DNA from: Escherichia phage FL18 | DNA length: 64,000 nt | Reading direction: 5' to 3' (one strand) | Sequence record: PP400780 | Part shown: piece after piece, positions 1-64,000 of the stretch | Numbering within the stretch: the first letter of the stretch is position 1 | Layout: each line of letters begins with the position of its first letter | Translations under genes and position numbers: made by a program | The notes under the pieces: model-generated | What the model was told of the DNA's origin: nothing | Databases searched by the model: none | What the model saw: the letters and a program-made list of their open reading frames with translations, nothing else

Positions 1-21
1 TCTTAACGAGAGGAAAATATT

Positions 22-975
22 ATGACACGTTCACATTACATTGATTATTTTGCAGGTCTTATCGCTAACGTTCATGCCCAACGTGCTTCTGGTTCATTAG
101 GATTTGATGTTCCACACCGAGTTGTAGTAAGTGGTATTCTTCGCGATTTTGGTACATACACAGGCCAAGAAAATCATATCTGTAAAGATACTCAGAATGC
201 GTATTCTCATTCATTAGGGACACTGCTTCAATGGTTCAAACGTTCTCGTTTATTATCTTCGACTGTAGCTCGCGATAACATTAAAAACTTTATGAAGCCG
301 AGCTTTATTAAATCTGCGACATCTAAAACCGATTTGGTTGAATTCACTATTGTTAATGATGTTAAAAAGACTCATTTGGCTGATTGGTTATCTACCATTC
401 CTGAAACTAAATTTGCTGATAAATTTGCTTGTGAATTCAATAACCAAGTGAATATGCTTTTTAAACATTCTCGTAAATTATTTACAGGTGGCGATGGTCG
501 TACAAATAAAGTTCATGCTAAAGATTGGGTTACTGCAGTATTCAAACCAACCGGTAATGGTAACGCATCATTGTCAATTGATATCCAGGTTCCTTATTAC
601 TACTCACGTAATCTCGGTACCATGAAAGCCGAAGAAATTAATAAGCGCAACAAAACCGTTCGTTCGCTGTCTTATAAACTTTGTACGATGTTACAGATTA
701 TGGATGTTGTTGAAATGTTCGACGAAACCGAAGATAACGGTTCAATGTTATTCAGTTCTAATATTCGAATTAAGCTGAAGAACCCTAATACATATAAACC
801 TAAGCCTATTAAAGAACCTAAAGTAGAAAAAGTTGATAACTTAAGAGAAGAACGCGAATATCTCAAATCTCGTCTGAAAGAAGTCGAAGCCCAGATTGCA
901 GAACAGACTAAATCGTTAAAAGCTCTGAATGCGAAAGCGGATGGTTTACGAAATGCCATTGAGGTATTGAAATGA
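22..975 (+). CDS. hypothetical protein upstream of nrdC (nrdC.x series), coiled-coil C-terminus
   Basis: 317-aa ORF, ATG start, stop overlaps next ORF start (ATGA); C-terminal heptad-like charged stretch. Confidence 0.6.
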   Translation: MTRSHYIDYFAGLIANVHAQRASGSLGFDVPHRVVVSGILRDFGTYTGQENHICKDTQNAYSHSLGTLLQWFKRSRLLSSTVARDNIKNFMKPSFIKSATSKTDLVEFTIVNDVKKTHLADWLSTIPETKFADKFACEFNNQVNMLFKHSRKLFTGGDGRTNKVHAKDWVTAVFKPTGNGNASLSIDIQVPYYYSRNLGTMKAEEINKRNKTVRSLSYKLCTMLQIMDVVEMFDETEDNGSMLFSSNIRIKLKNPNTYKPKPIKEPKVEKVDNLREEREYLKSRLKEVEAQIAEQTKSLKALNAKADGLRNAIEVLK

Positions 976-1286
976 AAAAGCGTCTATTAGAAGACATTGC
1001 AGCTTCAAGTAATTCCAGTTTAATTAAAATTATTATGGCCGGTGAAGAAGACGATCTGGAAATGCGCGGAAAGATTCATGGTTGTGATGATTATAGCAGC
1101 CCTATTAATTGGAATTCTGTAATGGTCATGGTTGAACGCCGCGAACGTGCTTCTAAAAACGTTCCTAATTGCCCTGAATGTGGAACTGAACAGGTGCAAT
1201 TGGTCCATTGGCAGACTAATAATCTTCGTTATAAATGTCGCCATTGTAAACACCGATTTGACCGAGAAGAAAATGACCAAGCGTAA
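972..1286 (+). CDS. zinc-ribbon protein
   Basis: 104-aa ORF with CPEC-x17-CRHC motif; translationally coupled to upstream ORF. Confidence 0.55.
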
Positions 1287-1431
1287 AGAATATATGGAGA
1301 CTGCTGAAAAGGCAGTCCGTGAATTAGCAATAGCTTATTATAATGAACATGGTAAATTTCCTGATAGATACAGCGTGCTTAAATCAGCTTTAACTCGTTC
1401 ATATAAAAAATATGCTATCAGAAGTAAGTGA
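1273..1431 (+). CDS. small hypothetical protein (52 aa)
   Basis: Internal ATG (MTKRKEY) of ORF 1132..1431; upstream part overlaps previous gene in another frame. Confidence 0.3.
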
Positions 1432-1517
1432 TATTATATACAAACATAAAGAACAAACGGGCCAAAGTCTTGATTACGACGAGACTTTTAAACAAGTACT
1501 AGGAATTAAGGAATAAT

Positions 1518-1781
1518 ATGTTTAAAGTATATGGTTATGATAGCAACATCCATAAATGTGTGTATTGCGATAATGCAAAACGTCTTTTGACCGTGAAGAA
1601 ACAGCCATTTGAATTTATCAATATTATGCCGGAAAAAGGTGTTTTTGATGATGAGAAAATTGCTGAGCTTCTGACTAAACTAGGTCGTGATACTCAAATC
1701 GGCTTGACAATGCCTCAGGTATTTGCTCCTGATGGAAGTCATATTGGTGGATTTGACCAACTGCGAGAATATTTTAAATGA
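1518..1781 (+). CDS. nrdC: glutaredoxin/thioredoxin NrdC
   Basis: 87 aa, CVYC active site, matches T4 thioredoxin as recalled; RBS AAGGA upstream. Confidence 0.95.
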   Translation: MFKVYGYDSNIHKCVYCDNAKRLLTVKKQPFEFINIMPEKGVFDDEKIAELLTKLGRDTQIGLTMPQVFAPDGSHIGGFDQLREYFK

Positions 1782-2113
1782 ACGATATTGATTTTGCCAA
1801 AGCATATAAATTTGTAGCAACTCTTCTCGGCCCTGACGCTCCTACTAAGCTTGAAGTTTTAAATTCGATTCCGACTTCATTGGTTCGAGATGCTGAAATA
1901 TGGACATGGGACGACCCAGCTGTTTGTGAAGACCTGTACATTCTGATGAATGACATGATGGTTAAAAAGCCTGAAACAATGGTTACTATTACTGTTGAAG
2001 AATATAATCGCCTACAAGCCATCGAAGAGCTTCTGTGGAATGTTGAATCTGATTTGCCATCTGGGCTAGAATCCTGGGTTGATTATGAAGAGCTCAATAA
2101 GCTCCGCGGTTAA
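1778..2113 (+). CDS. hypothetical protein (49.x-like)
   Basis: 111-aa ORF, ATGA overlap with nrdC stop. Confidence 0.6.
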   Translation: MNDIDFAKAYKFVATLLGPDAPTKLEVLNSIPTSLVRDAEIWTWDDPAVCEDLYILMNDMMVKKPETMVTITVEEYNRLQAIEELLWNVESDLPSGLESWVDYEELNKLRG

Positions 2114-2163
2114 ACCGTGGTATTCGGCTCGACTGTCTCCCATCGAGCCAGACGTCGAAACAG

Positions 2164-2192
2164 TTTACAACGACGAAGAAACATGTTATGAT
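2164..2192 (+). promoter_or_regulatory. T4-type early promoter (TTTACA -35, TGtTATGAT extended -10)
   Basis: GTTTACA followed about 17 nt later by TGnTATGAT; preceded by inverted repeat GGCTCGA..TCGAGCC. Confidence 0.4.
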
Positions 2193-2241
2193 GAGCCTTC
2201 AATAAATGAATTAATTGATATGGAAATGGGAAGAGATTATT

Positions 2242-2412
2242 ATGCAAGTTAAATTATTGTACCGTTTATTAAAAAATGGCAAGCATGATTGGTATTTGCT
2301 TATTAAAACCGATCAGAATTTTTTCTCCGGACACCCATTTACAGTTCGTCCTACTAAACGTCAGCTTCGCAAAGCTAAACGTTCTCATCGTAACTTTTAT
2401 AACGTTTACTAA
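2242..2412 (+). CDS. small basic protein with VRPTKRQLR tail motif
   Basis: First ATG of ORF 2215..2412 (track start is TTG); C-terminus shares motif with ORF 30152..30364. Confidence 0.4.
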   Translation: MQVKLLYRLLKNGKHDWYLLIKTDQNFFSGHPFTVRPTKRQLRKAKRSHRNFYNVY

Positions 2413-2414
2413 AT

Positions 2415-2422
2415 TATAAATA
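2415..2422 (+). promoter_or_regulatory. late promoter TATAAATA upstream of gene 49
   Basis: Exact TATAAATA about 30 nt upstream of the gene 49 ATG; T4 late promoters are defined by this gp55-recognised element. Confidence 0.55.
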
Positions 2423-2451
2423 CCCTTATCTATTTAAGGTAAGGGTTTATC

Positions 2452-2925
2452 ATGTTATTATCAGGCGCAAAATATAAAGAAGAAAAACAAAAATTTTATG
2501 ATGCACAGAATGGTAAGTGTCCTATTTGCCACCGTGAATTAGACCCTGATGTTCAAGGTAACCATCTTGACCACGACCACGAATTAAACGGGCCAAAAGC
2601 CGGTAGAGTTCGTGGATTACTCTGTAATCTGTGCAACGCAGCAGAAGGTCAAATGAAGCATAAGTTCAACCGTTCCGGTCTTAAAGGACGTGGTGTCGAC
2701 TACCTCGAATGGCTTGAAGCTCTTCTTGTTTATTTGAAACAAGATTATTCTGATAATAATATCCATCCTAATTTTGTTCCAGACAAAACTAAAGAGTTCT
2801 CAAGACTAGGTAAAGAGGAAATGATGGCTGAGATGCTTCAAAGAGGATTTGAATATAATGAATCTGACACCAAAACACAGTTAATAACTTCATTTAAGAA
2901 GCAGCTTAGAAAGAGTTTAAAATGA
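2452..2925 (+). CDS. 49: endonuclease VII (Holliday junction resolvase)
   Basis: 157 aa; CPICHRELDP..HLDHDHE..GLLCNLCNAAEG zinc/HNH-like core as in T4 endo VII. Confidence 0.95.
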   Translation: MLLSGAKYKEEKQKFYDAQNGKCPICHRELDPDVQGNHLDHDHELNGPKAGRVRGLLCNLCNAAEGQMKHKFNRSGLKGRGVDYLEWLEALLVYLKQDYSDNNIHPNFVPDKTKEFSRLGKEEMMAEMLQRGFEYNESDTKTQLITSFKKQLRKSLK

Positions 2926-3590
2926 ATGTAGTATATAAACTATCATTTATTAGTAGAATTAATGCTAAAACCCCGCCATATTATTATATTGGAAGTAAAA
3001 CCAATTGCACTTTTGACGGAACGAATATTATTGATAAAAATGGTAAATTTTATTATTCGTCTTCGTCATCTTCCGAATTTCAAAAAGCTTTGTTGAAAGA
3101 AACACCGAAAGTTGAAATATTATATTTTCAATTAGTCGGAGATGAACAAATAACTAGCATTGAAGCTGAATTTCAAAAGAATATAGAAAAAGATATATGG
3201 AATAAAGAGTATTTTAATTTAGCATATGCTAATGGTCAATTTACAACGTACGGTGTTTCTCCTTCTAAAGAAACTAGAGAAAAGCAATCAATAACCATGA
3301 TTAAAAGAAATCGTAATAAAGGTAAAAATCATGGATTTTATGGAAAGCATCATACTAATTTAGCCAGAAAGAAAATATCAGAAGCTTCTAAAAAATACTG
3401 GAAAGAAAATCCACATCATGGATTTTCGCACACAAAGGAAGCTAAAATTAAAATTGGAATTTCATCTTCTATCAGGCATAAAGGAAGTGGAAATCCGATG
3501 TACGGCGTAAAACCTTGGAAAACTCCTAGCGTTGTTCCATGGAATTTAGGTAAAATGAAAGAAATGGTAAAACGAGTAAAACATGCATAG
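2922..3590 (+). CDS. GIY-YIG-like homing endonuclease-like protein (degenerate motif)
   Basis: 222 aa; VYKLSF...YYIGSK resembles GIY-x(n)-YIG; NUMOD-like GSGNPMYG repeat; paralog of ORF 13128..13661. Confidence 0.55.
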   Translation: MNVVYKLSFISRINAKTPPYYYIGSKTNCTFDGTNIIDKNGKFYYSSSSSSEFQKALLKETPKVEILYFQLVGDEQITSIEAEFQKNIEKDIWNKEYFNLAYANGQFTTYGVSPSKETREKQSITMIKRNRNKGKNHGFYGKHHTNLARKKISEASKKYWKENPHHGFSHTKEAKIKIGISSSIRHKGSGNPMYGVKPWKTPSVVPWNLGKMKEMVKRVKHA

Positions 3591-4413
3591 GTATTATATA
3601 ATTTATAAAATAACAAATATAATTAATTCAAAGGAATATATCGGTGCGCATAGCACCGATAACATAAATGATGGTTATATGGGATCAGGAACATTGATTC
3701 GTGCCGCTTTATTAAAATATGGTAGAAAAAATTTTAATAAAGAAATTTTACATGTTTTTGATAATGAAAAACAAATGTATGATAAAGAAGCTGAACTCGT
3801 AACCGAAGAGTATTGTCTAAAAGAAAATACATATAATATTAAACCTGGTGGAAAAGGTGGAACTGCCTATGAACAGACACTTGAACATCGCCGCAAAAAT
3901 AGTTTAGCAAATAAAGGTAAAAAGAGAACAGAAGAAACTAAAATAGCTATTTCACGTGCTTTAAAGAAATATAAACGTACGCCAGAGCATCAAGCAAATT
4001 TAAATAAAGCCGTAAGCATAGCTATGAAGCGAAAAGATGTTAGAAGTAAATTAGCTGGAGAGCGGTCTGAGAAAGATAAATTACCTATATCAAACGGTGT
4101 TAAAAAATATTACAATTCTTTGAGTGAAGAAGAACGCGAACTTCATCGCAAGCGAATTATTGAAGGTAAAAAGAATTCTCCCATGTCATTGGAATCTAGA
4201 CAAAAGCTTTCAAAAGCTTTAAAAGGACTTCAAGTTGGTTCAAAAAATCCAATGTATGGAAAAATTTCTCCAACTAGCAAAACCGTTTCAGTTGACGGTA
4301 TTAAATATGATTCAATTAAAAAGTGCTCAAATGCCATAAAAGTTTCTAGACATCTTATACTAAAACGCTGTAATTCTACTGATGAAGCTTGGAAAAATTG
4401 GATATTATTATGA
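3583..4413 (+). CDS. GIY-YIG homing endonuclease (Seg/I-TevI-like)
   Basis: 276 aa; IYKITNIINSKEYIGAHS GIY-YIG motif, repeated KNSPMS/NPMYGK NUMOD3-like modules, basic C-terminal DNA-binding region. Confidence 0.75.
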   Translation: MHRYYIIYKITNIINSKEYIGAHSTDNINDGYMGSGTLIRAALLKYGRKNFNKEILHVFDNEKQMYDKEAELVTEEYCLKENTYNIKPGGKGGTAYEQTLEHRRKNSLANKGKKRTEETKIAISRALKKYKRTPEHQANLNKAVSIAMKRKDVRSKLAGERSEKDKLPISNGVKKYYNSLSEEERELHRKRIIEGKKNSPMSLESRQKLSKALKGLQVGSKNPMYGKISPTSKTVSVDGIKYDSIKKCSNAIKVSRHLILKRCNSTDEAWKNWILL

Positions 4414-4880
4414 ATTATGACAGAATATACCCGTGTTGCTTTGTGAATGGCCCTGGATGCAGGGTCGTTCTTTTCGTTACAGGTTGTTTGCATAAATGCG
4501 AAGGGTGTTATAATAAATCAACATGGAATGCTAGAAATGGTGTTCCATTCACTGGTGAAACACTAGAACAATTAATTGAATGTTTGAATAATGATTATAT
4601 AGAAGGATTGACTATAACCGGAGGTGACCCTCTTTATCCTGATAACAGAGACGTGATTCACTCTGTGGTTCAAACTATTAAAAATCTTTATCCCAATAAA
4701 AGCATTTGGTTGTGGACAGGATATAAGTTTGAAGATATTAAACAACTAGAAATGCTTAAATATGTTGATGTTATTATTGATGGGAAGTATGAGAAAAATC
4801 TTCCGACTAAAAAGCTGTGGCGAGGATCAGATAATCAGCGACTTTGGTCAAATACCGATGTGGTGTGGAAACATGATTAA
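4410..4880 (+). CDS. nrdG: anaerobic ribonucleotide reductase activating protein (radical SAM)
   Basis: 156 aa from internal ATG (MNYDRIYP); CLHKCEGC radical-SAM cluster motif; ATGA coupling to upstream gene. Confidence 0.9.
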   Translation: MNYDRIYPCCFVNGPGCRVVLFVTGCLHKCEGCYNKSTWNARNGVPFTGETLEQLIECLNNDYIEGLTITGGDPLYPDNRDVIHSVVQTIKNLYPNKSIWLWTGYKFEDIKQLEMLKYVDVIIDGKYEKNLPTKKLWRGSDNQRLWSNTDVVWKHD

Positions 4881-4995
4881 ATTGAATTATATTATGGATA
4901 CTATAAATGATATGATTTTTCATTTTGGTCCAGAATTTTATTCGCAGTATAGTTTAGTGCTTATCAATGCTTGGTTAATCAATTAAGGGTAAAAT

Positions 4996-5211
4996 ATGTA
5001 TAAATTTCGTAAAGGTTTAGCTGATTTTCTTACAACTGTAACATTCTTTCTGTTTATGGCAGTTGGAGCTATTTTCCTTATTCCTTTTATTGCTATATTT
5101 TTCGTGATTAGTTTGATTTCTCCAGAAAAAGGACTATCTTCTAGTGAGTTCAATGAGCGTCTGGATAAAATTACTAACAAGCTGAATGCGGTTCTTGATA
5201 AAAAGGATTAA
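4996..5211 (+). CDS. small membrane protein
   Basis: 71 aa with one long hydrophobic segment (LTTVTFFLFMAVGAIFLIPFIAIFFVISLI). Confidence 0.5.
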   Translation: MYKFRKGLADFLTTVTFFLFMAVGAIFLIPFIAIFFVISLISPEKGLSSSEFNERLDKITNKLNAVLDKKD

Positions 5212-5213
5212 TT

Positions 5214-5525
5214 ATGATTAGTTTTGAGCGGTATGTAGTAGAGAGTTGGAATGGTTTTGATATGTTCGGTAATGACTATTATTTCTATGAATGTAGTCTG
5301 AACCCAAGCTTCTGGGCTGGACGTGAACAAGACCTCGAAGAAATCAACGCTCGTGCCGATTTGTTAGGTGAACTGCCTACGGTTTATTTTACCTTTGATG
5401 AATCCGGCTTCGTTATCCAGGTTTATTTTCCTGAAGAAAACTCTGGTGAGGATTCTGTTAATCCTCCTTATTGGGCTTACCAAGGAATTATTTCTCGTGG
5501 AACAAAACTCGAACTTAAAGAATAA
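5214..5525 (+). CDS. hypothetical protein
   Basis: 103-aa ORF, ATG 2 nt after previous stop. Confidence 0.55.
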   Translation: MISFERYVVESWNGFDMFGNDYYFYECSLNPSFWAGREQDLEEINARADLLGELPTVYFTFDESGFVIQVYFPEENSGEDSVNPPYWAYQGIISRGTKLELKE

Positions 5526-5820
5526 GATTGAAGTCTATGGAATTCCAGATGAAGTAGGTCGTTGTCCTGGATGTCAATCAGTTACAAAACTTCTAAAGGA
5601 GCTCAATGCTCCTTTTACTTTCTATAAAGTTCTTACAAATAATGGTAAGATTGAGTATGATCGTCCACTGATTGTATCTCTTGCTAAACGCGCTGGATTC
5701 ACATCTCTTAACATTCGTTATCCAGTCATTTTCATTAATGATTCTAGACAAAAGAATATTAAACACTTCAAAGAAACTCTCATTTCACTTGGATATGATA
5801 GAGATATCATAGAAGATTAA
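5398..5820 (+). CDS. nrdH: glutaredoxin-like protein (NrdH-like); start uncertain
   Basis: C-terminal ~97 aa form a CPGC redoxin domain (from about 5530); only in-frame ATG/GTG lie 130-160 nt upstream, overlapping ORF 5214..5525. Confidence 0.5.
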   Translation: MNPASLSRFIFLKKTLVRILLILLIGLTKELFLVEQNSNLKNKIEVYGIPDEVGRCPGCQSVTKLLKELNAPFTFYKVLTNNGKIEYDRPLIVSLAKRAGFTSLNIRYPVIFINDSRQKNIKHFKETLISLGYDRDIIED

Positions 5821-5823
5821 GAC

Positions 5824-5846
5824 GGGCCCTCTGGGCCTTTCTTTCT
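5824..5846 (+). terminator. intrinsic terminator-like hairpin
   Basis: GGCCC-TCT-GGGCC stem-loop followed by T-rich tract just after nrdH-like stop. Confidence 0.45.
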
Positions 5847-5918
5847 CACATTCTGTATATTACCATTCTAAGCTATCGTTCCTTTCTTATCATTCCCTAA
5901 AATATTTTTCACAAAGTT

Positions 5919-5949
5919 GTTTACAACGAGCTCAAACCGTGGTATTATT
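5919..5949 (+). promoter_or_regulatory. T4-type early promoter
   Basis: GTTTACA then about 17 nt then TGGTATTAT. Confidence 0.45.
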
Positions 5950-5978
5950 AACATATGAATTGCCTTTGAGGATTTGAT

Positions 5979-6161
5979 ATGGTTGTGGTTGATAAAGAAA
6001 TTAAAAAGGGACAGTATTATCTTATTAATGGTAATGCTGTTCGCGTTACCTACGTAAATGGTTATGATGTTTATTATCTTATACTTAAGTTACATAAACA
6101 CATGATTTGTGACCGTGCTGTATTTAGTTCAGTTGCTAAGGAAATTAAACTCCATGGGTAA
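5979..6161 (+). CDS. hypothetical protein (55.x series)
   Basis: 60-aa ORF, ATG with GAGGA RBS. Confidence 0.45.
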   Translation: MVVVDKEIKKGQYYLINGNAVRVTYVNGYDVYYLILKLHKHMICDRAVFSSVAKEIKLHG

Positions 6162-6447
6162 AACGTATCGTCGTAAAGACTTAAAAGTGCGTGATTATGA
6201 CTATTTCGGAAAGCGTAAAGCTCCTGACGGTGTAAGTCATAAAGATATGGTTGAAAACATTTTTCGCTCAGATAAATGGCGTAGAATGAAAGGTATTGAT
6301 TCAGAAGTTAAAGATGAGTTAAATCGTCAATTACGCGGTGAAGTAAGAAAGTTGAAAAAATCAGTTTACATTGACGATGATTTTGATTATAATACTTCTC
6401 AACGAGTTGCTAAACGTAAATCAAACGAGTGTTATCGTTACAGCTGA
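6154..6447 (+). CDS. hypothetical basic protein (55.x series)
   Basis: 97 aa from internal ATG (MGKTYRRKD); Lys/Arg-rich. Confidence 0.5.
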   Translation: MGKTYRRKDLKVRDYDYFGKRKAPDGVSHKDMVENIFRSDKWRRMKGIDSEVKDELNRQLRGEVRKLKKSVYIDDDFDYNTSQRVAKRKSNECYRYS

Positions 6448-6454
6448 GGAAAAT

Positions 6455-6586
6455 ATGAATATCAAACGCATGCTTTTTAAGCAAGGGCTATATACTTTAA
6501 ATGTTACTCCAAAAGGCGATACAACTAAGTGGTCAGTAAATGACTGGATTAAATTTATTGATGAAAACGGTAATTGGGAAATTTAA
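6455..6586 (+). CDS. small hypothetical protein (43 aa)
   Basis: ATG preceded by GAGGA RBS. Confidence 0.3.
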   Translation: MNIKRMLFKQGLYTLNVTPKGDTTKWSVNDWIKFIDENGNWEI

Positions 6587-6787
6587 ATGAATCCTGAATC
6601 TAAATTATCGCAGCGAATTGCTGAAGAACGCGCCAAATTTTTCCAGAACATGAAACACAATGGTATTGAGGATGAAGTTTTTCTAAATTGGTTCTGGAAT
6701 AATAAGTATGCAGCATGTGAAGGAGCTTTGTCATTGTCAGTCGCAATGATGTACGAAGGCTGGAAGGGTGCCAAAAAGTTTAGCTAA
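6587..6787 (+). CDS. hypothetical protein (55.x series)
   Basis: 66-aa ORF, TAAATGA coupling. Confidence 0.5.
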   Translation: MNPESKLSQRIAEERAKFFQNMKHNGIEDEVFLNWFWNNKYAACEGALSLSVAMMYEGWKGAKKFS

Positions 6788-6805
6788 GGGCTTCGGCCCT
6801 TTTTG
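6786..6805 (+). terminator. intrinsic terminator (UUCG-loop hairpin + U-run)
   Basis: AGGGC-TTCG-GCCCT followed by TTTTT. Confidence 0.5.
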
Positions 6806-6840
6806 GATAATAAAATTTTTAACGTAATTGAGGATAATGT

Positions 6841-7167
6841 ATGACTATTCAAATTAAAAACGCCATCAATTCTTACGCATATGATAAAGTAGTTTCTTTG
6901 CTAGAAAAAGGCGATATTGTAACTCCTCAAATTTTGGATAAATGGGAAAAAGAGCTTCATCAAATGATGAAACAGAATGATCAGAAGATTGGACGCAACA
7001 CTGTACGTGAATTGTTGGTTCAATATATCTTGTCAGAATTTGATGTTAAAGCTTTTGGTGTAGAATCTAAAGCTTATCAAAAGCATGAAATTTCCGATAA
7101 AACTATTCGTCGCATGAAAAATCAACGCAAGAAAAAAATTGCAGACCTGAAAATTACTAAGGTATAA
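6841..7167 (+). CDS. hypothetical protein (55.x series)
   Basis: 108-aa ORF with ATG and GAGGA RBS. Confidence 0.55.
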   Translation: MTIQIKNAINSYAYDKVVSLLEKGDIVTPQILDKWEKELHQMMKQNDQKIGRNTVRELLVQYILSEFDVKAFGVESKAYQKHEISDKTIRRMKNQRKKKIADLKITKV

Positions 7168-7169
7168 TT

Positions 7170-7385
7170 ATGAACGAAGCTCTTATTAACGATTTGCGTC
7201 TTGCTGGATATGAAGTAAATACAAATGGCATTGGTTTAACTCAAATTGAAGGAAACGGATTCATCCTTGAGTATGAATTTAGCCAATGGTGGTTATATGC
7301 CAATTACGGCGAATTGATTGAATATGTTGACCAATTTGATTCACTAGATGCAGCTCTTGAAGCGGCTAAGTTGATGAATGTATGA
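7170..7385 (+). CDS. hypothetical protein
   Basis: 71-aa ORF tightly packed after previous gene. Confidence 0.5.
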   Translation: MNEALINDLRLAGYEVNTNGIGLTQIEGNGFILEYEFSQWWLYANYGELIEYVDQFDSLDAALEAAKLMNV

Positions 7386-7651
7386 AATTTATTAATATTT
7401 CTATTACTATTGAAAATTATGGCATTTTCTATGTTGACCAATACATGAAAATTTCATTTTTCCCAAATAAGACTGGTGTTGGATATTGGGAAAGTCATGT
7501 TTCTGAATTAAATGAAAGTGAATATGTTAGCACACATGAAAAGTTTTTAGACTTTTTATATCATGCAGATTTAACTAGTCATTATATAGATATTCATGAA
7601 TTTAAAAAGATGATGGAGAAAGTGTTCCAAGCATACTGTTTACTTAGATAA
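7382..7651 (+). CDS. hypothetical protein
   Basis: 89-aa ORF, ATGA overlap. Confidence 0.5.
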   Translation: MKFINISITIENYGIFYVDQYMKISFFPNKTGVGYWESHVSELNESEYVSTHEKFLDFLYHADLTSHYIDIHEFKKMMEKVFQAYCLLR

Positions 7652-7691
7652 CTGATATCCTCTATGCTTTAAGATAGATCTTCAAATATTA

Positions 7692-7700
7692 TGATATAAT
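7692..7700 (+). promoter_or_regulatory. extended -10 element (TGaTATAAT) upstream of gene 55
   Basis: TGATATAAT about 30 nt upstream of gene 55 ATG; TGCTTTA-like box lies further upstream at about 7665. Confidence 0.3.
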
Positions 7701-7729
7701 AGATCTATGAATTGAGCTAAGAGGTGAAA

Positions 7730-8287
7730 ATGTCAGAAACTAAGCCTAAATATAATTACGTAAACAATAAAGAGCTTTTACAAGCTATTATTGATTGGAA
7801 AACAGAATTAGCAAATAATAAAGACCCAAATAAAGTAGTTCGTCAGAATGATACTATCGGATTAGCCATTATGCTTATTGCAGAAGGCTTATCTAAACGT
7901 TTCAACTTTTCAGGATACACCCAGTCTTGGAAACAAGAGATGATTGCAGATGGGATTGAAGCCTCTATTAAGGGACTTCATAATTTCGACGAAACTAAGT
8001 ACAATAACCCGCATGCATACATAACTCGAGCTTGTTTTAATGCTTTTGTCCAACGTATCAAAAAAGAACGTAAGGAAGTTGCAAAGAAATATAGTTACTT
8101 CGTTCATAATGTCTACGACAGTCATGACGATGATATGGTAGCGTTGGTAGATGAAACGTTTATTCAAGACATCTACGATAAAATGACGCATTATGAAGAA
8201 TCCGCTTATAAAGCTCCTGGGGCTGAAAAGAAGGAAGTTGTTAGCGATTCGCCTAGTTTGGATTTTTTATATGAGGACGACAATTGA
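7730..8287 (+). CDS. 55: late-transcription sigma factor gp55
   Basis: 185 aa from ATG ([10 protein letters not shown]); matches T4 gp55 N-terminus and length; GAGGTG RBS. Confidence 0.9.
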
Positions 8288-8486
8288 CATCTCTAACTAC
8301 TTAGAAGAACCTTTTGACGAAGCAATCCCTTATTTGGTAAAACTGTTGGGTCGAGAATTTAAAATTAATTTTGACATCGACCCTTTGAACCCACATGACG
8401 TGTCATTTTCGATAAATGGGACTCCAGTTGAGTACGAGTTCCGTATTGAAGAGGACGGACGTTTTTATTTTAATTTAATGAGATAA
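8271..8486 (+). CDS. hypothetical protein (71 aa)
   Basis: Internal ATG of ORF 8193..8486 overlapping gp55 stop. Confidence 0.4.
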
Positions 8487-8487
8487 T

Positions 8488-8811
8488 ATGACTACCGAGA
8501 TTATTGAAAATAAAGAAGCAGAAGATGCAGTAGCTAAAATGCTACAAGAAATCCAAAAGAAAAATGAAGCTGAAGCACGTAAAAAATCCGAAAAGATTCT
8601 TAAAAAGAATCGTTTTGAACTAAACCGTCTTTATGCTCATGCTCAAGAAGCAGCAATTCAAAACAACTTCGAAGCTTACGAATATGCTATTAAGAAATCT
8701 CGGGATATTCTACGACAACCATATAATGACAAGTTAATTAAAATCCAGTGGGTTACTACTCGTCAGGCTATTGAGGACATCATTAATGGCGCTAGTTCAA
8801 ACAAAGTTTAA
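8488..8811 (+). CDS. hypothetical coiled-coil protein
   Basis: 107-aa ORF rich in E/K/A/Q. Confidence 0.55.
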   Translation: MTTEIIENKEAEDAVAKMLQEIQKKNEAEARKKSEKILKKNRFELNRLYAHAQEAAIQNNFEAYEYAIKKSRDILRQPYNDKLIKIQWVTTRQAIEDIINGASSNKV

Positions 8812-8992
8812 ACGTCTGAAGCTGAACGCAGGGTTCACCCTTAAATTGGGAGGTCCTCTTTGTGTTAAAATTTCTGAAAAGGAATATCACGACGGTTCTA
8901 TTACAGAAATTTGTCCGCCTATTGTAAAGGCACACCCAAAACAACTCGTGTGGGTTGATTCATTTCAAGTTAAGAAATGGTGGAAACGATGA
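8786..8992 (+). CDS. hypothetical protein (68 aa)
   Basis: ATG (MALVQTKFKR) overlapping end of upstream ORF. Confidence 0.35.
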   Translation: MALVQTKFKRLKLNAGFTLKLGGPLCVKISEKEYHDGSITEICPPIVKAHPKQLVWVDSFQVKKWWKR

Positions 8993-9031
8993 GAGAAATT
9001 GATTTAGGCATTTTCTGAGAGGTGCTTATGC

Positions 9032-9205
9032 ATGACGAACATCCCGACTTCTGAAAATTTCGATAAAATCCGTAAAGGCAAAGCAGAAAGAATGAGACGT
9101 TTTAAAGAGTCTTATGATAAAGCTAAAGCCGAAGGAACTATTACATACAAGCCCATTCGATTTAAAAGTTCAAATGAGCCTCTGTACGGTGTACTATGTG
9201 GATAG
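9032..9205 (+). CDS. small hypothetical protein (57 aa)
   Basis: ATG after GAGAGGTG RBS; below ORF-track length cut-off; ends at terminator hairpin. Confidence 0.35.
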   Translation: MTNIPTSENFDKIRKGKAERMRRFKESYDKAKAEGTITYKPIRFKSSNEPLYGVLCG

Positions 9206-9228
9206 GAACTCTTCGGAGTTCCTTTTTT
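9205..9228 (+). terminator. intrinsic terminator
   Basis: GGAACTC-TTCG-GAGTTCC perfect hairpin followed by TTTTTT. Confidence 0.6.
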
Positions 9229-9251
9229 GCTTTATAAACGGATGATAGAAT
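9228..9251 (+). promoter_or_regulatory. MotA-box middle promoter upstream of gene 47
   Basis: TGCTTTA box about 19 nt (centre to centre) upstream of TGATAGAAT extended -10. Confidence 0.45.
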
Positions 9252-9274
9252 GAATTAACTAATGAGGAAATAAT

Positions 9275-10294
9275 ATGAAAATTTTGCACTTAGGCGACTT
9301 CCATATCGGAGTCAAACAAGACGACCCATGGGTTCAAGATATTCAACGTGATGGTATTCGACAAGCAATTGAATACTCTAAGAAACACGGGATTAAAACT
9401 TGGATTCAGTACGGTGATTGGTTTGACGTCCGTAAAGCAATAACACATCGTACAATGGAATTCAATCGTGAAATCGTTGATATGATTTCTAAAGCAGGCA
9501 TTCACGTTCATGTCACGATAGGAAACCATGACATGGCGTTTAAGAATACAATAACACCTAACACTGTTTCTGAATTGTTAACTCAATTTGAAAACTTTAC
9601 TATTTACGAGCATCCGACTACTGTAGATTTTGACGGATGTCTGATTGATATCGTTCCATGGATGTGTGAAGAAAATACAGGTGAAATCTTAGAGCACATC
9701 AAGACTTCTTCTGCCGCATATTGTGTTGGGCACTGGGAACTGAATGGCTTTTATTTCTATAAAGGGATGAAGTCTCATGGGCTTGAACCTGATTTCTTAA
9801 AGACCTATAAACAAGTCTGGTCTGGCCACTTCCATACAATCTCTGAAGCTGCTAACGTCAAATATATTGGGACACCATGGACCCTTACTGCAGGTGATGA
9901 GAACGACCCTCGCGGATTCTGGGTATTTGACACTGATGTTGAACGTATGGAATTTATTCCTAATGAAACAACATGGCATCGACGAATCACTTATCCATTT
10001 AAAGGCAAAATCAATTATTCTGATTATACTAATCTAGCCGTACGTGTTATAGTATCAGAAATTGATTCAGAGTTGACTAAGTTTGAATCTGAACTTGAAA
10101 AAGTAGTTCACTCTCTTCGTATGGTTTCTAAAGTTGATAACAGTGTTGAATCTGATGACGACCAGGAAATCGAGATTAAATCACTTCAAGATATCATTAA
10201 AGAATATATTGACGCGATTCCAGATATCTCAGACGAAGACAGAGAAGCGCTGGTCAAATATTCCAACGAACTTTATATTGAGGCGACACAATGA
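9275..10294 (+). CDS. 47: recombination endonuclease subunit gp47 (Mre11/SbcD-like)
   Basis: 339 aa; phosphoesterase motifs LHLGDFH, GDWFD, GNHD, GHWE, GHFH. Confidence 0.9.
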   Translation: MKILHLGDFHIGVKQDDPWVQDIQRDGIRQAIEYSKKHGIKTWIQYGDWFDVRKAITHRTMEFNREIVDMISKAGIHVHVTIGNHDMAFKNTITPNTVSELLTQFENFTIYEHPTTVDFDGCLIDIVPWMCEENTGEILEHIKTSSAAYCVGHWELNGFYFYKGMKSHGLEPDFLKTYKQVWSGHFHTISEAANVKYIGTPWTLTAGDENDPRGFWVFDTDVERMEFIPNETTWHRRITYPFKGKINYSDYTNLAVRVIVSEIDSELTKFESELEKVVHSLRMVSKVDNSVESDDDQEIEIKSLQDIIKEYIDAIPDISDEDREALVKYSNELYIEATQ

Positions 10295-10548
10295 CTTTAG
10301 ATGAATTTAATAATGCTGGTCTTGGGCTTGAAGTTGAAATAGACGTTAAAGATGATGATGGATTCGAGAACACTATCAAGTATTGGATTGAACCATTACG
10401 TGTTGAAGGCAATGAAGTTAAAGCAGTTCATGTCTGCACCGACTGGGCTATTGAATTTAGCTTTAATATAATGGACAACGATACTCCCGGCTCTATTCTT
10501 AAAATGGCTGAAGCGTGTATTGAGGATGCGTATAATGACGAAGACTGA
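10291..10548 (+). CDS. hypothetical acidic protein (46.x series)
   Basis: 85-aa ORF, ATGA overlap with gp47. Confidence 0.55.
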   Translation: MTLDEFNNAGLGLEVEIDVKDDDGFENTIKYWIEPLRVEGNEVKAVHVCTDWAIEFSFNIMDNDTPGSILKMAEACIEDAYNDED

Positions 10549-10774
10549 TTATGAAATCCATCGTCATGAATTTAGTATTGGTGACGGTTATATTGGTATC
10601 GTTGAATGGACTGAGAATTACGAGGAATCAACTCCTCGTTTCTTTGGAACAATGTATGTTACCTGTGAGTACGCACCAGGTGTTGTTATGTATGCAGAAC
10701 TAGATGAATATTTTGCTGATAGGGATGACATGTTAAAATATGTAGAGGACTTCATTCGAAGAGAATACATATGA
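10535..10774 (+). CDS. hypothetical protein (46.x series)
   Basis: ATG with GAGGA RBS inside ORF 10520..10774 (track start is TTG). Confidence 0.5.
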   Translation: MTKTDYEIHRHEFSIGDGYIGIVEWTENYEESTPRFFGTMYVTCEYAPGVVMYAELDEYFADRDDMLKYVEDFIRREYI

Positions 10775-12459
10775 AATCATTTAAATTAAATCGTGTTCGT
10801 TATCAAAACATCATGTCGGTAGGTGGGAATCCTATTGATATCCAATTAGATAAAGTCCAAAAGACATTAATCACCGGTAAAAATGGCGGCGGTAAATCTA
10901 CGATGTTAGAAGCCGTTACTTTCGGACTTTTCGGTAAACCATTTCGTGATGTTAAGAAAGGACAAATCATTAATAGCACGAACAAGAAAGAGCTCTTAGT
11001 TGAGCTTTGGATGGAATTCGATGATAAAAAATACTTCATTAAACGTGGCCAAAAGCCCAATATTTTCGAAATCTCCGTTGACGGTGTTCGTCTCGATGAA
11101 TCTGCCAGCAGTCGTGACTTCCAAGAAGAATTTGAACGTAGCATCGGAATGTCATACGCGTCTTTTAAACAGATCGTTGTGCTTGGGACGGCAGGGTATA
11201 CCCCTTTCATGGCTCTTAGCACCCCTGCTCGTAGAAAACTTGTCGAAGACCTTTTAGAAGTCGGCACACTCGCTGAAATGGATAAAATCAATAAGTCTCA
11301 AGTTCGCGAACTTAATTCTCAGGGACAAGTTCTTGATGCCAAGAAAGATGGTGTTATCCAACAAATTAAGATTTATAACGAGAATATCGAACGTCAAAAG
11401 AAATTATCTGGTGATAATGTAGCGCGTCTACAGAATATGTATGACGACCTAGCCAAAGAAGCTCGTTCATTAAAAGCAGAAATCGAAGAAGCTAATGAGC
11501 GACTACTTAATATCGTTCTTGATGAAGACCCTACTGAGGCATTCAACAAGATAGGACAAGAAGCATTCTTGATTAAATCTAAAATCGACTCATACAACAA
11601 AGTTATTAAGATGTATCATGACGGTGGCACATGTCCTACTTGTGCATCACAATTGCACCAGGGTGACCCTATTGTCTCTAAGATTACCGATAAGCTTCAT
11701 GAATGTAATCACTCATTCGAGCAACTTACCTGTCACAGAGATAATCTGAGTGTCCTAGTTGATGAATATAGAGCTAATGTTAAGACTAAGCAGGACCTTG
11801 CATCTGATATTCGTACCAAGAAACAAGCAATGATTGCCACTATTGATAAAGCTAAGAAAGTTAAAGCTGCAATAGAACAAGCCTCGGCGGAATTTATCGA
11901 CCATGCTGATGAGGTAGCTTTGCTTCAAAAAGAACTTGATAAAATCATTAAAACAAAATCAGATATCGTTCTTGAAAAATATCATCGTGGTATTATCACA
12001 GATATGTTAAAAGATTCTGGTATTAAAGGTGCTATCATTAAAAAATATGTGCCTCTGTTTAATAAGCAGATTAACCATTATCTTAAAATCATGGAAGCCG
12101 ATTACGTGTTTTCTATTGACGAAGAATTCAATGAATCTATAAAATCACGTGGCCGTGAAGAGTTCAGTTATGCTTCATTTAGTCAAGGTGAAAAGGCACG
12201 TATCGATATCGCATTGTTGTTTACATGGCGAGATATTGCTGAAAAGGTTTCTGGTGTTAAAATCAACACTCTAATTCTTGATGAGGTTTTTGATGGTGCT
12301 GTCGATTCTGAGGCTGTTAAGGCTATAGATACCATCCTTGGTAGTTTACAAAATACTAACGTGTTCATTATCTCTCATCGAGACCATGACCCTCAACGTT
12401 ATGGACAACATCTTCAAATGAGCAAAGTTGGACGATTTACTGTGATGACTGTCTCATAA
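10771..12459 (+). CDS. 46: recombination endonuclease subunit gp46 (Rad50/SbcC-like ATPase)
   Basis: 562 aa; Walker A GKNGGGKST, central coiled coil with CPTC zinc hook, C-terminal LILDEVFDG Walker B/signature. Confidence 0.9.
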   Translation: MKSFKLNRVRYQNIMSVGGNPIDIQLDKVQKTLITGKNGGGKSTMLEAVTFGLFGKPFRDVKKGQIINSTNKKELLVELWMEFDDKKYFIKRGQKPNIFEISVDGVRLDESASSRDFQEEFERSIGMSYASFKQIVVLGTAGYTPFMALSTPARRKLVEDLLEVGTLAEMDKINKSQVRELNSQGQVLDAKKDGVIQQIKIYNENIERQKKLSGDNVARLQNMYDDLAKEARSLKAEIEEANERLLNIVLDEDPTEAFNKIGQEAFLIKSKIDSYNKVIKMYHDGGTCPTCASQLHQGDPIVSKITDKLHECNHSFEQLTCHRDNLSVLVDEYRANVKTKQDLASDIRTKKQAMIATIDKAKKVKAAIEQASAEFIDHADEVALLQKELDKIIKTKSDIVLEKYHRGIITDMLKDSGIKGAIIKKYVPLFNKQINHYLKIMEADYVFSIDEEFNESIKSRGREEFSYASFSQGEKARIDIALLFTWRDIAEKVSGVKINTLILDEVFDGAVDSEAVKAIDTILGSLQNTNVFIISHRDHDPQRYGQHLQMSKVGRFTVMTVS

Positions 12460-12513
12460 ACGCTTTAACATGATGTGGTTATAATGACCACATCAAATTA
12501 AATGGAGAACAAC

Positions 12514-12702
12514 ATGGAGTATTCAACCGGTCAACATCTTCTTGTTGTCCCTGAAATTAAAAAATATGTTTTGACCAATACGTTTTCAGGTGAAGAACAT
12601 ATTGTTACTGAACAAATGCTCAAATCTGCTTTTAAAGATGAGTATAATAAAATAATGTCTAATCGCAATTCCGCATGGACAGTTACCGACTTCTACGAAT
12701 AA
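12514..12702 (+). CDS. hypothetical protein (45.2-like position)
   Basis: 62 aa from second ATG with GGAG RBS. Confidence 0.45.
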   Translation: MEYSTGQHLLVVPEIKKYVLTNTFSGEEHIVTEQMLKSAFKDEYNKIMSNRNSAWTVTDFYE

Positions 12703-12714
12703 GAGAGAAATAAT

Positions 12715-13131
12715 ATGTTTACTACTGTTAAAGGTTTCACTGCTGCTGATCTGAAAGTTACTTCTATCCGTACTGACGCTAACCCACATAACCATAATCG
12801 TGTTCGTAAAGCATGGGTCCTGCATTGTGATGAAGCAAGTGCTAAAAAACTCCAATCTTTGCCACAAGAAACTCGTTTTATGATTTATGGTTTTATTGAT
12901 AACGATGTATCTGATATGTGGATTCATCTGATGCGTAAGCACTATAAAGATTCTATCGAAGCAGGTGCTAAAATCGTTCTTGATAAAGACGGTTCTGAGC
13001 GTCTGGAAGATTTCTACTGTGTTGATGCCGACGAACAACTAATTGCAGCTGGCGAAATTGTTGCTTCTAAAATTCCAGAATATATTGAATCACTGCCTGA
13101 AGCTATTAAAAAGCAGATGGTTGCTGCTTGA
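12715..13131 (+). CDS. hypothetical protein (position of T4 rpbA)
   Basis: 138-aa ORF between gene 46 and gene 45; assignment by synteny only. Confidence 0.55.
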   Translation: MFTTVKGFTAADLKVTSIRTDANPHNHNRVRKAWVLHCDEASAKKLQSLPQETRFMIYGFIDNDVSDMWIHLMRKHYKDSIEAGAKIVLDKDGSERLEDFYCVDADEQLIAAGEIVASKIPEYIESLPEAIKKQMVAA

Positions 13132-14028
13132 TAATTATGAATTTAATATATCTTATAACCTTTTATAATCGTGAGATTAAAAATGAATACCCGTGTTATT
13201 ATATAGGTTCTAAAGTTTCGTGTCATTTTAATGGAAAGGATATTATTGAAGATTCTACCGGTAAAATATATACCGGTAGTGTTAATTCCTCGTATTCTCC
13301 TTTATATAACAGATTAATAGACCAAGGCGAATATTCTGTAAAAATTTTAGGCGAAACCACATTAGACCCTAGAAGAATAGAAAGACTATTCCAACTCAAT
13401 GTTAAAGCCGTTTCAAATGAAAAATATTTTAATAAGGCTTATGCTAACGAGAAGTCTAGAATATCAGCTAAAGGATATGCACCGTATAAAAATTTAAAAA
13501 CAGGCAAAATAGTAAAACTTTCTAAAAACGAAATAAACGAAGATTACGTCGGTGTTAGAAAAAATTGCAAATTGTCGGAGAATCATTTAAACGCAATTAG
13601 AGAATTTCAAAAAAACATATTGGACCAAAGAACGAAGAGAGAAAGTTTCTATTCGTTCTAAAAAAATGTTTAACGATAGAGATTTTGCTTTAAAATTTAA
13701 AGATATAATGAATTCTCCTAATGTTAAAGATAAAATAAAAATATCTAAAACATTGTATTGGTCTAAACCTGAAAATAGAGCAAAGGCCTCTATCGCAGCT
13801 TCGAAAAGAAATGCAACCAAAGAATTTAAGGATAAATTCAGAAAATCTAAAGCTAGAGGTACATGGATATTTCATGAACAAAAATTAAAGGAATTGTGGA
13901 TTGCTTTAGGAAAACCAAGTTATATTACATTTAGAAAACATGCAATTCAGCATGGTTTTAATGATGAATCATACCAAGGTGCTATCCGGTCTTGGACAAA
14001 TTATTATGCTAATAGGAAACCTAAATGA
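13128..14028 (+). pseudogene. GIY-YIG-like homing endonuclease gene split in two frames (13128..13661 and 13666..14028)
   Basis: N-part has YYIGSK/KYFNKAYAN motifs paralogous to ORF 2922..3590; C-part is basic DNA-binding-like; frames differ by one at an A7 run (ctaaaaaaatg). Confidence 0.5.
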
Positions 14029-14711
14029 AACTTAGCCGTGAAACCGTAAATATTCTGAAAAACTTCGCTTCTATTAACTCTGGCATTCTGCTGAGTCAAG
14101 GTAAATTTATTATGACTCGTGCAGTTAATGGCACCACTTATGCGGAAGCAAATATCTCTGATGAAATTGATTTTGACGTAGCACTTTATGATTTGAATAG
14201 CTTCTTAAGCATTTTGAGTCTAGTGTCTGATGATGCTGAAATTTCAATGCACACTGATGGCAATATTAAAATTGCAGATACACGTTCCACAGTTTATTGG
14301 CCTGCCGCTGACAAGAGCACCATTGTTTTTCCTAATAAGCCAATTCAATTCCCAGTGGCTTCTGTGATTACTGAAATTAAAGCTGAAGACCTTCAACAAT
14401 TGCTTCGAGTTTCACGTGGACTTCAGATTGATACAATTGCTATTACAAATAAAGATGGTAAAATTGTTATCAATGGCTATAATAAAGTTGAAGATTCCGG
14501 ACTAACTCGTCCTAAGTATTCTTTGACTCTTACTGATTATGACGGTTCTAATAACTTTAACTTCGTAATCAATATGGCTAATATGAAAATCCAGCCAGGT
14601 AACTATAAAGTAATGTTGTGGGGAGCTGGTGATAAAGTTGCAGCTAAGTTTGAAAGCTCTCAAGTAAGTTATGTTATTGCGATGGAAGCCGATTCTACTC
14701 ACGACTTCTAA
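14025..14711 (+). CDS. 45: sliding clamp gp45
   Basis: 228 aa, near-identical to T4 gp45 as recalled. Confidence 0.95.
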   Translation: MKLSRETVNILKNFASINSGILLSQGKFIMTRAVNGTTYAEANISDEIDFDVALYDLNSFLSILSLVSDDAEISMHTDGNIKIADTRSTVYWPAADKSTIVFPNKPIQFPVASVITEIKAEDLQQLLRVSRGLQIDTIAITNKDGKIVINGYNKVEDSGLTRPKYSLTLTDYDGSNNFNFVINMANMKIQPGNYKVMLWGAGDKVAAKFESSQVSYVIAMEADSTHDF

Positions 14712-14752
14712 GTCAAAGCTTTACGTTTATTGTGATACGATTATGGAGGAGA

Positions 14753-14768
14753 AATCCTCCAGTTTAAT
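14753..14768 (+). other. GNRA-loop hairpin upstream of gene 44
   Basis: GGAGGA-GAAA-TCCTCC stem-loop 19 nt before the gene 44 RBS. Confidence 0.3.
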
Positions 14769-14786
14769 GATAATGAGGAAAATTAC

Positions 14787-15749
14787 ATGATTACTATCAA
14801 TTCCAAAGAACACATTCTAGAACAGAAATATCGTCCTTCTTCCATTGACGAATGTATTCTGCCTGCGTATGACCATGAAACATTCAAGTCTTTAGTATCT
14901 AAAGGAAAACTTCCTCATATTATTTTGCACTCTCCATCTCCTGGTACCGGTAAAACAACCGTAGCAAAAGCATTATGTAATGATATCAATGCCGAAATGA
15001 TGTTCGTCAACGGTTCTGATTGTAAGATTGATTTTGTGCGTGGTCCATTAACTGCATTCGCTCGTTCAGTCTCAATGGAAGGCAAGCCTAAAGTTATTGT
15101 TATTGATGAATTTGACCGTAGTGGCCTCGCCGAATCACAACGGCACCTTCGTACATTCATGGAAGAATTCTCTAGTAACTGTTCTATTATTATTACTGCC
15201 AACAACATCGATGGAATTATTGAACCATTACGTAGTCGTTGTCGAGTTATCGAATTCGGACGTCCAACCGAAGAAGATAAAATCTCAATGATGAAGAAAA
15301 TGATTCATCGTATGGTTGAAATCTGTAAGAACGAAAATATCGAAATCGCTGATATGAAAGTTGTTGCAGCTCTGGTTAAAAAGAACTTCCCAGACTTTCG
15401 TCGTACAATTGGTCAATTAGACCAGTACTCGTCTAAAGGTGTTCTTGATGCGGGTATTTTGTCTATCGTAACTAATGACCGTGGCACAGTCTCTGATGTT
15501 ATCGAAGCAATGAAGAACAAAGATATCAAACAGCTTCGTGCATTAGCTCCAAAATATGCCGCTGATTATTCATGGTTCATCGATAAATTAGTTTCAGAAT
15601 GTTATGACCAAGTTGCGCCTGGTAAAAGTATTATTTCGCTTTACGAAATTGCAGGTGAAAATAATAAGTTTCATGGACTAGCTAGTAATATTGAATTACA
15701 TGTTATGTATATGCTTCTTCAACTGACTTGTGAATTGACTTGGAAATAA
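14787..15749 (+). CDS. 44: clamp loader large subunit gp44 (AAA+)
   Basis: 320 aa; Walker [19 protein letters not shown] Walker B, SRC motif. Confidence 0.95.
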
Positions 15750-15750
15750 T

Positions 15751-16314
15751 ATGAACTTATTTGATGATGACGTCCAGCTTAACGAGCACCAAATTGCATG
15801 GAAGTCTAACGACGCTGATGCGATTCAAAAATGTGCTGACATGTTTAAAGAAAAACCTGAGAATGAATTCTTTAAAATCATTAATGCTATTAATGAAAAG
15901 AAATCTATGTCAATTGCTCAGGTCGACTACTCAAAATTTATGGTTGAGAACTCATTATCCCAGTTCCCAGAATGTATGCCAGCCGTTTACATGATGAACT
16001 TAGTCGGTTCTGAATTAAGTGATGAAGCGCACTTCAACTATATGATGGCGGCAATTCCACGTGGCCGACGATTCTCTAAATGGGCTAAACTAGTCGAAGA
16101 CACTTCAGAGTTACTAGTTATCAAACTGTTGATGAAACATTACACAATCAACATGAATGATGCTACCGAGTATAAGCGGCTCCTTGAAAAAAATAACAAG
16201 TTGCCAATAGTCCTTAAAGAACTGAAGGCCATGGTCACTGATGAGTTTCTCAAAGAAGTTACAAAAAATGTGAAAGAACAAAAACAATTTAAAAAATTAG
16301 CATTGGAATGGTAA
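15751..16314 (+). CDS. 62: clamp loader small subunit gp62
   Basis: 187-aa ORF immediately after gp44, followed by regA, as in T4. Confidence 0.9.
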
Positions 16315-16316
16315 AA

Positions 16317-16685
16317 ATGATCGAAATTAAATTGAAGAACCCCGAAGATTTTCTGAAAGTCAAAGAGACTCTGACCCGTATGGGCATCGCTAATAACAAG
16401 GATAAAGTTCTTTATCAGTCCTGTCATATCCTCCAAAAGCAAGGTAAATATTACATCGTCCACTTTAAAGAAATGCTGCGTATGGACGGACGTCAGGTTG
16501 ATATTGATGGTGAAGACTATCAGCGACGTGATTCGATTGCTCAGTTGCTTGAAGACTGGGGCTTGATTGTTATTGAAGACTCTGCTCGTGAAGATCTGTT
16601 TGGCCTGACTAATAACTTCCGTGTTATCTCTTTTAAACAGAAAGATGACTGGACTTTGAAAGCAAAATATACAATTGGTAATTAA
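16317..16685 (+). CDS. regA: translational repressor RegA
   Basis: 122 aa from internal ATG (MIEIKLKNPEDF), matches T4 RegA as recalled. Confidence 0.9.
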   Translation: MIEIKLKNPEDFLKVKETLTRMGIANNKDKVLYQSCHILQKQGKYYIVHFKEMLRMDGRQVDIDGEDYQRRDSIAQLLEDWGLIVIEDSAREDLFGLTNNFRVISFKQKDDWTLKAKYTIGN

Positions 16686-16689
16686 AGCA

Positions 16690-16710
16690 ATGGGACTTCG
16701 GTCCCATTTG
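16690..16710 (+). terminator. intrinsic terminator-like hairpin
   Basis: GGGAC-TTCG-GTCCC followed by ATTTGG; TATAAT at 16713-16718 follows. Confidence 0.45.
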
Positions 16711-16766
16711 GAGTATAATAAGTTCATCAACAAACAAAAGACAATAACTCGTCTAAAGGAAATTAA

Positions 16767-19478
16767 ATGAAAGAATTTTACTTAACGGTTGAACAGATTG
16801 GTGATTCAATTTTTGAACGTTACATCGATTCTAATGGCCGTGAACGTACTCGTGAAGTAGAATATAAACCATCACTGTTTGCTCATTGTCCAGAAAGTCA
16901 GGCTACGAAATATTTCGATATCTACGGTAAGCCGTGTACTCGTAAGTTGTTCGCTAATATGCGTGATGCCTCCCAATGGATTAAACGCATGGAAGATATC
17001 GGACTTGAAGCACTTGGCATGGACGATTTCAAATTGGCGTATTTGTCTGACACTTATAACTATGAAATCAAATACGACCATACAAAAATTCGTGTGGCTA
17101 ACTTCGACATCGAAGTAACATCTCCGGATGGGTTCCCTGAGCCATCACAAGCAAAACATCCGATTGATGCTATCACCCATTATGACTCAATTGACGACAG
17201 GTTCTACGTATTTGATCTATTGAATTCTCCATATGGTAATGTAGAAGAATGGTCTATTGAAATCGCTGCTAAGCTTCAAGAACAAGGCGGTGATGAAGTT
17301 CCATCTGAAATTATCGATAAAATCATTTATATGCCGTTCGATAACGAAAAAGAATTGTTGATGGAATATCTCAACTTCTGGCAACAGAAAACTCCTGTCA
17401 TTTTGACTGGATGGAACGTTGAGTCATTCGATATTCCATATGTGTATAACCGAATCAAGAATATTTTTGGCGAATCTACTGCGAAACGTTTATCACCGCA
17501 TCGTAAAACTCGTGTTAAAGTTATCGAAAACATGTATGGTTCTCGTGAAATCATTACATTGTTCGGTATCTCTGTTCTTGATTACATTGACCTTTACAAA
17601 AAATTCTCTTTTACCAATCAACCGTCGTATTCTCTGGATTACATTTCAGAATTTGAATTGAACGTTGGTAAACTGAAATATGATGGCCCTATTTCTAAGC
17701 TTCGTGAAAGCAATCACCAACGATATATAAGCTATAACATCATCGACGTGTATCGTGTATTGCAAATTGATGCTAAGCGTCAGTTCATCAACTTGAGTTT
17801 GGACATGGGTTATTATGCTAAGATACAGATTCAATCTGTGTTTAGCCCAATTAAAACATGGGATGCTATTATTTTTAATAGCCTTAAAGAGCAGAACAAG
17901 GTGATTCCACAAGGTCGTTCTCACCCGGTTCAACCTTATCCCGGCGCTTTTGTTAAGGAACCTATTCCAAATCGATACAAATATGTAATGAGTTTCGACC
18001 TTACATCTCTGTATCCAAGTATTATTCGCCAAGTGAATATTAGCCCGGAAACAATAGCAGGAACGTTTAAAGTAGCTCCATTGCATGATTATATTAACGC
18101 AATCGCTGAACGTCCTTCAGATGTGTACAGTTGCTCTCCTAACGGCATGATGTATTATAAAGACCGTGATGGTGTAGTTCCAACTGAAATCACTAAGGTC
18201 TTTAATCAACGTAAAGAACATAAAGGTTACATGCTTGCAGCTCAACGTAATGGTGAAATAATTAAAGAGGCATTGCATAATCCTAATCTTTCTGTTGACG
18301 AACCATTAGATGTTGATTATCGTTTCGACTTCAGCGATGAGATTAAAGAAAAGATTAAAAAGTTGTCTGCTAAATCTCTTAATGAAATGTTGTTTAGAGC
18401 TCAACGTACTGAAGTTGCAGGTATGACTGCACAAATTAACCGTAAATTGCTTATCAACTCGCTTTATGGTGCACTTGGAAACGTTTGGTTCCGTTATTAC
18501 GATTTGCGTAATGCAACTGCAATCACAACATTCGGGCAAATGGCTTTACAGTGGATTGAACGTAAAGTTAATGAATATCTGAATGAAGTTTGTGGTACAG
18601 AAGGTGAAGCTTTCGTTCTATATGGTGATACAGACTCCATTTATGTATCTGCAGATAAAATTATTGATAAGGTTGGTGAATCTAAATTCCGTGATACCAA
18701 CCATTGGGTAGACTTCTTAGATAAGTTTGCACGTGAACGTATGGAACCTGCTATTGATAGAGGTTTCCGTGAAATGTGCGAATACATGAACAATAAACAA
18801 CACTTAATGTTCATGGACCGAGAAGCTATCGCTGGGCCTCCGCTTGGTTCTAAAGGTATTGGCGGATTTTGGACTGGTAAGAAACGTTATGCATTAAACG
18901 TGTGGGATATGGAAGGTACTCGTTACGCTGAGCCTAAACTCAAAATCATGGGTCTAGAAACTCAGAAATCTTCGACCCCTAAAGCAGTACAGAAAGCTCT
19001 TAAAGAATGTATTCGTCGTATGCTTCAAGAAGGTGAAGAATCATTACAAGAATATTTTAAAGAGTTTGAAAAAGAATTCCGTCAATTGAATTATATTAGC
19101 ATCGCGTCGGTATCTTCTGCGAATAACATTGCTAAATATGACGTAGGTGGATTCCCTGGTCCTAAATGCCCGTTCCATATTCGTGGAATTCTGACATATA
19201 ACCGAGCTATCAAAGGTAATATCGATGCACCACAAGTTGTAGAAGGTGAAAAAGTATATGTTCTGCCTTTACGTGAAGGAAACCCATTCGGTGATAAATG
19301 TATCGCATGGCCTTCTGGTACTGAAATCACAGATTTAATTAAAGACGATGTACTTCATTGGATGGACTACACTGTTCTCCTTGAGAAGACATTTATTAAA
19401 CCACTTGAAGGATTCACATCAGCAGCGAAACTCGATTATGAGAAGAAAGCATCTCTGTTCGATATGTTCGATTTTTGA
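16767..19478 (+). CDS. 43: DNA polymerase gp43 (family B)
   Basis: 903 aa; exonuclease motif FDIE, polymerase motifs SLYPS, NSLYG, YGDTDS. Confidence 0.97.
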   Translation: MKEFYLTVEQIGDSIFERYIDSNGRERTREVEYKPSLFAHCPESQATKYFDIYGKPCTRKLFANMRDASQWIKRMEDIGLEALGMDDFKLAYLSDTYNYEIKYDHTKIRVANFDIEVTSPDGFPEPSQAKHPIDAITHYDSIDDRFYVFDLLNSPYGNVEEWSIEIAAKLQEQGGDEVPSEIIDKIIYMPFDNEKELLMEYLNFWQQKTPVILTGWNVESFDIPYVYNRIKNIFGESTAKRLSPHRKTRVKVIENMYGSREIITLFGISVLDYIDLYKKFSFTNQPSYSLDYISEFELNVGKLKYDGPISKLRESNHQRYISYNIIDVYRVLQIDAKRQFINLSLDMGYYAKIQIQSVFSPIKTWDAIIFNSLKEQNKVIPQGRSHPVQPYPGAFVKEPIPNRYKYVMSFDLTSLYPSIIRQVNISPETIAGTFKVAPLHDYINAIAERPSDVYSCSPNGMMYYKDRDGVVPTEITKVFNQRKEHKGYMLAAQRNGEIIKEALHNPNLSVDEPLDVDYRFDFSDEIKEKIKKLSAKSLNEMLFRAQRTEVAGMTAQINRKLLINSLYGALGNVWFRYYDLRNATAITTFGQMALQWIERKVNEYLNEVCGTEGEAFVLYGDTDSIYVSADKIIDKVGESKFRDTNHWVDFLDKFARERMEPAIDRGFREMCEYMNNKQHLMFMDREAIAGPPLGSKGIGGFWTGKKRYALNVWDMEGTRYAEPKLKIMGLETQKSSTPKAVQKALKECIRRMLQEGEESLQEYFKEFEKEFRQLNYISIASVSSANNIAKYDVGGFPGPKCPFHIRGILTYNRAIKGNIDAPQVVEGEKVYVLPLREGNPFGDKCIAWPSGTEITDLIKDDVLHWMDYTVLLEKTFIKPLEGFTSAAKLDYEKKASLFDMFDF

Positions 19479-19518
19479 TATAATGTCATGGACGGTAAAC
19501 TAATTAAATGAGAGAAAT

Positions 19519-20154
19519 ATGAAAACTACTCCTATTACTATCGCTATTGACGCAATCATAAAACAAGCTTCTTCTTTGGCCGCTATGGCCAAAGTAATTA
19601 GTCAAAACCCTGCTCGTTATAATGCTATTCTAGAAACTCTTCGACGCCCTGGACTTAGTAATTATGAAAGCCGGGTAATTATTACAGGTGTTGGTAAGAA
19701 TGCTAATATCGCAACTAAAGCTTCCGAGACATTTGCTTCACTAGGTATTCCTAGCATGTATTTGAACACTGGGCATTATTCTCACGGTGATGCAGGATTC
19801 ATTGCGCCTAATGATGTGTTGATTCATATTAGTCGTTCTGGTAAGACTGAAGAAATGATAGGTGTTGCTAAACATCTTCGTATGATTCGTCCTCAGGTTA
19901 AACAGATTCTGTTACATTGTAACCCAGACATTCCACAAGAATACGAAGCTCTTTTTGATTATACGTTCTGTACTGGCATCGCGGTAGAGGTTGATGAGAA
20001 TTCTCTGGCTCCGACTATGTCCACTACATTGTTGTTAGCGCTTATCGATACGTTTGCTATCAACCTTTCGTCTGAACGTGGATTTACCTCTAATGATTTC
20101 CTTAAGTTCCATCCAGGCGGTGCACTAGGTGCCATGTTACGAGGCGAACAATGA
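19519..20154 (+). CDS. SIS-domain sugar-phosphate isomerase, arabinose-5-phosphate isomerase-like (KdsD/KpsF N-domain)
   Basis: 211 aa; VIITGVGKNANIATK, HGDAG, HISRSGKTEE, FHPGGALG match the KdsD/GutQ SIS signature; no CBS domains. Confidence 0.8.
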   Translation: MKTTPITIAIDAIIKQASSLAAMAKVISQNPARYNAILETLRRPGLSNYESRVIITGVGKNANIATKASETFASLGIPSMYLNTGHYSHGDAGFIAPNDVLIHISRSGKTEEMIGVAKHLRMIRPQVKQILLHCNPDIPQEYEALFDYTFCTGIAVEVDENSLAPTMSTTLLLALIDTFAINLSSERGFTSNDFLKFHPGGALGAMLRGEQ

Positions 20155-20280
20155 AAGCAATAACAATAGGACTTTTACTATTGATGCTTGTCATGACTAT
20201 CTACTGGAGCTTAACGGCTCCGGTAATGATTCCAACACTTGTAATTGGATGGATTATGATTGGACTACAAGCAAAGTATG

Positions 20281-20307
20281 AATGCTTTAACTAGAATAGT
20301 GTACAAT
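20281..20307 (+). promoter_or_regulatory. MotA-box middle promoter upstream of nucleotidyltransferase-kinase gene
   Basis: AATGCTTTAA box about 19-20 nt upstream of TACAAT -10. Confidence 0.45.
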
Positions 20308-20335
20308 ACTCCTACTTACCAATGAGGACTTTAAC

Positions 20336-22021
20336 ATGAAAAAAGCTGTTATTCTTGGTGCTGGACTGGCAACTCGTTTGTATCCAATAACGCATCATAT
20401 TCCTAAGGTGCTTGTTAACTATAAACAAGATACTATTCTGAGCAATTTGTATACAATTTATTCTGACCTTGGCGCAGATGAAATTATTGTAGTAGTTCAT
20501 TCAAAATTTGCTGAAACTGTTCGAGCTTATTGTGAACAAGAAGGGTTCAATGTGACTATTCGTACAGTTGATGAAGCGTATGGTTCTGCTTATGCTCTTG
20601 CTAAATTACACAAAGATTTAGACGGCCATAATGTAATTGTTAACTGGTGTGATATTATTCCTGATTTTGGTTCATGGTCTTGGAATGTTAACGCAATCTA
20701 TGTTAAGGGTGACGAATGTCGATATAATTTCGACGGTGAAAATATCACTAACGTAGGTTCAACAGGTGGTAATGTTGTAGGAATTTATCAGTTCAAAGAC
20801 TGGGAATTCTATATGGGTTCTACTGATGAGGAAATTCATGAATACTGCAAAGGACGTGATTTCGTAGAATTCCTTTACGGCAGCGCATTCAATAAATCAG
20901 AGCTTATGAATCTAATTGATTTAGGTGATATGCCTAAACTTGAAAAAGCTCATGAAGTTCGTGAACTTAATCGTAGTTTTAATGCAGTTGAAATTGGTGA
21001 AGAAACTGTAACTAAATTCGCATTAACCGAACAGGGTCGAGCTCTTCAGAAAGATGAGATTTCGTGGTATCTTAAAGTGAAATCAGATTCAGTTCCTCAG
21101 TTAGTTTCTGTTAATGAAAATAACTTTGAAATGGAACGCATTAAAGGTAAGCCTGCATTTGAATATATTAAATCCAAATCAAGTCTTGCTCGTCCACAAA
21201 TTGTTGATGCAATTTTAGATGCACTGAAATTCAGCACAGACACTTATTTTGTAAGTCCTGAAACTGTTCGTCGTGATTTCACTAAAGAATTCTATACGAA
21301 AGTTATTGATCGTTGTGAAAGCATTCAACCATTGATTGATTCATTTGGTAAAATCACACATGTGAACTACACTAAGATTGGACGTCTGAAGCCAATGCTG
21401 AAACAAGCTTTAGAACACCTCATTCGTTATCATAACCGTTCTCAGGGACAGTACTCTGTTATTCACGGTGACCCGAACTTCAGTAATACTATGATTACTG
21501 ATAATGGCGAAGTCAAGTTTATCGACCCTCGTGGATATTTTGGTGAAACCAAGATTTACGGGCCAAAATTGTACGATGAAGCTAAAGTGCTTTATGCTGT
21601 TTCAGGTTATGATGAATTCAATGCTAATCCGACCTGGGGGCAGTTTACTATTGATGAAACAACTTGTAATGTGACTATTAACATCAATCCATTAGTTTAC
21701 AAATATAGAAAGATGAGTTCGTTTAACGAGTATCATCATTTGGCAGTGGCAATTATCTGGATTGCATTAGGCGGTTATTTCAAGAATAATCCACTTAAAG
21801 CGGTAGCCGCATATTATAAAGGTATGGAACTTCTGACTAAGCAATTACGTAACATGGGCCGTGTACTTCAGGACGGCTCTATTAGTTATGACGTAGCAGA
21901 ACCTGTAACGGCTACTCTGATTACAAAAAATCCTGGTAAATGGGTACTAACTGATAAAGAAACTGGTGTTTCCTATCGTCCAATCGGTGGCGATATCACT
22001 CATCAATGGGAACGAATCTAA
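20336..22021 (+). CDS. bifunctional sugar-1-phosphate nucleotidyltransferase / APH-fold sugar kinase
   Basis: 561 aa; N-terminal AVILGAGLATRLYPIT nucleotidyltransferase loop; C-terminal HGDPNFSN...FIDPRG phosphotransferase catalytic/Mg loops. Confidence 0.75.
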   Translation: MKKAVILGAGLATRLYPITHHIPKVLVNYKQDTILSNLYTIYSDLGADEIIVVVHSKFAETVRAYCEQEGFNVTIRTVDEAYGSAYALAKLHKDLDGHNVIVNWCDIIPDFGSWSWNVNAIYVKGDECRYNFDGENITNVGSTGGNVVGIYQFKDWEFYMGSTDEEIHEYCKGRDFVEFLYGSAFNKSELMNLIDLGDMPKLEKAHEVRELNRSFNAVEIGEETVTKFALTEQGRALQKDEISWYLKVKSDSVPQLVSVNENNFEMERIKGKPAFEYIKSKSSLARPQIVDAILDALKFSTDTYFVSPETVRRDFTKEFYTKVIDRCESIQPLIDSFGKITHVNYTKIGRLKPMLKQALEHLIRYHNRSQGQYSVIHGDPNFSNTMITDNGEVKFIDPRGYFGETKIYGPKLYDEAKVLYAVSGYDEFNANPTWGQFTIDETTCNVTININPLVYKYRKMSSFNEYHHLAVAIIWIALGGYFKNNPLKAVAAYYKGMELLTKQLRNMGRVLQDGSISYDVAEPVTATLITKNPGKWVLTDKETGVSYRPIGGDITHQWERI

Positions 22022-22407
22022 TGCACCGTGTAGAAAACATGCTTAATCTTTGTTTTGATGTCGATGATTGTATAACAGAGTGGAATAACAATCGTGATTA
22101 CGTGAACTTCAAACCTGACGTCGAAATGGTGTCTGCCATTAATGCCCTGTATGATGCAGGGCATACCATAACGCTTTACACTGCTCGCGGTATGAAGTCA
22201 GTAGGTCCTGGACGTATAGCAATTGACATTCTCCCAAGTCTGATTCAGAACTTGGAAAACATTGGTTTGAAGTACCATAATTTGCTAACACATAAACCAG
22301 TATATGATTGGATTATCGACGACAAAGCTATGCGTCCTGACGAATTCAAAGCTCTTATGAATAAAGGCGAATTCGAAACATTTAAATCGTATAAACCGAA
22401 TCTATAA
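22021..22407 (+). CDS. HAD-superfamily phosphatase (KdsC-like size)
   Basis: 128 aa from ATG overlapping upstream stop (TAATG); HAD motif I CFDVDDCIT. Confidence 0.65.
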   Translation: MHRVENMLNLCFDVDDCITEWNNNRDYVNFKPDVEMVSAINALYDAGHTITLYTARGMKSVGPGRIAIDILPSLIQNLENIGLKYHNLLTHKPVYDWIIDDKAMRPDEFKALMNKGEFETFKSYKPNL

Positions 22408-22463
22408 TAATTTAAGTAAGACCTGCAAAAACCATCGCGTCAATTAACGTGAGATGCAAAAAA

Positions 22464-23624
22464 ATGAATACTTTTAAAATTGGAACGAATTTTGATTTAG
22501 CTCTTCTTGATAAAATCGTAGAGCTCAATAAAACTTATCCTAATAGCTTGATAAACGAAGTATACGGCTCTACAAGAGAAATGGCTTTTGTAGCAGCCAG
22601 ACCTGATTTTAGGCTTCCTGACGTTGACAAAAAGATGTTAGAAGATTACGTTAAACGTTGTAACGAATTAGGTATTTGCTTTAACTATACACTCAACACG
22701 ATAAATCCTGGTTCAAAAAGAGAACTAGTTGAGTGGAAGAAGAAAGCTATTCAGGATTATGTTCAGTATCTTTGGTCAATAGGTGTATGGCGTATTACTA
22801 TCGCTAACCCTGTTGTTATGGAAATTGTTCGTGAAGTCAATAAAGACATTGAGATTGAAGTTTCAACAATTCTACATGTCGATGCTGTAACTCAAATCAA
22901 ATACTTGCATGACCAGTATAATATCAAAAAGGTCTGCTGTGGAATTCATAAGAACCGTTCAGTTTCTTTCCTGAAGCGTGCAGCAGAGTTTTGCAATAAG
23001 AACAATATAATATTTGAAGTTCTTGTAAATGAGTTCTGTTCTAATGCTGGTAAAGGGTATACAACACATTGTAGCTATCGTGACTCTTGCTATATTTTCC
23101 ATAGTACTGATGTTACAGCTGATGATGCTAAATCCTTAAACGGATATCCTATGCAGCACTGTATTAAAGCTCGTGATACAGACCCATTTAACTGGTTGAG
23201 AACTCGTTTTGTTCGTCCTCAAGATTTGAAACTTTATAATGATATTGGTATCACTCAATTCAAAGTTTCAGGACGTACAGGTAGCACAGACTACATTTTG
23301 AAAGTTCTTGAAGCATACGCTTCTGAAAAGTTTGAAGGTAATTTGTTAGAACTGTGGAAGCCTTTAGAGACTATTTTCACTCTTGAAAACGAAACTGAGT
23401 TTTCACATACAGTAAATATTGAAACCTCTTTGTTAGATGGCTTTTTAGAAAAAAGGTGGTTCAGACATCCAGATTTCGATTGTGCTAATGAAATCTGCGG
23501 GACGACGTGTACATATTGTGAAAGATATTATAAACGTCAATTATCTAAAAACGGGTTAGCAGAAAACTCTATATCTATTATTGATATAACTAACTCTGAT
23601 GACGCTTTGAGGTACCCGGAATGA
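22464..23624 (+). CDS. U32-peptidase-family-like protein (TIM-barrel, Cys-rich)
   Basis: 386 aa from first ATG; N-terminal VYGS..FVAAR..NYTLNT resembles U32 barrel; EFCSNAGKGYTTHCSYRDSC cysteine cluster; family assignment tentative. Confidence 0.45.
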   Translation: MNTFKIGTNFDLALLDKIVELNKTYPNSLINEVYGSTREMAFVAARPDFRLPDVDKKMLEDYVKRCNELGICFNYTLNTINPGSKRELVEWKKKAIQDYVQYLWSIGVWRITIANPVVMEIVREVNKDIEIEVSTILHVDAVTQIKYLHDQYNIKKVCCGIHKNRSVSFLKRAAEFCNKNNIIFEVLVNEFCSNAGKGYTTHCSYRDSCYIFHSTDVTADDAKSLNGYPMQHCIKARDTDPFNWLRTRFVRPQDLKLYNDIGITQFKVSGRTGSTDYILKVLEAYASEKFEGNLLELWKPLETIFTLENETEFSHTVNIETSLLDGFLEKRWFRHPDFDCANEICGTTCTYCERYYKRQLSKNGLAENSISIIDITNSDDALRYPE

Positions 23625-23860
23625 TTTCTAGAAAAACTTTTAATCACCAACTTAATGAAGAGATTTTGACTACGAAACTGAACACTAACGAACAAATTCT
23701 TAAAAAGGCCCTTATGGGCCTGTTTGAAACCAAAGCGGCTAAAGTGATTAAAGGACCTGTTCAATTAGAATATTACGCTGATACATTTCTTCATAGTGTT
23801 CTTGGAAGTATCGATGCTGAAGCTTTACGTTATATCAACATTGCCAAGAAATTCAAATAA
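23621..23860 (+). CDS. hypothetical protein (79 aa)
   Basis: ATGA-coupled ORF inside the cassette. Confidence 0.5.
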   Translation: MISRKTFNHQLNEEILTTKLNTNEQILKKALMGLFETKAAKVIKGPVQLEYYADTFLHSVLGSIDAEALRYINIAKKFK

Positions 23861-23883
23861 GCTTTACGAATTGAGTATATAAT
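23859..23883 (+). promoter_or_regulatory. MotA-box middle promoter upstream of hydroxymethylase gene
   Basis: AAGCTTTAC box about 18 nt upstream of TATATAAT. Confidence 0.4.
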
Positions 23884-23902
23884 AAATTGTATTGAGGTAA
23901 AC

Positions 23903-24619
23903 ATGGGGAAACATAACACAATGAAATATATCAAAGCCGCAGATTTTCAAACCGCATTTAAAGCAGTCAATCGTGAAATTTTAGAAAACCCGGAATTCGT
24001 AACTGATTCTCGTATTGGACGTTGTAATGAAATTGGGTCTATGACAGTAGTTGTTGACACTCCATCATCATTCAAAATGACTGACCCACGTATTAACCGC
24101 ATCTCTTATGAATATGCCGAAGACTTCTGGAAGTTTATGATTTCTGGTGGTACCAACGCAGAAGAAGCGTTTAAGGCATATCCTAATGTCGCTAAATTTA
24201 TTTCTAAACCAAAATCAGATGTTTTGCCGGCGAACTTCAATACTTTCTATGGTCCTCGCATTGCGGCCCAATTACCAGCTCTTCTAAAAGAACTTAAAGA
24301 GAAGCCTAACTCTCGAAGAGTTGTGTTCCAAATTCTAGAAAGTTCTGATCAGGCTTTGCTTGATTCGGATGAAACGCTTGAATATCCATGTACTGACTCA
24401 GTGACTTATTATATTCGTGATGGTAAGCTTTATACCCACTGTCATATGCGTTCTCAGAACTGTGCTGTTGTTATGCAGTTGGATTTTTATCTCCAAGGAA
24501 AATTACTTCATTATATCGCTAACGAATGCGGTGTAGAAGTTGGTGATTATACTCATACCATGGTAAGTGCCCATGTGTTTGAACGTGATTTTGATTATGT
24601 TAAAGGATTCCTTGACTAA
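23903..24619 (+). CDS. thymidylate-synthase-fold pyrimidine hydroxymethylase, divergent (gene 42 position; likely dCMP hydroxymethylase)
   Basis: 238 aa; PNSRRVVFQIL, catalytic-Cys context YPCTDSVTYYIRDGKL, MRSQN, HTMVSAHVFERDF align with T4 gp42/TS motifs but overall divergent. Confidence 0.65.
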   Translation: MGKHNTMKYIKAADFQTAFKAVNREILENPEFVTDSRIGRCNEIGSMTVVVDTPSSFKMTDPRINRISYEYAEDFWKFMISGGTNAEEAFKAYPNVAKFISKPKSDVLPANFNTFYGPRIAAQLPALLKELKEKPNSRRVVFQILESSDQALLDSDETLEYPCTDSVTYYIRDGKLYTHCHMRSQNCAVVMQLDFYLQGKLLHYIANECGVEVGDYTHTMVSAHVFERDFDYVKGFLD

Positions 24620-25518
24620 TGGCTATTTTCCGCGTACCAATCTTGAGTATGCGGTCTTATGAAACTGGACAGTATGCTATCCTTAAGGATGGCAACTTCC
24701 AACTTCATTTGCACCGTGCTAATCCGGGTGATGTGATTACATATCCACGTAATGCATCTGATATTAAAGAATGCGAACGTCTTTTCCCAGAATTTAAGTT
24801 TGTTCCATTATGGTATAAAGATAACGCTTATAACACTCGTAAATATTTCTGGTCTGAAAATGAATTTGTGGTTGATTCATTAATTGCTTATTATGATTGC
24901 GATTTTCTAATCACAGATATAACTGGATATGACGGCGCTTTTGATGTAGAATTCAATTTCAATATCACTGCAGACCCTAATAAACCACGTTTTTATATTG
25001 ACGAATTCTTAAAAACCGACATGTTGTCGGTTAATCGTTCAATCCAAACAACTGTGTTGAATGAACGTCAAAAAGAAGTGCTGGTTAACGCAGGTGCAGA
25101 TGGTAATAAGATTATCGTAACGCAGAAAGTTATACGTCCTTCCATCATGCAGCGTCTTGTAGGTGATTTGGCTCCTATTTATCTAGATGGTATTTTTCAT
25201 CCATTTCGAATTAGTGACCCGTGCTATCGTTTTGAACAAGTGGTTGAATGTGCAATTCAATTAGGTCAACCGCTTTATATAACCGATCCAAATAATAGCT
25301 TTGACAGAAATAAGTATCCTGAAGAAGCGTTGATTCGAATTTTTAAACCAACTAAAACTGAGTACTATCAAATTCTTAAAGGACGTCCGAAGATTCAATA
25401 TTTCGAAAATCCTGAAGAGGTATTTCATCCAGGTCTTGGTGAGTTCATCTACTTTAATGCTTTAATTTCTTCACCGTATAATATACCTAAATATGAAGAT
25501 GTCGTAATCGAGGAATAA
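24619..25518 (+). CDS. hypothetical protein at beta-glucosyltransferase locus (candidate DNA sugar transferase)
   Basis: 299 aa; no similarity to T4 beta-gt noticed; function by position only. Confidence 0.5.
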   Translation: MAIFRVPILSMRSYETGQYAILKDGNFQLHLHRANPGDVITYPRNASDIKECERLFPEFKFVPLWYKDNAYNTRKYFWSENEFVVDSLIAYYDCDFLITDITGYDGAFDVEFNFNITADPNKPRFYIDEFLKTDMLSVNRSIQTTVLNERQKEVLVNAGADGNKIIVTQKVIRPSIMQRLVGDLAPIYLDGIFHPFRISDPCYRFEQVVECAIQLGQPLYITDPNNSFDRNKYPEEALIRIFKPTKTEYYQILKGRPKIQYFENPEEVFHPGLGEFIYFNALISSPYNIPKYEDVVIEE

Positions 25519-25519
25519 A

Positions 25520-26068
25520 ATGGCTAAAATTATTTTAGTAGATGGCCCGGATAATGCTGGTAAAACAACTTTCATTAATGACATAATGGAAATTAGTGAA
25601 AGATATGTAAAAATTGATTTCCCTAAACGAACAGTTGATGGACGTTTCGATGTTAAGTCTCGAAATGAAGTTGGCTGTTTTGAAACGATGTTGAATTATT
25701 TAGACCCTACTAAGATTTATCTGTTAGACCGTGGATATATTAGTAACTGGGTTTACGGACGTATTCGACAAGATGCGGACTCGGTTCTTGACGTTTATGA
25801 ACAGGATTATATTCGTCTTTGCCAAAACCATGATGTGTTCACAATTATTTTAACACGTAACGAAATGACTGAAAGTTTTGAAGACGACCTTATTACTTTG
25901 TCTTCATTCGGTTTTAATACAGTCATTTCACATTTTGAAGAGTTTGCAATTCATAACAAAATCCAAACGTATCAATTACTTAATCATGATGGTGCTAACA
26001 AAGTTATAGGATTTAATGCAAGCGAACGTAATGGTTTGATTACAGAAATCATCAAATGGGCTCGTTAA
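25520..26068 (+). CDS. P-loop nucleotide kinase, thymidylate-kinase-like
   Basis: 182 aa; Walker A VDGPDNAGKTT, LLDRGY (DRY/H-like) motif. Confidence 0.65.
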   Translation: MAKIILVDGPDNAGKTTFINDIMEISERYVKIDFPKRTVDGRFDVKSRNEVGCFETMLNYLDPTKIYLLDRGYISNWVYGRIRQDADSVLDVYEQDYIRLCQNHDVFTIILTRNEMTESFEDDLITLSSFGFNTVISHFEEFAIHNKIQTYQLLNHDGANKVIGFNASERNGLITEIIKWAR

Positions 26069-26085
26069 GAGCCATTTAAAGTTTT

Positions 26086-26113
26086 AAATGCTGTATAACC
26101 CTTAGTATATAAT
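26086..26113 (+). promoter_or_regulatory. MotA-box middle promoter upstream of uvsX
   Basis: AATGCTGTA box about 20 nt upstream of TATATAAT. Confidence 0.45.
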
Positions 26114-26167
26114 CATCTTATCTTTTAAACATGAGTAAAATATAATGATGCCTATGGAAAAAATACA

Positions 26168-27340
26168 ATGTCTGATTTAAAATCTCGTCTGATTAAAGCT
26201 TCTACTTCTAAAATGACTGCAGACTTGACTAAGTCTAAGCTGTTTAATAATCGTGATGAAGTCCCTACTCGTATTCCGATGTTGAATATTGCACTAGGTG
26301 GTGCTCTGAATGCAGGATTGCAATCAGGCTTGACTATTTTTGCTGCACCTTCTAAACACTTTAAAACGTTGTTTGGACTGACCATGGTTGCAGCATATAT
26401 GAAGAAATATAAAGATGCAATCTGTTTGTTTTATGACTCAGAATTCGGTGCTTCAGAATCTTATTTTCGTTCAATGGGTGTTGATTTAGACCGTGTAGTT
26501 CATACACCAATTCAGTCAGTCGAACAACTTAAAGTTGATATGACTAATCAGCTTGACGCTATTGAACGCGGTGATAAAGTTATTATCTTTATCGATTCAA
26601 TCGGTAATACTGCATCTAAGAAAGAAACCGAAGATGCATTGAACGAGAAAGTTGTAGGTGATATGTCTCGTGCTAAGGCACTTAAATCTCTTTTCCGTAT
26701 TGTGACTCCTTATCTGACTATTAAAGATATTCCATGTGTTGCAATCAACCATACCGCAATGGAAATTGGTGGATTGTACCCTAAAGAGATTATGGGCGGC
26801 GGTACAGGTATTCTTTACTCGGCTAACACTGTATTCTTTATCTCTAAACGTCAGGTTAAGGATGGCACTGAATTGACCGGTTATGACTTCACGTTGAAAG
26901 CAGAAAAATCTCGTACAGTTAAAGAGAAATCTACTTTCCCAATCACAGTTAATTTTGATGGTGGTATCGACCCATTCAGTGGCTTGTTAGAAATGGCAAC
27001 TGAAATCGGTTTTGTAGTTAAGCCTAAAGCTGGTTGGTATGCTCGTGAATTCCTTGACGAAGAAACAGGTGAAATGATTCGTGAAGAGAAATCATGGCGT
27101 GCTAAAGCTACTGATTGTGTAGAATTCTGGGGTCCTTTGTTTAAACACAAACCTTTCCGAGATGCAATTGAAACTAAATATAAACTAGGTGCTATCTCTT
27201 CTATTAAAGAAGTTGATGACGCTGTTAATGACCTTATTAATTGCAAAGCAACAACTAAAGTTCCGGTTAAAACTTCTGATGCTCCGTCTGCAGCAGATAT
27301 AGAAAACGACCTTGACGAAATGGAAGATTTCGATGAATAA
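26168..27340 (+). CDS. uvsX: RecA-like recombinase UvsX
   Basis: 390 aa, close match to T4 UvsX as recalled (MSDLKSRLIKASTSK..., acidic C-terminus). Confidence 0.95.
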   Translation: MSDLKSRLIKASTSKMTADLTKSKLFNNRDEVPTRIPMLNIALGGALNAGLQSGLTIFAAPSKHFKTLFGLTMVAAYMKKYKDAICLFYDSEFGASESYFRSMGVDLDRVVHTPIQSVEQLKVDMTNQLDAIERGDKVIIFIDSIGNTASKKETEDALNEKVVGDMSRAKALKSLFRIVTPYLTIKDIPCVAINHTAMEIGGLYPKEIMGGGTGILYSANTVFFISKRQVKDGTELTGYDFTLKAEKSRTVKEKSTFPITVNFDGGIDPFSGLLEMATEIGFVVKPKAGWYAREFLDEETGEMIREEKSWRAKATDCVEFWGPLFKHKPFRDAIETKYKLGAISSIKEVDDAVNDLINCKATTKVPVKTSDAPSAADIENDLDEMEDFDE

Positions 27341-27674
27341 TCTCGATGATTTAAATCTAGAAATCATTGATGAATCCCCTTCTTCGGAAGGGGAGGACAT
27401 TCGCAAAGAACGAGTGTTTAATGAATCTCTTAAAATTATCCGTTCAGCAATGGAAAATGTCATTCAAGAGATTCTGATTACACTTGAAGACGGTTCCCAT
27501 CATATAGTCTATATTACAAAACTAGACTGGGTTGATGGTAAAATCGTAATGGACTTTGCAGTTCTTGACCAGGACAGAAAAGCAGAACTTGCACCACATG
27601 TTGAAAAATGTGTTACAATGCAAGTACAACAAGCTTTTAATGAACGAACCAAGAAAAAATTTAAATTCTTTTAA
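27333..27674 (+). CDS. 40: gp40-like protein (head vertex assembly chaperone)
   Basis: 113 aa from ATG overlapping uvsX stop; position between uvsX and 41 as in T4. Confidence 0.6.
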   Translation: MNNLDDLNLEIIDESPSSEGEDIRKERVFNESLKIIRSAMENVIQEILITLEDGSHHIVYITKLDWVDGKIVMDFAVLDQDRKAELAPHVEKCVTMQVQQAFNERTKKKFKFF

Positions 27675-27683
27675 GGAGTTATC

Positions 27684-29126
27684 GTGGTAGAAATTATTTT
27701 GTCTCATCTCGTATATGACCAGGCTTATTTTTCTAAGGTCTGGCCTTATATGGATTCTGAGTATTTTGAGCGTGGACCAGCAAAAAATGTCTTTAAAATT
27801 ATAAAGAGCCACGTTAACGAATATAATGCAATGCCATCTATCAATGCGTTAAAGGTGGCTTTAGATAACAGTTCTTTAACTGAAGCCGAATATAAAGGAA
27901 CTTCAGACCTAATTGAAAAATTGGCTGATACTCCTGAAGACCATGAATGGTTGGTTAAAGAAACTGAGAAATATGTCCAGCAAAAAGCGATGTATAATGC
28001 TACATCCAAAATCATTGAGATTCAGTCTAATGCTGAACTACCTCCAGAACAACGTAACAAGAAAATGCCTGACGTAGGAGCTATTCCTGATATTATGCGT
28101 CAAGCACTTTCAATTTCGTTCGATAGTTATGTTGGACATGACTGGATGGAAGACTACGAAGCACGCTGGCTTTCTTATCTAAATAAAGCGCGTAAGGTCC
28201 CGTTCAAATTAAACATTTTGAATAAAATCACTAAAGGTGGTGCTGAAACAGGTACACTAAACGTTTTAATGGCCGGTGTTAACGTTGGTAAATCTTTAGG
28301 CCTTTGTTCACTTGCTGCAGATTATCTTCAAACAGGTCATAATGTTCTTTATATTTCCATGGAAATGGCTGAAGAAGTTTGTGCTAAGCGTATAGATGCA
28401 AACATGCTTGACGTATCACTCGATGATATCGATGATGGTAACGTATCTTATGCTGAATATAAAGCCAAGATGGAAAAATGGCGTTCAAAAACAACATTAG
28501 GACGTTTAGTAGTTAAACAGTATCCTACTGGCGGAGCTAATGCTAATACATTCCGTGCATTGCTTAATGAGTTAAAACTTAAGAAGAACTTTGTGCCATC
28601 TGTAATCATGGTTGATTACTTAGGTATTTGTGGGTCTTGTCGTATCAGAGTTTACACTGAAAATAGCTACACATTAGTTAAAGCTATCGCAGAAGAACTT
28701 CGTGCATTAGCAGTAGAATCTGAAACAGTTCTATGGACTGCAGCTCAAGTAGGACGTGCAGCATGGGATGCTTCAGACATGAACATGAGTGATATCGCAG
28801 AATCAGCAGGTTTACCAGCAACGGCAGATTTCATGTTGGCTGTAATTGAAACCGAAGAACTTGCACAAGCCGAACAACAACTTATCAAACAAATCAAATC
28901 ACGATATGGTGATAAGAATAAGTGGAATAAATTCCTGATGGGTGTACGTAAAGGCAATCAGAAATGGGTTGAGATTGAGCAAGAAGGCATGAACACACCT
29001 AACACAGTAAATGAAAACGCAGGTGCTCAGATGCGTCAGGCAGAGGTGAATCGTACGGAACGCGTAGGTAAAGCCAAAGCAACACGTGCTGACCTAGATA
29101 GCTTAGCCAATGAGTTAAAATTTTAA
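27684..29126 (+). CDS. 41: replicative DNA helicase gp41 (DnaB-like)
   Basis: 480 aa, GTG start with AAGGAG RBS; Walker A MAGVNVGKS; close to T4 gp41. Confidence 0.95.
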   Translation: MVEIILSHLVYDQAYFSKVWPYMDSEYFERGPAKNVFKIIKSHVNEYNAMPSINALKVALDNSSLTEAEYKGTSDLIEKLADTPEDHEWLVKETEKYVQQKAMYNATSKIIEIQSNAELPPEQRNKKMPDVGAIPDIMRQALSISFDSYVGHDWMEDYEARWLSYLNKARKVPFKLNILNKITKGGAETGTLNVLMAGVNVGKSLGLCSLAADYLQTGHNVLYISMEMAEEVCAKRIDANMLDVSLDDIDDGNVSYAEYKAKMEKWRSKTTLGRLVVKQYPTGGANANTFRALLNELKLKKNFVPSVIMVDYLGICGSCRIRVYTENSYTLVKAIAEELRALAVESETVLWTAAQVGRAAWDASDMNMSDIAESAGLPATADFMLAVIETEELAQAEQQLIKQIKSRYGDKNKWNKFLMGVRKGNQKWVEIEQEGMNTPNTVNENAGAQMRQAEVNRTERVGKAKATRADLDSLANELKF

Positions 29127-29131
29127 TAAAA

Positions 29132-29155
29132 AGGAGACTTCGGTCTCCTTTCGGG
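29132..29155 (+). terminator. intrinsic terminator-like hairpin
   Basis: GGAGAC-TTCG-GTCTCC followed by TTTCGGGGTTT. Confidence 0.5.
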
Positions 29156-29156
29156 G

Positions 29157-29185
29157 TTTACATCTTCCTCTAGGCATGATATGAT
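29157..29185 (+). promoter_or_regulatory. T4-type early promoter
   Basis: TTTACA then 17 nt then TGATATGAT. Confidence 0.5.
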
Positions 29186-29214
29186 GTACTTACACAAACC
29201 AAGAGGAAAACATT

Positions 29215-29589
29215 ATGAATATGTCTCAAGCAATTTTTACTGCAATCACCGAAAACACAACTGTTGAAGTAGTTTCTCCGCTGGCAACCTACGTTATTCT
29301 TGCTCCTAAAACTATTGTATCTCGTATGGAAAACATGGGCAAACGTATCGTACAAATTGTTGGAGCTGGAAATCAAAAACTTGATTATCTACGAACCATC
29401 AAAGCTTATGAACATTTCCAACTCGAAAAAGGTTCTCCTATCCAGGTAGAACTCGTAAATGGTGATATCGTTCGAGCAATGTTCCATCATTTCTATGCAT
29501 TGAATGACCCATCTAAAGCGGTTCGTTTAATTGCATATGACGCAAACCAAAACGAAATCAACGCAGATGTATCTAAATTACGTTTTTAA
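29215..29589 (+). CDS. hypothetical protein (124 aa)
   Basis: ORF with AAGAGGAAAA RBS downstream of early promoter. Confidence 0.55.
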   Translation: MNMSQAIFTAITENTTVEVVSPLATYVILAPKTIVSRMENMGKRIVQIVGAGNQKLDYLRTIKAYEHFQLEKGSPIQVELVNGDIVRAMFHHFYALNDPSKAVRLIAYDANQNEINADVSKLRF

Positions 29590-29590
29590 G

Positions 29591-29619
29591 TTTACTTCTC
29601 CGGTAGTTGTGTTATTATA
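29591..29619 (+). promoter_or_regulatory. T4-type early promoter
   Basis: TTTACT then about 17 nt then TGTTATTAT. Confidence 0.45.
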
Positions 29620-29644
29620 GATCTATCAACTACTGGAGAACAAA

Positions 29645-29962
29645 ATGAAAACCATCGATTGTAAAGCAGAATTTAAGATTTTTTATCATGGTTCAAGTAG
29701 TTCAGCTAACATCGAAAACATGCTTTGTCCTCCTGAAGAAACAGGAGTTCTGTCTGAAACTGGACGTAAGAAAAACTTGGATCGTGTATTCTTTACTGAA
29801 GATATCGGTTTAGCAAAGATTTATGCAGGACGAGCAGCACGCTCTTATGGAGGTGAACCACGTCTCTATCGAGTAATTTCTCCGGTAGATGTAGTTCAAA
29901 TGAATGATACTAAAGGTGCTACAGTTTATCACGCTGAATGGGCATTTTGCGAGGAAATATGA
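29645..29962 (+). CDS. small protein with H-Y-E ADP-ribosyltransferase-like motifs (tentative)
   Basis: 105 aa; FYHGSSSSANIENM (H-G-S), VFFTEDIGLAKIYAG, YHAEWAF order resembles minimal PARP/DT-type ART core. Confidence 0.5.
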   Translation: MKTIDCKAEFKIFYHGSSSSANIENMLCPPEETGVLSETGRKKNLDRVFFTEDIGLAKIYAGRAARSYGGEPRLYRVISPVDVVQMNDTKGATVYHAEWAFCEEI

Positions 29963-30150
29963 GCAAATTAACTAAAGTTACTTTTATCGGTTGGTTTAAA
30001 AGCGGTGAGATGTTCACTAAAGATATCATGTTATCAGGTGATCGCGAAGAAATCGAGTGGGTTACGGTACAACTTGCTGAAGTGAACAATGCATTAGTTA
30101 AAGCATTTATTAATGACGAGAAAGTTTTTGAAGCTGATTTCAGAGGATAA
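29959..30150 (+). CDS. dmd: Dmd-like antitoxin (inhibitor of RnlA/LsoA)
   Basis: 63 aa; VTFIGWFKSGEMFTKDI...LAEVNNALVKAFINDEKV resembles T4 Dmd (61.5) as recalled. Confidence 0.65.
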   Translation: MSKLTKVTFIGWFKSGEMFTKDIMLSGDREEIEWVTVQLAEVNNALVKAFINDEKVFEADFRG

Positions 30151-30151
30151 T

Positions 30152-30364
30152 ATGTATTCAACTGTGTTTAAACCATCAGCATACGAATTTGCATCAACTA
30201 CACAATGGAAAGCTCTTATTCTGGAAGGATGGGAACTAATGATGGACTGTGAAGCATCTGAAAAGTTTCCACACGGCAAAGTGGACTTCGTTAAATTTGC
30301 TGTGCGTCCGACTAAACGACAGATTCGTCAAGAAAAACGCAAATTTCGAAAAAGTTTAAAATAG
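30152..30364 (+). CDS. small basic protein with VRPTKRQIR...RKSLK tail (61.4-like position)
   Basis: 70 aa; C-terminal motif shared with ORF 2242..2412 and with gp49 C-terminus (RKSLK). Confidence 0.5.
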   Translation: MYSTVFKPSAYEFASTTQWKALILEGWELMMDCEASEKFPHGKVDFVKFAVRPTKRQIRQEKRKFRKSLK

Positions 30365-30366
30365 CT

Positions 30367-30395
30367 GTTTACAAGCACCACATACTGTGTTACTA
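30367..30395 (+). promoter_or_regulatory. T4-type early promoter
   Basis: TTTACA then 17 nt then TGTTACTAT. Confidence 0.45.
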
Positions 30396-30424
30396 TATTT
30401 CTATCAACTACAGAGGAAATTGAA

Positions 30425-30793
30425 ATGAAAAAATTAATCGCTTTAGCAATGGTGTTCGGATTAACTGGATGTGGTGCTCATGGCTTTATCCCTAATAACG
30501 TTGGCCAACTGATTTACAATCCGAATGTTAAACAGTACAACCAACCTAAAGTTGAAGTGGAAGACCCGGTTACTGTAGGTAATCGAATGATTCAAGCTGA
30601 TGCCCATGCTCAACGTTATCGTGATTCTGATACCGTAGCGTTGTCAAAAGAACAACGCGTTAAAGAACATTGCTTACAGGCTACTGAAATCGCATTCATT
30701 CGCTATGTTGAAACAACTGGTAAAGAGCCTACCCAGAAACAAATCGCGAATAACTACGTCCAGTGTATTGAACGTTTAAACAAATTTAATTAA
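30425..30793 (+). CDS. lipoprotein
   Basis: 122 aa; signal peptide with lipobox LTGC. Confidence 0.65.
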   Translation: MKKLIALAMVFGLTGCGAHGFIPNNVGQLIYNPNVKQYNQPKVEVEDPVTVGNRMIQADAHAQRYRDSDTVALSKEQRVKEHCLQATEIAFIRYVETTGKEPTQKQIANNYVQCIERLNKFN

Positions 30794-30797
30794 TTGG

Positions 30798-30826
30798 TTT
30801 ACGCAAAAGTTAAAACAAGATACTAT
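30798..30826 (+). promoter_or_regulatory. T4-type early promoter
   Basis: TTTACG then 17 nt then GATACTAT. Confidence 0.45.
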
Positions 30827-30854
30827 AAACATAACAAATCAAGAGGAAATTAAC

Positions 30855-31103
30855 ATGGAATTATTCGTAGCTAGTTCAGTAGCAGTTTTAATCGCAGGTA
30901 TTGGTTCAATCATCATTTACATGTTGCCTTGGGTAATCGCACTTATTCGTGGCACAAAAAGCACAACAGCAATCTTCTTTGTATCTTTACTCTTTAACTG
31001 GACGATGATTGGTTGGATTGGAACTTTAATTTGGTCTATCGTTGCCGAAAAGAAATCTGCTCAGCAGCCTCAACAAGTAATTATTATTCGCGAAAAAGAA
31101 TAA
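30855..31103 (+). CDS. imm: superinfection immunity protein Imm-family membrane protein
   Basis: 82 aa, two TM helices; YMLPWVIALIRG...NWTMIGWIGTLIWSI fits the Imm family signature as I recall it. Confidence 0.55.
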   Translation: MELFVASSVAVLIAGIGSIIIYMLPWVIALIRGTKSTTAIFFVSLLFNWTMIGWIGTLIWSIVAEKKSAQQPQQVIIIREKE

Positions 31104-31108
31104 ACTTG

Positions 31109-31137
31109 TTTACATTATAGATGGACTATGGTATAGT
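31109..31137 (+). promoter_or_regulatory. T4-type early promoter
   Basis: TTTACA then 17 nt then TGGTATAGT within GGACTA...TAGTCC inverted repeat. Confidence 0.45.
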
Positions 31138-31166
31138 AGTCCTATCAAATCAACTAAGGAGTTAAA

Positions 31167-31460
31167 ATGAAAAAGTTATCATTGGCAGCAATCTTACTTG
31201 CAGTATCATGTGCACCGGCTCCAGTTACGGCAGGTTATGATAAAGACCTCTGTGAGTGGTCAATGACTGCAAATCAAGAAGATGTTGAACAACAAATCTT
31301 CTCTGATATCATGAACATCACTAAACGAGACCGTCCTAATATGGTTAATAAAGTTGTTGAACAACTTAAGTCTGGCGGTATCATGCAGTACAACTATGTT
31401 TTGTATTGTGACCCTAATTTCGATAACAAAGATATCGTAACCGAAATCACAGGTGAATAA
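31167..31460 (+). CDS. sp: spackle periplasmic protein Sp
   Basis: 97 aa; signal peptide then GYDKDLCEWSMTA...GGIMQYNYVLYCD closely resembles T4 Sp (61.3) as recalled. Confidence 0.8.
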   Translation: MKKLSLAAILLAVSCAPAPVTAGYDKDLCEWSMTANQEDVEQQIFSDIMNITKRDRPNMVNKVVEQLKSGGIMQYNYVLYCDPNFDNKDIVTEITGE

Positions 31461-31461
31461 T

Positions 31462-32112
31462 ATGATTTATTACATGCACAAAAACGCACCATTTAAATAT
31501 GGTAAATTTCCTAATGCACAATGTTATAATATAACGCCGAATGAAAATAATAACGGATACCATATTGGTGTAATTTTTGTAATTGTTAAAGATAACGAAA
31601 TCGTTGCCTGGGCAGATTTTAAAGGTACAACATATGATGTTAATCCTGTGCCTTTCACATATTACAATATAATGGATTTGGCATATGATTATAATTGGTT
31701 TACTCATGACACGTTGGCTCATATTGAAGGTGTAGGATTTGACATCTCTTATTCTAGCTATTCATTATGTCCTATGAGCCGAGCTCACGGTAAAGATGTA
31801 TCATATCTTTCAATTCGGAAACGTGTAAACTTCAAACGTAGTACAGAGTATGTTGGTGGACTCTTTGTTAAAGATAATAAAATAACCCGTATTAGTTATC
31901 CTTTAAGTGTAGGTCAAAAAGATGTTGATGTTGATTTAGACTTAACTGAAAGTAACATTAATCGTATTGCTTCTGTATATTTTGATATCGATGAAAAAAT
32001 TGTAGTGTGTGGATACGAATTACCACCTGAAGAAAAGGCTGAAACAATTGAAGTCGAATTAGAAATTTCTGTTGATGACCAAATATTTAACGCATTTATG
32101 AATCGAGGTTAA
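31462..32112 (+). CDS. hypothetical protein (61.2-like position)
   Basis: 216 aa from ATG overlapping sp stop. Confidence 0.6.
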   Translation: MIYYMHKNAPFKYGKFPNAQCYNITPNENNNGYHIGVIFVIVKDNEIVAWADFKGTTYDVNPVPFTYYNIMDLAYDYNWFTHDTLAHIEGVGFDISYSSYSLCPMSRAHGKDVSYLSIRKRVNFKRSTEYVGGLFVKDNKITRISYPLSVGQKDVDVDLDLTESNINRIASVYFDIDEKIVVCGYELPPEEKAETIEVELEISVDDQIFNAFMNRG

Positions 32113-32113
32113 A

Positions 32114-32311
32114 ATGACTACTGCAATTTGCACTGGTTCTAAAATTAGTGTTTTTACAAGTTTTGAAGATTATGAAGTTGTTTCAAAACACCAATGCCAT
32201 ATTAGCGTAAAAGCTAATGATGGTGTAATTTGGAATATTCCACACTATGAAGACACTACATATGAAGTCACAGATGCGAACGGTGATAAAGCGATCTTTG
32301 TGATTGATTAA
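32114..32311 (+). CDS. hypothetical protein (65 aa)
   Basis: ATG 1 nt after previous stop. Confidence 0.5.
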   Translation: MTTAICTGSKISVFTSFEDYEVVSKHQCHISVKANDGVIWNIPHYEDTTYEVTDANGDKAIFVID

Positions 32312-32330
32312 ATATACTCAGGAGGTACCT

Positions 32331-32798
32331 ATGGGTATTATTAACACTGCAATAGATTCTGTTTATGCATATAAGTTTATTCGACTAATGCAAAAACCTT
32401 TTACTGAATGGAAAGCATACGAAGCCAAAATCATCGATGAACGTGGAAGTGTTCTTAAACGTCCTTCTACTCCAGAAGAGAAAGCGGCTTATACACCTTT
32501 TCATGCTTCAGTTCGTTCAATGAAGCGAATGATGAGCACTGTTCCAGGTCTTAATGGAATGGCCTCAATGATGTCTGCCTGGAGTGCTGTAGCTTCACGC
32601 TATAACATTACAGAAGAACAACAGAAAGAAATATTTAAAGAACTCCCTTTATTTGAGGATATGGTTGCTGGTGATTCAGGTGGCAGCCCTCAAGCTATTG
32701 CATCAGGAACAACTACAGGTGCAGTCGTAAATAAAGGCCCCGAACAAATTCCTTCCAAGAAAAGAAAGCGAATTAAAGTAAATATTAATAAGTTGTGA
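32331..32798 (+). CDS. hypothetical protein (61.1-like position)
   Basis: 155 aa from ATG with perfect AGGAGG RBS (track start is TTG). Confidence 0.55.
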   Translation: MGIINTAIDSVYAYKFIRLMQKPFTEWKAYEAKIIDERGSVLKRPSTPEEKAAYTPFHASVRSMKRMMSTVPGLNGMASMMSAWSAVASRYNITEEQQKEIFKELPLFEDMVAGDSGGSPQAIASGTTTGAVVNKGPEQIPSKKRKRIKVNINKL

Positions 32799-32837
32799 TA
32801 AGATGGCCTTATTAATTTAAGGCCTCTGGAGAATACT

Positions 32838-33860
32838 ATGGCTGAATGGATAGATAATGAATTTGCTTATCGTGCGTTTTCTCACCTACCTCGTTTTAGA
32901 CAAATCAATAATTCAAGCACATTTAAATTAACATTTCGATGTCCAGTTTGTGGCGACTCCCAGACAGATGCAATGAAAGCTCGCGGATGGTATTACGGTG
33001 GTACTCCTGGTAATGTACATTGCTATAACTGTCAATACCACAATACAATTTCCGGATACTTAAAAGAGTACGATGAAGAGCTTTATCGCGAATATCTAAT
33101 GGAAGTTCGTAAAGAAAAAGCTAGAATGGAACCAAAGATTGAAAAGGTTCCTGAAGCTAAGCCGGAGCCAGAGAAAAAGACTATAAATTCTTTGCCGTCT
33201 TGTTCTCGTCTGGACAAGTTGCCTGAAGAGCATCCTATTGTGAAATATGTTAAGTCTCGGTGTATTCCTAAAGAATCATGGAACAGATTATGGTTCACAT
33301 TAGAATGGCCCAAATTGGTCAACAAGATTCAACCTGGTACGTATAAGAAAGAGATTCCCGAACCACGTTTAGTGATTCCTATTTTTAATAAAGACGGGAA
33401 GGCCGAGTCATTCCAAGGACGTGCACTTCGTAAAGATGCTCCTCAGAAATATATCACTATTAAAGCATTTGAGTCTGCAACAAAAATTTATGGTGTTGAA
33501 CGTGTTAAGGAAGGAGACGTCTGGGTAATGGAAGGCCCTATTGATAGTTTATTCATACCCAATGCAATCGCTATTACAGGCGGCTCAATAGATTTAGATG
33601 TGGTACCATTTAAAGAACGTCGGGTATGGGTAATGGATAATGAACCTAGGCATCCGGATACTATAGCTCGCATGAAGCGATTAGTTGATGCAGGCGAACG
33701 TGTCATGTTCTGGGACCGAGCTCCATGGAGTTCAAAGGATGTGAATGATATGGTAATGAAAGAAAATGCAACACCACAAGAAATTTTAGAATATATGAAA
33801 CAGAATATTTCAAGTGGGTTGCATGCTAAAATGAGATTATCTCGTTATTCGAAGATTTAA
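32838..33860 (+). CDS. 61: DNA primase gp61
   Basis: 340 aa; N-terminal zinc ribbon CPVCGDS...CYNC, TOPRIM-like core. Confidence 0.92.
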   Translation: MAEWIDNEFAYRAFSHLPRFRQINNSSTFKLTFRCPVCGDSQTDAMKARGWYYGGTPGNVHCYNCQYHNTISGYLKEYDEELYREYLMEVRKEKARMEPKIEKVPEAKPEPEKKTINSLPSCSRLDKLPEEHPIVKYVKSRCIPKESWNRLWFTLEWPKLVNKIQPGTYKKEIPEPRLVIPIFNKDGKAESFQGRALRKDAPQKYITIKAFESATKIYGVERVKEGDVWVMEGPIDSLFIPNAIAITGGSIDLDVVPFKERRVWVMDNEPRHPDTIARMKRLVDAGERVMFWDRAPWSSKDVNDMVMKENATPQEILEYMKQNISSGLHAKMRLSRYSKI

Positions 33861-34054
33861 ACCAGACCTATAATAGCAAAGGCCAAATCAACTACAGTAT
33901 CCAATGGAACAGAAGGAACTATAATACCATGGGCAACTAACAATGGTGCAATCCCGAAGTTCCATGAAATAATGCCACCTACAACTATTGCAGCGATAGC
34001 AGTTTTCTTTTTATTGCCTTTAATAGCGTTGATTAACGATGGAAGTTTAAACAT
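33857..34054 (-). CDS. small membrane protein on opposite strand
   Basis: 65 aa, two hydrophobic segments; ATG preceded by AAGGAG at 5-nt spacing; in 61-56 intergenic space. Confidence 0.5.
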   Translation of the reverse strand: MFKLPSLINAIKGNKKKTAIAAIVVGGIISWNFGIAPLLVAHGIIVPSVPLDTVVDLAFAIIGLV

Positions 34055-34085
34055 AATATCTCCTTAGTTACCTTATTATTTATTA

Positions 34086-34110
34086 CGCTTTATAAAATTA
34101 ATGTTAGAAT
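34086..34110 (+). promoter_or_regulatory. MotA-box-like middle promoter upstream of gene 56
   Basis: CGCTTTA (one mismatch to TGCTTTA) about 20 nt upstream of TGTTAGAAT. Confidence 0.35.
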
Positions 34111-34143
34111 TAACTCTCTTATACTGAATTGAAAGGAAAAATA

Positions 34144-34665
34144 ATGGCACACTTTAACGAATGTTCACAACTTATTTCTGGTGTTGATAAAGCAGAAGAA
34201 GCTTATTTTAATGCTCTGATTCACGAAGATAAAGACCCACTGCAGGTAATGCTTGATATGCAGAAATCTTTACAGGTTCTTCTGGCAAATGACAAGCCTG
34301 AACATAACAAACATCCTGATGAATTGGCTACTGCTGGTGATGTTGTTGATTGGCTGCGTAATCAGAAAGATTATATTGATGATGAATTTCGTGAACTGCT
34401 GACTTCACTTGGCGGTATGAGCAATGGTGAAAAAGCTGCCAGCAGTGTATGGAAGCCGTGGAAGGCACAACACGCTGAATATCGAAATCGTCGTATCGAT
34501 GAACTGTCTCCTGAAGACCAGCTTGAAATTAAATTTGAAATGATTGATATTCTGCATTTCGTTCTAAATATGTTCCAAGGTCTAGGACTTTCTGCTGAAG
34601 AAATCTTCAAACTGTATTATCTGAAAAACCAACACAACTTTGAACGTCAGGATAATGGTTACTAA
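34144..34665 (+). CDS. 56: dCTP pyrophosphatase gp56 (MazG-like)
   Basis: 173 aa from ATG (MAHFNEC); close to T4 gp56 as recalled. Confidence 0.92.
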   Translation: MAHFNECSQLISGVDKAEEAYFNALIHEDKDPLQVMLDMQKSLQVLLANDKPEHNKHPDELATAGDVVDWLRNQKDYIDDEFRELLTSLGGMSNGEKAASSVWKPWKAQHAEYRNRRIDELSPEDQLEIKFEMIDILHFVLNMFQGLGLSAEEIFKLYYLKNQHNFERQDNGY

Positions 34666-34670
34666 TTAAG

Positions 34671-34678
34671 TTATAAAT
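34671..34678 (+). promoter_or_regulatory. late promoter TATAAATA upstream of soc
   Basis: Exact TATAAATA about 30 nt before soc ATG. Confidence 0.6.
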
Positions 34679-34710
34679 ACACCTGTAATTAAACAACAAA
34701 GGAGTTAATT

Positions 34711-34947
34711 ATGGGTGGTTATGTAAACATCAAAACCTTTACGCATCCTGCTGGTGAAGGTAAAGAAGTTAAAGGTATGGAAGTTTCTGTACCGTTTGAG
34801 ATTTATTCAAACGAACATCGGATTGCAGATTCTCATTACCAAATCTTTCCATCAGAAAAGGCAGCTTATTCTACTGTAGTTTCTGATGCAGCTGACTGGA
34901 AAACTAAGAACGCTGCAATGTTTACCCCTACACCAGTAAGCGGTTAA
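34711..34947 (+). CDS. soc: small outer capsid protein Soc
   Basis: 78 aa; GYVNIKTF...HYQIFPSEKAAYSTV resembles T4 Soc. Confidence 0.85.
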   Translation: MGGYVNIKTFTHPAGEGKEVKGMEVSVPFEIYSNEHRIADSHYQIFPSEKAAYSTVVSDAADWKTKNAAMFTPTPVSG

Positions 34948-34956
34948 ATAATTTAA

Positions 34957-34986
34957 GGAATCCTTCGGGATTCCTTTTTTTTTTTG
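34957..34986 (+). terminator. intrinsic terminator
   Basis: GGAATCC-TTCG-GGATTCC hairpin followed by T11. Confidence 0.65.
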
Positions 34987-34995
34987 TTTCTACAG

Positions 34996-35024
34996 TTTAC
35001 AACCACTAAAAACTGTGTTAAGAT
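34996..35024 (+). promoter_or_regulatory. T4-type early promoter
   Basis: TTTACA then 17 nt then TGTTAAGAT. Confidence 0.45.
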
Positions 35025-35052
35025 ATTTTTACTTACTCAAGAGGAGAACAAT

Positions 35053-35280
35053 ATGTTAAATCGTTGGATTAAACCTAATAACACATTAGGTGCTTTGATT
35101 GCTCAAGAAGTTTCGTTGAAATACGGTCTTGGATATTACGATGATGTGGTCGTACACTCATTCATGATGGATGGTGAAGACGTCAAATTTAATGCCGAAA
35201 TCCGTTGGGATGATGGTGGTGTTCGTTTTGTTCGAGGAACAATTAATGCTTACGATACTGAAGAAGTTGTTTGCTGTTAA
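35053..35280 (+). CDS. hypothetical protein (75 aa)
   Basis: ATG with GAGGAG RBS inside ORF 34984..35280. Confidence 0.5.
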   Translation: MLNRWIKPNNTLGALIAQEVSLKYGLGYYDDVVVHSFMMDGEDVKFNAEIRWDDGGVRFVRGTINAYDTEEVVCC

Positions 35281-35293
35281 ACCAGGCGAAGGT

Positions 35294-35482
35294 ATGATGC
35301 CTATTCCTGATACACACGAAAAAAGTTGTGAATATATCGGTGACGGAATGATGGAAGAAGTTGTTCGTCCTAAGTCTGCTTCAAGCTCTTCAAGTTATAA
35401 TCATTCATACGTATCGTCTTGGCCTGGTGATTCTGGGTCAAGTTATTCTGATTGTGGTTCAAGCTCAGGGAGCTGCGAATGA
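35294..35482 (+). CDS. small Ser-rich protein (62 aa)
   Basis: ATG pair MMPIPD; low-complexity Ser/Gly-rich C-terminal half. Confidence 0.3.
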   Translation: MMPIPDTHEKSCEYIGDGMMEEVVRPKSASSSSSYNHSYVSSWPGDSGSSYSDCGSSSGSCE

Positions 35483-35658
35483 ACAAGATAGTTAAATGGT
35501 TTAAAAGCTGGGACGATGGTGTCGGTCCAGAAGATTGGCTGGATGTTCTTGAAGAGAATATGGTTAAAGAATTCCAGAAACACGAAGAGAAGATCATCGA
35601 AGATGAAGGCGAACGTATTGTAAAACTTTATATGGGTGAACCATCGAGGAAATTATAA
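35479..35658 (+). CDS. small hypothetical protein (59 aa)
   Basis: ATGA-coupled ORF with AGGGAG RBS. Confidence 0.4.
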   Translation: MNKIVKWFKSWDDGVGPEDWLDVLEENMVKEFQKHEEKIIEDEGERIVKLYMGEPSRKL

Positions 35659-36122
35659 TGGATGCTATGTTATTTAAAATGTATTTGCTTGAAGCCAAGT
35701 CGTTTAAACATATACCAGTAGAAGATAAGACTCCACTAGAAATAGCTATTCTCATTAACAAAAGTCTAAATAATCCGCAATATATCGTAGAAGAATTCTG
35801 CAAATTGCAGATTCCTAAAGGTTACAAAATTCGTGTAGATCGAGTTGGAGCTATTACTCATTCTAAAAATTCTCCGTTTAGTCTTGAAGAAGGCATAAAG
35901 GACTTAGGTTATGAATCTACGGAAAATGCCGTTTATGTGAATCCTGAAAAGCGTTTAGACTTGTTTGAAAAGCGAGACCATAAGTATTTTGCCAAAAAAT
36001 ACTTTATTACATCATTAGCAGATTTAATCCATTTGCAACGAGCTATTTGGAAATTTTTTAAGACAAAAGGTGTAGCACTAGAAACATTCTCTGAACCTGC
36101 TAGTTTTTATTTAGGTGAATAA
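35658..36122 (+). CDS. hypothetical protein (154 aa)
   Basis: ORF tightly coupled to neighbours. Confidence 0.6.
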   Translation: MDAMLFKMYLLEAKSFKHIPVEDKTPLEIAILINKSLNNPQYIVEEFCKLQIPKGYKIRVDRVGAITHSKNSPFSLEEGIKDLGYESTENAVYVNPEKRLDLFEKRDHKYFAKKYFITSLADLIHLQRAIWKFFKTKGVALETFSEPASFYLGE

Positions 36123-36123
36123 T

Positions 36124-36312
36124 ATGGACTTGATGAGTATGTTTGATGAGCCTGAAGTTGAGTCTCCTAAAGTGCATCGTAGTGAACTTGTTGATGAACT
36201 AGATAGTATTATACAACGTCATGGCTTTAGTTTACCTGTTGAAGCCCTGAAAGACCTTGCCTCTTATTATGACGACCCTCCACCATGGAGTCCTTGGAGT
36301 CCTTGGAAATGA
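36124..36312 (+). CDS. small acidic protein ending PPWSPWSPWK
   Basis: 62 aa from ATG 1 nt after upstream stop. Confidence 0.4.
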   Translation: MDLMSMFDEPEVESPKVHRSELVDELDSIIQRHGFSLPVEALKDLASYYDDPPPWSPWSPWK

Positions 36313-36473
36313 AAGAGAAATTGAAAGAGAAATTCTTACTAGAAATCAAGGAAAAAGACTTTGAGACATGGTATCGAATGGTGAAAGGGTTGACATTGCT
36401 TTTTAAAACATCCTTATTCATGTTAGAACAACCTGGCCCTGATGGACCTTTAGTAGGAAAGCTTAAAAAGTAG
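36309..36473 (+). CDS. small hypothetical protein (54 aa)
   Basis: ATGA-coupled ORF. Confidence 0.3.
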   Translation: MKEKLKEKFLLEIKEKDFETWYRMVKGLTLLFKTSLFMLEQPGPDGPLVGKLKK

Positions 36474-36502
36474 TTTACATTCCCTCCTCTCGTGTTATGA
36501 TA
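36474..36502 (+). promoter_or_regulatory. T4-type early promoter
   Basis: TTTACA then 17 nt then TGTTATGAT. Confidence 0.45.
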
Positions 36503-36528
36503 GGCTTATCTTTAAATGGAGGACTATC

Positions 36529-37110
36529 ATGACATGTCAATCTGAACTTCAAGAACGCGAATACCTAACAAATCTGATTGATAGCAAATTCACCCGCCAA
36601 GAACAAAACATTCTCTGGGCTTGCACCGATTCTAAGGAAGACCCGGATTTCCACTATGAATTAGACCATCTTGTTCGTAAGCATATGACTTCTACAGTAC
36701 CAATAGAACTCTACCGTGGTGTAACTCCTGAAGAAGTAGAACGTCTTTCCCTTCTTTCTGTTGGATGTCATTGGTCTCCTGGACGAGTAACATCGTTCAC
36801 AACTGATTTCAGTACAGCTCGTCAATTCTCTGGGAGTTGGGAATATCAGACGTACACTATTCTTAGTCTCAGGAATGCTCCATTCATTTTTGATTACTAC
36901 CAAAACATGATTAACATTGTACTTGCCGGAAAGAACCCTAAGCATGTTATGGAAGAAAAGCGTGTTGACGTCCTAGATATGATTGAATCTGAACAAGAGT
37001 ATATGGTCTCAGGTATCTCTAGATTTGAGATTGTGGAAATTGAAGACTTAGAATATGACCCTTTATCTCGATTATACAAAATCATTCATTTGAAAATGTT
37101 GAATTTTTAG
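36529..37110 (+). CDS. modB: ADP-ribosyltransferase, ModB-like (R-S-E class)
   Basis: 193 aa; LYRGV (Arg), FTTDFSTA (STS-like), EQEYMV (ExE); paralog of next gene; position as in T4. Confidence 0.65.
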   Translation: MTCQSELQEREYLTNLIDSKFTRQEQNILWACTDSKEDPDFHYELDHLVRKHMTSTVPIELYRGVTPEEVERLSLLSVGCHWSPGRVTSFTTDFSTARQFSGSWEYQTYTILSLRNAPFIFDYYQNMINIVLAGKNPKHVMEEKRVDVLDMIESEQEYMVSGISRFEIVEIEDLEYDPLSRLYKIIHLKMLNF

Positions 37111-37140
37111 TGTACAAACTCTACCGACGATGATACTATA
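37110..37140 (+). promoter_or_regulatory. T4-type early promoter
   Basis: TGTACA then about 18 nt then TGATACTAT. Confidence 0.4.
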
Positions 37141-37167
37141 CTTTTATCAACCAGAGGAGAAACCTAA

Positions 37168-37776
37168 ATGTTTATGCCATATAACGAGTGTGAAATTGAA
37201 GAAATGGTTCGTCGTGCTCAAAACCCCGAATATCAAGATGTATTGCAGTACGAAATTGATAGTCAATTCAGCGACATTGAACAAAGTGTACTGTGGCAGT
37301 GTATGGAAAACAAGCCAGACAGCATCCAACAAGATTTAAGTGCAATTGTTCGTAGAAATTGGTCGTCTTCTGTTCCTGAGACAATGTATCGTGGAATCTC
37401 TAAGAAAACTATGGCCACACTCGATGATAAAGGCATTGGTAGTATTATTAAATTTGACAGAGTAATGAGCTTCAGCCCAGTGTTCGGTGTAGCACGTAAC
37501 TTTGCTTCGTATAATTTTTACGGAACATTTAATATGTTCTGCATCAAAGATGCACCATTTGCTTTCAACTTCCGTGAACATATGCTTAACATGATTCTGG
37601 CTGCGCCATCTTGTGAGTTCAATGGAGCTTTCCCTGAAGCGACAAGACGGTCTAATGCTAGACTTATATCTGACGAATGTGAATTTATGCTCCCTATAGG
37701 GACTACACTGCGTGTAGATTCTATTATTCAAGATGGACGTTATACAATCTGGAATCTGTCTATTGTCAGTTACTGA
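37168..37776 (+). CDS. modA: ADP-ribosyltransferase, ModA-like (R-S-E class)
   Basis: 202 aa; MYRGI, MSFSPVFG, DECEFML motifs; paralog of previous gene. Confidence 0.65.
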   Translation: MFMPYNECEIEEMVRRAQNPEYQDVLQYEIDSQFSDIEQSVLWQCMENKPDSIQQDLSAIVRRNWSSSVPETMYRGISKKTMATLDDKGIGSIIKFDRVMSFSPVFGVARNFASYNFYGTFNMFCIKDAPFAFNFREHMLNMILAAPSCEFNGAFPEATRRSNARLISDECEFMLPIGTTLRVDSIIQDGRYTIWNLSIVSY

Positions 37777-37851
37777 CTGAATTGGAATAACCGGATGGAA
37801 CTCAGAACCATTATAACACATAAAAAATTAAAGCATTTTATGAAAAAAGAG

Positions 37852-37879
37852 TGTACACTACCTGAGGGCATGATATTAT
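37852..37879 (+). promoter_or_regulatory. T4-type early promoter
   Basis: TGTACA then about 16 nt then TGATATTAT. Confidence 0.4.
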
Positions 37880-37929
37880 AAAGCTTATCAGCTAAATGAC
37901 CTAACGTCCGTAAGACAGAGGAAAATATT

Positions 37930-38676
37930 ATGTTATCAAATAATAAAATTAACAAAATCAATCGTCGTCTTGACCACACCAGAGCTTCTGCGAAGAGACG
38001 CTCTAAGGATTTTAACTTAGACTTTAATTACCTTAAAAACATTCTTGATCAAAAGGTCTGCGCTTACTCAGGTGAATCTTTTAATAACTCTGTTGAAGGT
38101 GAGAAATTATCCTTAGAACGTTTTAATAATGATATAGGCTACATTAAAGGTAATGTTATTCCGGTTAAGAAAAAATATAACACGGCTCGTTCTGATTTAA
38201 CATTAGAAGAACTTATTGAGAAACGTGATGCCATTGCAAGACGTATCGCTAATCCTTCTGTCCGTAAAGTAGAGAAACTTAATCTCGACGAGAAGAAATG
38301 GGCCCAAATTAAAAAGGTTTATGATACTATTTTAAAAATCCGGGCAAAACGTGAAAATCGTGTTAAGCATATGGCGAACATGATGAAAAATCAACCTTTA
38401 TCTAACGAATCTAAACTTAGAATTGTTGCTTTGAAAGCACGCATTAATGGCTCACATCAAGCAGAAGGCCATGAACTTACTAAACTCAACGTTCTTCTTA
38501 AAGGCTCTGACTGGAAAACTAAAACTAAATTAACTGACGCTGAATCGCTTTTCGATACATATGATAAAGTTATCCAAGGTCTGCAACGTTTTGAAAAGAT
38601 TAGTTTCATTGGTAAATTAAAATTGAAACGTGGCTTACCACTTAGCGCATCATTATTCCAACTGATTAAAGGTTAA
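37930..38676 (+). CDS. Srd-like protein (by synteny); N-terminal HNH_3-like motif
   Basis: 248 aa between modA and dda; CAYSGESF...SLERFNNDIGYIKGNV resembles HNH_3 signature. Confidence 0.45.
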   Translation: MLSNNKINKINRRLDHTRASAKRRSKDFNLDFNYLKNILDQKVCAYSGESFNNSVEGEKLSLERFNNDIGYIKGNVIPVKKKYNTARSDLTLEELIEKRDAIARRIANPSVRKVEKLNLDEKKWAQIKKVYDTILKIRAKRENRVKHMANMMKNQPLSNESKLRIVALKARINGSHQAEGHELTKLNVLLKGSDWKTKTKLTDAESLFDTYDKVIQGLQRFEKISFIGKLKLKRGLPLSASLFQLIKG

Positions 38677-38678
38677 TT

Positions 38679-38990
38679 ATGGTTTATGTATATGCAATAG
38701 TTTATCGAGATATGGAAGGATTTACTGTCCCGGTTCCACTTGATGAGCATCGTCCTGCAGTATTTTTTAGAAAGGATATTGCAGATAAAGTTTTCGATAC
38801 TTTGAAAACACAGTATAAAACAGATTTAAAAATGGGAGTTCTAAGAATGGTCGAAACTCCGCGTAAGTTCTGGTTTAATAAGCTTGAAATGAAACACGTT
38901 AAACTAGATGCGGAGACGCAAAGATTGTATCAACGAATCCTGGACACAGGCCGTATTGTTAGTATTCCAATTGCAGGGACTTTACGATGA
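38679..38990 (+). CDS. hypothetical protein (dda.1-like position)
   Basis: 103-aa ORF. Confidence 0.55.
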   Translation: MVYVYAIVYRDMEGFTVPVPLDEHRPAVFFRKDIADKVFDTLKTQYKTDLKMGVLRMVETPRKFWFNKLEMKHVKLDAETQRLYQRILDTGRIVSIPIAGTLR

Positions 38991-40300
38991 CATTTGATGA
39001 TTTGACTGAAGGCCAGAAAAACGCCTTCAACGTTGTTATGAACGCTATTAAAGAAAAGAAACATCACGTAACTATTAATGGGCCTGCTGGTACAGGTAAA
39101 ACAACCCTTACTAGATTCATCGTTGAAGCCCTTATTTCTTCTGGAGAATCAGGTATTATTTTAGCGGCCCCTACACATGCTGCTAAAAAGGTTCTAAGCA
39201 AACTTGCTGGTCAAGAAGCATCGACTATTCATAGCATTCTTAAAATCAACCCAACTACATACGAAGAAAATGTATTGTTTGAACAGAAAAAGGTTCCCGA
39301 CTTAGCCTTGTGTCGTGTACTGTTATTTGATGAAGCGTCAATGTGCGACCGTTCTCTGTTTAAAATAATGTTAGCTAGTATCCCTAAATGGTGCACAGTA
39401 ATTGGAATCGGCGACCGATGCCAGATTCGTCCGGTAGACCCAGGCGAATCAACTGCGTATCTAAGTCCTTTCTTCACTCACAAAGACTTCGTGCAATGCA
39501 ACCTTACAGAAGTTAAACGTAGCAATGCACCAATTATTGATGTTGCGACTGACATTCGTAATGGCAAATGGATTTACGATAAAGTAGTTGACGGGCATGG
39601 TGTTCATGGATATACAGACCTTAAATCGTATATGACGAACTATTTTAACGTCGTTAAAACTCCTGAAGACCTTTTTGAAAATCGAATGATGGCATTCACA
39701 AATAAGTCGGTGGACAAGTTAAATTCAATTATTCGCCGAAAACTTCTTGAAACAGAAAAACCATTTATTAAAGACGAAGTCATTGTTCTACAAGAGCCAT
39801 TTACTAAGACATATAAGCTAGATGGTAAAAATATGACCGAAATGCTTTTCAATAACGGGCAATTCGTTCGTATTCGAGATGCTGTAGAAACGTCTACATT
39901 CGTTAAAGCACGTGGTGTTTCAGGCGAATATATGATACGATACTGGAATCTTACAGTAGAAACATATGGGGATGATGAAGAATACATCCGCGAAGATATA
40001 AAGGTTATTTCTTCTGAAGAAGAGCTTTATAAATTCAATTTGTTTTTGGCTAAGACCGCAGAAACATACAAATTTTGGAATAAAGGTGGTAAAGCTCCGT
40101 GGAGCGAATTCTGGGATGCTAAACGTATGTTCACTAAGGTGAAGGCACTACCGGTATCAACCTTCCATAAGGCCCAGGGTATGTCTGTTGACACGGCCTT
40201 TGTTTATACACCGTGTATCCATTATGCTGATTCAGAATTAGCTAAACAGTTATTGTATGTCGGCACAACTCGTGGTCGTTTTGACGTCCATTTTATTTGA
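38987..40300 (+). CDS. dda: SF1 DNA helicase Dda
   Basis: 437 aa; Walker A GPAGTGKTT, LLFDEASM Walker B; size and position as T4 Dda. Confidence 0.92.
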   Translation: MTFDDLTEGQKNAFNVVMNAIKEKKHHVTINGPAGTGKTTLTRFIVEALISSGESGIILAAPTHAAKKVLSKLAGQEASTIHSILKINPTTYEENVLFEQKKVPDLALCRVLLFDEASMCDRSLFKIMLASIPKWCTVIGIGDRCQIRPVDPGESTAYLSPFFTHKDFVQCNLTEVKRSNAPIIDVATDIRNGKWIYDKVVDGHGVHGYTDLKSYMTNYFNVVKTPEDLFENRMMAFTNKSVDKLNSIIRRKLLETEKPFIKDEVIVLQEPFTKTYKLDGKNMTEMLFNNGQFVRIRDAVETSTFVKARGVSGEYMIRYWNLTVETYGDDEEYIREDIKVISSEEELYKFNLFLAKTAETYKFWNKGGKAPWSEFWDAKRMFTKVKALPVSTFHKAQGMSVDTAFVYTPCIHYADSELAKQLLYVGTTRGRFDVHFI

Positions 40301-40309
40301 GAGAAAATT

Positions 40310-40987
40310 ATGAGCACTGATGTTATTATAGATTTTGAAACATTCGGCAATACATCAAAAGCGGCTGTTATTGACCTTGCGGTTATTGCATATAATTCAG
40401 ACCCTGAAGTTGTTGAATCATTTGAAGAACTTGTTCAACGAGGTAAGCGAATTAAATTTAATTTAGCTTCTCAAAAAGGGAAGCGAGTTTTCGCTAAATC
40501 CACTATGAAATGGTGGAAAGAACAATCAGCAGAAGCACGTAAAAACCTGGCCCCGTCTGAAGACGATGTCACTACGCTTGAAGGCATTAAAATCTTTTTA
40601 GACTATTGCCGAGCTAATAAAGTTGACCAATGGAAATCACAGATGTGGTGCCGTGGTATGAGCTTTGACTTCCCGATCTTGGTCGATTTGATTCGTGACC
40701 TCTATCGTGATGAAGGTGTTCTTGAACCAGATATTGATACTGATAAATTAGAACCTGTTAAATTCTGGGCTCAACGTGATATTCGTACGGCAATCGAAGC
40801 TTACTCGTTGACACGAGGAGTAAGTATGTGTCCATTACCGATGGGTACGCTAAAAGGATTCGTTGCCCATGATAGTATTCATGATTGTGCTAAAGATATT
40901 TTGATGTTAAAATATGCTCAGCGTTATGCGCTTGGCCTTGAAGATGTCCCTGAGAATCCTGACCCGTTAAGTGTAAAACAGCGATAA
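40310..40987 (+). CDS. dexA: 3'-5' exonuclease DexA (DEDD family)
   Basis: 225 aa; N-terminal IIDFETFG exonuclease motif; position after dda. Confidence 0.85.
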   Translation: MSTDVIIDFETFGNTSKAAVIDLAVIAYNSDPEVVESFEELVQRGKRIKFNLASQKGKRVFAKSTMKWWKEQSAEARKNLAPSEDDVTTLEGIKIFLDYCRANKVDQWKSQMWCRGMSFDFPILVDLIRDLYRDEGVLEPDIDTDKLEPVKFWAQRDIRTAIEAYSLTRGVSMCPLPMGTLKGFVAHDSIHDCAKDILMLKYAQRYALGLEDVPENPDPLSVKQR

Positions 40988-40993
40988 AATCAG

Positions 40994-41022
40994 TTTACAA
41001 CCAAGGACGGTTGGAGTATAAT
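40994..41022 (+). promoter_or_regulatory. T4-type early promoter
   Basis: TTTACA then 17 nt then TATAAT. Confidence 0.45.
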
Positions 41023-41053
41023 CTTTCTATCTTAACCAAACAGGAAAAACATT

Positions 41054-41548
41054 ATGAATATCAATACTACGGCTACTTACATCCTGAAAGACGAAAAACA
41101 AATTAACTGGTATGGTGCTTCAGTGCGAGCTTATGAAAAGTTTTGTGAAATTTTAGGTGCCACTCAAGGTAATAGTTTCACTATTGTTAACTTCATCAAA
41201 CAAGCTGAAGGCCCTTGGTTATTCTTAGAAATTAAAAATTCATATGGTACAATTTCTACTACCGCCCTTCCAAGCACCGACTTTGAACTGTTGATTGAAG
41301 AAGTAGAACCCGTTAAAGATATCTGTATTGATATGGATATCGCTTGTATGTACGGTACTCTGATTAAGCCTATTGAGCCTACTGATTTGTTGTGTAAAGC
41401 TGTTTCAATTCGACGTCCGTTCGCAGGTCCAGTAAATGGATGGGTGACTGATCAGTGGATTGAAGACGGTGTTGAACTTCTGAACGTTGTTCATGCAGGT
41501 GATTTTAGTGTAGTTCCACGTAGTGCTGTGGTTAATATCCTTAATTAA
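41054..41548 (+). CDS. hypothetical protein, member of three-gene paralog family
   Basis: 164 aa; C-terminal WIEDGVELLNVVHAGDFSVVP shared with next two ORFs. Confidence 0.6.
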   Translation: MNINTTATYILKDEKQINWYGASVRAYEKFCEILGATQGNSFTIVNFIKQAEGPWLFLEIKNSYGTISTTALPSTDFELLIEEVEPVKDICIDMDIACMYGTLIKPIEPTDLLCKAVSIRRPFAGPVNGWVTDQWIEDGVELLNVVHAGDFSVVPRSAVVNILN

Positions 41549-41550
41549 TG

Positions 41551-41580
41551 TTGTACATCCAAGGATGGATGGAGTATAAT
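41551..41580 (+). promoter_or_regulatory. T4-type early promoter
   Basis: TTGTAC then about 18 nt then TATAAT. Confidence 0.4.
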
Positions 41581-41610
41581 GAATTCAACTTAAACAAAGA
41601 GAGAAAAATT

Positions 41611-42075
41611 ATGATTACTATTGGTGAAATTAAGCGTGTATCAACTGCATCCCGTTCTAAAGCCGCAGGTCGTCTGGTTGAAGTTGTCGGACTTCGCACA
41701 AATGGCATGGGACGTATTAAAGAAGTTAAAGTTCGAATCATTCCTAGTTTTGGACGTCAGGATACTCAGTACGCTTACGTAAGTCCTAAATTCTTGGAAA
41801 CTCGTGTAAGTGCCCACTTTGCTTCAAGCGATATCGTTGAGCCTACTACACAGTTCAAATGGGCCCTTTGCAAAGGTGTTGAATTCCAGACTGATAAAGA
41901 ATTTGACTTCATCGATGAATACGGTTATCCAAGCAAAACTGATACTATGTGTGGCTTTATTAGTGACCAATGGGTTGAAGATGGTGAAAAGTTATACAAT
42001 ATCGTATTCTTAGGTGACTTCCGAGTTGTTAAAGAATCTGAAATCACTCGCTATGTGTCTCCTCGTAAAGCTTAA
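41611..42075 (+). CDS. hypothetical protein, paralog family member
   Basis: 154 aa from internal ATG; SRSKAAGRLVEV and WVEDGEKLYNIVFLGDF motifs. Confidence 0.6.
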   Translation: MITIGEIKRVSTASRSKAAGRLVEVVGLRTNGMGRIKEVKVRIIPSFGRQDTQYAYVSPKFLETRVSAHFASSDIVEPTTQFKWALCKGVEFQTDKEFDFIDEYGYPSKTDTMCGFISDQWVEDGEKLYNIVFLGDFRVVKESEITRYVSPRKA

Positions 42076-42084
42076 GGAATTATT

Positions 42085-42504
42085 ATGAATATTGTAAATC
42101 TCTCTACAGGTGATTACGTATATGTATCTGTTGCTTCTCGCTCTAAAGTTGCCGGGAAGTTGGTTGAAGTTCTTTCTGTGAGTGATCCGGTTTTTGGACG
42201 TAACGAAGTTAAAGTTCGTGATGCTGATGGTAACATTGGTTACGTTAAAAGCCAATTCATTGAACCAGAAGAAAAAGCGTTCAAATGGGGACTATGCAGA
42301 TCAGTTTCTGTTGAAAAAGACCATGAATTCACTATTGCTGCGGCAACTGATGGAACACCGTGGAAAACTAAGCAAATCGCCGGATTTATTAGCGACCGTT
42401 GGGTAGAAGATGGTGTTAAGCTTTATAACATCGTTTTCGCTGGTCAGTTCATGGTAGTTCCTGAATTCCAAATTAAAAAATATAGCCCAGCTGCTTTCGC
42501 ATAA
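42085..42504 (+). CDS. hypothetical protein, paralog family member
   Basis: 139 aa; SRSKVAGKLVEV and WVEDGVKLYNIVFAGQF motifs. Confidence 0.6.
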   Translation: MNIVNLSTGDYVYVSVASRSKVAGKLVEVLSVSDPVFGRNEVKVRDADGNIGYVKSQFIEPEEKAFKWGLCRSVSVEKDHEFTIAAATDGTPWKTKQIAGFISDRWVEDGVKLYNIVFAGQFMVVPEFQIKKYSPAAFA

Positions 42505-42509
42505 AATTG

Positions 42510-42538
42510 TTTACTTCTCCTCTGGTTTTGATATTATA
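42510..42538 (+). promoter_or_regulatory. T4-type early promoter
   Basis: TTTACT then about 16 nt then TGATATTAT. Confidence 0.45.
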
Positions 42539-42563
42539 ACCATATCAACCAGAGGAGAATAAT

Positions 42564-43088
42564 ATGTTAGTTTACCGCGTAGAACGTAGTTTTTGTACTC
42601 AACGTGAATCATTACCAGGAATTGCTATCGAAGACGGTAAAGCCGTCAGAATTTGGGAAACCTCTTGGAATAAAGAACCTCGCTCGCCATACGGTTGGTC
42701 GGGTGCCGACAACTCTGAAGAAACATGGGAGTTCCTTGATAAACATGGAATAATCTCAGGTAACTTCTACCATCACGGCGACAACTATAATGTCCCTAAT
42801 CGTCCTACAGTAAATGAAGACAAACTCCTTGAACAAAATATCTTAAGATACTATAGAATTGAGCACGCATTTGAATTGAGTGAAGATTGGGCTCAAGGGT
42901 TCTATTTTGGATTTGAAAGTGTTGACGCGGTTTATGCATGGTTTGATGACCAGGTGGATGTTGAACTCTTGAAAGCTAAAGGATACTACATCGCGGTCTA
43001 TGAAGCACCTGATTTCATCCTCGGAAGTTGTCAATTAATGTTTAGACGTTCATTGGCAGAACAAGTTGATTTTATTTTGCTAAAATGA
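42564..43088 (+). CDS. hypothetical protein (174 aa)
   Basis: ORF with GAGGAGAA RBS. Confidence 0.6.
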   Translation: MLVYRVERSFCTQRESLPGIAIEDGKAVRIWETSWNKEPRSPYGWSGADNSEETWEFLDKHGIISGNFYHHGDNYNVPNRPTVNEDKLLEQNILRYYRIEHAFELSEDWAQGFYFGFESVDAVYAWFDDQVDVELLKAKGYYIAVYEAPDFILGSCQLMFRRSLAEQVDFILLK

Positions 43089-43118
43089 TGTACAACAACT
43101 ATGGTCTATGATACTATA
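43089..43118 (+). promoter_or_regulatory. T4-type early promoter
   Basis: TGTACA then about 18 nt then TGATACTAT within GTCTAT..ATAGAC inverted repeat. Confidence 0.45.
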
Positions 43119-43145
43119 GACCTATCAAAACAAGAGGAGAATATT

Positions 43146-43373
43146 ATGAAACGTCAAATCATTAAAAACGTAACTACTGATTCAAACATCGATGAGTTTG
43201 AAGATGTTCTGTTTAATCCTGATTTAGTTGTTGTACAGAAAAACTGGACCGAATTTTTATGCTACACCGAAGTGGTTTACGTTTACGAAAAACTCGGCGA
43301 TGAAATGCCTATCTATGGTATCTTCCGTGAAATCACTGAAAATGGTACAACTTATTGGAAGGAAACTTACTAA
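43146..43373 (+). CDS. hypothetical protein (75 aa)
   Basis: ATG with GAGGAG RBS. Confidence 0.5.
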
Positions 43374-43783
43374 TGGCTAATAAATTCCGCGTTAACTCAT
43401 GGTACCAATTTATAGATAAACGTGCCCAAGAAGAGTTTATTAAAGACCACACTGATAATGGGATTTATTCACGACGTCTTGGCATGGAACCATTTAAAGT
43501 ATTAGATGTTGACCATCTTGGACGTCCTACTAAAATTGTGACATCTACTGGCACGGTTGGATATGCATCAGGCGGTGATATCCTTGATGAAAACTTTATC
43601 TGGCTTTCCACGAATGAAGCAGAGTTCTTTGACGAAGTTGAAAATCCGTATCAAGCGTCCGAAGAGCAAGATTCTGGTGAACTTGATGAATTGTCTGAAT
43701 TTCCGGCGATGACGATTACTATCGAAAATAACGACCAGGCATGGTCTTTGTATCAAATGTTGAAAGCACATTTTAAGGAATAA
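43373..43783 (+). CDS. hypothetical acidic protein (136 aa)
   Basis: ATG overlapping upstream stop. Confidence 0.55.
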
Positions 43784-43785
43784 TA

Positions 43786-43965
43786 ATGCCGTTATACGAC
43801 TATAAATGCCAATCTGAAGATTGTGGACATGAATATGAAAAAATTAAAAGGATTTCTGAACGAGAAAACGATGTTTGCCCTGAATGTCATCGTCTGTCTA
43901 CTCGTCGGGTTTCTGCTCCTAAACATGTGAACGGTGGTTTTTACGACTTACTTAAGAAGGGTTAA
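43786..43965 (+). CDS. zinc-ribbon protein (FmdB-like, 59 aa)
   Basis: MPLYDYKCQSEDCGHEY...CPECH; two CxxC pairs; below ORF-track cut-off. Confidence 0.5.
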   Translation: MPLYDYKCQSEDCGHEYEKIKRISERENDVCPECHRLSTRRVSAPKHVNGGFYDLLKKG

Positions 43966-43967
43966 TT

Positions 43968-44393
43968 ATGGCTTTTAAAGGTTTTGAAGTTGGTAAGAAA
44001 TATCGTATTATCAAAGGACAGGAAGATAATTTCTTGAGAATTCTTAATACGACTGGTAAACGTCTTAATACTAATCTGCATACTACTTTATTGTCCAAAG
44101 ATTTTATTGTGGAAGAGATGATTGGTTACGGTGTTTCGGTTATTGCTGTAGAAGCCGTAGGCGATTATGGCCGAACTATTCATAGTATGCAAGGTGATAT
44201 TCTGCTTTATGGTGCAGAATTTAAATTCTTTGAAGAAGTTCCGGAACCAGATACAGCTGTCGATTTCAAAAAAGGCTCTATAGAATTTGTTGATGGTTCG
44301 GTGATCGTATCAGGCGATGTGGTCATTACAGTTAAAAGTGAACAAGGGCGTTTGGCTGCAATCGATACACTTCAGAAAATTAAATTTAAATAA
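43968..44393 (+). CDS. hypothetical protein (39.x-like position)
   Basis: 141-aa ORF ending at terminator hairpin. Confidence 0.6.
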   Translation: MAFKGFEVGKKYRIIKGQEDNFLRILNTTGKRLNTNLHTTLLSKDFIVEEMIGYGVSVIAVEAVGDYGRTIHSMQGDILLYGAEFKFFEEVPEPDTAVDFKKGSIEFVDGSVIVSGDVVITVKSEQGRLAAIDTLQKIKFK

Positions 44394-44411
44394 GGGCTTC
44401 GGCCCTTTTTG
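44393..44411 (+). terminator. intrinsic terminator
   Basis: AGGGC-TTCG-GCCCT followed by TTTTT. Confidence 0.55.
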
Positions 44412-44434
44412 CTTTAGATTTCGGATGATAGAAT
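44410..44434 (+). promoter_or_regulatory. MotA-box middle promoter upstream of gene 39
   Basis: TGCTTTA box about 19.5 nt upstream of TGATAGAAT. Confidence 0.45.
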
Positions 44435-44456
44435 ACCTTCATAACGAGGAGACAAC

Positions 44457-46274
44457 ATGATTAAAAATGAAATTAAGGTATTGACAGATGTAGAACATAT
44501 TAAGAAACGTAGTGGTATGTATATTGGTTCTTCGGCTAAAGAAGCACATGAGCGTTTTTTGTTTGGTAAATATCAACAAGTTGAATATGTTCCTGGTCTG
44601 GTTAAATTAATCGATGAGATTATTGACAACTCGGTTGATGAAGCTATTCGTACATCATTTAAGTTTGCAAATAAAATTGATGTGCAAATTAAAAATAATC
44701 AAGTTTCGGTGGAAGATAACGGACGTGGTATTCCTCAAGGTTTAGTTACTGACCAAACAGGTGAACAAATTCCTGGTCCTGTAGCGGCCTGGACTATTCC
44801 AAAGGCTGGTGGTAACTTTGGTGATGATTCTGAACGCAAGACTGGTGGTATGAACGGCGTCGGGAGTAGTTTAACTAATATCTTCTCTACGTTGTTTACA
44901 GGCATCACGTCAGATGGCGAAAACGAAATCACTGTTAACTGTTCAAACGGAATGGAAAACAAATCATGGTCTTCTAAGAAATCTAAAGGTAAAGGCACTA
45001 AAGTAATCTTCACTCCTGATTTCTCTTCATTTGAAGAACATAATTTATCTCAAATTTATTTAGATATTACTTTAGACCGACTTCAAACATTGGCAGTCGT
45101 TTATCCTGATATCAAGTTCACATTTAATGGTAAAAAGGTTGATGGTAATTTTAAACGATTTGCTAAACAATTTGGTGAAGATAACATCATTCAAGAAAAT
45201 GATAAAGTCTCTATAGCATTCACAACATCACCAGATGGCTTCCGTCATTTAACTTATGTGAATAACATCCATACTAAAAATGGTGGCCATCATGTTGAAT
45301 GCGTAATGGATGATATCTGCGAACATCTTTTGCCGGGTATTAAAAAGAAATATAAGGGTATTGAAGTCACTAAAGCTCGTGTTAAAGAATGCCTCACAAT
45401 GTTGATGTTTATTAGAGACATGAGCAACATGCGTTTTGATTCTCAGACTAAAGAACGTTTAACGTCAACGTATGGTGATATTCGTAATCATATCCAATTA
45501 GATGCTAAGAAAATTGCTCAGGCACTTCTTAAAAACGAAGCCTTGATTATGCCTATTGTTGAAGCAGCATTAGCTCGTAAATTGGCAGCAGAAAAGGCTG
45601 CAGAAACTAAAGCAGCTAAAAAGGCAACTAAAGCTAAGGTTCATAAGCATATTAAAGCTAACCAATGTGGTAAAGATGCAGATACGACATTGTTTTTAAC
45701 AGAAGGTGATTCGGCAATTGGTTATCTCATTGATGTTCGTGACCGTGAACTACACGGCGGATTCCCATTACGTGGTAAGGTGATGAATAGCTGGGGTATG
45801 TCATATGCTGATATGATGAAGAACAAAGAGCTCTTTGATATCTGTGCTATCACAGGTCTTATTCTTGGTGAAAAGGCAGAGAATACGAACTATCGTAATA
45901 TTGCAATTATGACCGATGCCGATCACGACGGTCTTGGAAGTATTTATCCTGCTTTGCTTGCTTTCTTTAGTAATTGGCCCGAATTGTTTGAACAAGGACG
46001 TATTCGCTTTGTTAAAACACCTGTAATTATTGCACAAATTGGCAAAACTCAAAAATGGTTTTATACTGTAGCTGAGTATGAAGAAGTTAAAGATACACTG
46101 CCTAAGCATAGTATTCGATACATCAAGGGATTAGGCTCCCTTGAAAAGTCAGAGTATCGTGAAATGATTCAGAACCCTGTGTACGACGTAGTTAAACTTC
46201 CTGAAAATTGGAAAGAACTCTTTGAAATGTTGTTGGGTGATGATTCAGAACTTCGTAAAGAATGGATGTCCTAA
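44457..46274 (+). CDS. 39: type II DNA topoisomerase large (ATPase/GyrB-like) subunit gp39, unsplit
   Basis: 605 aa continuous; GHKL motif IDEIIDNSVDEA, TOPRIM-like region; no separate gene 60 follows. Confidence 0.92.
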   Translation: MIKNEIKVLTDVEHIKKRSGMYIGSSAKEAHERFLFGKYQQVEYVPGLVKLIDEIIDNSVDEAIRTSFKFANKIDVQIKNNQVSVEDNGRGIPQGLVTDQTGEQIPGPVAAWTIPKAGGNFGDDSERKTGGMNGVGSSLTNIFSTLFTGITSDGENEITVNCSNGMENKSWSSKKSKGKGTKVIFTPDFSSFEEHNLSQIYLDITLDRLQTLAVVYPDIKFTFNGKKVDGNFKRFAKQFGEDNIIQENDKVSIAFTTSPDGFRHLTYVNNIHTKNGGHHVECVMDDICEHLLPGIKKKYKGIEVTKARVKECLTMLMFIRDMSNMRFDSQTKERLTSTYGDIRNHIQLDAKKIAQALLKNEALIMPIVEAALARKLAAEKAAETKAAKKATKAKVHKHIKANQCGKDADTTLFLTEGDSAIGYLIDVRDRELHGGFPLRGKVMNSWGMSYADMMKNKELFDICAITGLILGEKAENTNYRNIAIMTDADHDGLGSIYPALLAFFSNWPELFEQGRIRFVKTPVIIAQIGKTQKWFYTVAEYEEVKDTLPKHSIRYIKGLGSLEKSEYREMIQNPVYDVVKLPENWKELFEMLLGDDSELRKEWMS

Positions 46275-46299
46275 GCTCCTTCGGGAGCTTCATTTTAAT
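46274..46299 (+). terminator. intrinsic terminator-like hairpin
   Basis: AGCTCC-TTCG-GGAGCT followed by T-rich tract. Confidence 0.5.
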
Positions 46300-46316
46300 T
46301 TTAATAAGGCTTAATT

Positions 46317-47417
46317 ATGAAAGTTATGTTTATCCCATCTCGCGCAGTCCCATTTAACCCAGAACGTGTACAAGGTGGTCTTGAAGCAGTACATTTAAAT
46401 GTGTTGAAATATCTTGTGTCCATCGGTGCTGATATTGATTATATCGGCTTTGATAATGACACGTTTGGTGACTGGAAGGTTAATCATCATCCTGTTGGTC
46501 ATCTGACTAAATTCAGTCTAGGTATGAGTTATACTATGGCTCGTAAGATTGTTGAACTAGCCGGCATTAATGAGTACGATTTCGTTGTTACAATGGAACC
46601 GACCAAACTAACCGTTCAGGCAATTAAAGACGCAGGTCTCTCTAAAGTTCATAAGAATTTTATGGCAACACCATTTGAACCAGTATCTCGTGGCATTGTT
46701 CAAATTTGGGACCAGACTATTCAAATTCATAAGAACGGTGGTAAGAGTTATGCTCCTACTAAAGCCTTCCGTGAATTTGAACGCAAATATTGTTATATGA
46801 CTTCAGGTCTGACTGACAAAATTGATTATGATTATTGGCGAGCAAATCCGTTGTTTGAAGCCGAAGATTATCCGGTTATTTGTTTGAATGATAAACCTGA
46901 AGTTCTTCCGGCGACGGATCTGATTATTAGTGCACAACGTTATGACACTAAAATGCGTCGTACTGATGTTGCTCTTGAAGCGATTAAAGCACTAGGCGAA
47001 AATGGTGCAGGATACTGTCCAAGCAAATGGGCGCCACCGGCTAAATATCCTGTTATTATTGATGCTCCACACAGTGAAATTATGGAACGTCTTAAAACAG
47101 CTAAAGCACTTATTAATACGTGTCCTGACACAGGTACGGTAGAGAATAGTTCTATTGAAGCCATCTCTAAAGGTGTCCCTGTAATCCAGTTAGTTTTTAA
47201 GGATTATCCTCATGCGACATTTGAATACGACCCAGATACTGTGCGTGTAGAAATTGATTCCTCTACTCCTAAGAAAGAAGTAGTTGCGCTTTACACAAAA
47301 GCTGTATTAGAATTCACTGACACATACGAAGCTCGAGTTAAACGTGCTGAAGCTGTATGGAAGAAGTATAACCGAGATGCAGTTGTTGCGATGTGGGATA
47401 AAATCTTCACAGCGTAA
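46317..47417 (+). CDS. GT-B fold glycosyltransferase (candidate DNA sugar transferase)
   Basis: 366 aa; N-terminal MKVMFIP..GGLEAVH Rossmann start; C-terminal TGTVENSSIEAISKGVPVI resembles the GT4 E-x7-E donor-binding motif. Confidence 0.6.
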   Translation: MKVMFIPSRAVPFNPERVQGGLEAVHLNVLKYLVSIGADIDYIGFDNDTFGDWKVNHHPVGHLTKFSLGMSYTMARKIVELAGINEYDFVVTMEPTKLTVQAIKDAGLSKVHKNFMATPFEPVSRGIVQIWDQTIQIHKNGGKSYAPTKAFREFERKYCYMTSGLTDKIDYDYWRANPLFEAEDYPVICLNDKPEVLPATDLIISAQRYDTKMRRTDVALEAIKALGENGAGYCPSKWAPPAKYPVIIDAPHSEIMERLKTAKALINTCPDTGTVENSSIEAISKGVPVIQLVFKDYPHATFEYDPDTVRVEIDSSTPKKEVVALYTKAVLEFTDTYEARVKRAEAVWKKYNRDAVVAMWDKIFTA

Positions 47418-47509
47418 ATCCTGAATAGCCTGAGGCACTATTACACATAAGATGATAGATTATATGGTCTTTAGTAATAGTGCCCTAGGAATCTACTGAA
47501 GAGAATATT

Positions 47510-47710
47510 ATGAGAACATATAACGTGGACTTGGAACTTTTTGATAAAGCAGTGCTCCGGGAATTCCGGCTTATCCAAAGATTTTTTGATATCGAGTCAG
47601 CAGAGTCCTTTAAAGAACGCTTTAAAGAAATTCGATATAAAATACAAACCGATACAGCTACTAAAGAAGAACTTCTCGAAGTGGCAGAAATTTTTAAACG
47701 TAACTTGTGA
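47510..47710 (+). CDS. hypothetical protein (66 aa)
   Basis: ORF between glycosyltransferase and rIIA. Confidence 0.45.
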   Translation: MRTYNVDLELFDKAVLREFRLIQRFFDIESAESFKERFKEIRYKIQTDTATKEELLEVAEIFKRNL

Positions 47711-47722
47711 TGAGAGAAAAAT

Positions 47723-48677
47723 ATGATTATTGAAACGGCTAAAGAAACGATTATTGGTTCTGGTGGTAAAAGCACAGCATTTACTATTCAAGGCAATAGC
47801 AAAGTTTATAAGATTTTGTCTAATGACCTTTATACAAACAAAGAATTGGCTTGTGTACGTGAATTAATCACAAACTGTATCGATGGACAAATTCTTAATG
47901 GTTGCACTGATAAGTTTATTGTTCAGGCTCCAGGTCGTTTAGACCCACGTTTTGTAGTTCGAGACTTTGGTCCTGGTATGAGTGATTTCACCATTCGAGG
48001 TAATGACGAAGAGCCAGGAATCTATAACTCATATTTTGCTTCAACTAAAACATCGAGTAACGATTTCATTGGTGGATTCGGACTCGGCTCTAAAGCTCCA
48101 CTAGCATATACCGATACGTTTAACATTACTTCTTATCATAATGGTGAAGTTCGTGGTTATGTAATTTATCAAGATGACAGTGGTCCACAGATTAAGCCAA
48201 CCTTCGTAGATAAGATGGGTCCTGATGACCGGACCGGCGTTGAAGTAGTTGTGCCTGTTAACCCAGAAGATTTTGAAAAGTTCGCATCCGAAATTGCATA
48301 TGTTATGCGTCCTCTAGGTGATATTGCAGAAGTTCGCGGTGTTAAAGATATCAAATACTTTCCTGAATTCGATGATGTTTATTTAGCCAAGGAAGCTCCA
48401 TGGGGTGAACGTGGTAATATCATGGCTGTTTATGGTGGTATTGTATATCCAATCGGAAGTGTTATTAAAGAACAAACCTGGATGATGACGCGATGCACAC
48501 TACGGCTGGTTAGAATGCAACGAAGTTGTTATTGAAATCCCACCGGTAGATGCAGAATATCTTGAAGAAGGAGACCGCATTTATTTTGGCGAACTACACA
48601 TCAGAGGTATCTATGGTAAAGACGAACTTGGGGCTGTTGAGGCTGAAGAGTCTTCCGACATTTATCCTGTCGAATGA
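47723..48677 (+). pseudogene. rIIA: rII-locus remnant: rIIA N-terminal portion (270 codons) followed by a frame-shifted protein-like segment
   Basis: N-terminus close to T4 rIIA as recalled; frame stops at 48535; another frame stays open 48489..48677 with protein-like sequence. Confidence 0.55.
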
Positions 48678-48693
48678 GTTTTTGACTAGCGAA

Positions 48694-49170
48694 ATGAAGG
48701 TTAAGATCGCTGATACTGCTCGGTACTCGTTGAAACAAGATCCAGACCAAAACAAAGAAGATGTAGTTCGACGTTGTAAGGTTGCGGTCTTTGCAGAGTA
48801 TGTAGTAGCAAATTGGCTAGACGGATATGTTAATAAAGGTATTGAAGACGTAGAAGACCCGTACACGTATGCATGGGACGTGTTAGCCCATCCCAAGTAT
48901 TGTGGAATTCGTGTAGAAGTCAAGACACACCAGATAGATTCTAAATGGATTTCGGTTACCACAGGATACAGTGGTGATTATCCGGGTGGTAATGGAATCA
49001 ATATAGGGCCCTTCCTTAATCATCGAGTCGCAGATTGCATTATTATATTAGATGTCAAAGAAACCTCACCTGACGTCTTCTCTTATTCTATAAAGTTCGT
49101 GGGAGACCATGAAGACCTAAAGAAAATCGTCCGTAAGAGCAACTACAACGGGTGGTATCTTCATCTTTAA
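48694..49170 (+). CDS. hypothetical protein, possible PD-(D/E)xK nuclease (denB candidate by position)
   Basis: 158 aa from ATG in ORF 48550..49170; D...EVK motif (WDVLAHPKYCGIRVEVKTHQ); upstream of ndd as denB is in T4. Confidence 0.4.
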   Translation: MKVKIADTARYSLKQDPDQNKEDVVRRCKVAVFAEYVVANWLDGYVNKGIEDVEDPYTYAWDVLAHPKYCGIRVEVKTHQIDSKWISVTTGYSGDYPGGNGINIGPFLNHRVADCIIILDVKETSPDVFSYSIKFVGDHEDLKKIVRKSNYNGWYLHL

Positions 49171-49183
49171 TTTCATAAAAATG

Positions 49184-49212
49184 TTTACAACTAAGTAGGA
49201 CTATGATATAGT
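49184..49212 (+). promoter_or_regulatory. T4-type early promoter
   Basis: TTTACA then 17 nt then TGATATAGT within GGACTA..TAGTCC inverted repeat. Confidence 0.45.
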
Positions 49213-49238
49213 AGTCCTATCTAAAAGAGGATAACATC

Positions 49239-49502
49239 ATGAAATTTAAATTTTTCTACGCAAAACATAAAGTGACCGGTGAGTTTGTTTCAATGTACAA
49301 CACTGTAGATGACGAAGGGATGATTTATACTCATTTAAGTCTATCTCATTGGGACTCAGACGTGCCTTATATGTCATCTGAAGCCGAAATAACTCGTTTA
49401 GTTAATGGACATATGAACGACCATTTTGGTGTTATTCTTTCTAAAGACCTTAAAGAGGTTATCAACAAAGGATATATGGAACTCGCGGAAGTTGAGATAT
49501 GA
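49239..49502 (+). CDS. hypothetical protein (87 aa)
   Basis: ORF with AAGAGGA RBS. Confidence 0.55.
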   Translation: MKFKFFYAKHKVTGEFVSMYNTVDDEGMIYTHLSLSHWDSDVPYMSSEAEITRLVNGHMNDHFGVILSKDLKEVINKGYMELAEVEI

Positions 49503-49695
49503 GCTCTAAAATGTGGATAGGAATATGGTTGCTTAGTATCCCAATGATTTGTATAATATTTTCAATTGTGTTGAGGTACTTATGAAAAATGCACTTCTTA
49601 TTGTACTAAGAACAATTTGTGATGCGTGGTTTTACATTGCATGTTCGTTCACTGGAACATGGTTGGCTTTAACATATTTTAATGTAATTTAATTG

Positions 49696-49725
49696 TTTAC
49701 ATCAAGGTAGGATTATGGTATAGTA
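49696..49725 (+). promoter_or_regulatory. T4-type early promoter
   Basis: TTTACA then about 18 nt then TGGTATAGT. Confidence 0.45.
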
Positions 49726-49752
49726 GTCCTATCAAATCAAGAGGAAAACAAA

Positions 49753-49953
49753 ATGGCTAAGCTTTTTAAAGATGTTGAAATTGGTGAAAAATTTGTCCTG
49801 AATAATGGTCAGCAGCTTATTCGTGTAGCTTCTATAGCCGGACAAACTCATAACTGTATCGCCCCAACGTGTTGGGCCCGATTCTTTATTGAGGATGACA
49901 CCGAATGTTTAACTGTTGAAGAGCTTTTTGAACGTTCTGATATGGCCGAATAA
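49753..49953 (+). CDS. hypothetical protein (66 aa)
   Basis: ORF with AAGAGGAAAA RBS. Confidence 0.5.
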   Translation: MAKLFKDVEIGEKFVLNNGQQLIRVASIAGQTHNCIAPTCWARFFIEDDTECLTVEELFERSDMAE

Positions 49954-49955
49954 AA

Positions 49956-49985
49956 TTGTACAAACTCTTGAGAGCAGAGTATAAT
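49956..49985 (+). promoter_or_regulatory. T4-type early promoter
   Basis: TTGTAC then about 18 nt then TATAAT. Confidence 0.45.
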
Positions 49986-50029
49986 GCTCTCATGGATTAC
50001 AAAAACATTAATCAATTGAGGAAATTAGC

Positions 50030-50476
50030 ATGACCAAATATTTAACTCGTAAAGACCTTCTGGCAGTTGGCGGTGAAGTTGTTGCAGTAGTTCGTAATGG
50101 CGAATACGGTTCTGAAGTTTCTAAAGAGTTTCGTTCTCGTGAAGGTTTTTACTTCTTCGTTAAAGGTTCATCTGATTGGCGACAAGTAGCAGCACGATTC
50201 TTTGTAGGACGTCAACGTTCTAAACAAGGGTTGGATGCAATTCTTTCTCATATTCGTCAAGGCCGTTCGCAACTAGCCCGTACCATGGGCACTAACAATA
50301 TTGAATATGATGTAATCTTTGTTTCAGCTAAGAACATGAAACCTCTGACTACTGGTTATGGTAAAGGTCAATTGGCTCTGGCGTTCACTCGCAATCATTC
50401 ATCAGAATATCAAACACTCACTGAAATGAACCGTCTTCTGGCAGATAATTTCAAATTCATTCTGCAGAGTTACTAA
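50030..50476 (+). CDS. ndd: nucleoid disruption protein Ndd
   Basis: 148 aa; [31 protein letters not shown]...[22 protein letters not shown] matches T4 Ndd as recalled. Confidence 0.85.
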
Positions 50477-50528
50477 TTTATATAGGCCTATTAAGTTGGG
50501 CCTTTAATTTATTTTTGAGGTAATTAAA

Positions 50529-50675
50529 ATGATAGCATGGATTATTGCATTGCTGTGTTGGTCGTTTTTATTCGTTAACACTTTAGTTACAGGCGAAACA
50601 ACAGTATTTCAACAGGCGGTATCACAAGGTACCTTAGCGGTCTTAGCTCTTCTTAACGTATTAAAAGGCGAGTAA
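50529..50675 (+). CDS. small hydrophobic peptide (48 aa; ac/52.1-like region)
   Basis: ATG with GAGGT RBS; single TM segment; below ORF-track cut-off. Confidence 0.4.
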   Translation: MIAWIIALLCWSFLFVNTLVTGETTVFQQAVSQGTLAVLALLNVLKGE

Positions 50676-50815
50676 TGATTAAGAAAATCTTAGCAGGAGC
50701 CTTCGGGCTCTTGTTGTTGCTTACGGTTCTGTACTACGGTGTGATGTTTGGGCTAATCCAAGTAGTGCTTTTCATTTCAGATGTTATAATGGTTATTCGT
50801 TCATTAATATGGTGA
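50675..50815 (+). CDS. small hydrophobic peptide (46 aa)
   Basis: ATG overlapping previous stop; hydrophobic throughout. Confidence 0.4.
   Translation: MIKKILAGAFGLLLLLTVLYYGVMFGLIQVVLFISDVIMVIRSLIW
50765..50790 (+). promoter_or_regulatory. MotA-box middle promoter upstream of gene 52
   Basis: TGCTTTT box about 19.5 nt upstream of TGTTATAAT. Confidence 0.4.
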
Positions 50816-50819
50816 AAAT

Positions 50820-52145
50820 ATGCAATTGAATTCTCGTAATCTAAAAAGTATTATTGATAACGAAGCCTTAGCATATGCGATGTACACCGTTGAAAACCGT
50901 GCAATCCCAAACATGATTGATGGATTTAAGCCGGTTCAACGTTTTGTGGTTCATCGTGCGTTAGATTTGGCTCGTGGTAATAAAGAAAAATTTCATAAAC
51001 TTGCGTCAATTGCAGGCGGTGTTGCAGATTTAGGTTATCACCATGGTGAATCTTCTGCACAAGATGCAGGTGCATTGATGGCTAACACATGGAACAACAA
51101 CTATCCACTGTTAGATGGCCAAGGCAACTTTGGTTCTCGAACAGTCCAAAAAGCTGCAGCATCTCGTTATATTTTTGCTCGTGTAAGTAAAAATTTCTAT
51201 AACGTATATAAAGATACTGAATATGCTCCAGCTCATGAAGATAAAGAACACATTCCACCAAAATTCTATCTTCCTATTATTCCGACAGTTCTTTTGAATG
51301 GTGTCTCTGGTATTGCAACCGGTTACGCAACAAATATTCTGCCTCATAGTTTTAAATCAGTCAAAAAGGCTGTATTACAAGCTCTTCAAGGTAAAAATGT
51401 CACTAAGCCAAAAGTTGAATTCCCGGAATTCCGTGGTGAAGTACATGAAGTTGATGGGCGTTATGAGATTCACGGAACATATAAGTTCACATCTCGCACT
51501 CAAATGCAGATAACTGAAATCCCATATAAATTCGACCGTGAAACGTATGTGAGTAAGGTTCTTGACCCGTTGGAAGACAAAGGTCTAATCTCATGGGAAG
51601 ATGATTGTGGTGAACACGGCTTTGGGTTTAAGGTGAAGTTCCGTAAAGAGTACTCGCTTCCTGATGATGAAGAGCTACGTCATGAAAAAATCATGAAAGA
51701 TTTTAGTCTCATCGAACGTCGTTCACAAAACATCACAGTGATTAATGAAAAGGGTAAATTAGCTGTCTACGATAACGTAGTGGACTTAATCAAAGATTTT
51801 GTTGAAGTCCGTAAGACTTACGTTCAGAAACGTATTGACAACAAAATCCTTGAATCTGAAAAAGCATTTAAACTGGCTTTTGCTAAGGCACACTTCATCA
51901 AAAAAGTTATCAACGGTGAAATTGTGATTCAGGGCAAGACTCGTAAAGCTTTGACTGAAGAGCTAGCACAAATCGAAATGTATAAAGAACATGTCGATAA
52001 ACTGGTAGGTCTTAACATCTTCCATATCACTTCTGACGAAGCACGTAAACTAGCAGAAGAAGCTAAAGCTAAGAAAGAAGAAAATGAGTATTGGAAGTCT
52101 ACTGATGTTGTGACAGAGTATACTAAAGACTTGGAGGCACTTTGA
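50820..52145 (+). CDS. 52: type II DNA topoisomerase medium (GyrA-like) subunit gp52
   Basis: 441 aa; N-terminal NMIDGFKPVQRFVVH, catalytic-Tyr region; size as T4 gp52. Confidence 0.92.
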   Translation: MQLNSRNLKSIIDNEALAYAMYTVENRAIPNMIDGFKPVQRFVVHRALDLARGNKEKFHKLASIAGGVADLGYHHGESSAQDAGALMANTWNNNYPLLDGQGNFGSRTVQKAAASRYIFARVSKNFYNVYKDTEYAPAHEDKEHIPPKFYLPIIPTVLLNGVSGIATGYATNILPHSFKSVKKAVLQALQGKNVTKPKVEFPEFRGEVHEVDGRYEIHGTYKFTSRTQMQITEIPYKFDRETYVSKVLDPLEDKGLISWEDDCGEHGFGFKVKFRKEYSLPDDEELRHEKIMKDFSLIERRSQNITVINEKGKLAVYDNVVDLIKDFVEVRKTYVQKRIDNKILESEKAFKLAFAKAHFIKKVINGEIVIQGKTRKALTEELAQIEMYKEHVDKLVGLNIFHITSDEARKLAEEAKAKKEENEYWKSTDVVTEYTKDLEAL

Positions 52146-52221
52146 GTGCCCTAGCCTTAGGATTTCTCAGTGCAATAGCTGCACTAGTGATTTGGCTATA
52201 TTGGTTGGACAAACATGATTA

Positions 52222-52245
52222 GGGAGCTTCGGCTCCCTTTGTGCA
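52222..52245 (+). terminator. intrinsic terminator
   Basis: GGGAGC-TTCG-GCTCCC followed by T-rich tract. Confidence 0.55.
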
Positions 52246-52262
52246 TTTTCCTCACAAAACAG

Positions 52263-52290
52263 TTTACACGTGCTTCAAACATGATATTAT
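52263..52290 (+). promoter_or_regulatory. T4-type early promoter upstream of motA
   Basis: TTTACA then about 16 nt then TGATATTAT. Confidence 0.5.
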
Positions 52291-52329
52291 AGACCTATCA
52301 AAACAAAACAACCAAATTGGAGAAATAAA

Positions 52330-52962
52330 ATGTCTAAAGTTACTTACATCATCAAAGCTTCTGAAAACGTTCTGAATGAAAAAACTGCTGCAATAATGGT
52401 TTATATCATTAAGAACAACTTCACAACTGCTGCCAATGTCCGTGAAGCTCTGGAAGCAGAATACAATGCATCAGTTGTTAACTCTAACATTGGTGTATTG
52501 ATTAAGAAAGGTTTAGTCGAAAAATCTGGTGATGGACTTGTAGCAACAGGCGAAGCAATGGATATTATCCAAAAAGCTGCAGACCTATTTGCTCAAGAAA
52601 ATGCTCCAGAACTTCTTCAGAAACGTAACACCAGAAAAGCACGTGGAGTTACTCCTGAAATGCATGAACTAGCAAACTTTGTTTTTGAAAATATTAAAGA
52701 TAAAGTTGAAGTTAAAGAAATTGGTGAAAACCGTAGTAACTTGGAAGTTCGATTTGCAAAACGAGTTCTAGGTATTCGTCAGATCGAAATTCGTCGAGAT
52801 GGCGCTCTTAGAATCTTTGCATACAACATGTCAGAAACTGAATCAAAGCTGTTTACTTCTCTTGAAAATGATGTTAAGATTAAGATCGGTGGTAAATATA
52901 CCTACATTGACTTCCCTAATGTGTCCAAAGAAATCATTACCCTTGTAACTAACGTACTGTGA
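52330..52962 (+). CDS. motA: middle-transcription activator MotA
   Basis: 210 aa; N-terminal MSKVTYIIKAS and NSNIGVLIKKGLVEKSGDGL match T4 MotA as recalled; C-half more divergent. Confidence 0.85.
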   Translation: MSKVTYIIKASENVLNEKTAAIMVYIIKNNFTTAANVREALEAEYNASVVNSNIGVLIKKGLVEKSGDGLVATGEAMDIIQKAADLFAQENAPELLQKRNTRKARGVTPEMHELANFVFENIKDKVEVKEIGENRSNLEVRFAKRVLGIRQIEIRRDGALRIFAYNMSETESKLFTSLENDVKIKIGGKYTYIDFPNVSKEIITLVTNVL

Positions 52963-52972
52963 GGAATACATA

Positions 52973-53302
52973 ATGAATAAGCTGAATATTATTAACGAAC
53001 TTCGTAAATGTGCAGAACCTACTCAGGAAGGATGGGATATTTGGTACCACGGGGCTTATTTAGGGACAATTGTAAAGATTAAAGCAGGCCAATATACGGT
53101 TATTCGTGAAAATAATGACGCGCCATTTGGCCTTCGTAAAAACTACATGGCAGCGATCAGTTCATTTGTTGATGCAGCTTACGAAATCTATAAAGAAGAT
53201 TATAAAGAATATCAGCAGTCACAACCGGTTATTCGTTCGATTGGTGTAAATAAACAAGCACAAAAATCTATTTGGCAACGTATTAAGGAATGGTTTAAAT
53301 GA
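52973..53302 (+). CDS. hypothetical protein (109 aa)
   Basis: ORF between motA and asiA. Confidence 0.55.
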
Positions 53303-53760
53303 AAACTTTTAAAGAACGTTTAGCTCTGTTAGATAAAGCTTTGTCGCGTGAGACTCCGGAAAGTCTGGCTGCTAAATTAGCTTCTTACGGTGGTGAATAT
53401 ACAGAACAAAATGTTTTAGACGAAGTTCCTGAAATCTGTTGGCAGACTGTGTATTGGGATGAAAACCAAAAGTATCAACGACGAATTGTCTGTGCAGCCA
53501 ACCGTTTTAAATTAAAAGATGGACGAACTCTTGTTATTCCAGGTGCTCGTCATTATTCTAAAGATATGGCAGAAGTTTTAGATGTAGTTAAACCTCAATT
53601 AGTTACTCAGCAAGTTTGTGATGATGACCAAGGGTTTATTGATCAATATAGTAATTATTGGACACGTGAAGAAGCAATGATTATTGCAACTTACGCTGGA
53701 CAAGTACGTATTGAACGTGGTGGTAATGAAAAAGAACTTTACTCTGAGGACCTTTACTAA
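53299..53760 (+). CDS. hypothetical protein (153 aa)
   Basis: ATGA-coupled ORF. Confidence 0.6.
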
Positions 53761-54056
53761 TGAATATTAAAAAGTTTCAAATTGATGGAATTACGAATCA
53801 AATTAAGGCATTGGAATATGCTAACAAAATGATGTCAACTAATTGGGGAATTTATACCAATGAGCCGGGATTTAAGTTCTGCGATATGGAATTCGCCAAA
53901 AAGCTTGTAGGAAAAGATTATGTATGTCCATTTAGTTCTCCAGTAAATGGAATGCTAAAACCTGCTTTACGCGATCTTTATATTGCGATGAACGAAGAAA
54001 TGATAAAAGAGTTAAAACGTCAACTGAAGGTGATTCAATTTGGCCAGGGAAATTAA
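53760..54056 (+). CDS. hypothetical protein (98 aa)
   Basis: ORF overlapping previous stop. Confidence 0.55.
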   Translation: MNIKKFQIDGITNQIKALEYANKMMSTNWGIYTNEPGFKFCDMEFAKKLVGKDYVCPFSSPVNGMLKPALRDLYIAMNEEMIKELKRQLKVIQFGQGN

Positions 54057-54258
54057 TTCAAAATCTGATTATTTTAATTCTCTCAATGATAAAGATAAAA
54101 ATCTAATAAGGCATTTTATTGTTGAGATGGGATATACGGATACACACGATTTAAGAGAACATATATTTGAATGTGGTGTAGCTAAAAAGTTTTCATTCAC
54201 ATGCAAATGTTTGAGAGAGGTAATTCAGCACTATGAACAATTTAGTCGCAAAACATAA
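54040..54258 (+). CDS. hypothetical protein; start uncertain
   Basis: Track start is TTG; first in-frame ATG would give only 43 aa. Confidence 0.3.
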   Translation: MAREINSKSDYFNSLNDKDKNLIRHFIVEMGYTDTHDLREHIFECGVAKKFSFTCKCLREVIQHYEQFSRKT

Positions 54259-54341
54259 TTTTAATAAAGCTTCTGTTCATAAAGATAAGAAGAAAGCGTT
54301 TAAAGAATCTAATCGCAAACAGAAACATAAGGGGAAGGTCT

Positions 54342-54620
54342 ATGATTATTGATTCTCAGTCCGTGGTTCAATACACAATCAAAATTGATATTCTAGAAAA
54401 GCTATATAAGTTTCTACCAAATTTATACCACTCAATTGTCAGTGAATTAGTTGAAGAACTGCATCTTGAGAATAATGATTTCTTGATTGGAACTTATAAA
54501 GACCTCTCAAAAGCAGGATATTTTTACGTAATTCCAGCTCCAGGAAAAAGTATCGATGATGTATTAAAAACTATAATGATTTATGTCCATGATTACGAAA
54601 TTGAAGATTATTTCGAATGA
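54342..54620 (+). CDS. hypothetical protein (92 aa)
   Basis: ATG with AAGGGGAAGG RBS. Confidence 0.55.
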   Translation: MIIDSQSVVQYTIKIDILEKLYKFLPNLYHSIVSELVEELHLENNDFLIGTYKDLSKAGYFYVIPAPGKSIDDVLKTIMIYVHDYEIEDYFE

Positions 54621-54721
54621 GTCATAATCTTGAAAAGGTAATCGAGCATAATGTAGCTCAGGAACGTGAGTCGTTCAAAGAATTCGTAGAAAAAATTTTT
54701 GAAGAAAATAACACAGACCAG

Positions 54722-54750
54722 TTTACAAATCAAGCGTCTGATGATATTAT
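54722..54750 (+). promoter_or_regulatory. T4-type early promoter upstream of asiA
   Basis: TTTACA then 17 nt then TGATATTAT; second TGGTATAGT at about 54771. Confidence 0.45.
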
Positions 54751-54781
54751 AACAAAGTCAACTAATTGAGTGGTATAGTTA

Positions 54782-55054
54782 ATGAATAAAAATATTGATA
54801 CAGTTCGTGAAATTATTACTGTTGCGTCTATTTTGATTAAATTTTCCAGAGAAGATATTGTTGAAAATCGTGCTAATTTTATTGCATTTCTGAATGAGAT
54901 TGGAGTAACGCATGAAGGTAGAAAATTAAATCAGAATTCATTCCGTAAAATTGTTTCTGAATTAACTCAAGAAGATAAGAAAACCCTCATCGACGAATTC
55001 AACGAGGGTTTTGAGGGTGTATATCGATATCTAGAGATGTATACGAACAAATAA
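54782..55054 (+). CDS. asiA: anti-sigma70 protein AsiA
   Basis: 90 aa, identical to T4 AsiA as recalled. Confidence 0.95.
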   Translation: MNKNIDTVREIITVASILIKFSREDIVENRANFIAFLNEIGVTHEGRKLNQNSFRKIVSELTQEDKKTLIDEFNEGFEGVYRYLEMYTNK

Positions 55055-55711
55055 TTATTTAGCCCTTCCTAATATTCTGGCCGCCTGAGCACATATTGAT
55101 TCAAGGCGGTCATTACTTATATGATCATTTCTATACCAGTACATGGTTATCGTTCCAGCATAGATATTATCCAAATTAAAATATGGACAACTGTACATGT
55201 AGTTTATTTCGGGAGTAGGCTTTTTAGTTGGTAAAAAAGCAAATTTTGAGTTGGAATAATAATGACGTCCATTTAAATGAACTGTATATTCATCCATAGT
55301 TTTATCAACAGGATATCCTCCAAGTGATTTTTCACTTATTGTTGAAGGTAATTTTCCTTCGTATGCTATAATATCAACAAAATAGTTTAAGTTTTTAGGG
55401 CGGAAAGAATACACCGCACTAAAGTCTGCCTCAGATGATATATGAACTATCTGGAGTTGTTCCAGGGCGACAGATTCAAAGCGTGCAGTTCTTTCCTTTT
55501 CAATAATTTCACGGTATGTTTCATACTTTGATTGCTTATAGTACTCAAAGAAACTATCTCCCCTATACCAAACAATCGCCATTATAAACAAAAGAATTAC
55601 GACAGCTACCCGGGAAGCAAGAACTTTCCCGGTAGCGTTATCTTTGAACAAGCGATCTAGAACACCAAATAGAATATCAGAGGGCGAAAATGATATTCTA
55701 GGTGCTGCCAT
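55055..55711 (-). CDS. t: holin T
   Basis: 218 aa, matches T4 holin; single N-terminal TM and large periplasmic domain; convergent with asiA. Confidence 0.95.
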   Translation of the reverse strand: MAAPRISFSPSDILFGVLDRLFKDNATGKVLASRVAVVILLFIMAIVWYRGDSFFEYYKQSKYETYREIIEKERTARFESVALEQLQIVHISSEADFSAVYSFRPKNLNYFVDIIAYEGKLPSTISEKSLGGYPVDKTMDEYTVHLNGRHYYSNSKFAFLPTKKPTPEINYMYSCPYFNLDNIYAGTITMYWYRNDHISNDRLESICAQAARILGRAK

Positions 55712-55742
55712 AGACCCTCCTTTTAAGGATATTTATTCAAAA

Positions 55743-56516
55743 TTATACTCTTGAACCGTATATTGTACCAACCTTAGTCCATGTTGGGGCATTTCCGGTA
55801 ACAGCTTTACCTGCTGCGCCGCCGTTATATTCTGTACCGTTACCTTGAGTATTACATCTTCCTCCAGCAGCACCAACGTTACCGCCCGCACCGCCTGTAT
55901 ATGCACTAAGAGACCCCTCACCAACAGATCCTTTACCAGGAGCGGAAATAGTACCAGCAGTTGCACCGGAACTCATATGAGAGGAAGACCCACCAGCACC
56001 GAATGGGCACCCACCGCCACCGCCAAATATTAGTTTACCCCTGTTACCGCCGCCACCGCCGCCGCCGCCGCCTGCAATAGCTCCGCCATTATTAATTCTT
56101 AGTCTCCCACCAATATCGTTTTGAATACAATGACCCCCAGCTGAGCCAGGACTATTGCTACCACCATTACCTCCACGACCATACATTGTTACGCCATGTA
56201 TATTTAACTGAACATATTCATTTGGTGTATCTCCGTACATGAAGAATAAAGGAACATCTTTAGAATATGATACTAAATCTCCAGTGATATTAAACACTAT
56301 AGGTGCACTACCTGCCTCAAAACATCTATCTCGGAACCATTGACCATTGAAGTTATGGTCTGCTCCAAGTGTGTGAATTACTTCAACAGATCGACCTATC
56401 ATATTACTCATCCAAAACGGAATTCCCATTCTCAATCTCTGTGCGGCACCACCCATCCAAGGATCTCCAGTCTGTACCCTCGCAGACCATCCTACCCACG
56501 GTCCTTCAACTGCCAT
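55743..56516 (-). CDS. 38: long tail fibre tip adhesin gp38 (T2/T6-type, glycine-rich motifs)
   Basis: 257 aa from ATG (track start is GTG); conserved N-terminus [10 protein letters not shown]; poly-Gly blocks [20 protein letters not shown]. Confidence 0.85.
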
Positions 56517-56526
56517 ATACACCTCC

Positions 56527-56543
56527 GAGGGGCTGAAGCCCCT
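56527..56543 (-). other. hairpin between gene 37 stop and gene 38 RBS
   Basis: GAGGGGC-TTCA-GCCCCTC on the transcribed strand, immediately upstream of GGAGGTG RBS. Confidence 0.3.
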
Positions 56544-56547
56544 CTTA

Positions 56548-59500
56548 TTATTTTAACAATGATTTAACTAATTTTTTAAGCTCTTCAATCTCTGACTTAA
56601 GTTCTGCAATTTCTGCAGTATGTTCATTGATTGCAGCTGTATTTAAACCAATTACACCGTTATAGTTCAAACGAAGTAAAGCTTCGCCATCAGGGTCACC
56701 TTCAACTAATTCAGGCAAAATAGCTTGAACTTCTTGAGCTATCAAACCGGCGTTTGGTTCCCATTTCTGATTACCATCTTCGTCAGTTCCACGTTTCTGC
56801 ATATATGTGTAACCATTAATTTTGGAAAGCTTCTCAGAAGCATTTTCAAATTTAATTAAATCCTTTTTAACACGAATATCAGAACGAACATAAACATCGC
56901 GGACATATGTAGAATAGGCATCGCTCTGTTGGACTAAATGACCATGAGAAACGATAGCTCTTCCGGTTTCTGTCCAAAAAGCACCAGTTGTATCCCAAAG
57001 CCCAGGATGAGATTGATAGCCTGCTCCCCAGTTTGCAATATGTATACCATTGGCAACCATATTGATTCGGCCGTCACCACCATGAACTAATCCTGTATCA
57101 TTATCACCAATAACAAGACATGGTCCAGTCCACACTGGGTCGCCACCGCCAGCCGATAATCTTGCTCCGGTTTTAACCATGTTAGGAACATACATAACTC
57201 CATTGTGGTGAAATTCATAGATGGCTTGTGGGCCGGAACCATTTTCCTGATTACCTACACGAATAATACCTTGTGCCCATATATTAGGGGCACGGCGCAT
57301 ACCAAAATCTACGCCGGAAAAATATCCTTCATTCGTAATACCAGATCTTCCTTTAATAATAGGATAATAACAGTCATTACTGACACTACCAAAATCCACA
57401 AATACAGGAGCTTCTAAGCCCCATTGGTCACCCCATGCACCGGATTGATGGGCCGACCATTGTGCAGCCTTTATATAAAGGCGGTCCCTATTAAAATAAA
57501 AAGTATCCGACCCTTGAGGAGCTAAACTAATTTCCCCGCTATTATGAATATTAACACCCGAATTAGTTTGGAAACTATAAAACGATAGGGCGTTATGAGC
57601 GCCGCCATTGCCCACATACCAGTTATTAACGCCTGCTTTTTGTCCTTTCACATAACCAGATTCAGTTGCCGCACTGTTAATAACAATAGCATCCGAGTTT
57701 GTATTCAGAGTTAAACGGCCGGTCATCGTGTCGCCTTCTTTAGAAACACGGGTAGCAATAGCGTCACGGATATTTGTAGTGTCTCCTGCTGAAGTAAACG
57801 ATTTCCAAATATCCGAGAAAATATTACCATTTCTAGCAATAGTAGCTTCACCGCCGCCGACCTGAACGTTATCTGGGAAGTTAACAGTACCGTCTTGATT
57901 AAAACGAGACGTATGGCCTTGTGATCCATCTTCTTTGATATGGTGTAAAACAAATGTACCCGAATTAATTTCAGTACCTAAAGACCAAACGCATTTACCG
58001 TTTAAAAACTTCTGTTTAACAATAGGATAATATTTGCTTACAGCATCATCGATTTCCTGGAAAATAGGAGCCGCTTGAGCATATTGAATGTCATAACCGC
58101 CAGCTCCCGCACCGTGACCAGTAAATTTAATATAGCCGTTTGCTGCGAACGTATTGTAACTTGATTGTAAATCTGGAATAGTAACTTTACCAGTATCTAA
58201 AGCCATACTAAACGGGCGAAGTGGACCGATATCGCCGTGTTTACCTTCACCGTAAGCAGTTGGAATAATATGAAGACTTCCTTCTGAACGTCTAAAAATA
58301 GCTCCATAATCTGCGTTCCAAATACGAAGCGCATTCACAGCCCCAGATGAAATTTCGCCTGTTGTGTGAACTCCCCTATCTCCAGCAGTAACGCCAGATG
58401 ATTCAAATGAACCGTTAACGTTCATTTCTACTTCACCTGTTGTAAGTCTTTGAATATAGCTCATCCAACTAGTTGCATCAGAAATTTCCATGACGTTTTT
58501 ACGATTACCTACACTAGGATTAGTAAACGTATTGCCCCAAACGGAAATTGTCATATTATCAACTGAACTACTACCAGTTGTGTTACCTCTAAACATCAGT
58601 GTAGAAGCATTATTTCTACCATCGATATTAACAGAACCGCCGACCACATCTACATCACCGGGAGTAACTAACAAACCGCCATGGGTATTAATGTTTGTAG
58701 TACCTTTACCGCGGAAATAGTGATGATAATTACCGCCTTGATAATATCCTAAAAGAGTCTGACCATCTCCAACCGCGTTATTATCGTGATATGTCACAAC
58801 AGTAGCAAGAGCATAATTTTCAGTTGGAGGAGTAGTTAAATCGGTTCCGTTAGTAGAATATCCAGCTACAAATTTTCTTAGGCTAGTTGTTTCGCTAGGA
58901 CTAAATAAAAACGTTTTTGTTCCATTATTAACGCTGAAATAATATCCGTCCTGATGCCATTTTAGCCCGGTATCATTATCGCCAAGAGAAATTGAAGCAG
59001 TCCCTAATTCAGAGTATCCTTTATTGCCACCAGGAGTACCAACAGAAATAGAATGGCCTGCTTTCAATCCACCGGACCAGGTAAACGACCAAAGATAAGT
59101 GTCTAAGCCATCTCCAGTATACCAAGTTATTCCATCATTATCTTTAACTTCATGGAATACGCCAGCGCCTACAGCATTGCGCATAACACGGAGATGATTA
59201 ATAGCCGTAGTGCTTTCAGCCAATGGAACGTTGTCTGCCATAGAATAAATGTCATAATCGCTCGTAGATTTATTATTAGTAATAACTCTATTTGTCAAAA
59301 TCTGAGGAGTTGACATAGATTTCCATGCTGATACTTCAGGTGAAGTAAATAGGCCACTGCCTGAAAATGCATAAGTGCTTTCGCTACCGGCGGCGTAGTC
59401 TTGAACCCTGATATTAAGTACTTGTGTAGTTAAACCATCATTAGCCGGGGCATAAATGATTCCACGTTCACGATCAGCCGAATCATTAAAACGAACATGT

Positions 59501-59856
59501 GCTGTACCTGAACTTTTTGTAACAAGTTCACCGCCTTCGGTCATAATCTGCCCAGCGGCAATAATATCACGAGTTACTCGAGCAATACCGGTTAAATTAA
59601 AATTACCTGTCTGAGTGAAGGTGCCATTTAAAGTATAATCGCCAGTTTGGTTATAATTGCCAGTATGAATAACATTCCCGTCAATACTACCACCTTTAGC
59701 AAAACCCAGATCAATAATATTTCCTTGGTCATCTTTAGTAAAAAGTACACGGTCTTTTAAGTTTATAGCCAATTCACCTTCGGCTAATACTGAAGCGGCA
59801 GGACGTGCTCCTGCAGTTTTGCTTCTTTTAAATTGTATTTGTTTTAAAGTAGCCAT
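56548..59856 (-). CDS. 37: long tail fibre distal subunit gp37
   Basis: 1102 aa; N-terminus [13 protein letters not shown] as T4 gp37; C-terminal [15 protein letters not shown] intramolecular-chaperone-like domain. Confidence 0.92.
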
Positions 59857-59864
59857 AAGTCCTC

Positions 59865-60527
59865 TTAATAATAGCCGAAATCTTGAACAGAATCTTTAAT
59901 TACAATCTGGTCGAAACGAGGAACATGATTAGCCTTGGAGGCCGGATTCTGTGAGAAAAAGTTTGGTGCTGTTAAAGTACCCGTCATGGTATCGCCTTTA
60001 CGCAATACACGGGAATTTGCGTTATCCGTAACAATATTTATTCGTCCATCAACATAATCTTTACGAGTAAGGTCATTTGCTGCTATAGGAGCAGCCGCAT
60101 CACTTCTTACTTGACCTGATGCTGATACAACACCTTTTGTGTTAATATCACCATTACGTGTATTAATTACAATAGTTCGGGCTGCTGAACCTTGTGATGA
60201 TTTAAAACCAATACCATTCCATGAAACGATGTCAATATTTGCCATAGCAAAAGTAGCTGCATCACCGTTACCTGGATAAACACCACACTGTTGACTACTA
60301 CCTACAGTAGGAACATGTACGCCTCCATTAAATCGAACAGTTGCAGCGTAAGTACCACCATTAGCTTTAGAAACGAAATCGTTATCAGCAGCTTGTGGTT
60401 TATTATATTCTGAATAGAGTTTAAACGTTTTATACAGGACGTCATCACCTGCTGGCATTAAAGGGAAATTACCTTGATGCCATATAACGGCACCGCCAGT
60501 TGTACTACCAGCTTTTAAATCGGCCAT
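59865..60527 (-). CDS. 36: long tail fibre hinge protein gp36
   Basis: 220 aa, near-identical to T4 gp36 as recalled. Confidence 0.92.
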   Translation of the reverse strand: MADLKAGSTTGGAVIWHQGNFPLMPAGDDVLYKTFKLYSEYNKPQAADNDFVSKANGGTYAATVRFNGGVHVPTVGSSQQCGVYPGNGDAATFAMANIDIVSWNGIGFKSSQGSAARTIVINTRNGDINTKGVVSASGQVRSDAAAPIAANDLTRKDYVDGRINIVTDNANSRVLRKGDTMTGTLTAPNFFSQNPASKANHVPRFDQIVIKDSVQDFGYY

Positions 60528-60551
60528 AGTTGTCTCCTTATATGTATACCA

Positions 60552-60559
60552 TATTTATA
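60552..60559 (-). promoter_or_regulatory. late promoter TATAAATA upstream of gene 36
   Basis: TATTTATA on + strand, i.e. TATAAATA on the coding strand, about 25 nt before gene 36 ATG. Confidence 0.55.
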
Positions 60560-60566
60560 CAAAAAT

Positions 60567-60584
60567 GGGAGACCGAAGTCTCCC
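60567..60584 (-). terminator. terminator-like hairpin after gene 35
   Basis: GGGAGAC-TTCG-GTCTCCC on coding strand followed by ATTTTTG. Confidence 0.45.
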
Positions 60585-60589
60585 TAAAT

Positions 60590-61717
60590 TTATTCTGATG
60601 CTTCTTTAAATTCTTGTCCAAATACCTTACCAGTATCAGTTGAAGATTGAGTAGGTAATGTCATTATGTCTGGGGCACTTAAAGATTCTGAAACATAATT
60701 TACACGAATACCATTTATACCAAACTCAGCAGGTTTTGAAACGCTTCCATTACATGATACTTCAGTGAATATAACGTTTCTTAATCCACCTTGCCCGACT
60801 GGAGCTGTACGATAACAATAAATCGTGAACCCGTCAGCACCAGCAGGAATTTCTATGTAGTCTTCATATATCTTCCATTCACCTGCGTCCCCATCAAAGT
60901 TTATATCCTTAAATGAAATAGGTGAAGTAGAAGGAGATTTAAAGAAACGAATAGAAAGTCGTGTCGTCCCTTGTGCTAACAAATCGGCATCGGCCATTAG
61001 TTGGAATTTCATATAAAGGAAATCTCCAGGCTTCAATTTATACCCAGCGAGAGGTGTAATAATGGACGTTGTAGGCATCCTTTTAATTTCATTATTAGTA
61101 CCTCCAACAGCAGATAAAAATGTGTCTGTCGATTCGTACGTACGACTAGGGAAGCCGGTAGCACCAATATCATCGATCGTGTCGTACACAACATCAAGTG
61201 GTGTACTATAGTCGGTTGAAGTTTTCTTATTACTATACTTAATATGTTCTAGTGCTATAGCATTCTTACCAGAAATATAAAATGCAGAATAAGAAATGTC
61301 CACTATATTTAAAACTTGTTGAGCTAATGGAATAGCAGAACTCCCAGCTTTGGTAAACCATGCGAGAACTTCAGGAGGAAAGTTTGTTTTAGCGTTAGTA
61401 ACAAGAGCAAATATAAAATTTGAAGCATATGTGTCCATGTAAGTAACAAATGCACTTGACGTGGCGTCGTTTTCAGTAGAGAAATTATATGACTTAGATT
61501 CAACTACTGCACCTGTTGTAGGATTTATTACACGAACGTTTAATCCAACGTAAAAAACCTGGGAACCAAGTGGATTATCCTGGAACTTAATATAAGCAGG
61601 AGATGTTGATAGCGGGCAAGAGCCCGCTATGCTTAATTTAAATCGTACTGAATTGCTTTCCGATAAAAATGGCGTTTGGACGTATCCTTGTCCAAACTTA
61701 GCCATAAATTTTTCCAT
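60590..61717 (-). CDS. 35: long tail fibre proximal connector gp35
   Basis: 375 aa, close to T4 gp35 as recalled. Confidence 0.92.
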   Translation of the reverse strand: MEKFMAKFGQGYVQTPFLSESNSVRFKLSIAGSCPLSTSPAYIKFQDNPLGSQVFYVGLNVRVINPTTGAVVESKSYNFSTENDATSSAFVTYMDTYASNFIFALVTNAKTNFPPEVLAWFTKAGSSAIPLAQQVLNIVDISYSAFYISGKNAIALEHIKYSNKKTSTDYSTPLDVVYDTIDDIGATGFPSRTYESTDTFLSAVGGTNNEIKRMPTTSIITPLAGYKLKPGDFLYMKFQLMADADLLAQGTTRLSIRFFKSPSTSPISFKDINFDGDAGEWKIYEDYIEIPAGADGFTIYCYRTAPVGQGGLRNVIFTEVSCNGSVSKPAEFGINGIRVNYVSESLSAPDIMTLPTQSSTDTGKVFGQEFKEASE

Positions 61718-61725
61718 AATACCTC

Positions 61726-64000
61726 TTATTCAATCCACTCGAATTTAACAGATTTATTCACAGGGTCCGGAATAATGCGGACATTACCAATCCTTAAGAA
61801 ATCCCTTATTGTCAAGTTTCCGATTGTTGCATTATCAGAAGGTAAAGCACCAATATCAGAAGGTTGAGGAGGGTTTCCACCATCAAATACCTGAACAAAA
61901 CTTGACCAAGAATTTTTGGTTTTCTGCCATGTACGTGTCCAACGGGTTGTACGTGCTTCTGGAGTTGTTGGATAAGTAATCCAATCTTGGTAAAGTGAAT
62001 CAAGTGTGTTACCAAACTGAGTCAGTGTACCAGGAGATTTAACTTCTTCGCCACGTTCTAAGTATGGAAGCCCAGTCACTTCATTAGTTTTTTCAACCAT
62101 TTTAAAATAACCTGGGAACTGGTTATAAGTGGCTGAATCGTTAATATCGATTGACCAGAATCCTACAGTATCAGATGTTGGCGAACGGGTATATAAATCA
62201 GATGTTTTAGTACCCTGAGAACGAATGCTCGAGTAAACAGATAAACCACCTGAATTTATAGTAACACCTTTAGCAATGATTAAGCCTTCACCAATTGTAA
62301 TCTGGCCGGATTGATTATTAATTGATAATGGGCGTAATCCATTAAATCCACCAGTCTGATCACCTGATGCAGTAAGCATAAAATATGTGCTGCCTCCATC
62401 ATTGCGAATAAAGAATCCGTAATCACCACTAATTGCTCTGAAAGCATTTGCAGACTTGCTAATGAATTCACCATTGGCTGTAACTGAACGACCAAATGTT
62501 GCAACACCATTCGCATTTAACGTGCCTGAAGCGTTAACATTTATTGGCATCACAGTACCATTAATGCTAAACGTTATATTCCCAGCTTTATTACGTTGAG
62601 AATAAAAGTGATTAGATGTTTCATCACCAACTTCAAATACAGTAGAACGTGTTGTATCTGAACCACCACCAAATTCATTTCCCCAAACTCTGATAGTCAT
62701 CGTCTGTGCTGGGTTAGTTCCAGTCTGAGGTCCTTTCTCAAAAATCAGACGAGTTGCCGTTCCAGTATTAGAAATAGTTAATGTACTATTTGCCGAAACT
62801 GAACCACCAAACGTAGCAGTACTAGATGATACAAGAGGGGCACTCAGATTCGTTTGTTGTGTTAAGGTTAGTGAACCATTAACCGTCTGTGCAATGTCCC
62901 TACGAATGAACTGAGATGAATCTAGGCCATCTAATAAATTTGCATCAGCAGCTTTAGCTTTCAATGGCAAATAGTTAGCAAGTACACGGTTTAATTCATA
63001 TGGAGATATAGCATAGCTATTTTTTTCATACGATTCTAAAGGTTGTGTTGAACCAACTGTATCATTACCAACAAATGTAATAGAACCAGATGAAGTTTTA
63101 ACGAATCCGCGAATTGTTGTAGTAGCAGCCCATGTTGGTTCATTCTGGACAATCCATTTTAAATTCTTAGGAGATACAGCAGTATTAGCAGAAGTTCCTG
63201 TTACAGTTTCAGCCTGAGTAGCAACCTTAATTACGCCTTCAGACGTTTCAGTGGACTTAGTCCCTAAAAGCTTTTTAGGAGTAATAAGAACATCATCTAA
63301 AGTTCCTGCATTAGATTCTGCCTGGGTCGCTACTCGAAGTGTACCACGTTGTGTTTCATTTGCTTTAGAAATATCAAGAGTATAATGGTTCCACAAGGTT
63401 CCTTCTTCAATAAGTCCGGAATCAGAATTAACACTGGTACGGTCAGAAGAATCAAAATGAGTTTTAATTTTCAGTGGAGTCGAGATACGAGTATCATCAG
63501 TTCCAGTATCAAATTCAACTTGCGTAGCAAGTTCGGCTATGCCGGATAATCCTTCCGTCGCTCTCCTATCATTTAACGTCTTAGGCGTTACTGCACGTGT
63601 ATAATCAGTCCCAGCATTAGTTTCTGCTTGCGTAGCAATTTCAATTAAACCAATACGTCCATCAGTAGAAGTTTTCTTATGTAGTGTTTCAGGAGTTACT
63701 ACAGCGTGAGAATAACCTGCTTGGGATTGACCAGCAATTACTTCACTTTCAAGAGCCAGAATAGTAGCACCCTGTTGAGTAGAAGTCGCTTTATACTGAT
63801 CGAGAGCTTTAGGCGAAATAGTTAACGTAGTTGTGTCTTTATTATAAACGTTAGTGCCTGCAGTTCCACGAGTTTCAGCAGGAGTAGCAGAAGCAGTTGA
63901 TACATATTTAACTATACCCGATAGTGTTTCGGAACCCTGACGTGCCTGTAATTTCTTAGGCGTAATAATCGTTGTGTCATCAATTCAGCCTGAGTAGCAA
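61726..64000 (-). CDS. 34: long tail fibre proximal subunit gp34 (C-terminal part; gene continues beyond window)
   Basis: Open frame from window edge region to stop at 61726; repeated VATQAE-type motifs; C-terminus IGNVRIIPDPVNKSVKFEWIE as T4 gp34. Confidence 0.85.

Follow-up and report, generated by a model that had tools for sequence, protein, structure and literature searches.

What is encoded by the open reading frame (ORF) that occupies the position of the T4 beta-glucosyltransferase gene (beta-gt) in Escherichia phage FL18? We addressed this question in a 64,000-nucleotide stretch of the phage sequence (record PP400780; hereafter the window), in which the position is taken by an ORF of 299 aa. 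The reading we prefer, with a probability of roughly two in three, is that the protein is a GT-B glycosyltransferase (GT) that puts the base-proximal alpha-D-arabinofuranose (alpha-D-Araf) on the 5-hydroxyl of 5-hydroxycytosine in DNA, using UDP-Araf made by the products of neighbouring genes. The role is not new (it was published in 2025–2026, and the first-arabinosyltransferase prediction for the RB69-like gene in 2026); the remaining value of this locus lies in the linkage of the GT to a kinase and in the question of the acceptor.

With arabinosyl-5-hydroxycytosine, a recently defined DNA hypermodification, RB69-like, Acinetobacter, Serratia and further T4-like phages gain protection against restriction enzymes and DNA glycosylases, and also against some CRISPR systems. 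Formation of the ether bond between base and sugar is the committing step, and neither Lee et al. nor the Thanatos report includes its reconstitution. With the enzyme and its true acceptor known, modification status could be predicted from genomes, for example those of phage-therapy candidates, and phages could be engineered with a defined modification; the 299-aa enzyme itself could serve as a tool for glycosylating 5-hydroxycytosine in DNA.

A conserved gene in the position of beta-gt

The ORF opens with an ATG, a choice of start that its homologs support by starting at the same residue in alignment A1, and this ATG overlaps the stop of the upstream 238-aa ORF by one base (...GAC TAATGG...). 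A 182-aa kinase gene, uvsX, gp40 and gp41 follow (Table 1), while the T4 record reads 43-imm-42-beta-gt-segA-uvsX-40-41; the ORF thus lies, as the original prediction held, in the T4 beta-gt slot, downstream of a TS-family gene and upstream of uvsX. The TAATG overlap noted at the same time is also real, but the likeness drawn to T4 does not extend to it, as gene 42 and beta-gt are separated there by a 23-nt gap. Promoter and terminator counts between 19000 and 27500 were at or below shuffled expectation, and the scan was therefore uninformative on operon structure.

Table 1. Genes of the predicted modification pathway and conserved residues of the 299-aa protein, in window coordinates.
Feature	Position	Strand	Basis or conservation
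SIS-domain arabinose-5-phosphate isomerase, RB69 gp55 ortholog	19519..20154	+	PF01380, phrog_5670 E=2e-116, literature
561-aa bifunctional NTP-transferase + kinase, AfhE-like, RB69 gp52:53	20336..22021	+	PF00483 N-terminal; kinase-like C-terminal matches
133-aa HAD-type sugar-phosphate phosphatase, AfhF-like, RB69 gp51	22006..22407	+	TIGR01689 E=2e-13, phrog_1238, literature
391-aa U32-'peptidase'-like protein, RB69 gp50	22449..23624	+	PF01136 E=8e-11
TS homolog, RB69 gp48 ortholog	23903..24619	+	E=8e-161 to PDB 9iqc/9ir2
299-aa predicted GT-B protein	24619..25518	+	
S10-M11-R12-S13, Y19, D24-G25-N26	24646..24696	+	N-domain, beta1-alpha1 loop region; at least 89–99% conserved
R74	24838..24840	+	N-domain Arg, 99% conserved
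P195-F196-R197-I-S-D200	25201..25218	+	After first C-domain strand (192–194), loop in model; P195 99%, R197 98%, D200 97%
T222-D223-P224-N225	25282..25293	+	Loop after second C-domain strand; 89–96% conserved; putative role
K246	25354..25356	+	Start of helix 246–254 (model); basic in 97%
H270-P271-G272-x-x-E275	25426..25443	+	H270 100% conserved; position 275 acidic in 100%
182-aa dTMP-kinase-like P-loop kinase, RB69 gp45 ortholog	25520..26068	+	phrog_761 E=7e-45; gene junctions; fusions P0230, P0238
uvsX	26168..27340		
366-aa second GT-B, RB69 gp3/ORF003c ortholog	46317..47417	+	E=7e-248 to PDB 9iqz/9ir0; 98.9% identity to RB69ORF003c

The protein matches PHROG 3891 (phrog_3891, E=1e-155), and its family is found in 350 phage records and in 226 clusters at 50% identity (1.84 billion proteins searched), so that the ORF is a genuine conserved gene and not a chance ORF. 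It scores 98% to RB69 ORF047c/046c, 49% identity to Thanatos TH1_063 (E=5e-86) and 46% to DLP3 gp79. These comparisons make the protein an ortholog of RB69 gp46:47, DLP3 gp79 and TH1_063, the proteins named 'arabinosyltransferase 1' by Lee et al. (NAR 2026, PMC13326640).

The order TS homolog, GT, dTMP-kinase-like (TMPK-like) kinase is kept, with the genes following one another directly, in the window, DLP3, PspYZU05, Thanatos, L007 and P9VFCI; three small ORFs separate the TS homolog from the GT in locus L005. The GT co-occurs with an Asn-type (D169N) TS homolog, recognizable by HMRSxN or FMRSQN, in seven of seven loci, and the motif-less PS2 relative lies beside YMRSND.

Predicted fold and conserved residues

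Searches of Pfam (even at E<=0.1) and NCBIfam returned no match to the 299-aa protein, including none to the nucleotidyltransferase families PF00483 and PF12804. PDB searches with the single sequence and the family profile gave no meaningful match, and no GT at E<=10 with the profile; the sole profile match, a sulfhydrogenase subunit at E=0.64, was dismissed as noise. Probabilities from hhalign were 0.09% for the family against T4 beta-gt, 0.15% against the PS2 beta-gt homolog and 0.4% against the window's own second GT (the gp3 ortholog), bearing out the earlier remark that the protein has no beta-gt sequence and no obvious GT motif.

Structure prediction and a fold search, the route suggested at the outset, point to a GT-B fold. 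The model consists of two Rossmann-like beta/alpha/beta domains with an inter-domain cleft, the arrangement of the GT-B superfamily, and the best fold matches are GT4-like, for this protein as for the 366-aa GT (fold neighbours among predicted viral structures were sought in BFVD). As modelled, the protein is most likely a compact, sequence-divergent GT-B glycosyltransferase, an assignment made without detectable sequence kinship to any GT family. The gene, its predicted fold, orthology, synteny and phyletic pattern were established in this analysis.

Among 227 family sequences, with identity falling as low as 20%, about 25 positions show conservation of 85% or higher, a plausible NDP-binding set among them. 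R197, K246, H270 and E275 of the C-domain are conserved at 97–100%. R197 would bind the UDP diphosphate, by analogy with the conserved Arg of GT4-type enzymes, and K246 is a candidate second diphosphate ligand; H270-P-G-x-x-E275 stands where GT4 enzymes have E-x7-E, with E275 as the putative ligand of the UDP ribose. Because of the GT-B architecture, the N-domain motifs (S10-M11-R12-S13, Y19 and D24-G25-N26) are expected to form the acceptor side of the cleft, where D24 is a candidate general base or acceptor ligand and R74 a candidate ligand of the acceptor's phosphate.

The proposed modification pathway and the acceptor of the first arabinose

The gene upstream of the GT had been taken for a hydroxymethylase, a reading that its sequence contradicts: the product has Asn at the position of ThyA Asp169 and Asp at that of Asn177, whereas T4 gp42 has the motif MRSND and is 25% identical to it. 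Judged by these residues and by its orthology to RB69 gp48, whose 5hodCMP synthase activity has been demonstrated (Lee et al., PMC13326640), it is a 5-hydroxy-dCMP synthase that makes the acceptor base and not a T4-type dCMP hydroxymethylase. The SIS-domain isomerase is the first step of the donor-sugar branch, and the AfhE-like protein is predicted to make UDP-Araf, by analogy with HY126 AfhE, for which Lee et al. (PMC13326640) cite a report of UDP-arabinose synthesis. The U32-like gene is kept in many clusters, with homologs in Thanatos (TH1_065) and L013, and is absent from the DLP3 cluster; TH1_065 was considered as a second Thanatos GT and rejected as U32-like. The 366-aa GT, whose PDB matches 9iqz/9ir0 are titled 'phage HY126 glycosyltransferase', is proposed to add a second, beta-linked arabinose.

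In the mechanism that we favour, the TS homolog would hydroxylate dCMP to 5-hydroxy-dCMP, which would be phosphorylated and then polymerised into phage DNA, and the isomerase, kinase/pyrophosphorylase and phosphatase genes would supply UDP-Araf. The C-terminal Rossmann domain of the 299-aa GT would bind this donor through R197, K246, H270 and E275, and its N-terminal domain (S10/R12, D24-G25-N26, R74) would hold the cytosine and present the 5-OH, so that the C5-O-glycosidic ether could form; the 366-aa GT would then extend the product with the second arabinose. The arabinose next to the base is alpha-D-Araf, those farther out beta-D-Araf. Since both would come from a single donor, the two GTs must differ in stereochemical course; the 299-aa GT probably yields the anomer opposite to that of the gp3-type GT, and this orphan family may be the one that inverts while the GT4-like second enzyme retains, or vice versa.

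Published work covers the modification chemistry and, in Lee et al. (PMC13326640), the 5hodCMP synthase activity and the DNA-level addition of a third arabinose in DLP3, while transferase catalysis by the 299-aa protein or an ortholog is demonstrated neither there nor in the Thanatos report (PMC12838424). We infer the first-transferase role, the residue roles, the use of UDP-Araf and, most of all, a DNA acceptor in place of a mononucleotide.

The TMPK-like kinase always adjoins the GT (gaps of +1, -13, -13, -4, -19, -17 and +7 nt) or is fused to it. P0230 and P0238 are single chains in which the GT is joined to a dTMP-kinase-like domain (TIGR00041 at E values of about 1e-6 to 7e-6, under the curated cut-offs, as are the fusion-partner assignments in general), and in L014 a kinase gene overlaps the HAD-GT fusion upstream. 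Pairwise BLAST gave no significant match between the fusion partners and the window kinase or phosphatase, and hhalign was weak both for a fusion partner against the kinase family (17%) and for the HAD partner against the window phosphatase (2.7%), the HAD partner being KdsC-type and the window phosphatase EcbF/BcbF-type, a different subfamily. Informative genomic context comes from P0238 (L013), with P0230, P0152 and P0139 on short contigs.

Such linkage could mean that the protein does add the first arabinose, yet adds it before replication, to 5-hydroxy-dCMP or the di- or triphosphate, with the polymerase incorporating the glycosylated nucleotide and the adjoining kinase dedicated to the bulky arabinosyl-5-hydroxy-dCMP. 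Two mononucleotide enzymes flank the GT in every lineage, their genes overlapping or nearly so, and the fusions and the L014 overlap point the same way, although a neighbouring TS homolog is not a diagnostic feature, given that T4 beta-gt comes after gene 42 yet acts on DNA, and the fusion-partner matches carry the limits given above. Phosphorylation of 5hodCMP is already provided by a T4 gp1-type kinase (RB69 gp159), so that no required substrate is left for the TMPK-like kinase. The acidic character of the family (median pI 5.1) does not suggest DNA binding, a weak indication that is not decisive between a DNA and a nucleotide acceptor. All characterised cases of phage DNA glycosylation known to us take place after replication; to our knowledge, a natural nucleobase glycosylation that precedes it would, if true, be the first.

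DLP3 gp79, among the individual DLP3 GTs, did not arabinosylate 5hoC-DNA, whether the donor was UDP-Araf or UDP-Arap (a result that Lee et al., PMC13326640, give as data not shown), and the same authors state that their data do not separate a mononucleotide from a DNA acceptor. This negative result may, however, be due to the donor, to its very low concentration (0.2 µM) or to a missing partner; moreover, the third arabinose of DLP3 goes onto DNA, and 5hodC readily enters DNA without any GT (Lee et al., PMC13326640). On balance we consider action before replication unlikely, and would be slightly more doubtful still of a two-step channel in which GT and TMPK-like kinase glycosylate and then phosphorylate, handing the polymerase a pre-glycosylated dCTP analogue.

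The only published in vitro activity of the family suggests a different role. TH1_063, a clear ortholog, makes UDP-xylose from UTP and xylose-1-phosphate and was termed a 'UDP-xylose pyrophosphorylase', and it was not seen to pass xylose on to DNA, dCMP, dCTP or cytosine (PMC12838424). The 299-aa protein could by this token form a UDP-pentose and transfer nothing to the base, a GT-B phosphorylase-type reaction of sugar-1-phosphate and UDP also being conceivable. We regard this as quite improbable: the acceptors tested had no 5-hydroxyl group, which makes the negative transfer result uninformative, and co-purified host enzymes are a possible source of the activity. The cluster already has a bona fide NTP-transferase domain in the AfhE-like protein (whose HY126 ortholog reportedly makes UDP-arabinose), the predicted fold of the 299-aa protein is GT-B with neither nucleotidyltransferase family matched, and mono-arabinosylating phages would be left without a recognizable GT. 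We know of no precedent for nucleotidyl transfer by a GT-B fold.

The original prediction proposed a sugar transferase, which the predicted fold and the orthology favour, perhaps adding a second sugar or another modification after a different enzyme had installed the first. For this second part it can be said that both window GTs are GT-B proteins with GT4-like best matches, that sugar order has no experimental assignment in Lee et al. and the Thanatos report, and that the HY126 GT with a solved structure is of the 366-aa kind, which may thus be the better characterised enzyme. The phyletic pattern nevertheless makes it very improbable: no GT of the 366-aa type occurs in the phage records from Serratia, Shewanella, Klebsiella, Yersinia, Pseudomonas and Proteus in which the 299-aa family is found, and of these lineages at least Thanatos (cluster inspected; a single ara-GT according to Lee et al., PMC13326640) and LC53 are reportedly mono-arabinosylated. 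In addition, DLP3 gp76 and gp77, of the 366-aa type, act on DNA that is already arabinosylated (Lee et al., PMC13326640). A non-catalytic or regulatory GT-like subunit that needs the kinase-like protein or another GT, as one DLP3 transfer step needs both gp76 and gp77 (Lee et al., PMC13326640), as the GT-kinase fusions with their hint of a physical complex would allow and as the persistence of the motif-less PS2 relative might suggest, is most improbable given a conservation pattern of the kind usual in active enzymes rather than in scaffolds.

Comparison with known systems

The 299-aa protein, a putative first arabinosyltransferase acting on DNA, is predicted to share the two-Rossmann-domain fold of the GT4-type retaining GT-B enzymes (sucrose-phosphate synthase 6kih, BshA 6n1x, MshA 3c4q and PimA 2gej), which use UDP or GDP sugar donors and have the C-domain Arg, Lys and acidic residue in the same order. 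It is about 60–100 residues shorter than these enzymes and, unlike them, matches neither Glycos_transf_1 (PF00534) nor Glyco_trans_4; the E-x7-E element is replaced by a shorter one with His for the first Glu, and the predicted acceptor, in contrast to theirs, is a nucleobase hydroxyl. T4 alpha-glucosyltransferase (1y6f) and the HY126/RB69 gp3-type GT have no sequence relationship to the protein, and the phyletic distribution of the gp3-type GT differs from that of the 299-aa family. T4 beta-gt, which belongs to CAZy GT63, shares the genomic slot and the broad GT-B class, and would also share a UDP-sugar donor and a modified-cytosine acceptor.

Within the family, Rhizobium phage RL38J1 gp215 ('galactosyltransferase 1', P9VFCI_115) is a remote member (hhalign 99.1%; only 27% identity over the aligned part) that retains the SMRSYETG, DGN, PYRLTD and TDPN motifs and whose gene is flanked, as in the window, by those for an Asn-type TS homolog and a P-loop kinase. 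The base-proximal sugar of RL38J1 is galactose, and its donor is probably UDP-Galf, because the phage encodes a UDP-galactopyranose mutase. The closest systems are those of RB69 gp46:47, DLP3 gp79 and TH1_063, from which the window protein differs in essentially nothing; the gene is whole in the window, but a sequencing error in the RB69 reference record breaks it into ORF047c and ORF046c.

The 299-aa gene and its predicted fold

As the original prediction had stated, the gene is a 299-aa ORF with an ATG start that overlaps by one base the TAA of the preceding 238-aa ORF (GACTAATGG); the next ORF begins one base past its stop, preceded by a good GAGGA Shine-Dalgarno. Its assignment to the T4 β-gt slot agrees with the T4 record (43-imm-42-β-gt-segA-uvsX-40-41), the order in the window being TS homolog, 299-aa ORF, kinase, uvsX, 40, 41. 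The gene is strongly conserved, the family occurring in 350 phage records (tblastn) from Escherichia, Acinetobacter, Klebsiella, Shigella, Serratia, Enterobacter, Proteus, Yersinia, Pseudomonas and other hosts, and in 226 clusters when 1.84 billion representative proteins were searched exhaustively with a profile. The window itself is that of an RB69-like T-even phage, ∼98% identical to APCEc01 and other Mosigvirus-type phages; the best match, Escherichia phage JM17, shares 99.2% identity with it across 8 kb. JM17 (PP400779.1) aligns to window 19000..27000 in two pieces, its stretch being ∼700 bp longer than the query and annotated with, among others, a GIY-YIG homing endonuclease; JM17 probably carries a mobile-element insertion absent from the window.

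The protein matches PHROG 3891 ('unknown function'; E=1e-155), while Pfam (E<=0.1) and NCBIfam returned no match, PDB sequences were matched neither by the protein nor by a 50-sequence family profile, and hhalign against T4 β-gt, a β-gt homolog and the window's second glycosyltransferase gave a probability of <=0.4% in each case. The absence of an obvious GT motif and of β-gt sequence is thus confirmed; the suggested unrelated fold is not, since a GT-B fold is predicted. The protein lies outside the GT4 sequence definition, with H270-P-G-x-x-E275 replacing the E-x7-E element. Conservation scored over 227 family sequences, reaching down to 20% identity, left S10, R12, Y19, D24-G25-N26, P43, Y66 and R74 near-invariant in the N-terminal domain and Q151, P195-F196-R197, D200, Y203, T222-D223-P224-N225, K246, H270 and E275 in the C-terminal domain. 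Among these, R197, K246, H270 and E275 plausibly form a putative UDP site, and D24, R12 and R74 may belong to the acceptor site.

Coordinates of the features discussed (window positions, or positions in the compared loci where an L number is given)
Feature	Position	Strand
U32 'peptidase'-like gene, 391 aa	22449..23624	+
Basic ORF, 79 aa	23621..23860	+
TS homolog	23903..24619	+
299-aa ORF (GT)	24619..25518	+
Kinase gene	25520..26068	+
Topoisomerase large subunit gene	44457..46274	
366-aa GT gene	46317..47417	+
Kinase gene	L002:6933-7475	
Kinase gene	L003:6864-7400	
Kinase gene	L004:31359-31919	
Kinase gene	L005:9059-9607	
Kinase gene	L007:9028-9588	
Kinase gene	L010:5956-6591	
Kinase gene	L014:129-740	
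Flavodoxin_2 gene	L005:605-1123	
Flavodoxin_2 gene	L007:6539-7054	
Flavodoxin_2 gene	L008:1815-2330	
PS2 FF83_gp042	L009:4953-5879	
GT-kinase fusion	L013:5412-7064	
HAD-GT fusion	L014:733-2343	

The modified base and the first sugar

The original prediction is partly upheld: a sugar transferase tied to the isomerase and kinase genes fits both the predicted fold and the literature, where this gene is already the published candidate for the arabinosyltransferase that acts first in making arabinosyl-5-hydroxycytosine. The proposed hmC substrate has to be given up: under the revised chemistry, RB69 DNA carries arabinose linked via oxygen straight to C5 rather than arabinosyl-hmC, and the acceptor base, 5-hydroxycytosine, arises as 5-hydroxy-dCMP, the TS homolog using flavin and O2 (PMC13326640). 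The supposed upstream hydroxymethylase fares no better, as the window TS homolog, which differs from PDB 9iqc/9ir2/9iqu (E=8e-161) by a handful of substitutions across 238 residues, has Asn at the ThyA-Asp169 position, with Asp at the Asn177 position, and is only 25% identical to T4 gp42 (MRSQN vs MRSND in T4). Lee et al. regard D169N as diagnostic for 5hodCMP synthases (PMC13326640), and the TS homolog beside the GT is Asn-type in 7/7 loci examined.

In a divergent clade with proteins of ∼350 aa, the Asn-type TS homolog is immediately preceded by a flavin-reductase-like Flavodoxin_2 (PF02525) gene, which overlaps it in the metagenomic locus L007; this position would suit a role in providing the 5hodCMP synthase with reduced flavin. 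No flavin-reductase-like gene was seen beside the window's TS homolog, just upstream of which is a 79-aa basic ORF (pI 9.5; phrog_8601, of unknown function; hypothetical in related phages) that overlaps the U32-like gene at its 3' end. The latter is shared by the arabinosylation clusters of the window, Thanatos (TH1_065, located behind the kinase) and L013 (at 48% identity) and absent from that of DLP3, and Lee et al. guess it to be a 'sugar or heterocycle reductase' (PMC13326640). TH1_065 was considered as a GT and rejected as U32-like.

The window's second GT, of 366 aa, is 98.9% identical to RB69 ORF003c and matches the 'phage HY126 glycosyltransferase' structures solved with UDP (PDB 9iqz/9ir0; E=7e-248); its gene sits after that of the topoisomerase large subunit. 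This type occurs in 211 records only, with one copy in coliphage and Shigella phages and two in Acinetobacter phages, and its copy number of 0, 1 or 2 runs parallel to the number of sugars reported: mono-arabinose in Thanatos and Serratia LC53, di-arabinose in Mosigvirus and Bas46, and tri-arabinose in DLP3. These sugar counts, the 299-aa type as the sole GT type in the Thanatos cluster, the Asn-type TS homologs beside the GT and the two remote members described next independently support a first-sugar role and speak against the suggested second-sugar role.

A genuine remote member in Serratia phage PS2 (FF83_gp042; hhalign 99.2%) has lost every invariant family motif; it follows an Asp-type hydroxymethylase-like TS homolog, precedes T4-type β-α-gt and β-gt, lacks a kinase, and probably survives as a relic, either degenerate or repurposed. 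The putative active-site signature therefore travels with 5-hydroxy-C chemistry. The Rhizobium phage member retains the motifs, and in the related phage RL38J1, where the base-proximal sugar is galactose, the equivalent protein is named 'galactosyltransferase 1', so that the family is best described as base-proximal 5-hydroxycytosine glycosyltransferases.

Stereochemistry, published activity and the acceptor

The RB69 glycan is β-D-Araf-(1-3)-α-D-Araf-O5-dC, to which DLP3 adds a further β-(1-5)-Araf (PMC13326640). Because the proximal linkage is α and the distal β, the two GT types must follow opposite stereochemical courses if both draw on one UDP-D-Araf anomer, and since in fold each is similar to the retaining GT4 enzymes, one of them would be unusual.

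The accessible literature documents no transferase activity for any member of the 299-aa family. DLP3 gp79 by itself did not modify 5hoC-DNA (PMC13326640), a weak negative given that the donor was commercial UDP-arabinofuranose at 0.2 uM, and Lee et al. note that their data cannot tell a mononucleotide from a DNA acceptor for the first arabinose (PMC13326640). The Thanatos ortholog TH1_063 (49% identity) was reported to make UDP-xylose from UTP and xylose-1-phosphate and called a pyrophosphorylase (PMC12838424), which is hard to reconcile with the predicted GT-B fold and the genuine NTP-transferase domain encoded next door; we interpret the result as the work of a contaminant or of a GT that binds UDP-pentose and runs in reverse, like a phosphorylase.

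Coupling to a dTMP-kinase-like protein

A new observation here concerns a dTMP-kinase-like P-loop protein of ∼180 aa, to which the GT is invariably linked. In the window, DLP3, PspYZU05, Thanatos, the Rhizobium phage and two metagenomic clades, their genes either overlap or lie almost end to end; in L014 the kinase gene overlaps that of the GT from the upstream side. The two make up one polypeptide in the family proteins P0230 and P0238 (L013), whose kinase part matches TIGR00041 with scores under the curated cut-off (E about 1e-6 to 7e-6). P0238 is also flanked by SIS, AfhE-like and U32-like genes. The 17 kb shown of L007 (JGI 3300045918 contig) include the TS homolog-GT-kinase module, with no SIS, NTP-transferase or HAD sugar-activation genes inside a distance of 8 kb. 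This phage may draw its NDP-sugar from the host and attach another sugar next to the base.

In three further metagenomic proteins (P0139, P0152 and P0219; L012, L014) the GT domain is preceded, in the same chain, by a HAD sugar-phosphate phosphatase of the KdsC type (TIGR01670, E=5e-11), which ties the GT to the sugar-activation branch too. The window's own phosphatase belongs to a different HAD subfamily (EcbF/BcbF-type).

A T4 gp1-type kinase turns 5hodCMP into 5hodCDP and with the synthase is enough for 5hodC in DNA (PMC13326640), which leaves three options for the TMPK-like kinase. It may be a redundant 5hodCMP kinase, or the GT may require it as an obligate partner; that the kinase phosphorylates arabinosyl-5hodCMP, with the GT acting on the nucleotide, seems to us improbable. 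Obligate partnership would have a parallel in DLP3, where gp76 and gp77 are both required for one step (PMC13326640).

Follow-up and report, generated by a model that had tools for sequence, protein, structure and literature searches.

The open reading frame at 25520..26068 (+ strand) of the window, by which we mean the whole 64,000-nucleotide stretch of Escherichia phage FL18 DNA that was analysed, codes for a small P-loop kinase that is a member of the arabinosyl-5-hydroxycytosine cluster of RB69-like phages. The gene had been catalogued before; the analysis adds a picture of its family, which is a divergent lineage of the thymidylate kinase (TMK) fold and a marker of 5-hydroxy-dCMP (5hodCMP) synthase cassettes in phages unrelated to one another, with some members fused to an MBD4-like glycosylase domain. 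We lean towards the view that the 5-hydroxy-dC branch has in this protein a dNMP kinase of its own, whose substrate would be 5hodCMP or, possibly, its arabinosylated form.

The kinase gene and its cassette

The ORF starts with an ATG 2 nt past the stop codon of the gene coding for a 299-aa glycosyltransferase (24619-25518), and its 182-aa product contains the motifs VDGPDNAGKTT (residues 7-17) and LLDRGY (residues 68-73), exactly as described in the first-pass annotation. It matches PHROG 761 (E 7e-45), and tblastn found homologs in 343 phage records, with a coverage of at least 80% in all of them. The alignment of 17 homologs, with identity down to 42%, has 39 invariant residues, and the dN/dS ratio calculated on three Mosigvirus orthologs is about 0.15-0.18, a value that rests on just 8-12 substitutions. 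Because of the PHROG match, the 343 homolog records, the invariant residues and the low dN/dS, we consider this a real, conserved gene, beyond a chance ORF. With RB69p045 (NP_861735.1), whose gene lies in the same gene order, the protein shares 98% identity, and it is orthologous also to DLP3 gp78. It is among the least conserved proteins of the cassette, showing 38-42% identity where the thymidylate synthase (TS) homolog shows 78-80%.

Over the 7.9-kb region containing the kinase gene, the 30 phage records that match best have an identity of 97.7-99.1%; most of them are from Mosigviruses, among these JM17, APCEc01 and PhAPEC2. The window belongs to a Mosigvirus (RB69-like), and the cassette is the RB69 gp55-gp45 cluster. 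It starts after the DNA polymerase gene and, always on the + strand, runs through an arabinose-5-P isomerase (19519-20154; NCBIfam KpsF/KdsD, E 5e-32), an AfhE-like nucleotidyltransferase plus kinase protein (20336-22021; nucleotidyltransferase families, Pfam NTP_transferase), an AfhF-like HAD phosphatase (22006-22407; capsule phosphatase TIGR01689), a 391-aa U32-family protein corresponding to RB69 gp50 (22449-23624; Pfam Peptidase_U32, E 7.5e-11) and a 79-aa protein corresponding to RB69 gp49 (23621-23860), the last two forming a pair that matches PHROGs 5757 and 8601. These genes are followed by the 238-aa TS homolog, a 5-hydroxy-dCMP synthase orthologous to RB69 gp48 (23903..24619; Pfam PF00303, E 2e-15), and by the GT1 glycosyltransferase, equivalent to RB69 gp46:47 (24619..25518; PHROG 3891, E 1e-155) and is an acidic protein (pI 5.06). 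The kinase gene closes the cassette, as had been proposed, and after a gap of 99 nt come uvsX (26168-27340), gene 40 and the gene 41 helicase. The TS homolog is 99.2% identical to RB69 ORF048c (gp48) and bears the MRSQN...D signature. A scan of the cassette for promoters and terminators gave nothing above chance. The roles of the isomerase, AfhE-like and AfhF-like genes in the supply of UDP-arabinose are taken from PMC13326640, which in turn cites He et al. 2026, and the GT1 enzyme has been proposed as the first arabinosyltransferase (Lee et al. 2026, PMC13326640).

The DNA of RB69 contains mono- and di-arabinosyl-5-hydroxycytosine, and not arabinosyl-hmC (Lee et al. 2026, PMC13326640). There is experimental proof that RB69 gp48 is a flavin-dependent 5-hydroxy-dCMP synthase; gp159, the ortholog of the gene 1 product, turns 5hodCMP into 5hodCDP in vitro, and the TS homolog together with gp159 is enough to obtain 5hodC in E. 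coli plasmid DNA (PMC13326640). In an RB69-like phage, where the modified base, arabinosyl-5-hydroxycytosine, derives from 5-hydroxy-dCMP, a kinase would thus find neither hm-dCMP nor a hydroxymethyl group as its substrate, and the hydroxymethyl chemistry invoked in the first-pass annotation does not hold. Its statement that gene 1 serves hm-dCMP in T4 agrees with the T4 annotation, and the kinase is indeed additional to the gene-1 kinase, as gp159 is the gene-1 ortholog of RB69 (PMC13326640).

Fold and conserved motifs

The top structural matches of the kinase are dTMP kinases, and its three-dimensional fold is that of TMK. When a profile of the 17 homologous sequences was used, the best whole-domain matches were again thymidylate kinases, the first being the vaccinia enzyme (PDB 2v54; E 0.007), followed by those of yeast, human and M. 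tuberculosis; hhalign of the kinase against E. coli Tmk gave a probability of 80.6% over residues 1-82. The sequence alignment with TMKs covers the N-terminal half of the kinase, and none was obtained for the C-terminal half. Annotation pipelines label the protein thymidylate kinase. The kinase gave no match to the TMK family of Pfam (PF02223), even at E<=1, and with the TMK model TIGR00041 it scored 16.1 bits, as compared to a cutoff of 83.25, on the P-loop only. A phmmer search of PDB sequences returned nothing meaningful.

The TMK combination of a P-loop carboxylate (G-x-D/E-x-x-G-K-S/T) and a DR(Y/H/F) motif is present as the invariant GPDNAGKT and DRG, so that the TMK-like P-loop kinase recognised at first pass is confirmed as TMK-shaped, with both the P-loop aspartate and the DR motif preserved. 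In the P-loop, G9-P-D11-N12-A-G-K15-T16 (25544..25567, + strand), residues G9, D11, N12, A13, G14, K15 and T16 never vary within the family, and the profile alignment with vaccinia 2v54 places D11 on the P-loop aspartate of TMKs and N12 at the position that is basic in type-I enzymes. The DR(Y/H)-type motif LLDRGYISNWVY (residues 68-79; 25721..25756, + strand), with D70, R71, S75, N76 and Y79 invariant, has its aligned counterparts in IVDRYAFSGVAY of the vaccinia enzyme and in GDRHDLSTQAY of E. coli Tmk; in the profile alignment, LDRGYISNIVY of the kinase stands opposite VDRYAFSGVAY of the vaccinia enzyme. Between these two motifs, conservation and alignment predict an acceptor-nucleotide binding segment formed by FPKRT (residues 34-38) and GRF...RNE (residues 41-50) (25619..25669, + strand), in which F34, P35, K36, G41, R42, R48, N49 and E50 are invariant and in which FPKRT pairs with FPQRS of vaccinia TMK and TREPGGT of E. 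coli Tmk; this segment has a lower pLDDT in the model (65-71). The TMK residues that match the motifs of the kinase hold the 3'-OH and the 5'-phosphate of the acceptor nucleotide.

Conservation and the model also indicate a lid-like loop, R113-N-E-M-T-E-S-F120-E-D122-D123-L-I125 (25856..25894, + strand), which contains a family-specific F-x-D-D motif and in which R113, F120, D122, D123, L124 and I125 are invariant. In the model the loop is a coil linking the strand 105-111 to the helix 129-145. As far as the catalytic arginine is concerned, the P-loop position is occupied by the invariant Asn12, and the lid-like loop offers a single invariant arginine, Arg113, together with the acidic F-x-D-D motif. 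We infer that the kinase is catalytically active, that its acceptor is a dNMP and which dNMP this would be; catalytic competence is not assured, considering the failure of the TMK models, the presence of Asn12 in place of the type-I arginine, the single lid arginine and the DD motif.

The kinase is acidic, like soluble nucleotide kinases. Its pI is 4.99 and the family is acidic throughout (4.75-5.8); by comparison, the pI is 5.3 for E. coli Tmk, 5.1 for T4 gp1, 8.66 for the proven DNA kinase M6 gp54 and 9.05 for the T4 beta-glucosyltransferase.

Distribution, linkage to 5hodCMP synthases and MBD4-like fusions

The kinase family is narrow. A word-indexed search of 5.8 billion proteins gave 27 matches, and an exhaustive profile search of 1.84 billion representatives gave 314 at E<=1e-3 and 44 at E<=1e-10. 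The ORF-170 of Tenacibaculum phage PTm1, considered as a possible member, was rejected on testing. In 12 of 14 genomic contexts a TS homolog is found within a few genes of the kinase, usually in the order TS-GT-kinase. The numbers of tblastn records containing the kinase and the TS homolog were 176 and 176 in Escherichia, 15 and 15 in Shigella, 9 and 9 in both Enterobacter and Serratia, 7 and 7 in Proteus, 25 and 26 in Klebsiella, and 57 and 63 in Acinetobacter. In Marfavirus F48, Dhakavirus UP19, Bragavirus phiP4-3 and Shewanella phage Thanatos-2 the cassette includes the kinase, not always in the same place: its gene follows the HAD gene in some of these genomes and GT1 in others. The Dhakavirus cassette is devoid of the U32/gp49 pair and of the isomerase, yet retains the kinase.

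Among the metagenomic members, seven of nine (contigs L008, L012, L014, L020, L021, L023 and L026) adjoin a TS homolog. Contig L009 begins just upstream of the kinase gene, which is followed by a GT-like gene, and in the most distant member (E 2.5e-7) the kinase is located beside structural genes, with no TS linkage. Several of these contigs are not T4-like and encode a family-A polymerase, DnaB, a beta clamp and ThyX. As a signature of 5hodCMP synthases we used the Asn at the position of Asp169 of E. coli ThyA, which is conserved in the TS homologs aligned; the experimental validation of this substitution for such enzymes comes from Lee et al. 2026 (PMC13326640). MRS[QEN]N and the downstream Asp are present in the TS homologs of L008, L012 and L014, and also in the fragment from L026. 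The order TS-GT1-kinase is shared by the window, Thanatos, L020, L021, L023 and L026, with a GT1 homolog adjoining the kinase in Thanatos and in each of these four contigs, and the GT1 and kinase genes often overlap. That the kinase is tied to a DNA-modification cassette, as originally suggested, is borne out both by the synteny with the RB69 cluster and by the linkage to the TS homolog. Since the family tracks 5-hydroxy-dCMP synthases in T4-like as well as in unrelated phages, it represents a useful genomic marker for 5-hydroxycytosine-based modification.

A TS, GT1-homolog and TMK-like neighbourhood is found also in the Pootjesviridae (RL38J1 gp214 and RL2RES_098; PMC13326640, Table 1). In Rhizobium phage RL2RES the gene order is that of the window and the GT1 homolog matches the window GT1 with an E value of 8e-8. 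RL2RES_098 has a TMK-type P-loop, EGLDRTGKDT, which keeps the type-I arginine, and its DR motif reads PR; hhalign gave a probability of 49% and hmmsearch no match, which leaves its relation to the kinase family doubtful. RL38J1, a relative of RL2RES, has hexosylated 5hoC (PMC13326640).

These data bear on the possibility that the protein takes part in the sugar branch or acts on another small molecule, as a UMP, nucleoside or pentose kinase for UDP-arabinose or as a non-catalytic, NTP-binding partner of the transferase. We regard this as improbable, because the kinase persists in L012 and L014, where there are no sugar-activation genes nearby, because a TMK-like protein adjoins TS and GT also in a Rhizobium phage that has hexose-using relatives, and because the arabinose 5-P kinase step has already been given to the bifunctional AfhE-type protein (PMC13326640). 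The invariant Lys and Thr of the P-loop and the DR motif argue for catalysis, and thus against a non-catalytic role.

The T4 genome as a whole contains no kinase homolog (six-frame ORFs searched with filters off; best E 0.26), and its syntenic locus reads 43-imm-42-bgt-segA-uvsX. The first-pass annotation had indicated that its reading would be refuted if the protein were an ordinary host-like TMK, common among glucosylating T-evens. This idea was rejected on the ground of the T4 result and of the failure of the curated TMK models, the kinase being neither host-like nor present in the glucosylating phage T4. It is likewise unlikely that the protein is an ordinary dTMP kinase boosting the dTTP pool, for example in 5hoC phages where the gene-1 kinase has shifted its specificity. 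The structural matches with dTMP kinases, the pipeline annotation, and the P-loop Asp and DR motif of TMK type are in line with such a function. However, PF02223 and TIGR00041 both failed, T4 lacks a homolog despite having the same dTTP demand, and the distribution of the kinase mirrors that of the 5hoC-type TS homolog. Moreover, the gene follows a 5hodCMP synthase and a GT, and not a thymidylate synthase; in L012 it is the TS homolog that adjoins the kinase, with ThyX about 10 kb off.

Eight distant members of the family (314-357 aa; E 1e-19 to 1e-5) consist of the kinase domain and a C-terminal domain of about 140 aa, which matches MBD4 DNA glycosylase structures (E 4e-9; HhH-GPD). The HhH-GPD domain is a DNA-binding, base-flipping fold. 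In these fusions the kinase domain keeps the P-loop carboxylate, the DR motif, the S/T, the Y and a [FY]-x-D-[DSE]-K-I motif corresponding to the lid-like loop. The C-terminal domain is basic in seven of the eight (pI 8.5-9.7, as compared to 5.9 in P0075), and the catalytic Asp, looked for by eye in the sequences, is preserved in seven of eight, so the domain may be a plain repair glycosylase. No stand-alone MBD4-like ORF was found in the window or in T4.

The fusions could point to a role of the kinase at the DNA level. [quoted passage not shown] Besides the eight fused members, what speaks for it is that 5-HMUDKs, too, are paired with, or joined to, HhH glycosylase-like transferases (PMC8989533) and that hhalign to the 5-HMUDK of phage M6 (gp54) gave a probability of 83% over the P-loop half. 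However, the kinase has no match to PF18748 (5-HMUDK) at E<=1, whereas the same library matches M6 gp54 at E 7.7e-18; it keeps DR where M6 gp54 has FEG; and the family is acidic, as compared to a pI of 8.7 for M6 gp54. The motif and the charge speak only indirectly against an action on polymeric DNA. From the chemical point of view, an aryl phosphate on the C5 oxygen would offer no obvious path to an O-glycoside. In addition, the fused domain may be a mere repair glycosylase, and the window is without an MBD4-like ORF. Membership in the 5-HMUDK family was rejected on the basis of Pfam, motif and charge, and the suggestion, made at first pass, of a 5-hmdU-DNA-kinase-like enzyme is not supported. 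The partners of a 5-HMUDK would be a dUMP hydroxymethylase and a PF18724 (AADT) protein; the TS homolog is of the cytosine-specific 5hodCMP-synthase type, and a Pfam scan of the seven cassette proteins downstream of the isomerase found no PF18724.

Proposed role and comparison with known systems

The acidity of the kinase, its match with TMK residues and its linkage to 5hodCMP synthases, whatever the sugar genes, favour a soluble dNMP kinase of the 5-hydroxy-dC branch. According to this interpretation, the protein would be part of a module made of a 5-hydroxy-dCMP synthase, a glycosyltransferase and a kinase, and would use ATP to convert a phage-made modified pyrimidine mononucleotide into its diphosphate. 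The substrate would be 5-hydroxy-dCMP, or possibly arabinosyl-5-hydroxy-dCMP produced by the adjacent transferase, and the host NDP kinase and the phage polymerase would then carry the modified nucleotide into DNA. In the most parsimonious version, it would be a 5hodCMP to 5hodCDP kinase that travels with the synthase and the transferase. We propose that such a self-sufficient module would make the recipient phage independent of a resident kinase able to accept the new nucleotide. Of the interpretation offered at first pass, the alternative of a modified dNMP requiring a dedicated kinase is thus the best-supported reading, while hmC chemistry and 5-HMUDK activity are not supported.

In T4-like phages a plain 5hodCMP kinase looks redundant, because gp159 phosphorylates 5hodCMP and suffices together with gp48 (PMC13326640). 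This redundancy would be removed if, as a sub-case of the interpretation given above, GT1 arabinosylated 5hodCMP, the kinase phosphorylated arabinosyl-5hodCMP, and the polymerase inserted a nucleotide that is already glycosylated. The gene-1 kinase would then be unable to handle the bulky arabinosyl-5hodCMP, and the fused MBD4-like domain would police DNA for unmodified or deaminated bases. We consider this version possible, if rather doubtful. It is consistent with the recurring TS-GT1-kinase order and the frequent overlap of the GT1 and kinase genes, with the acidic pI of GT1, and with the presence of a trio of TS, GT1 homolog and TMK-like protein in RL2RES, whose RL38J1 relatives use hexoses. 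Furthermore, individual GTs gave no activity on 5hoC-DNA, and the experiments of Lee et al. 2026 do not separate first arabinosylation of the mononucleotide from a post-replicative one (PMC13326640). On the other hand, the 5hodCDP made by gp159 would bring bare 5hoC into DNA, which would need glycosylation at the DNA level anyway, and no bare 5hodC has been reported in virion DNA (PMC13326640). Later arabinoses are added onto DNA (PMC13326640), both glucosyltransferases of T4 act on DNA, and the Rhizobium kinase is only doubtfully homologous.

The pathway of arabinosyl-5-hydroxycytosine DNA was worked out only in 2025-2026, and the kinase is an obvious reagent to address the question raised by Lee et al. 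2026, namely whether the first sugar is put onto the nucleotide or onto DNA. In the accessible papers, including the transposon work on LC53/Bas46 and the work on Thanatos, we found no assay, knockout or essentiality result for the kinase, and in none of them is it assigned a step in the pathway. If glycosylation at the nucleotide level were true, it would be a break with the T4 paradigm, where the addition of sugars always follows replication. A kinase selective for 5-hydroxy- or glycosyl-dCMP would aid the enzymatic synthesis of modified dNTPs; if the protein were merely one more kinase for 5hodCMP or dTMP, the result would be an ordinary one.

With respect to known systems, RB69p045 (NP_861735.1) and DLP3 gp78 are the same protein as the window kinase, with nothing that differs. 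A 2021 paper gives RB69p045 as a TMK homolog, "presumably" involved in making the arabinosylated nucleotide (PMC8056088), and both proteins appear as "nucleotide kinase" in the arabinosyl-5-hydroxycytosine clusters of Lee et al. 2026 (PMC13326640, Table 1); the label given to RB69p045 in the literature is structure-based only. Compared to E. coli Tmk and vaccinia A48R (PDB 2v54), the kinase has an Asn in place of the Arg/Lys of the type-I P-loop, a short lid with one Arg and a DD motif, and a C-terminal half that cannot be aligned by sequence; moreover, its gene goes with a TS homolog that modifies cytosine, and not with thymidylate synthesis. Like the 5-HMUDK M6 gp54, it is a P-loop kinase of small size whose gene lies in a phage cluster for pyrimidine hypermodification, and the association of its distant relatives with an HhH glycosylase-like domain recalls that of 5-HMUDKs (PMC8989533), but the cassette of the window makes 5-hydroxycytosine and not 5-hmU. 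Homology to T4 gp1 (PDB 1dek) was rejected on comparison. The role proposed for the kinase is the same as that of the T4 gene 1 enzyme, that is the phosphorylation of a modified dCMP analogue for DNA synthesis, and the kinase would represent a non-homologous analogue of T4 gene 1.

Conservation of the cassette genes

Orthologs of the arabinosyl-5-hydroxycytosine cassette genes from two related phage genomes (L002 and L003) were compared with those of the window. The identity between Mosigvirus and Marfavirus proteins was 86% for the U32-family protein, 78% for the TS homolog (the 5hodCMP synthase), 68% for the glycosyltransferase GT1, 67% for the HAD phosphatase, 43% for the bifunctional nucleotidyltransferase-kinase and 42% for the TMK-fold kinase. 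On these values, conservation across the cassette is very uneven, and the kinase and the sugar-activating bifunctional enzyme change much faster than the base-modifying enzymes.

Elsewhere in the window, an ortholog of the T4 gp56 dCTPase was found at 34144-34662 (71% identity, tblastn), and no ortholog of the gene-1 kinase was found in the 64,000 nt.

Kinase-glycosylase fusions and their neighbours

Distant members of the kinase family, encoded on metagenomic contigs, are joined to an MBD4-like HhH-GPD DNA glycosylase domain (E 4e-9 against MBD4 structures). These fused proteins are P0059 (L008, 8001-9074), P0065 (L009, 127-1092), P0070 (L012, 6205-7173) and P0060 (L014, 1446-2390). Wherever the flank is visible in this set, the fusion genes adjoin TS homologs of the 5hodCMP-synthase type, and the phages in question have family-A polymerases. 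The MBD4-like domain may possibly remove deaminated 5-hydroxyuracil or tether the kinase to DNA.

The interval 6616-9613 of L008 carries, in this order, a TS homolog of 394 aa, about 150 of which are extra residues at the N-terminus, the kinase-glycosylase fusion and an FMN reductase (PF03358) gene. The presence of the latter is consistent with reports that 5hodCMP synthases depend on flavin. In L012, genes for a glycosyltransferase of the GT4 family and for a radical-SAM/SPASM enzyme (7176-9377) adjoin the fusion, which hints at an additional elaboration of 5-hydroxycytosine in this phage.

The U32-family protein and the role of GT1

A U32-'peptidase'-family protein of 391 aa (Pfam E 7.5e-11) and a conserved 79-aa protein are encoded one after the other at 22449-23860; the match of the former to NCBIfam UbiU is weak (E 9e-4). 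The U32-family members RlhA, TrhP and UbiU/V are hydroxylases working independently of O2, and RlhA produces the 5-hydroxycytidine of 23S rRNA. Since this is so, the cassette pair could, by analogy, provide an anaerobic route to 5-hydroxycytosine beside the O2-dependent TS homolog. The Dhakavirus cassette is devoid of this pair. Lee et al. 2026 (PMC13326640) labelled the cassette U32 protein as a 'sugar or heterocycle reductase'.

In Shewanella phage Thanatos, the homolog of GT1 (TH1_063 in Thanatos-1; L006, 7684-8586) reportedly acts in vitro as a UDP-xylose pyrophosphorylase (PMC12838424), a result that is not easily reconciled with the role of first arabinosyltransferase proposed for GT1.

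Comparison with JM17 and RB69

The phage that best matches window positions 19500-27400 is Escherichia phage JM17 (PP400779.1, 45689-54289), whose alignment is in two pieces and covers a stretch roughly 700 bp longer than the query. The JM17 annotation of this region includes a GIY-YIG homing endonuclease, and the insertion present in JM17 is missing from the window.

The glycosyltransferase (299 aa, 24619-25518) and the nucleotidyltransferase-kinase (561 aa, 20336-22021) are each encoded by one intact ORF in the window, whereas in the RB69 reference record the same genes are each in two pieces (RB69p046/047 and RB69p052/053, respectively). The intact ORFs agree with Lee et al. (PMC13326640), who attribute the splits in RB69 to errors of sequencing.

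Follow-up and report, generated by a model that had tools for sequence, protein, structure and literature searches.

Predicted early promoters recur between positions 29,130 and 54,780 of the DNA analysed here, a window of 64,000 nucleotides from Escherichia phage FL18 (PP400780), a Mosigvirus (RB69-like) coliphage with ca. 97% identity to known isolates, and the question they raise is why some of them carry an inverted repeat around the -10 element. The original prediction described them as repeated cassettes, an observation that is real but was over-stated and has been confirmed in part: the assignment to T4-type early promoters and PeSL cassettes was supported, whereas the frequency of UUCG terminators and the presence of recombination hotspots were not supported as written. 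The gene names used to delimit those hotspots (41-61 and dexA-39) were correct. The best joint explanation, which we regard as probable, is that this Mosigvirus genome contains 18 PeSL-type early-promoter cassettes, about half of them with embedded stems that would insulate read-through RNA.

A search for GTTTAC-N17-18-TAHDRT rendered 18 matches in the window (0.82 expected), all of them on the + strand; 14 lie inside the range above, one of these (52851) within motA. Together with -35 variants of the type (G/T/A)TGTACA (37110, 37851, 41551, 43088 and 49956), the total amounts to 18 intergenic cassettes across 29156-54782. At least 18 sites had been predicted, but this number holds only with a degenerate -10 (TATGAT, TATTAT, TACTAT, TATAGT, TAAGAT and TATAAT): the strict consensus with 17 nt between hexamers (GTTTACA-N12-16-TGNTATRRT) has 6 matches in the window and just five in the range, and the consensus read literally (15-19 nt ahead of TGn) has none in the window. 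As for the extended identity predicted between copies, a 31-mer is found exactly at 31123 and with a single mismatch at 49710, but the copy at 49197 matches only about the first 24 nt; a 30-mer is exact at 43104, but the site given as 52281 has just its 3' 19 nt (TATAGACCTATCAAAACAA). The coordinates predicted for these copies were 2-3 nt off. The cassettes, with predicted promoters and starts, are the following:

29156..29217, + strand, orfA cassette: -35 GTTTACA; TGA-TATGAT at 29180-29185; predicted start ca. 29192, ATG 29215
29590..29647, + strand, orfB cassette: -35 GTTTACT; -10 TATTAT at 29613-29618
30367..30427, + strand, imm.1 cassette: GTTTACA; TGT-TACTAT; no significant embedded stem
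30797..30857, + strand, imm cassette: GTTTACG; TACTAT; no stem
31108..31169, + strand, sp cassette: GTTTACA; TGG-TATAGT
34995..35055, + strand, mrh.2 cassette: GTTTACA; TGT-TAAGAT; ATG 35053; no embedded stem
36473..36531, + strand, modB cassette: GTTTACA; TGT-TATGAT at 36496-36501
37110..37170, + strand, modA cassette: GTGTACA; TGA-TACTAT; weak pairing only
37851..37932, + strand, srd cassette: GTGTACA; TGA-TATTAT; long leader; no specific stem in the fold test (z ca. -0.4 to -1.5)
40993..41056, + strand, motB.1 cassette: GTTTACA; TATAAT; small AACC/GGTT stem entirely within the spacer
41551..41613, + strand, motB cassette: TTGTACA; TATAAT at 41575-41580; ATG 41611; paralogue of the 40993 cassette (CCAAGGAYGGWTGGAGTATAAT)
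42509..42566, + strand, motB.2 cassette: GTTTACT; TGA-TATTAT
43088..43148, + strand, cef cassette: ATGTACA; TGA-TACTAT
49183..49241, + strand, orfJ cassette: GTTTACA; TGA-TATAGT
49695..49755, + strand, ndd.1 cassette: GTTTACA; TGG-TATAGT
49956..50032, + strand, ndd cassette: TTGTACA; TATAAT
52262..52338, + strand, motA cassette: GTTTACA; TGA-TATTAT; ATG 52330; no embedded stem
54721..54784, + strand, asiA cassette: GTTTACA; TGA-TATTAT; no stem

In these cassettes, an AT-rich UP-like stretch (75% AT in the 25 nt upstream of the promoters vs 63% in the background) is followed by the -35 element, GTTTAC(A/T) or TGTACA, a spacer of 16-17 nt, an extended -10 (TGn-TAnnnT) and the conserved C(C/T)T-A(+1)-TCAA of the start region; a leader of 20-45 nt carrying SD and ATG completes the cassette. 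Judging from consensus and family, these promoters should be used by the host sigma70 RNA polymerase as soon as infection begins. They resemble the T4/RB69 early promoters catalogued by Nolan et al. 2006 (PMC1524935), who predicted 57 of them in RB69, and reviewed by Hinton 2010 (PMC2988021), in the GTTTAC -35, the TGn extended -10, the A-rich UP-like region, the preference for C at -3 to -1 and the location upstream of early genes and novel ORFs. In those papers, on the other hand, the promoter alone is described, and the words hairpin, stem-loop and inverted repeat are absent from PMC1524935.

The architecture as a whole is already known. A PeSL consists of an AT-rich region, a sigma70-like promoter and a stem-loop, then SD and ATG, the stem-loop lying most often between the boxes or over the -10 box (Arbiol et al. 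2010, PMC2839356), and PeSLs were extended to T4/PST, with the consensus TTTACW-N17-TAYWAT, by Comeau et al. 2014 (PMC4122927). The window cassettes have the same parts in the same order, and are likewise intergenic and located before small, often variable early ORFs; since the published definition already includes stem-loops overlapping the -10, they constitute a further instance of it. PeSLs have been published for RB49/phi1 (GGGG...CCCC stems, TTGACA -35), T4/PST and KVP40/nt-1, an RB69-type genome not being among them. The window stems differ in being AT-rich, in lacking a U-tract and, for a subset, in pairing with SD/AUG, which is not discussed in the PeSL papers (the word 'translation' is absent from PMC2839356).

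Eight or nine of the 18 cassettes have an inverted repeat that surrounds the -10 or overlaps it, with fold z-scores ranging from -2.4 to -7.1. Nine of the 18 lack a significant promoter-spanning stem, two of them having just a 4-bp stem inside the spacer, and the stem is therefore not obligatory. A -10 within a palindrome, as predicted, was observed at 31123-31142, 43103-43122, 49196-49219, 49708-49731 and 49969-49992, but not at 52281, where the left arm is absent, and longer palindromes at 29165-29208, 29596-29640, 36492-36533 and 42515-42559 had been missed. Five stems (31108, 43088, 49183, 49695 and 49956) are free-standing, 6-11 bp long and AT-rich, with folds of -9.5 to -13.9 kcal/mol and no U-tract. 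In sp, GGACTA (31123-31128) pairs with TAGTCC (31137-31142), which puts the extended -10 in the loop (-11.5 kcal/mol, z -2.8), and in cef GGTCTAT (43103-43109) pairs with ATAGACC (43116-43122), the -10 falling in loop and stem (-9.5 kcal/mol, z -3.6). The remaining pairs are TAGGACTA (49196-49203) with TAGTCCTA (49212-49219) in orfJ (-13.2 kcal/mol, z -3.9), TAGGATTA (49708-49715) with TAGTCCTA (49724-49731) in ndd.1 (-13.7 kcal/mol, z -6.6), which includes one U·G pair possible in sense RNA only, and TGAGAGCA (49969-49976) with TGCTCTCA (49985-49992) in ndd (-13.9 kcal/mol, z -3.5).

In four other cassettes the pairing reaches the translation initiation region (TIR). In motB.2 a 13-bp stem (42515-42527 with 42547-42559) buries the SD (AGAGGAGAA; fold -23.9 kcal/mol, z -7.1; promoter-TIR duplex -19.0), and in orfB a 14-bp stem (29596-29609 with 29627-29640) buries the SD TGGAGAA (fold -19.9 kcal/mol, z -5.1; duplex -16.1). 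The modB stem joins the -10 region (36492-36503) to the region of SD and AUG (36524-36533; fold -17.4 kcal/mol, z -5.4; duplex -14.5), and in orfA the spacer TTCCTCT (29165-29171) pairs with the SD AGAGGAA (29202-29208; -10.1 kcal/mol, z -2.4). The modB hairpin covaries across six genera, with compensatory changes in 4 of 12 pairs, and its -10 variants TATGAT, CATAAT and TAGTAT are matched by start-codon changes. Duplexes of at most -14 kcal/mol between the untranscribed part of a promoter and its own TIR were found in 18.1% of cognate vs 1.5% of non-cognate pairs (29590, 36473 and 42509 in the window); mean energies differ weakly (Mann-Whitney p=0.10), the signal sitting in the tail of the distribution.

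Generality was assessed in 83 predicted promoters from nine T4-like lineages, a set for which p-values overstate independence because orthologues and paralogues are included. An ungapped inverted repeat enclosing the -10 with a score of at least 8 occurs in 21.7% of them vs 0.8% of shuffles. The register is fixed, the spacer pairing with the region immediately 3' of the -10: positions -16-k and -7+k are complementary beyond column permutation at six of eight steps (k=1-8; z 2.0-3.8), k=4 and k=7 being weaker (z 1.5 and 1.1). One cassette family has 97.9% of its cells paired and three pairs altered on both sides, a score reached by 0 of 500 shuffles. The ndd cassette forms a family with the T4 motB promoter, in which stem changes are compensatory, and sp, orfJ and ndd.1 correspond to the T4 dmd promoter family.

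The inverted repeat carried by about half of the cassettes is made from those promoter parts that are free in sequence: the spacer (ca. -24 to -16) is paired either to the discriminator (-7 to +2) or to leader and SD, which places the -10 in the loop. Given that each cassette is predicted to start its transcript downstream of the 5' arm, the geometry permits the hairpin in read-through RNA only; leaders from the predicted starts have almost no structure (0 to -1.4 kcal/mol, and -4.0 in srd with its long leader). We infer that the stems insulate RNA read through from upstream promoters, translational masking included. At 29590, 42509, 36473 and, weakly, 29156, the stem would bury SD or AUG in read-through RNA, and these genes would be translated mainly from their own promoter's transcript, by analogy with T4 e, soc, 49 and I-TevI, which have hairpin-masked initiation regions with an internal promoter (PMC3014915). 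There too SD and/or AUG are paired in the long read-through RNA and the promoter lies inside the hairpin, so that RNA started there has no 5' arm and is translatable. The five free-standing stems would attenuate or mark read-through RNA, attenuation being the role demonstrated for PeSL stem-loops in RB49/phi1 (PMC2839356).

Canonical terminators are also present in the region:

29130..29151, + strand, UUCG-loop intrinsic terminator after gene 41 (AAAGGAGACTTCGGTCTCCTTT), directly upstream of cassette 29156
34955..34976, + strand, UUCG-loop terminator after soc, T11 run, directly upstream of cassette 34995
44392..44407, + strand, UUCG-loop terminator before gene 39, no early promoter downstream
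46273..46290, + strand, UUCG-loop terminator after gene 39, no early promoter downstream
52221..52238, + strand, UUCG-loop terminator after gene 52, upstream of cassette 52262

Many cassettes had been said to follow such a terminator, but the six perfect UUCG hairpins in the range directly precede just three of the 18. The five listed are alike in their GC-rich stem, UUCG loop and trailing T residues, whereas the embedded stems have the -10 as loop instead of a tetraloop. A terminator scan of the + strand of the window called none of the latter and none is followed by a U-tract, so that they are not canonical terminators. A strong embedded stem was found in 0 of 8 terminator-preceded promoters vs 50 of 75 others (p=0.0004; 83-promoter set), although the association is definition-dependent (2 of 7 vs 48 of 76, p=0.11, with a looser terminator definition). 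At 29130, 34955 and 52221, a UUCG terminator upstream seems to take the place of the embedded stem.

This tendency to mutual exclusion would also be expected if the embedded stems were transcription terminators or attenuators only, as first proposed for PeSL stem-loops, stopping upstream RNA polymerase so that each cassette begins a fresh transcript. We consider this possible but rather unlikely. The PeSL211/210 stem-loop lowered lacZ expression as strongly as rrnB T1 (PMC2839356), but that assay does not distinguish termination from effects on translation or stability. In Krischvirus, one cassette (L017, position 14824) has, in the common register, a GC-rich stem around TATAAT and then a U-tract (TTTTCTTTT), but the window stems have neither feature, the three strongest (29590, 42509 and 36473) end in SD/AUG, and the covarying modB pairing of -10 and start-codon region is left unexplained by termination.

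It is improbable that the repeats are mainly recombination sites, with stems as targets of an ORF-shuffling machinery and promoter-dense intervals as hotspots. Comparison with five close relatives rendered about eight indel or replacement events, only one of them clean cassette-to-cassette (ST0 gp121), with a crossover within a shared SD-ATGTCTAAA segment that requires homology only and no stem. The other seven comprise two homing-endonuclease insertions, three or four intragenic microhomology deletions and one replacement. Just two of the events fall in 41-61 and dexA-39, about as interval length predicts, and the hotspot claim is accordingly weak. The motA cassette is a 78-bp unit duplicated in phage ST0, the copies flanking an extra ORF, and the asiA cassette (54721) is the right edge of a ca. 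1-kb replacement with respect to close relatives. Shared cassette families precede different genes in T4 and in the window phage, PeSL mini-circles have been reported (PMC2839356), and 9 of the 15 genes located directly behind a cassette vary across genera vs 9 of 27 other genes, a contrast that is not significant (estimated p ca. 0.1); covariation and strand asymmetry favour an RNA function. Within the insulation proposal, the cassettes are 30-80 bp dispersed repeats and occasional substrates of homologous recombination as well.

The palindromes could act as DNA, either as a cruciform or as an operator for a dimeric protein placed over the -10, and so tune early promoters or shut them off; how these are shut off in T4 is described as unknown (PMC2988021, PMC3014915). 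This we find a little more improbable still. The symmetry axis is constant, at ca. -11.5, in all free-standing examples, but stems occupy the sole unconstrained promoter positions, which accounts for it, and stem sequences differ wholly among cassettes, leaving no common operator. Moreover, mismatches are 9 G·T vs 1 A·C (p=0.02), and the sense RNA exceeds the antisense in fold stability by 2.4 kcal/mol (compositional baseline 0.36, p=5e-6; 2 kcal/mol when corrected), whereas a DNA palindrome is expected to be strand-symmetric. That the repeats are functionless chance by-products, owed to the AT-richness of promoters or to cassettes duplicated recently, is very improbable and already disfavoured, since, although some stems are short (6 bp) and three window cassettes are near-identical copies, there is a 27-fold enrichment over shuffles at a score of at least 8, compensatory changes occur within families and across six genera, and the feature persists through nine lineages.

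What is new here with respect to the known PeSLs is the fixed register of the stems, their covariation, the sense-RNA bias and the SD/AUG pairing, in 83 predicted promoters from nine T4-like lineages. For T4 e, soc, 49 and I-TevI the internal promoter is a late (or middle) one and the whole arrangement delays expression, whereas the internal promoter of the window cassettes would be an early sigma70 promoter; if masking is true, by the same analogy, it would confine translation to the immediate-early window.

About 160 phage records match bases 29100-54000 at 95-99% identity, the closest being Mosigvirus (RB69-type) coliphages such as vB_Eco_mar005P1, ST0 and moha (97.5%). On the plus strand the gene order of annotated relatives begins with 41, two ORFs, dmd, 61.4, imm.1, imm, sp, 61.2, 61.1, 61, 56, soc and mrh.2, continues later with modB, modA, srd, dda, dexA, motB.1, motB, motB.2, cef, goF, 39, rIIA.1 and rIIA, and ends with denB, ndd.1, ndd, ac, 52, motA, arn and asiA; since this order agrees with it, the gene naming of the original prediction is right. 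A small ORF at 33857-34054, between genes 61 and 56, is the sole minus-strand gene of the early block; every relative has it annotated, among them T4-like KRT47 and members of more distant genera.

At least 18 intergenic sites had been predicted from the sequence to share an early promoter of the form GTTTACA, about 17 nt, TGnTAT(A/G)(A/G)T. Eighteen promoter units, here called cassettes and named by their start, are indeed present at 29156-54782, but this number requires a degenerate -10, the strict consensus fitting few of them. Taken literally, with a gap of 15-19 nt, the consensus gave 0 matches; the gap was therefore taken to be the distance from one hexamer to the other. In its strict form, GTTTACA-N12-16-TGNTATRRT (17 nt between hexamers), the consensus then has 6 matches versus 0.01 expected, 5 of them within 29130-54780, and GTTTAC-N17-18-TAHDRT has 18 versus 0.82 expected, all on the plus strand and 14 in the same range, one of these (52851) inside motA. 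TGTACA serves as the -35 at five more intergenic sites (37110, 37851, 41551, 43088 and 49956). A generic sigma70 scan rendered no enrichment (63 found, 65 expected); the T4-type consensus, and not the generic sigma70 pattern, is the only informative promoter pattern here. The match at 52851-52880 is a complete early-promoter consensus (GTTTACT...TGTTAAGAT) within the motA coding sequence, kept in ST0 and mar005P1, and may drive arn.4 from within motA or have arisen by chance.

All promoters and start sites in this analysis are predictions. A+T makes up 75% of the 25 nt ahead of the -35, versus 63% for the region, with the exception of cassettes directly behind a terminator. The -35 and -10 are 16-18 nt apart, as in sigma70-like early promoters, and TGn precedes the -10 in 14 of the 18 cassettes. 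The start region (-3 to +5) reads C(C/T)T-A-TCAA; in 15 of 17 tabulated cassettes the predicted +1 is an A, and every cassette ends in a GAGG-type SD and an ATG located 20-45 nt past the predicted start. Conservation of this start region extends from the 18 cassettes to T4 and other loci. A leader CAACTAC(T/A)G(A/G)AGG also recurs between genes and phages that have no relationship to each other; some cassettes use it as the 3' arm of an SD-masking stem, and others leave it unpaired.

Promoter-early stem-loop (PeSL) cassettes were defined by Arbiol et al. 2010 (PMC2839356), who distinguished five stem-loop positions, the commonest between the boxes and overlapping the -10, and marked G-T pairs. 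Comeau et al. 2014 (PMC4122927) extended PeSLs to T4/PST and KVP40/nt-1, and 57 early promoters were predicted in RB69 by Nolan et al. 2006 (PMC1524935). The cassettes described here combine a promoter, an AT-rich stretch, in most cases a stem-loop inside or adjoining the promoter (ahead of it, between its boxes, across the -35 or the -10, or shortly after it), and an SD plus ATG, which bears out their identification as PeSLs. Since Arbiol et al. list overlap with the -10, a -10 lying in an inverted repeat is a published property of PeSLs.

The predicted palindromes around the -10 are real, with fold z-scores of -2.8 to -6.6 against shuffles keeping dinucleotide composition. Eight stems enclose the -10, one has the -10 in its 5' arm, two are small and within the spacer, and three are terminators upstream, while about 5 of the 18 cassettes have no stem-loop. 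The extended repeats that had been noted hold in part: a 31-mer occurs exactly at 31123 and with one mismatch at 49710, but the copy at 49197 has about 24 nt in common; a 30-mer is exact at 43104, but the site near 52281 retains only the 3' 19 nt, without the left arm. Folding each unit from -35 to ATG distinguished three types of embedded stem, that is, of inverted repeat at or around the -10.

Types of embedded stem, with the cassettes in which they occur.
Type A: 6-11 bp with the extended -10 in the loop, the 5' arm in the spacer and the 3' arm from the last -10 base; cassettes 31108 (sp), 43088 (cef), 49183 (orfJ), 49695 (ndd.1) and 49956 (ndd).
Type B: spacer complementary to leader and SD; cassettes 29590 (orfB, -19.9 kcal/mol), 42509 (motB.2, -23.9 kcal/mol) and, weakly, 29156 (orfA).
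Type C: -10 plus a few bases after it, paired with the SD-AUG region; cassette 36473, before modB (-17.4 kcal/mol).

In types A, B and C alike the 5' arm precedes the start predicted for the cassette itself, so that the hairpins would be possible only in RNA read through from upstream. Leaders from the own predicted start are essentially unstructured (0 to -1.4 kcal/mol, and -4.0 for the long srd leader).

Several further structures were observed. The promoters of motB.1 and motB (40993-41022 and 41551-41580) are paralogous cassettes (CCAAGGAYGGWTGGAGTATAAT), each with a small stem wholly in the spacer, the published 'between the boxes' subclass of PeSL. Upstream of rIIA.1, at 47434-47484, a perfect 11-bp inverted repeat GGCACTATTAC...GTAATAGTGCC (-25.2 kcal/mol, z -6.4) has a 29-nt loop with a -10-like TAGATTATAT. 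It lacks both a GTTTAC -35 and a clear MotA box, and may represent the embedded-stem design in a middle-mode form. At 7638-7715, outside the 29130-54780 range, ATAGATCT...AGATCTAT surrounds TGATATAAT just ahead of an SD and downstream of GTTTACT and TGCTTTA (MotA-box-like), with the same layout of a -10 in a loop. A stem-loop GGCCTTA-TTAAT-TTAAGGCC at 32805-32830 is directly upstream of the gene 61 SD, in a spacer that has no early promoter.

One promoter-plus-SD/ATG rule was run on the homologous early regions of the window and of eight other phages (T4, Gaprivervirus, Marfavirus, Kanagawavirus, Jiaodavirus, unclassified Tevenvirinae, Karamvirus and Slopekvirus). It rendered 83 predicted promoters in total, window included, which are not independent of each other and for which thresholds were set after looking at the data; the same stem designs recur everywhere. 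The T4 promoters had to be predicted as well, since the T4 GenBank record carries no promoter features, and include those before dmd (GACAAGACTA-TGGTATAG-TAGTCTTGTC) and motB (GGGACCA-GAGTATAA-TGGTCCC), as well as a motB.2 promoter whose own SD is predicted to be masked and a modB promoter whose -10 is predicted to pair with the AUG. Counts of minimum-free-energy pairs enclosing the -10 were too noisy and were replaced by fold z-scores, ungapped inverted-repeat scores and register covariation. An ungapped inverted repeat around the -10 with a score of at least 8 is found in 21.7% of the 83 promoters versus 0.8% of shuffles keeping mononucleotide composition. With the promoters aligned on the -10, complementarity in the register pairing -16-k with -7+k exceeds column permutation at six of the eight steps k=1-8 (z 2.0-3.8), the remaining k=4 and k=7 giving z 1.5 and 1.1, while slid control registers showed no excess. 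The fixed position of the symmetry axis is readily explained, as spacer and discriminator are the only variable positions in intergenic spaces of about 60 nt filled by promoter and SD. Rfam has no family for the embedded hairpins; in IMG/VR, a MotB-like protein search yielded 3 loci, and DNA-pattern scans, one of them with a mis-registered pattern, found nothing.

The published view of free-standing stems is termination or attenuation, and a PeSL stem-loop cut lacZ expression as strongly as rrnB T1 (PMC2839356). In an RB49-like phage a GC-rich stem occupies the same register and runs into a U-tract, whereas the free-standing stems of the window are weaker and lack one; no U-tract follows the embedded stems, which thus do not have the GC-rich stem plus U-tract of an intrinsic terminator. 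UUCG hairpins with both features, called by the terminator scan, are located at 34955, 44392 and 46273, and those at 29130 and 52221 have shorter T runs, were uncalled, and qualify only under a rule looser than that of the scan. Many cassettes had been predicted to follow a UUCG terminator, but of six perfect UUCG hairpins in the range only three directly precede a cassette. An embedded stem is present in 0 of 8 terminator-preceded promoters versus 50 of 75 others under a strict definition of terminator (p=0.0004), and in 2 of 7 versus 48 of 76 under a less strict definition (p=0.11), both definitions having been chosen post hoc. Promoters directly behind a strong terminator thus tend to be without embedded stems, and terminators may stand in for them.

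A role in recombination was also proposed, with the 41-61 and dexA-39 intervals as hotspots. The window was compared with five close relatives.

Indels between the window and five close relatives.
48490-48498: junction of a 2.5-kb deletion in the window, from the rIIA interior to the gene after rIIB, with 7-9 bp of microhomology; no cassette link.
34131 and 46263: homing-endonuclease insertions in relatives; no cassette link.
36547-36986: internal modB deletion in two relatives; no cassette link.
41831: small motB indel; no cassette link.
30140-30344: 61.4, lost in phiC120; end 23 nt ahead of cassette 30367 (imm.1).
53771-54778: replacement of about 1 kb; end just past cassette 54721 (asiA).
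52261-52338: extra ORF in ST0 between two copies of cassette 52262 (motA); clean cassette-to-cassette event.

Relative to ST0, the leader of copy 1 and the coding sequence of copy 2 are joined in the window, which places the crossover in the common SD-ATGTCTAAA segment. This is the one clean case of cassette-to-cassette recombination, the seven other indels being of a different kind. Across five genera, 9 of 15 cassette-led genes are variable versus 9 of 27 others, a trend that is not significant, and cassette families stand before different genes in different phages. From these comparisons, cassette-mediated exchange appears to happen, but the two intervals are unsupported as hotspots. As to the other sites, the approximately 2.5 kb absent from the window and present in all five relatives begins near rIIA codon 259, takes in rIIB and reaches into the small gene that follows; the junction falls in the ORF at 47723-48535. 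The window thus has the look of an rII deletion mutant, or of a variant of the sequenced isolate that has lost this DNA. The empty site at 34131-34137 carries a homing-endonuclease gene of about 650 bp in AV111, and that at 46263-46268, after gene 39, one of about 800 bp in AV111, phiC120 and one IMG/VR contig.

Selection on the stems appears to act on the sense RNA, since a palindrome or cruciform working as DNA would be expected to look alike on both strands. Folding of the sense strand is favoured by 2.4 kcal/mol over that of the antisense of the same segment, versus a compositional baseline from shuffles of 0.36 kcal/mol (p=5e-6), and among strongly folding segments sense wins 43 times and loses 9; interior stem mismatches are G·T in nine cases and A·C in one (p=0.02). 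A DNA-operator or cruciform reading was set aside on this strand asymmetry. Pairing is also kept through sequence change. One cassette family with the conserved frame ACAAACTC..G.....CAGAGTATAATG, found before ndd in the window, before motB in T4, three times in Gaprivervirus and once in Kanagawavirus, has the stems GAGAGC/GCTCTC, GGGACC/GGTCCC, GGGGCC/GGTCCC, GGGAGC/GTTCCC, GGGGTC/GACCCC and GAGGAC/GTCCTC. In it 97.9% of cells are paired (35-54% in slid controls), three pairs change on both sides, and the covariation score was reached by 0 of 500 shuffles. Six genera retain the modB hairpin, and 4 of its 12 pairs show compensatory changes; the -10 sequences TATGAT, CATAAT and TAGTAT are matched by ATCATG, ATTATG and ACTAAC, respectively, at the start codon.

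For a subset of the stems we infer that the action is masking of SD and AUG in read-through RNA. The untranscribed part of the promoter forms a duplex of -14 kcal/mol or stronger with its own SD-AUG window in 18.1% of cognate versus 1.5% of non-cognate combinations (83 promoters); in the window, cassettes 42509, 29590 and 36473 pass this threshold. Pairing of the SD and/or AUG in the read-through transcript is predicted at these same three cassettes and, weakly, at 29156, as in a hairpin-masked translation initiation region; given the predicted +1, the hairpin encloses the promoter, whose own transcript then lacks the 5' arm. The T4 genes e, soc, 49 and I-TevI are the precedent: their initiation region is hidden in read-through RNA, and a promoter within the hairpin yields a translatable RNA (PMC3014915). 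The masking logic is the same here, but the internal promoter is late there and early here: those of the window are of the early sigma70 type, and not late (gp55) or middle promoters that delay expression. The masking cassettes would work like this family, yet they fall outside its described set. Literature searches, older print papers not included, found no discussion of the fixed register, the sense-strand bias or SD/AUG masking, and no description of masked initiation regions with an embedded early promoter; nor did the searches find a global TSS or Term-seq map for T4-type phages.

It is plausible, if still somewhat short of probable, that the stems, instead of being terminators or recombination signals, constitute an RNA device common to the whole family. 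In T4-type early promoters, spacer and discriminator positions would be selected to pair in the sense RNA; at each cassette, read-through transcripts would be masked translationally or otherwise disabled, and each cassette-led gene would then be expressed essentially from its own early promoter alone.

As it stands, this is an ordinary feature, correctly recognised; it is of use for annotating the early transcription units of Mosigvirus genomes, and it adds a further recombination event of PeSL type to the record. The broader pattern consists of a fixed register, covariation, a sense-strand preference and masking of the own SD/AUG in about a fifth of the cassettes. If a family-wide RNA device is true, translation of cassette-led genes, many of which have host-takeover functions (modB, motB.2, ndd), would be off once early promoters shut down, and the start-codon region would evolve together with the -10 hexamer, as at modB. 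If confirmed, T4-like early regions would be insulated cassette by cassette, at the RNA and translation level, which would offer a testable route to how early expression stays confined to the first minutes of infection and to why early promoters hold conserved information beyond polymerase contacts.
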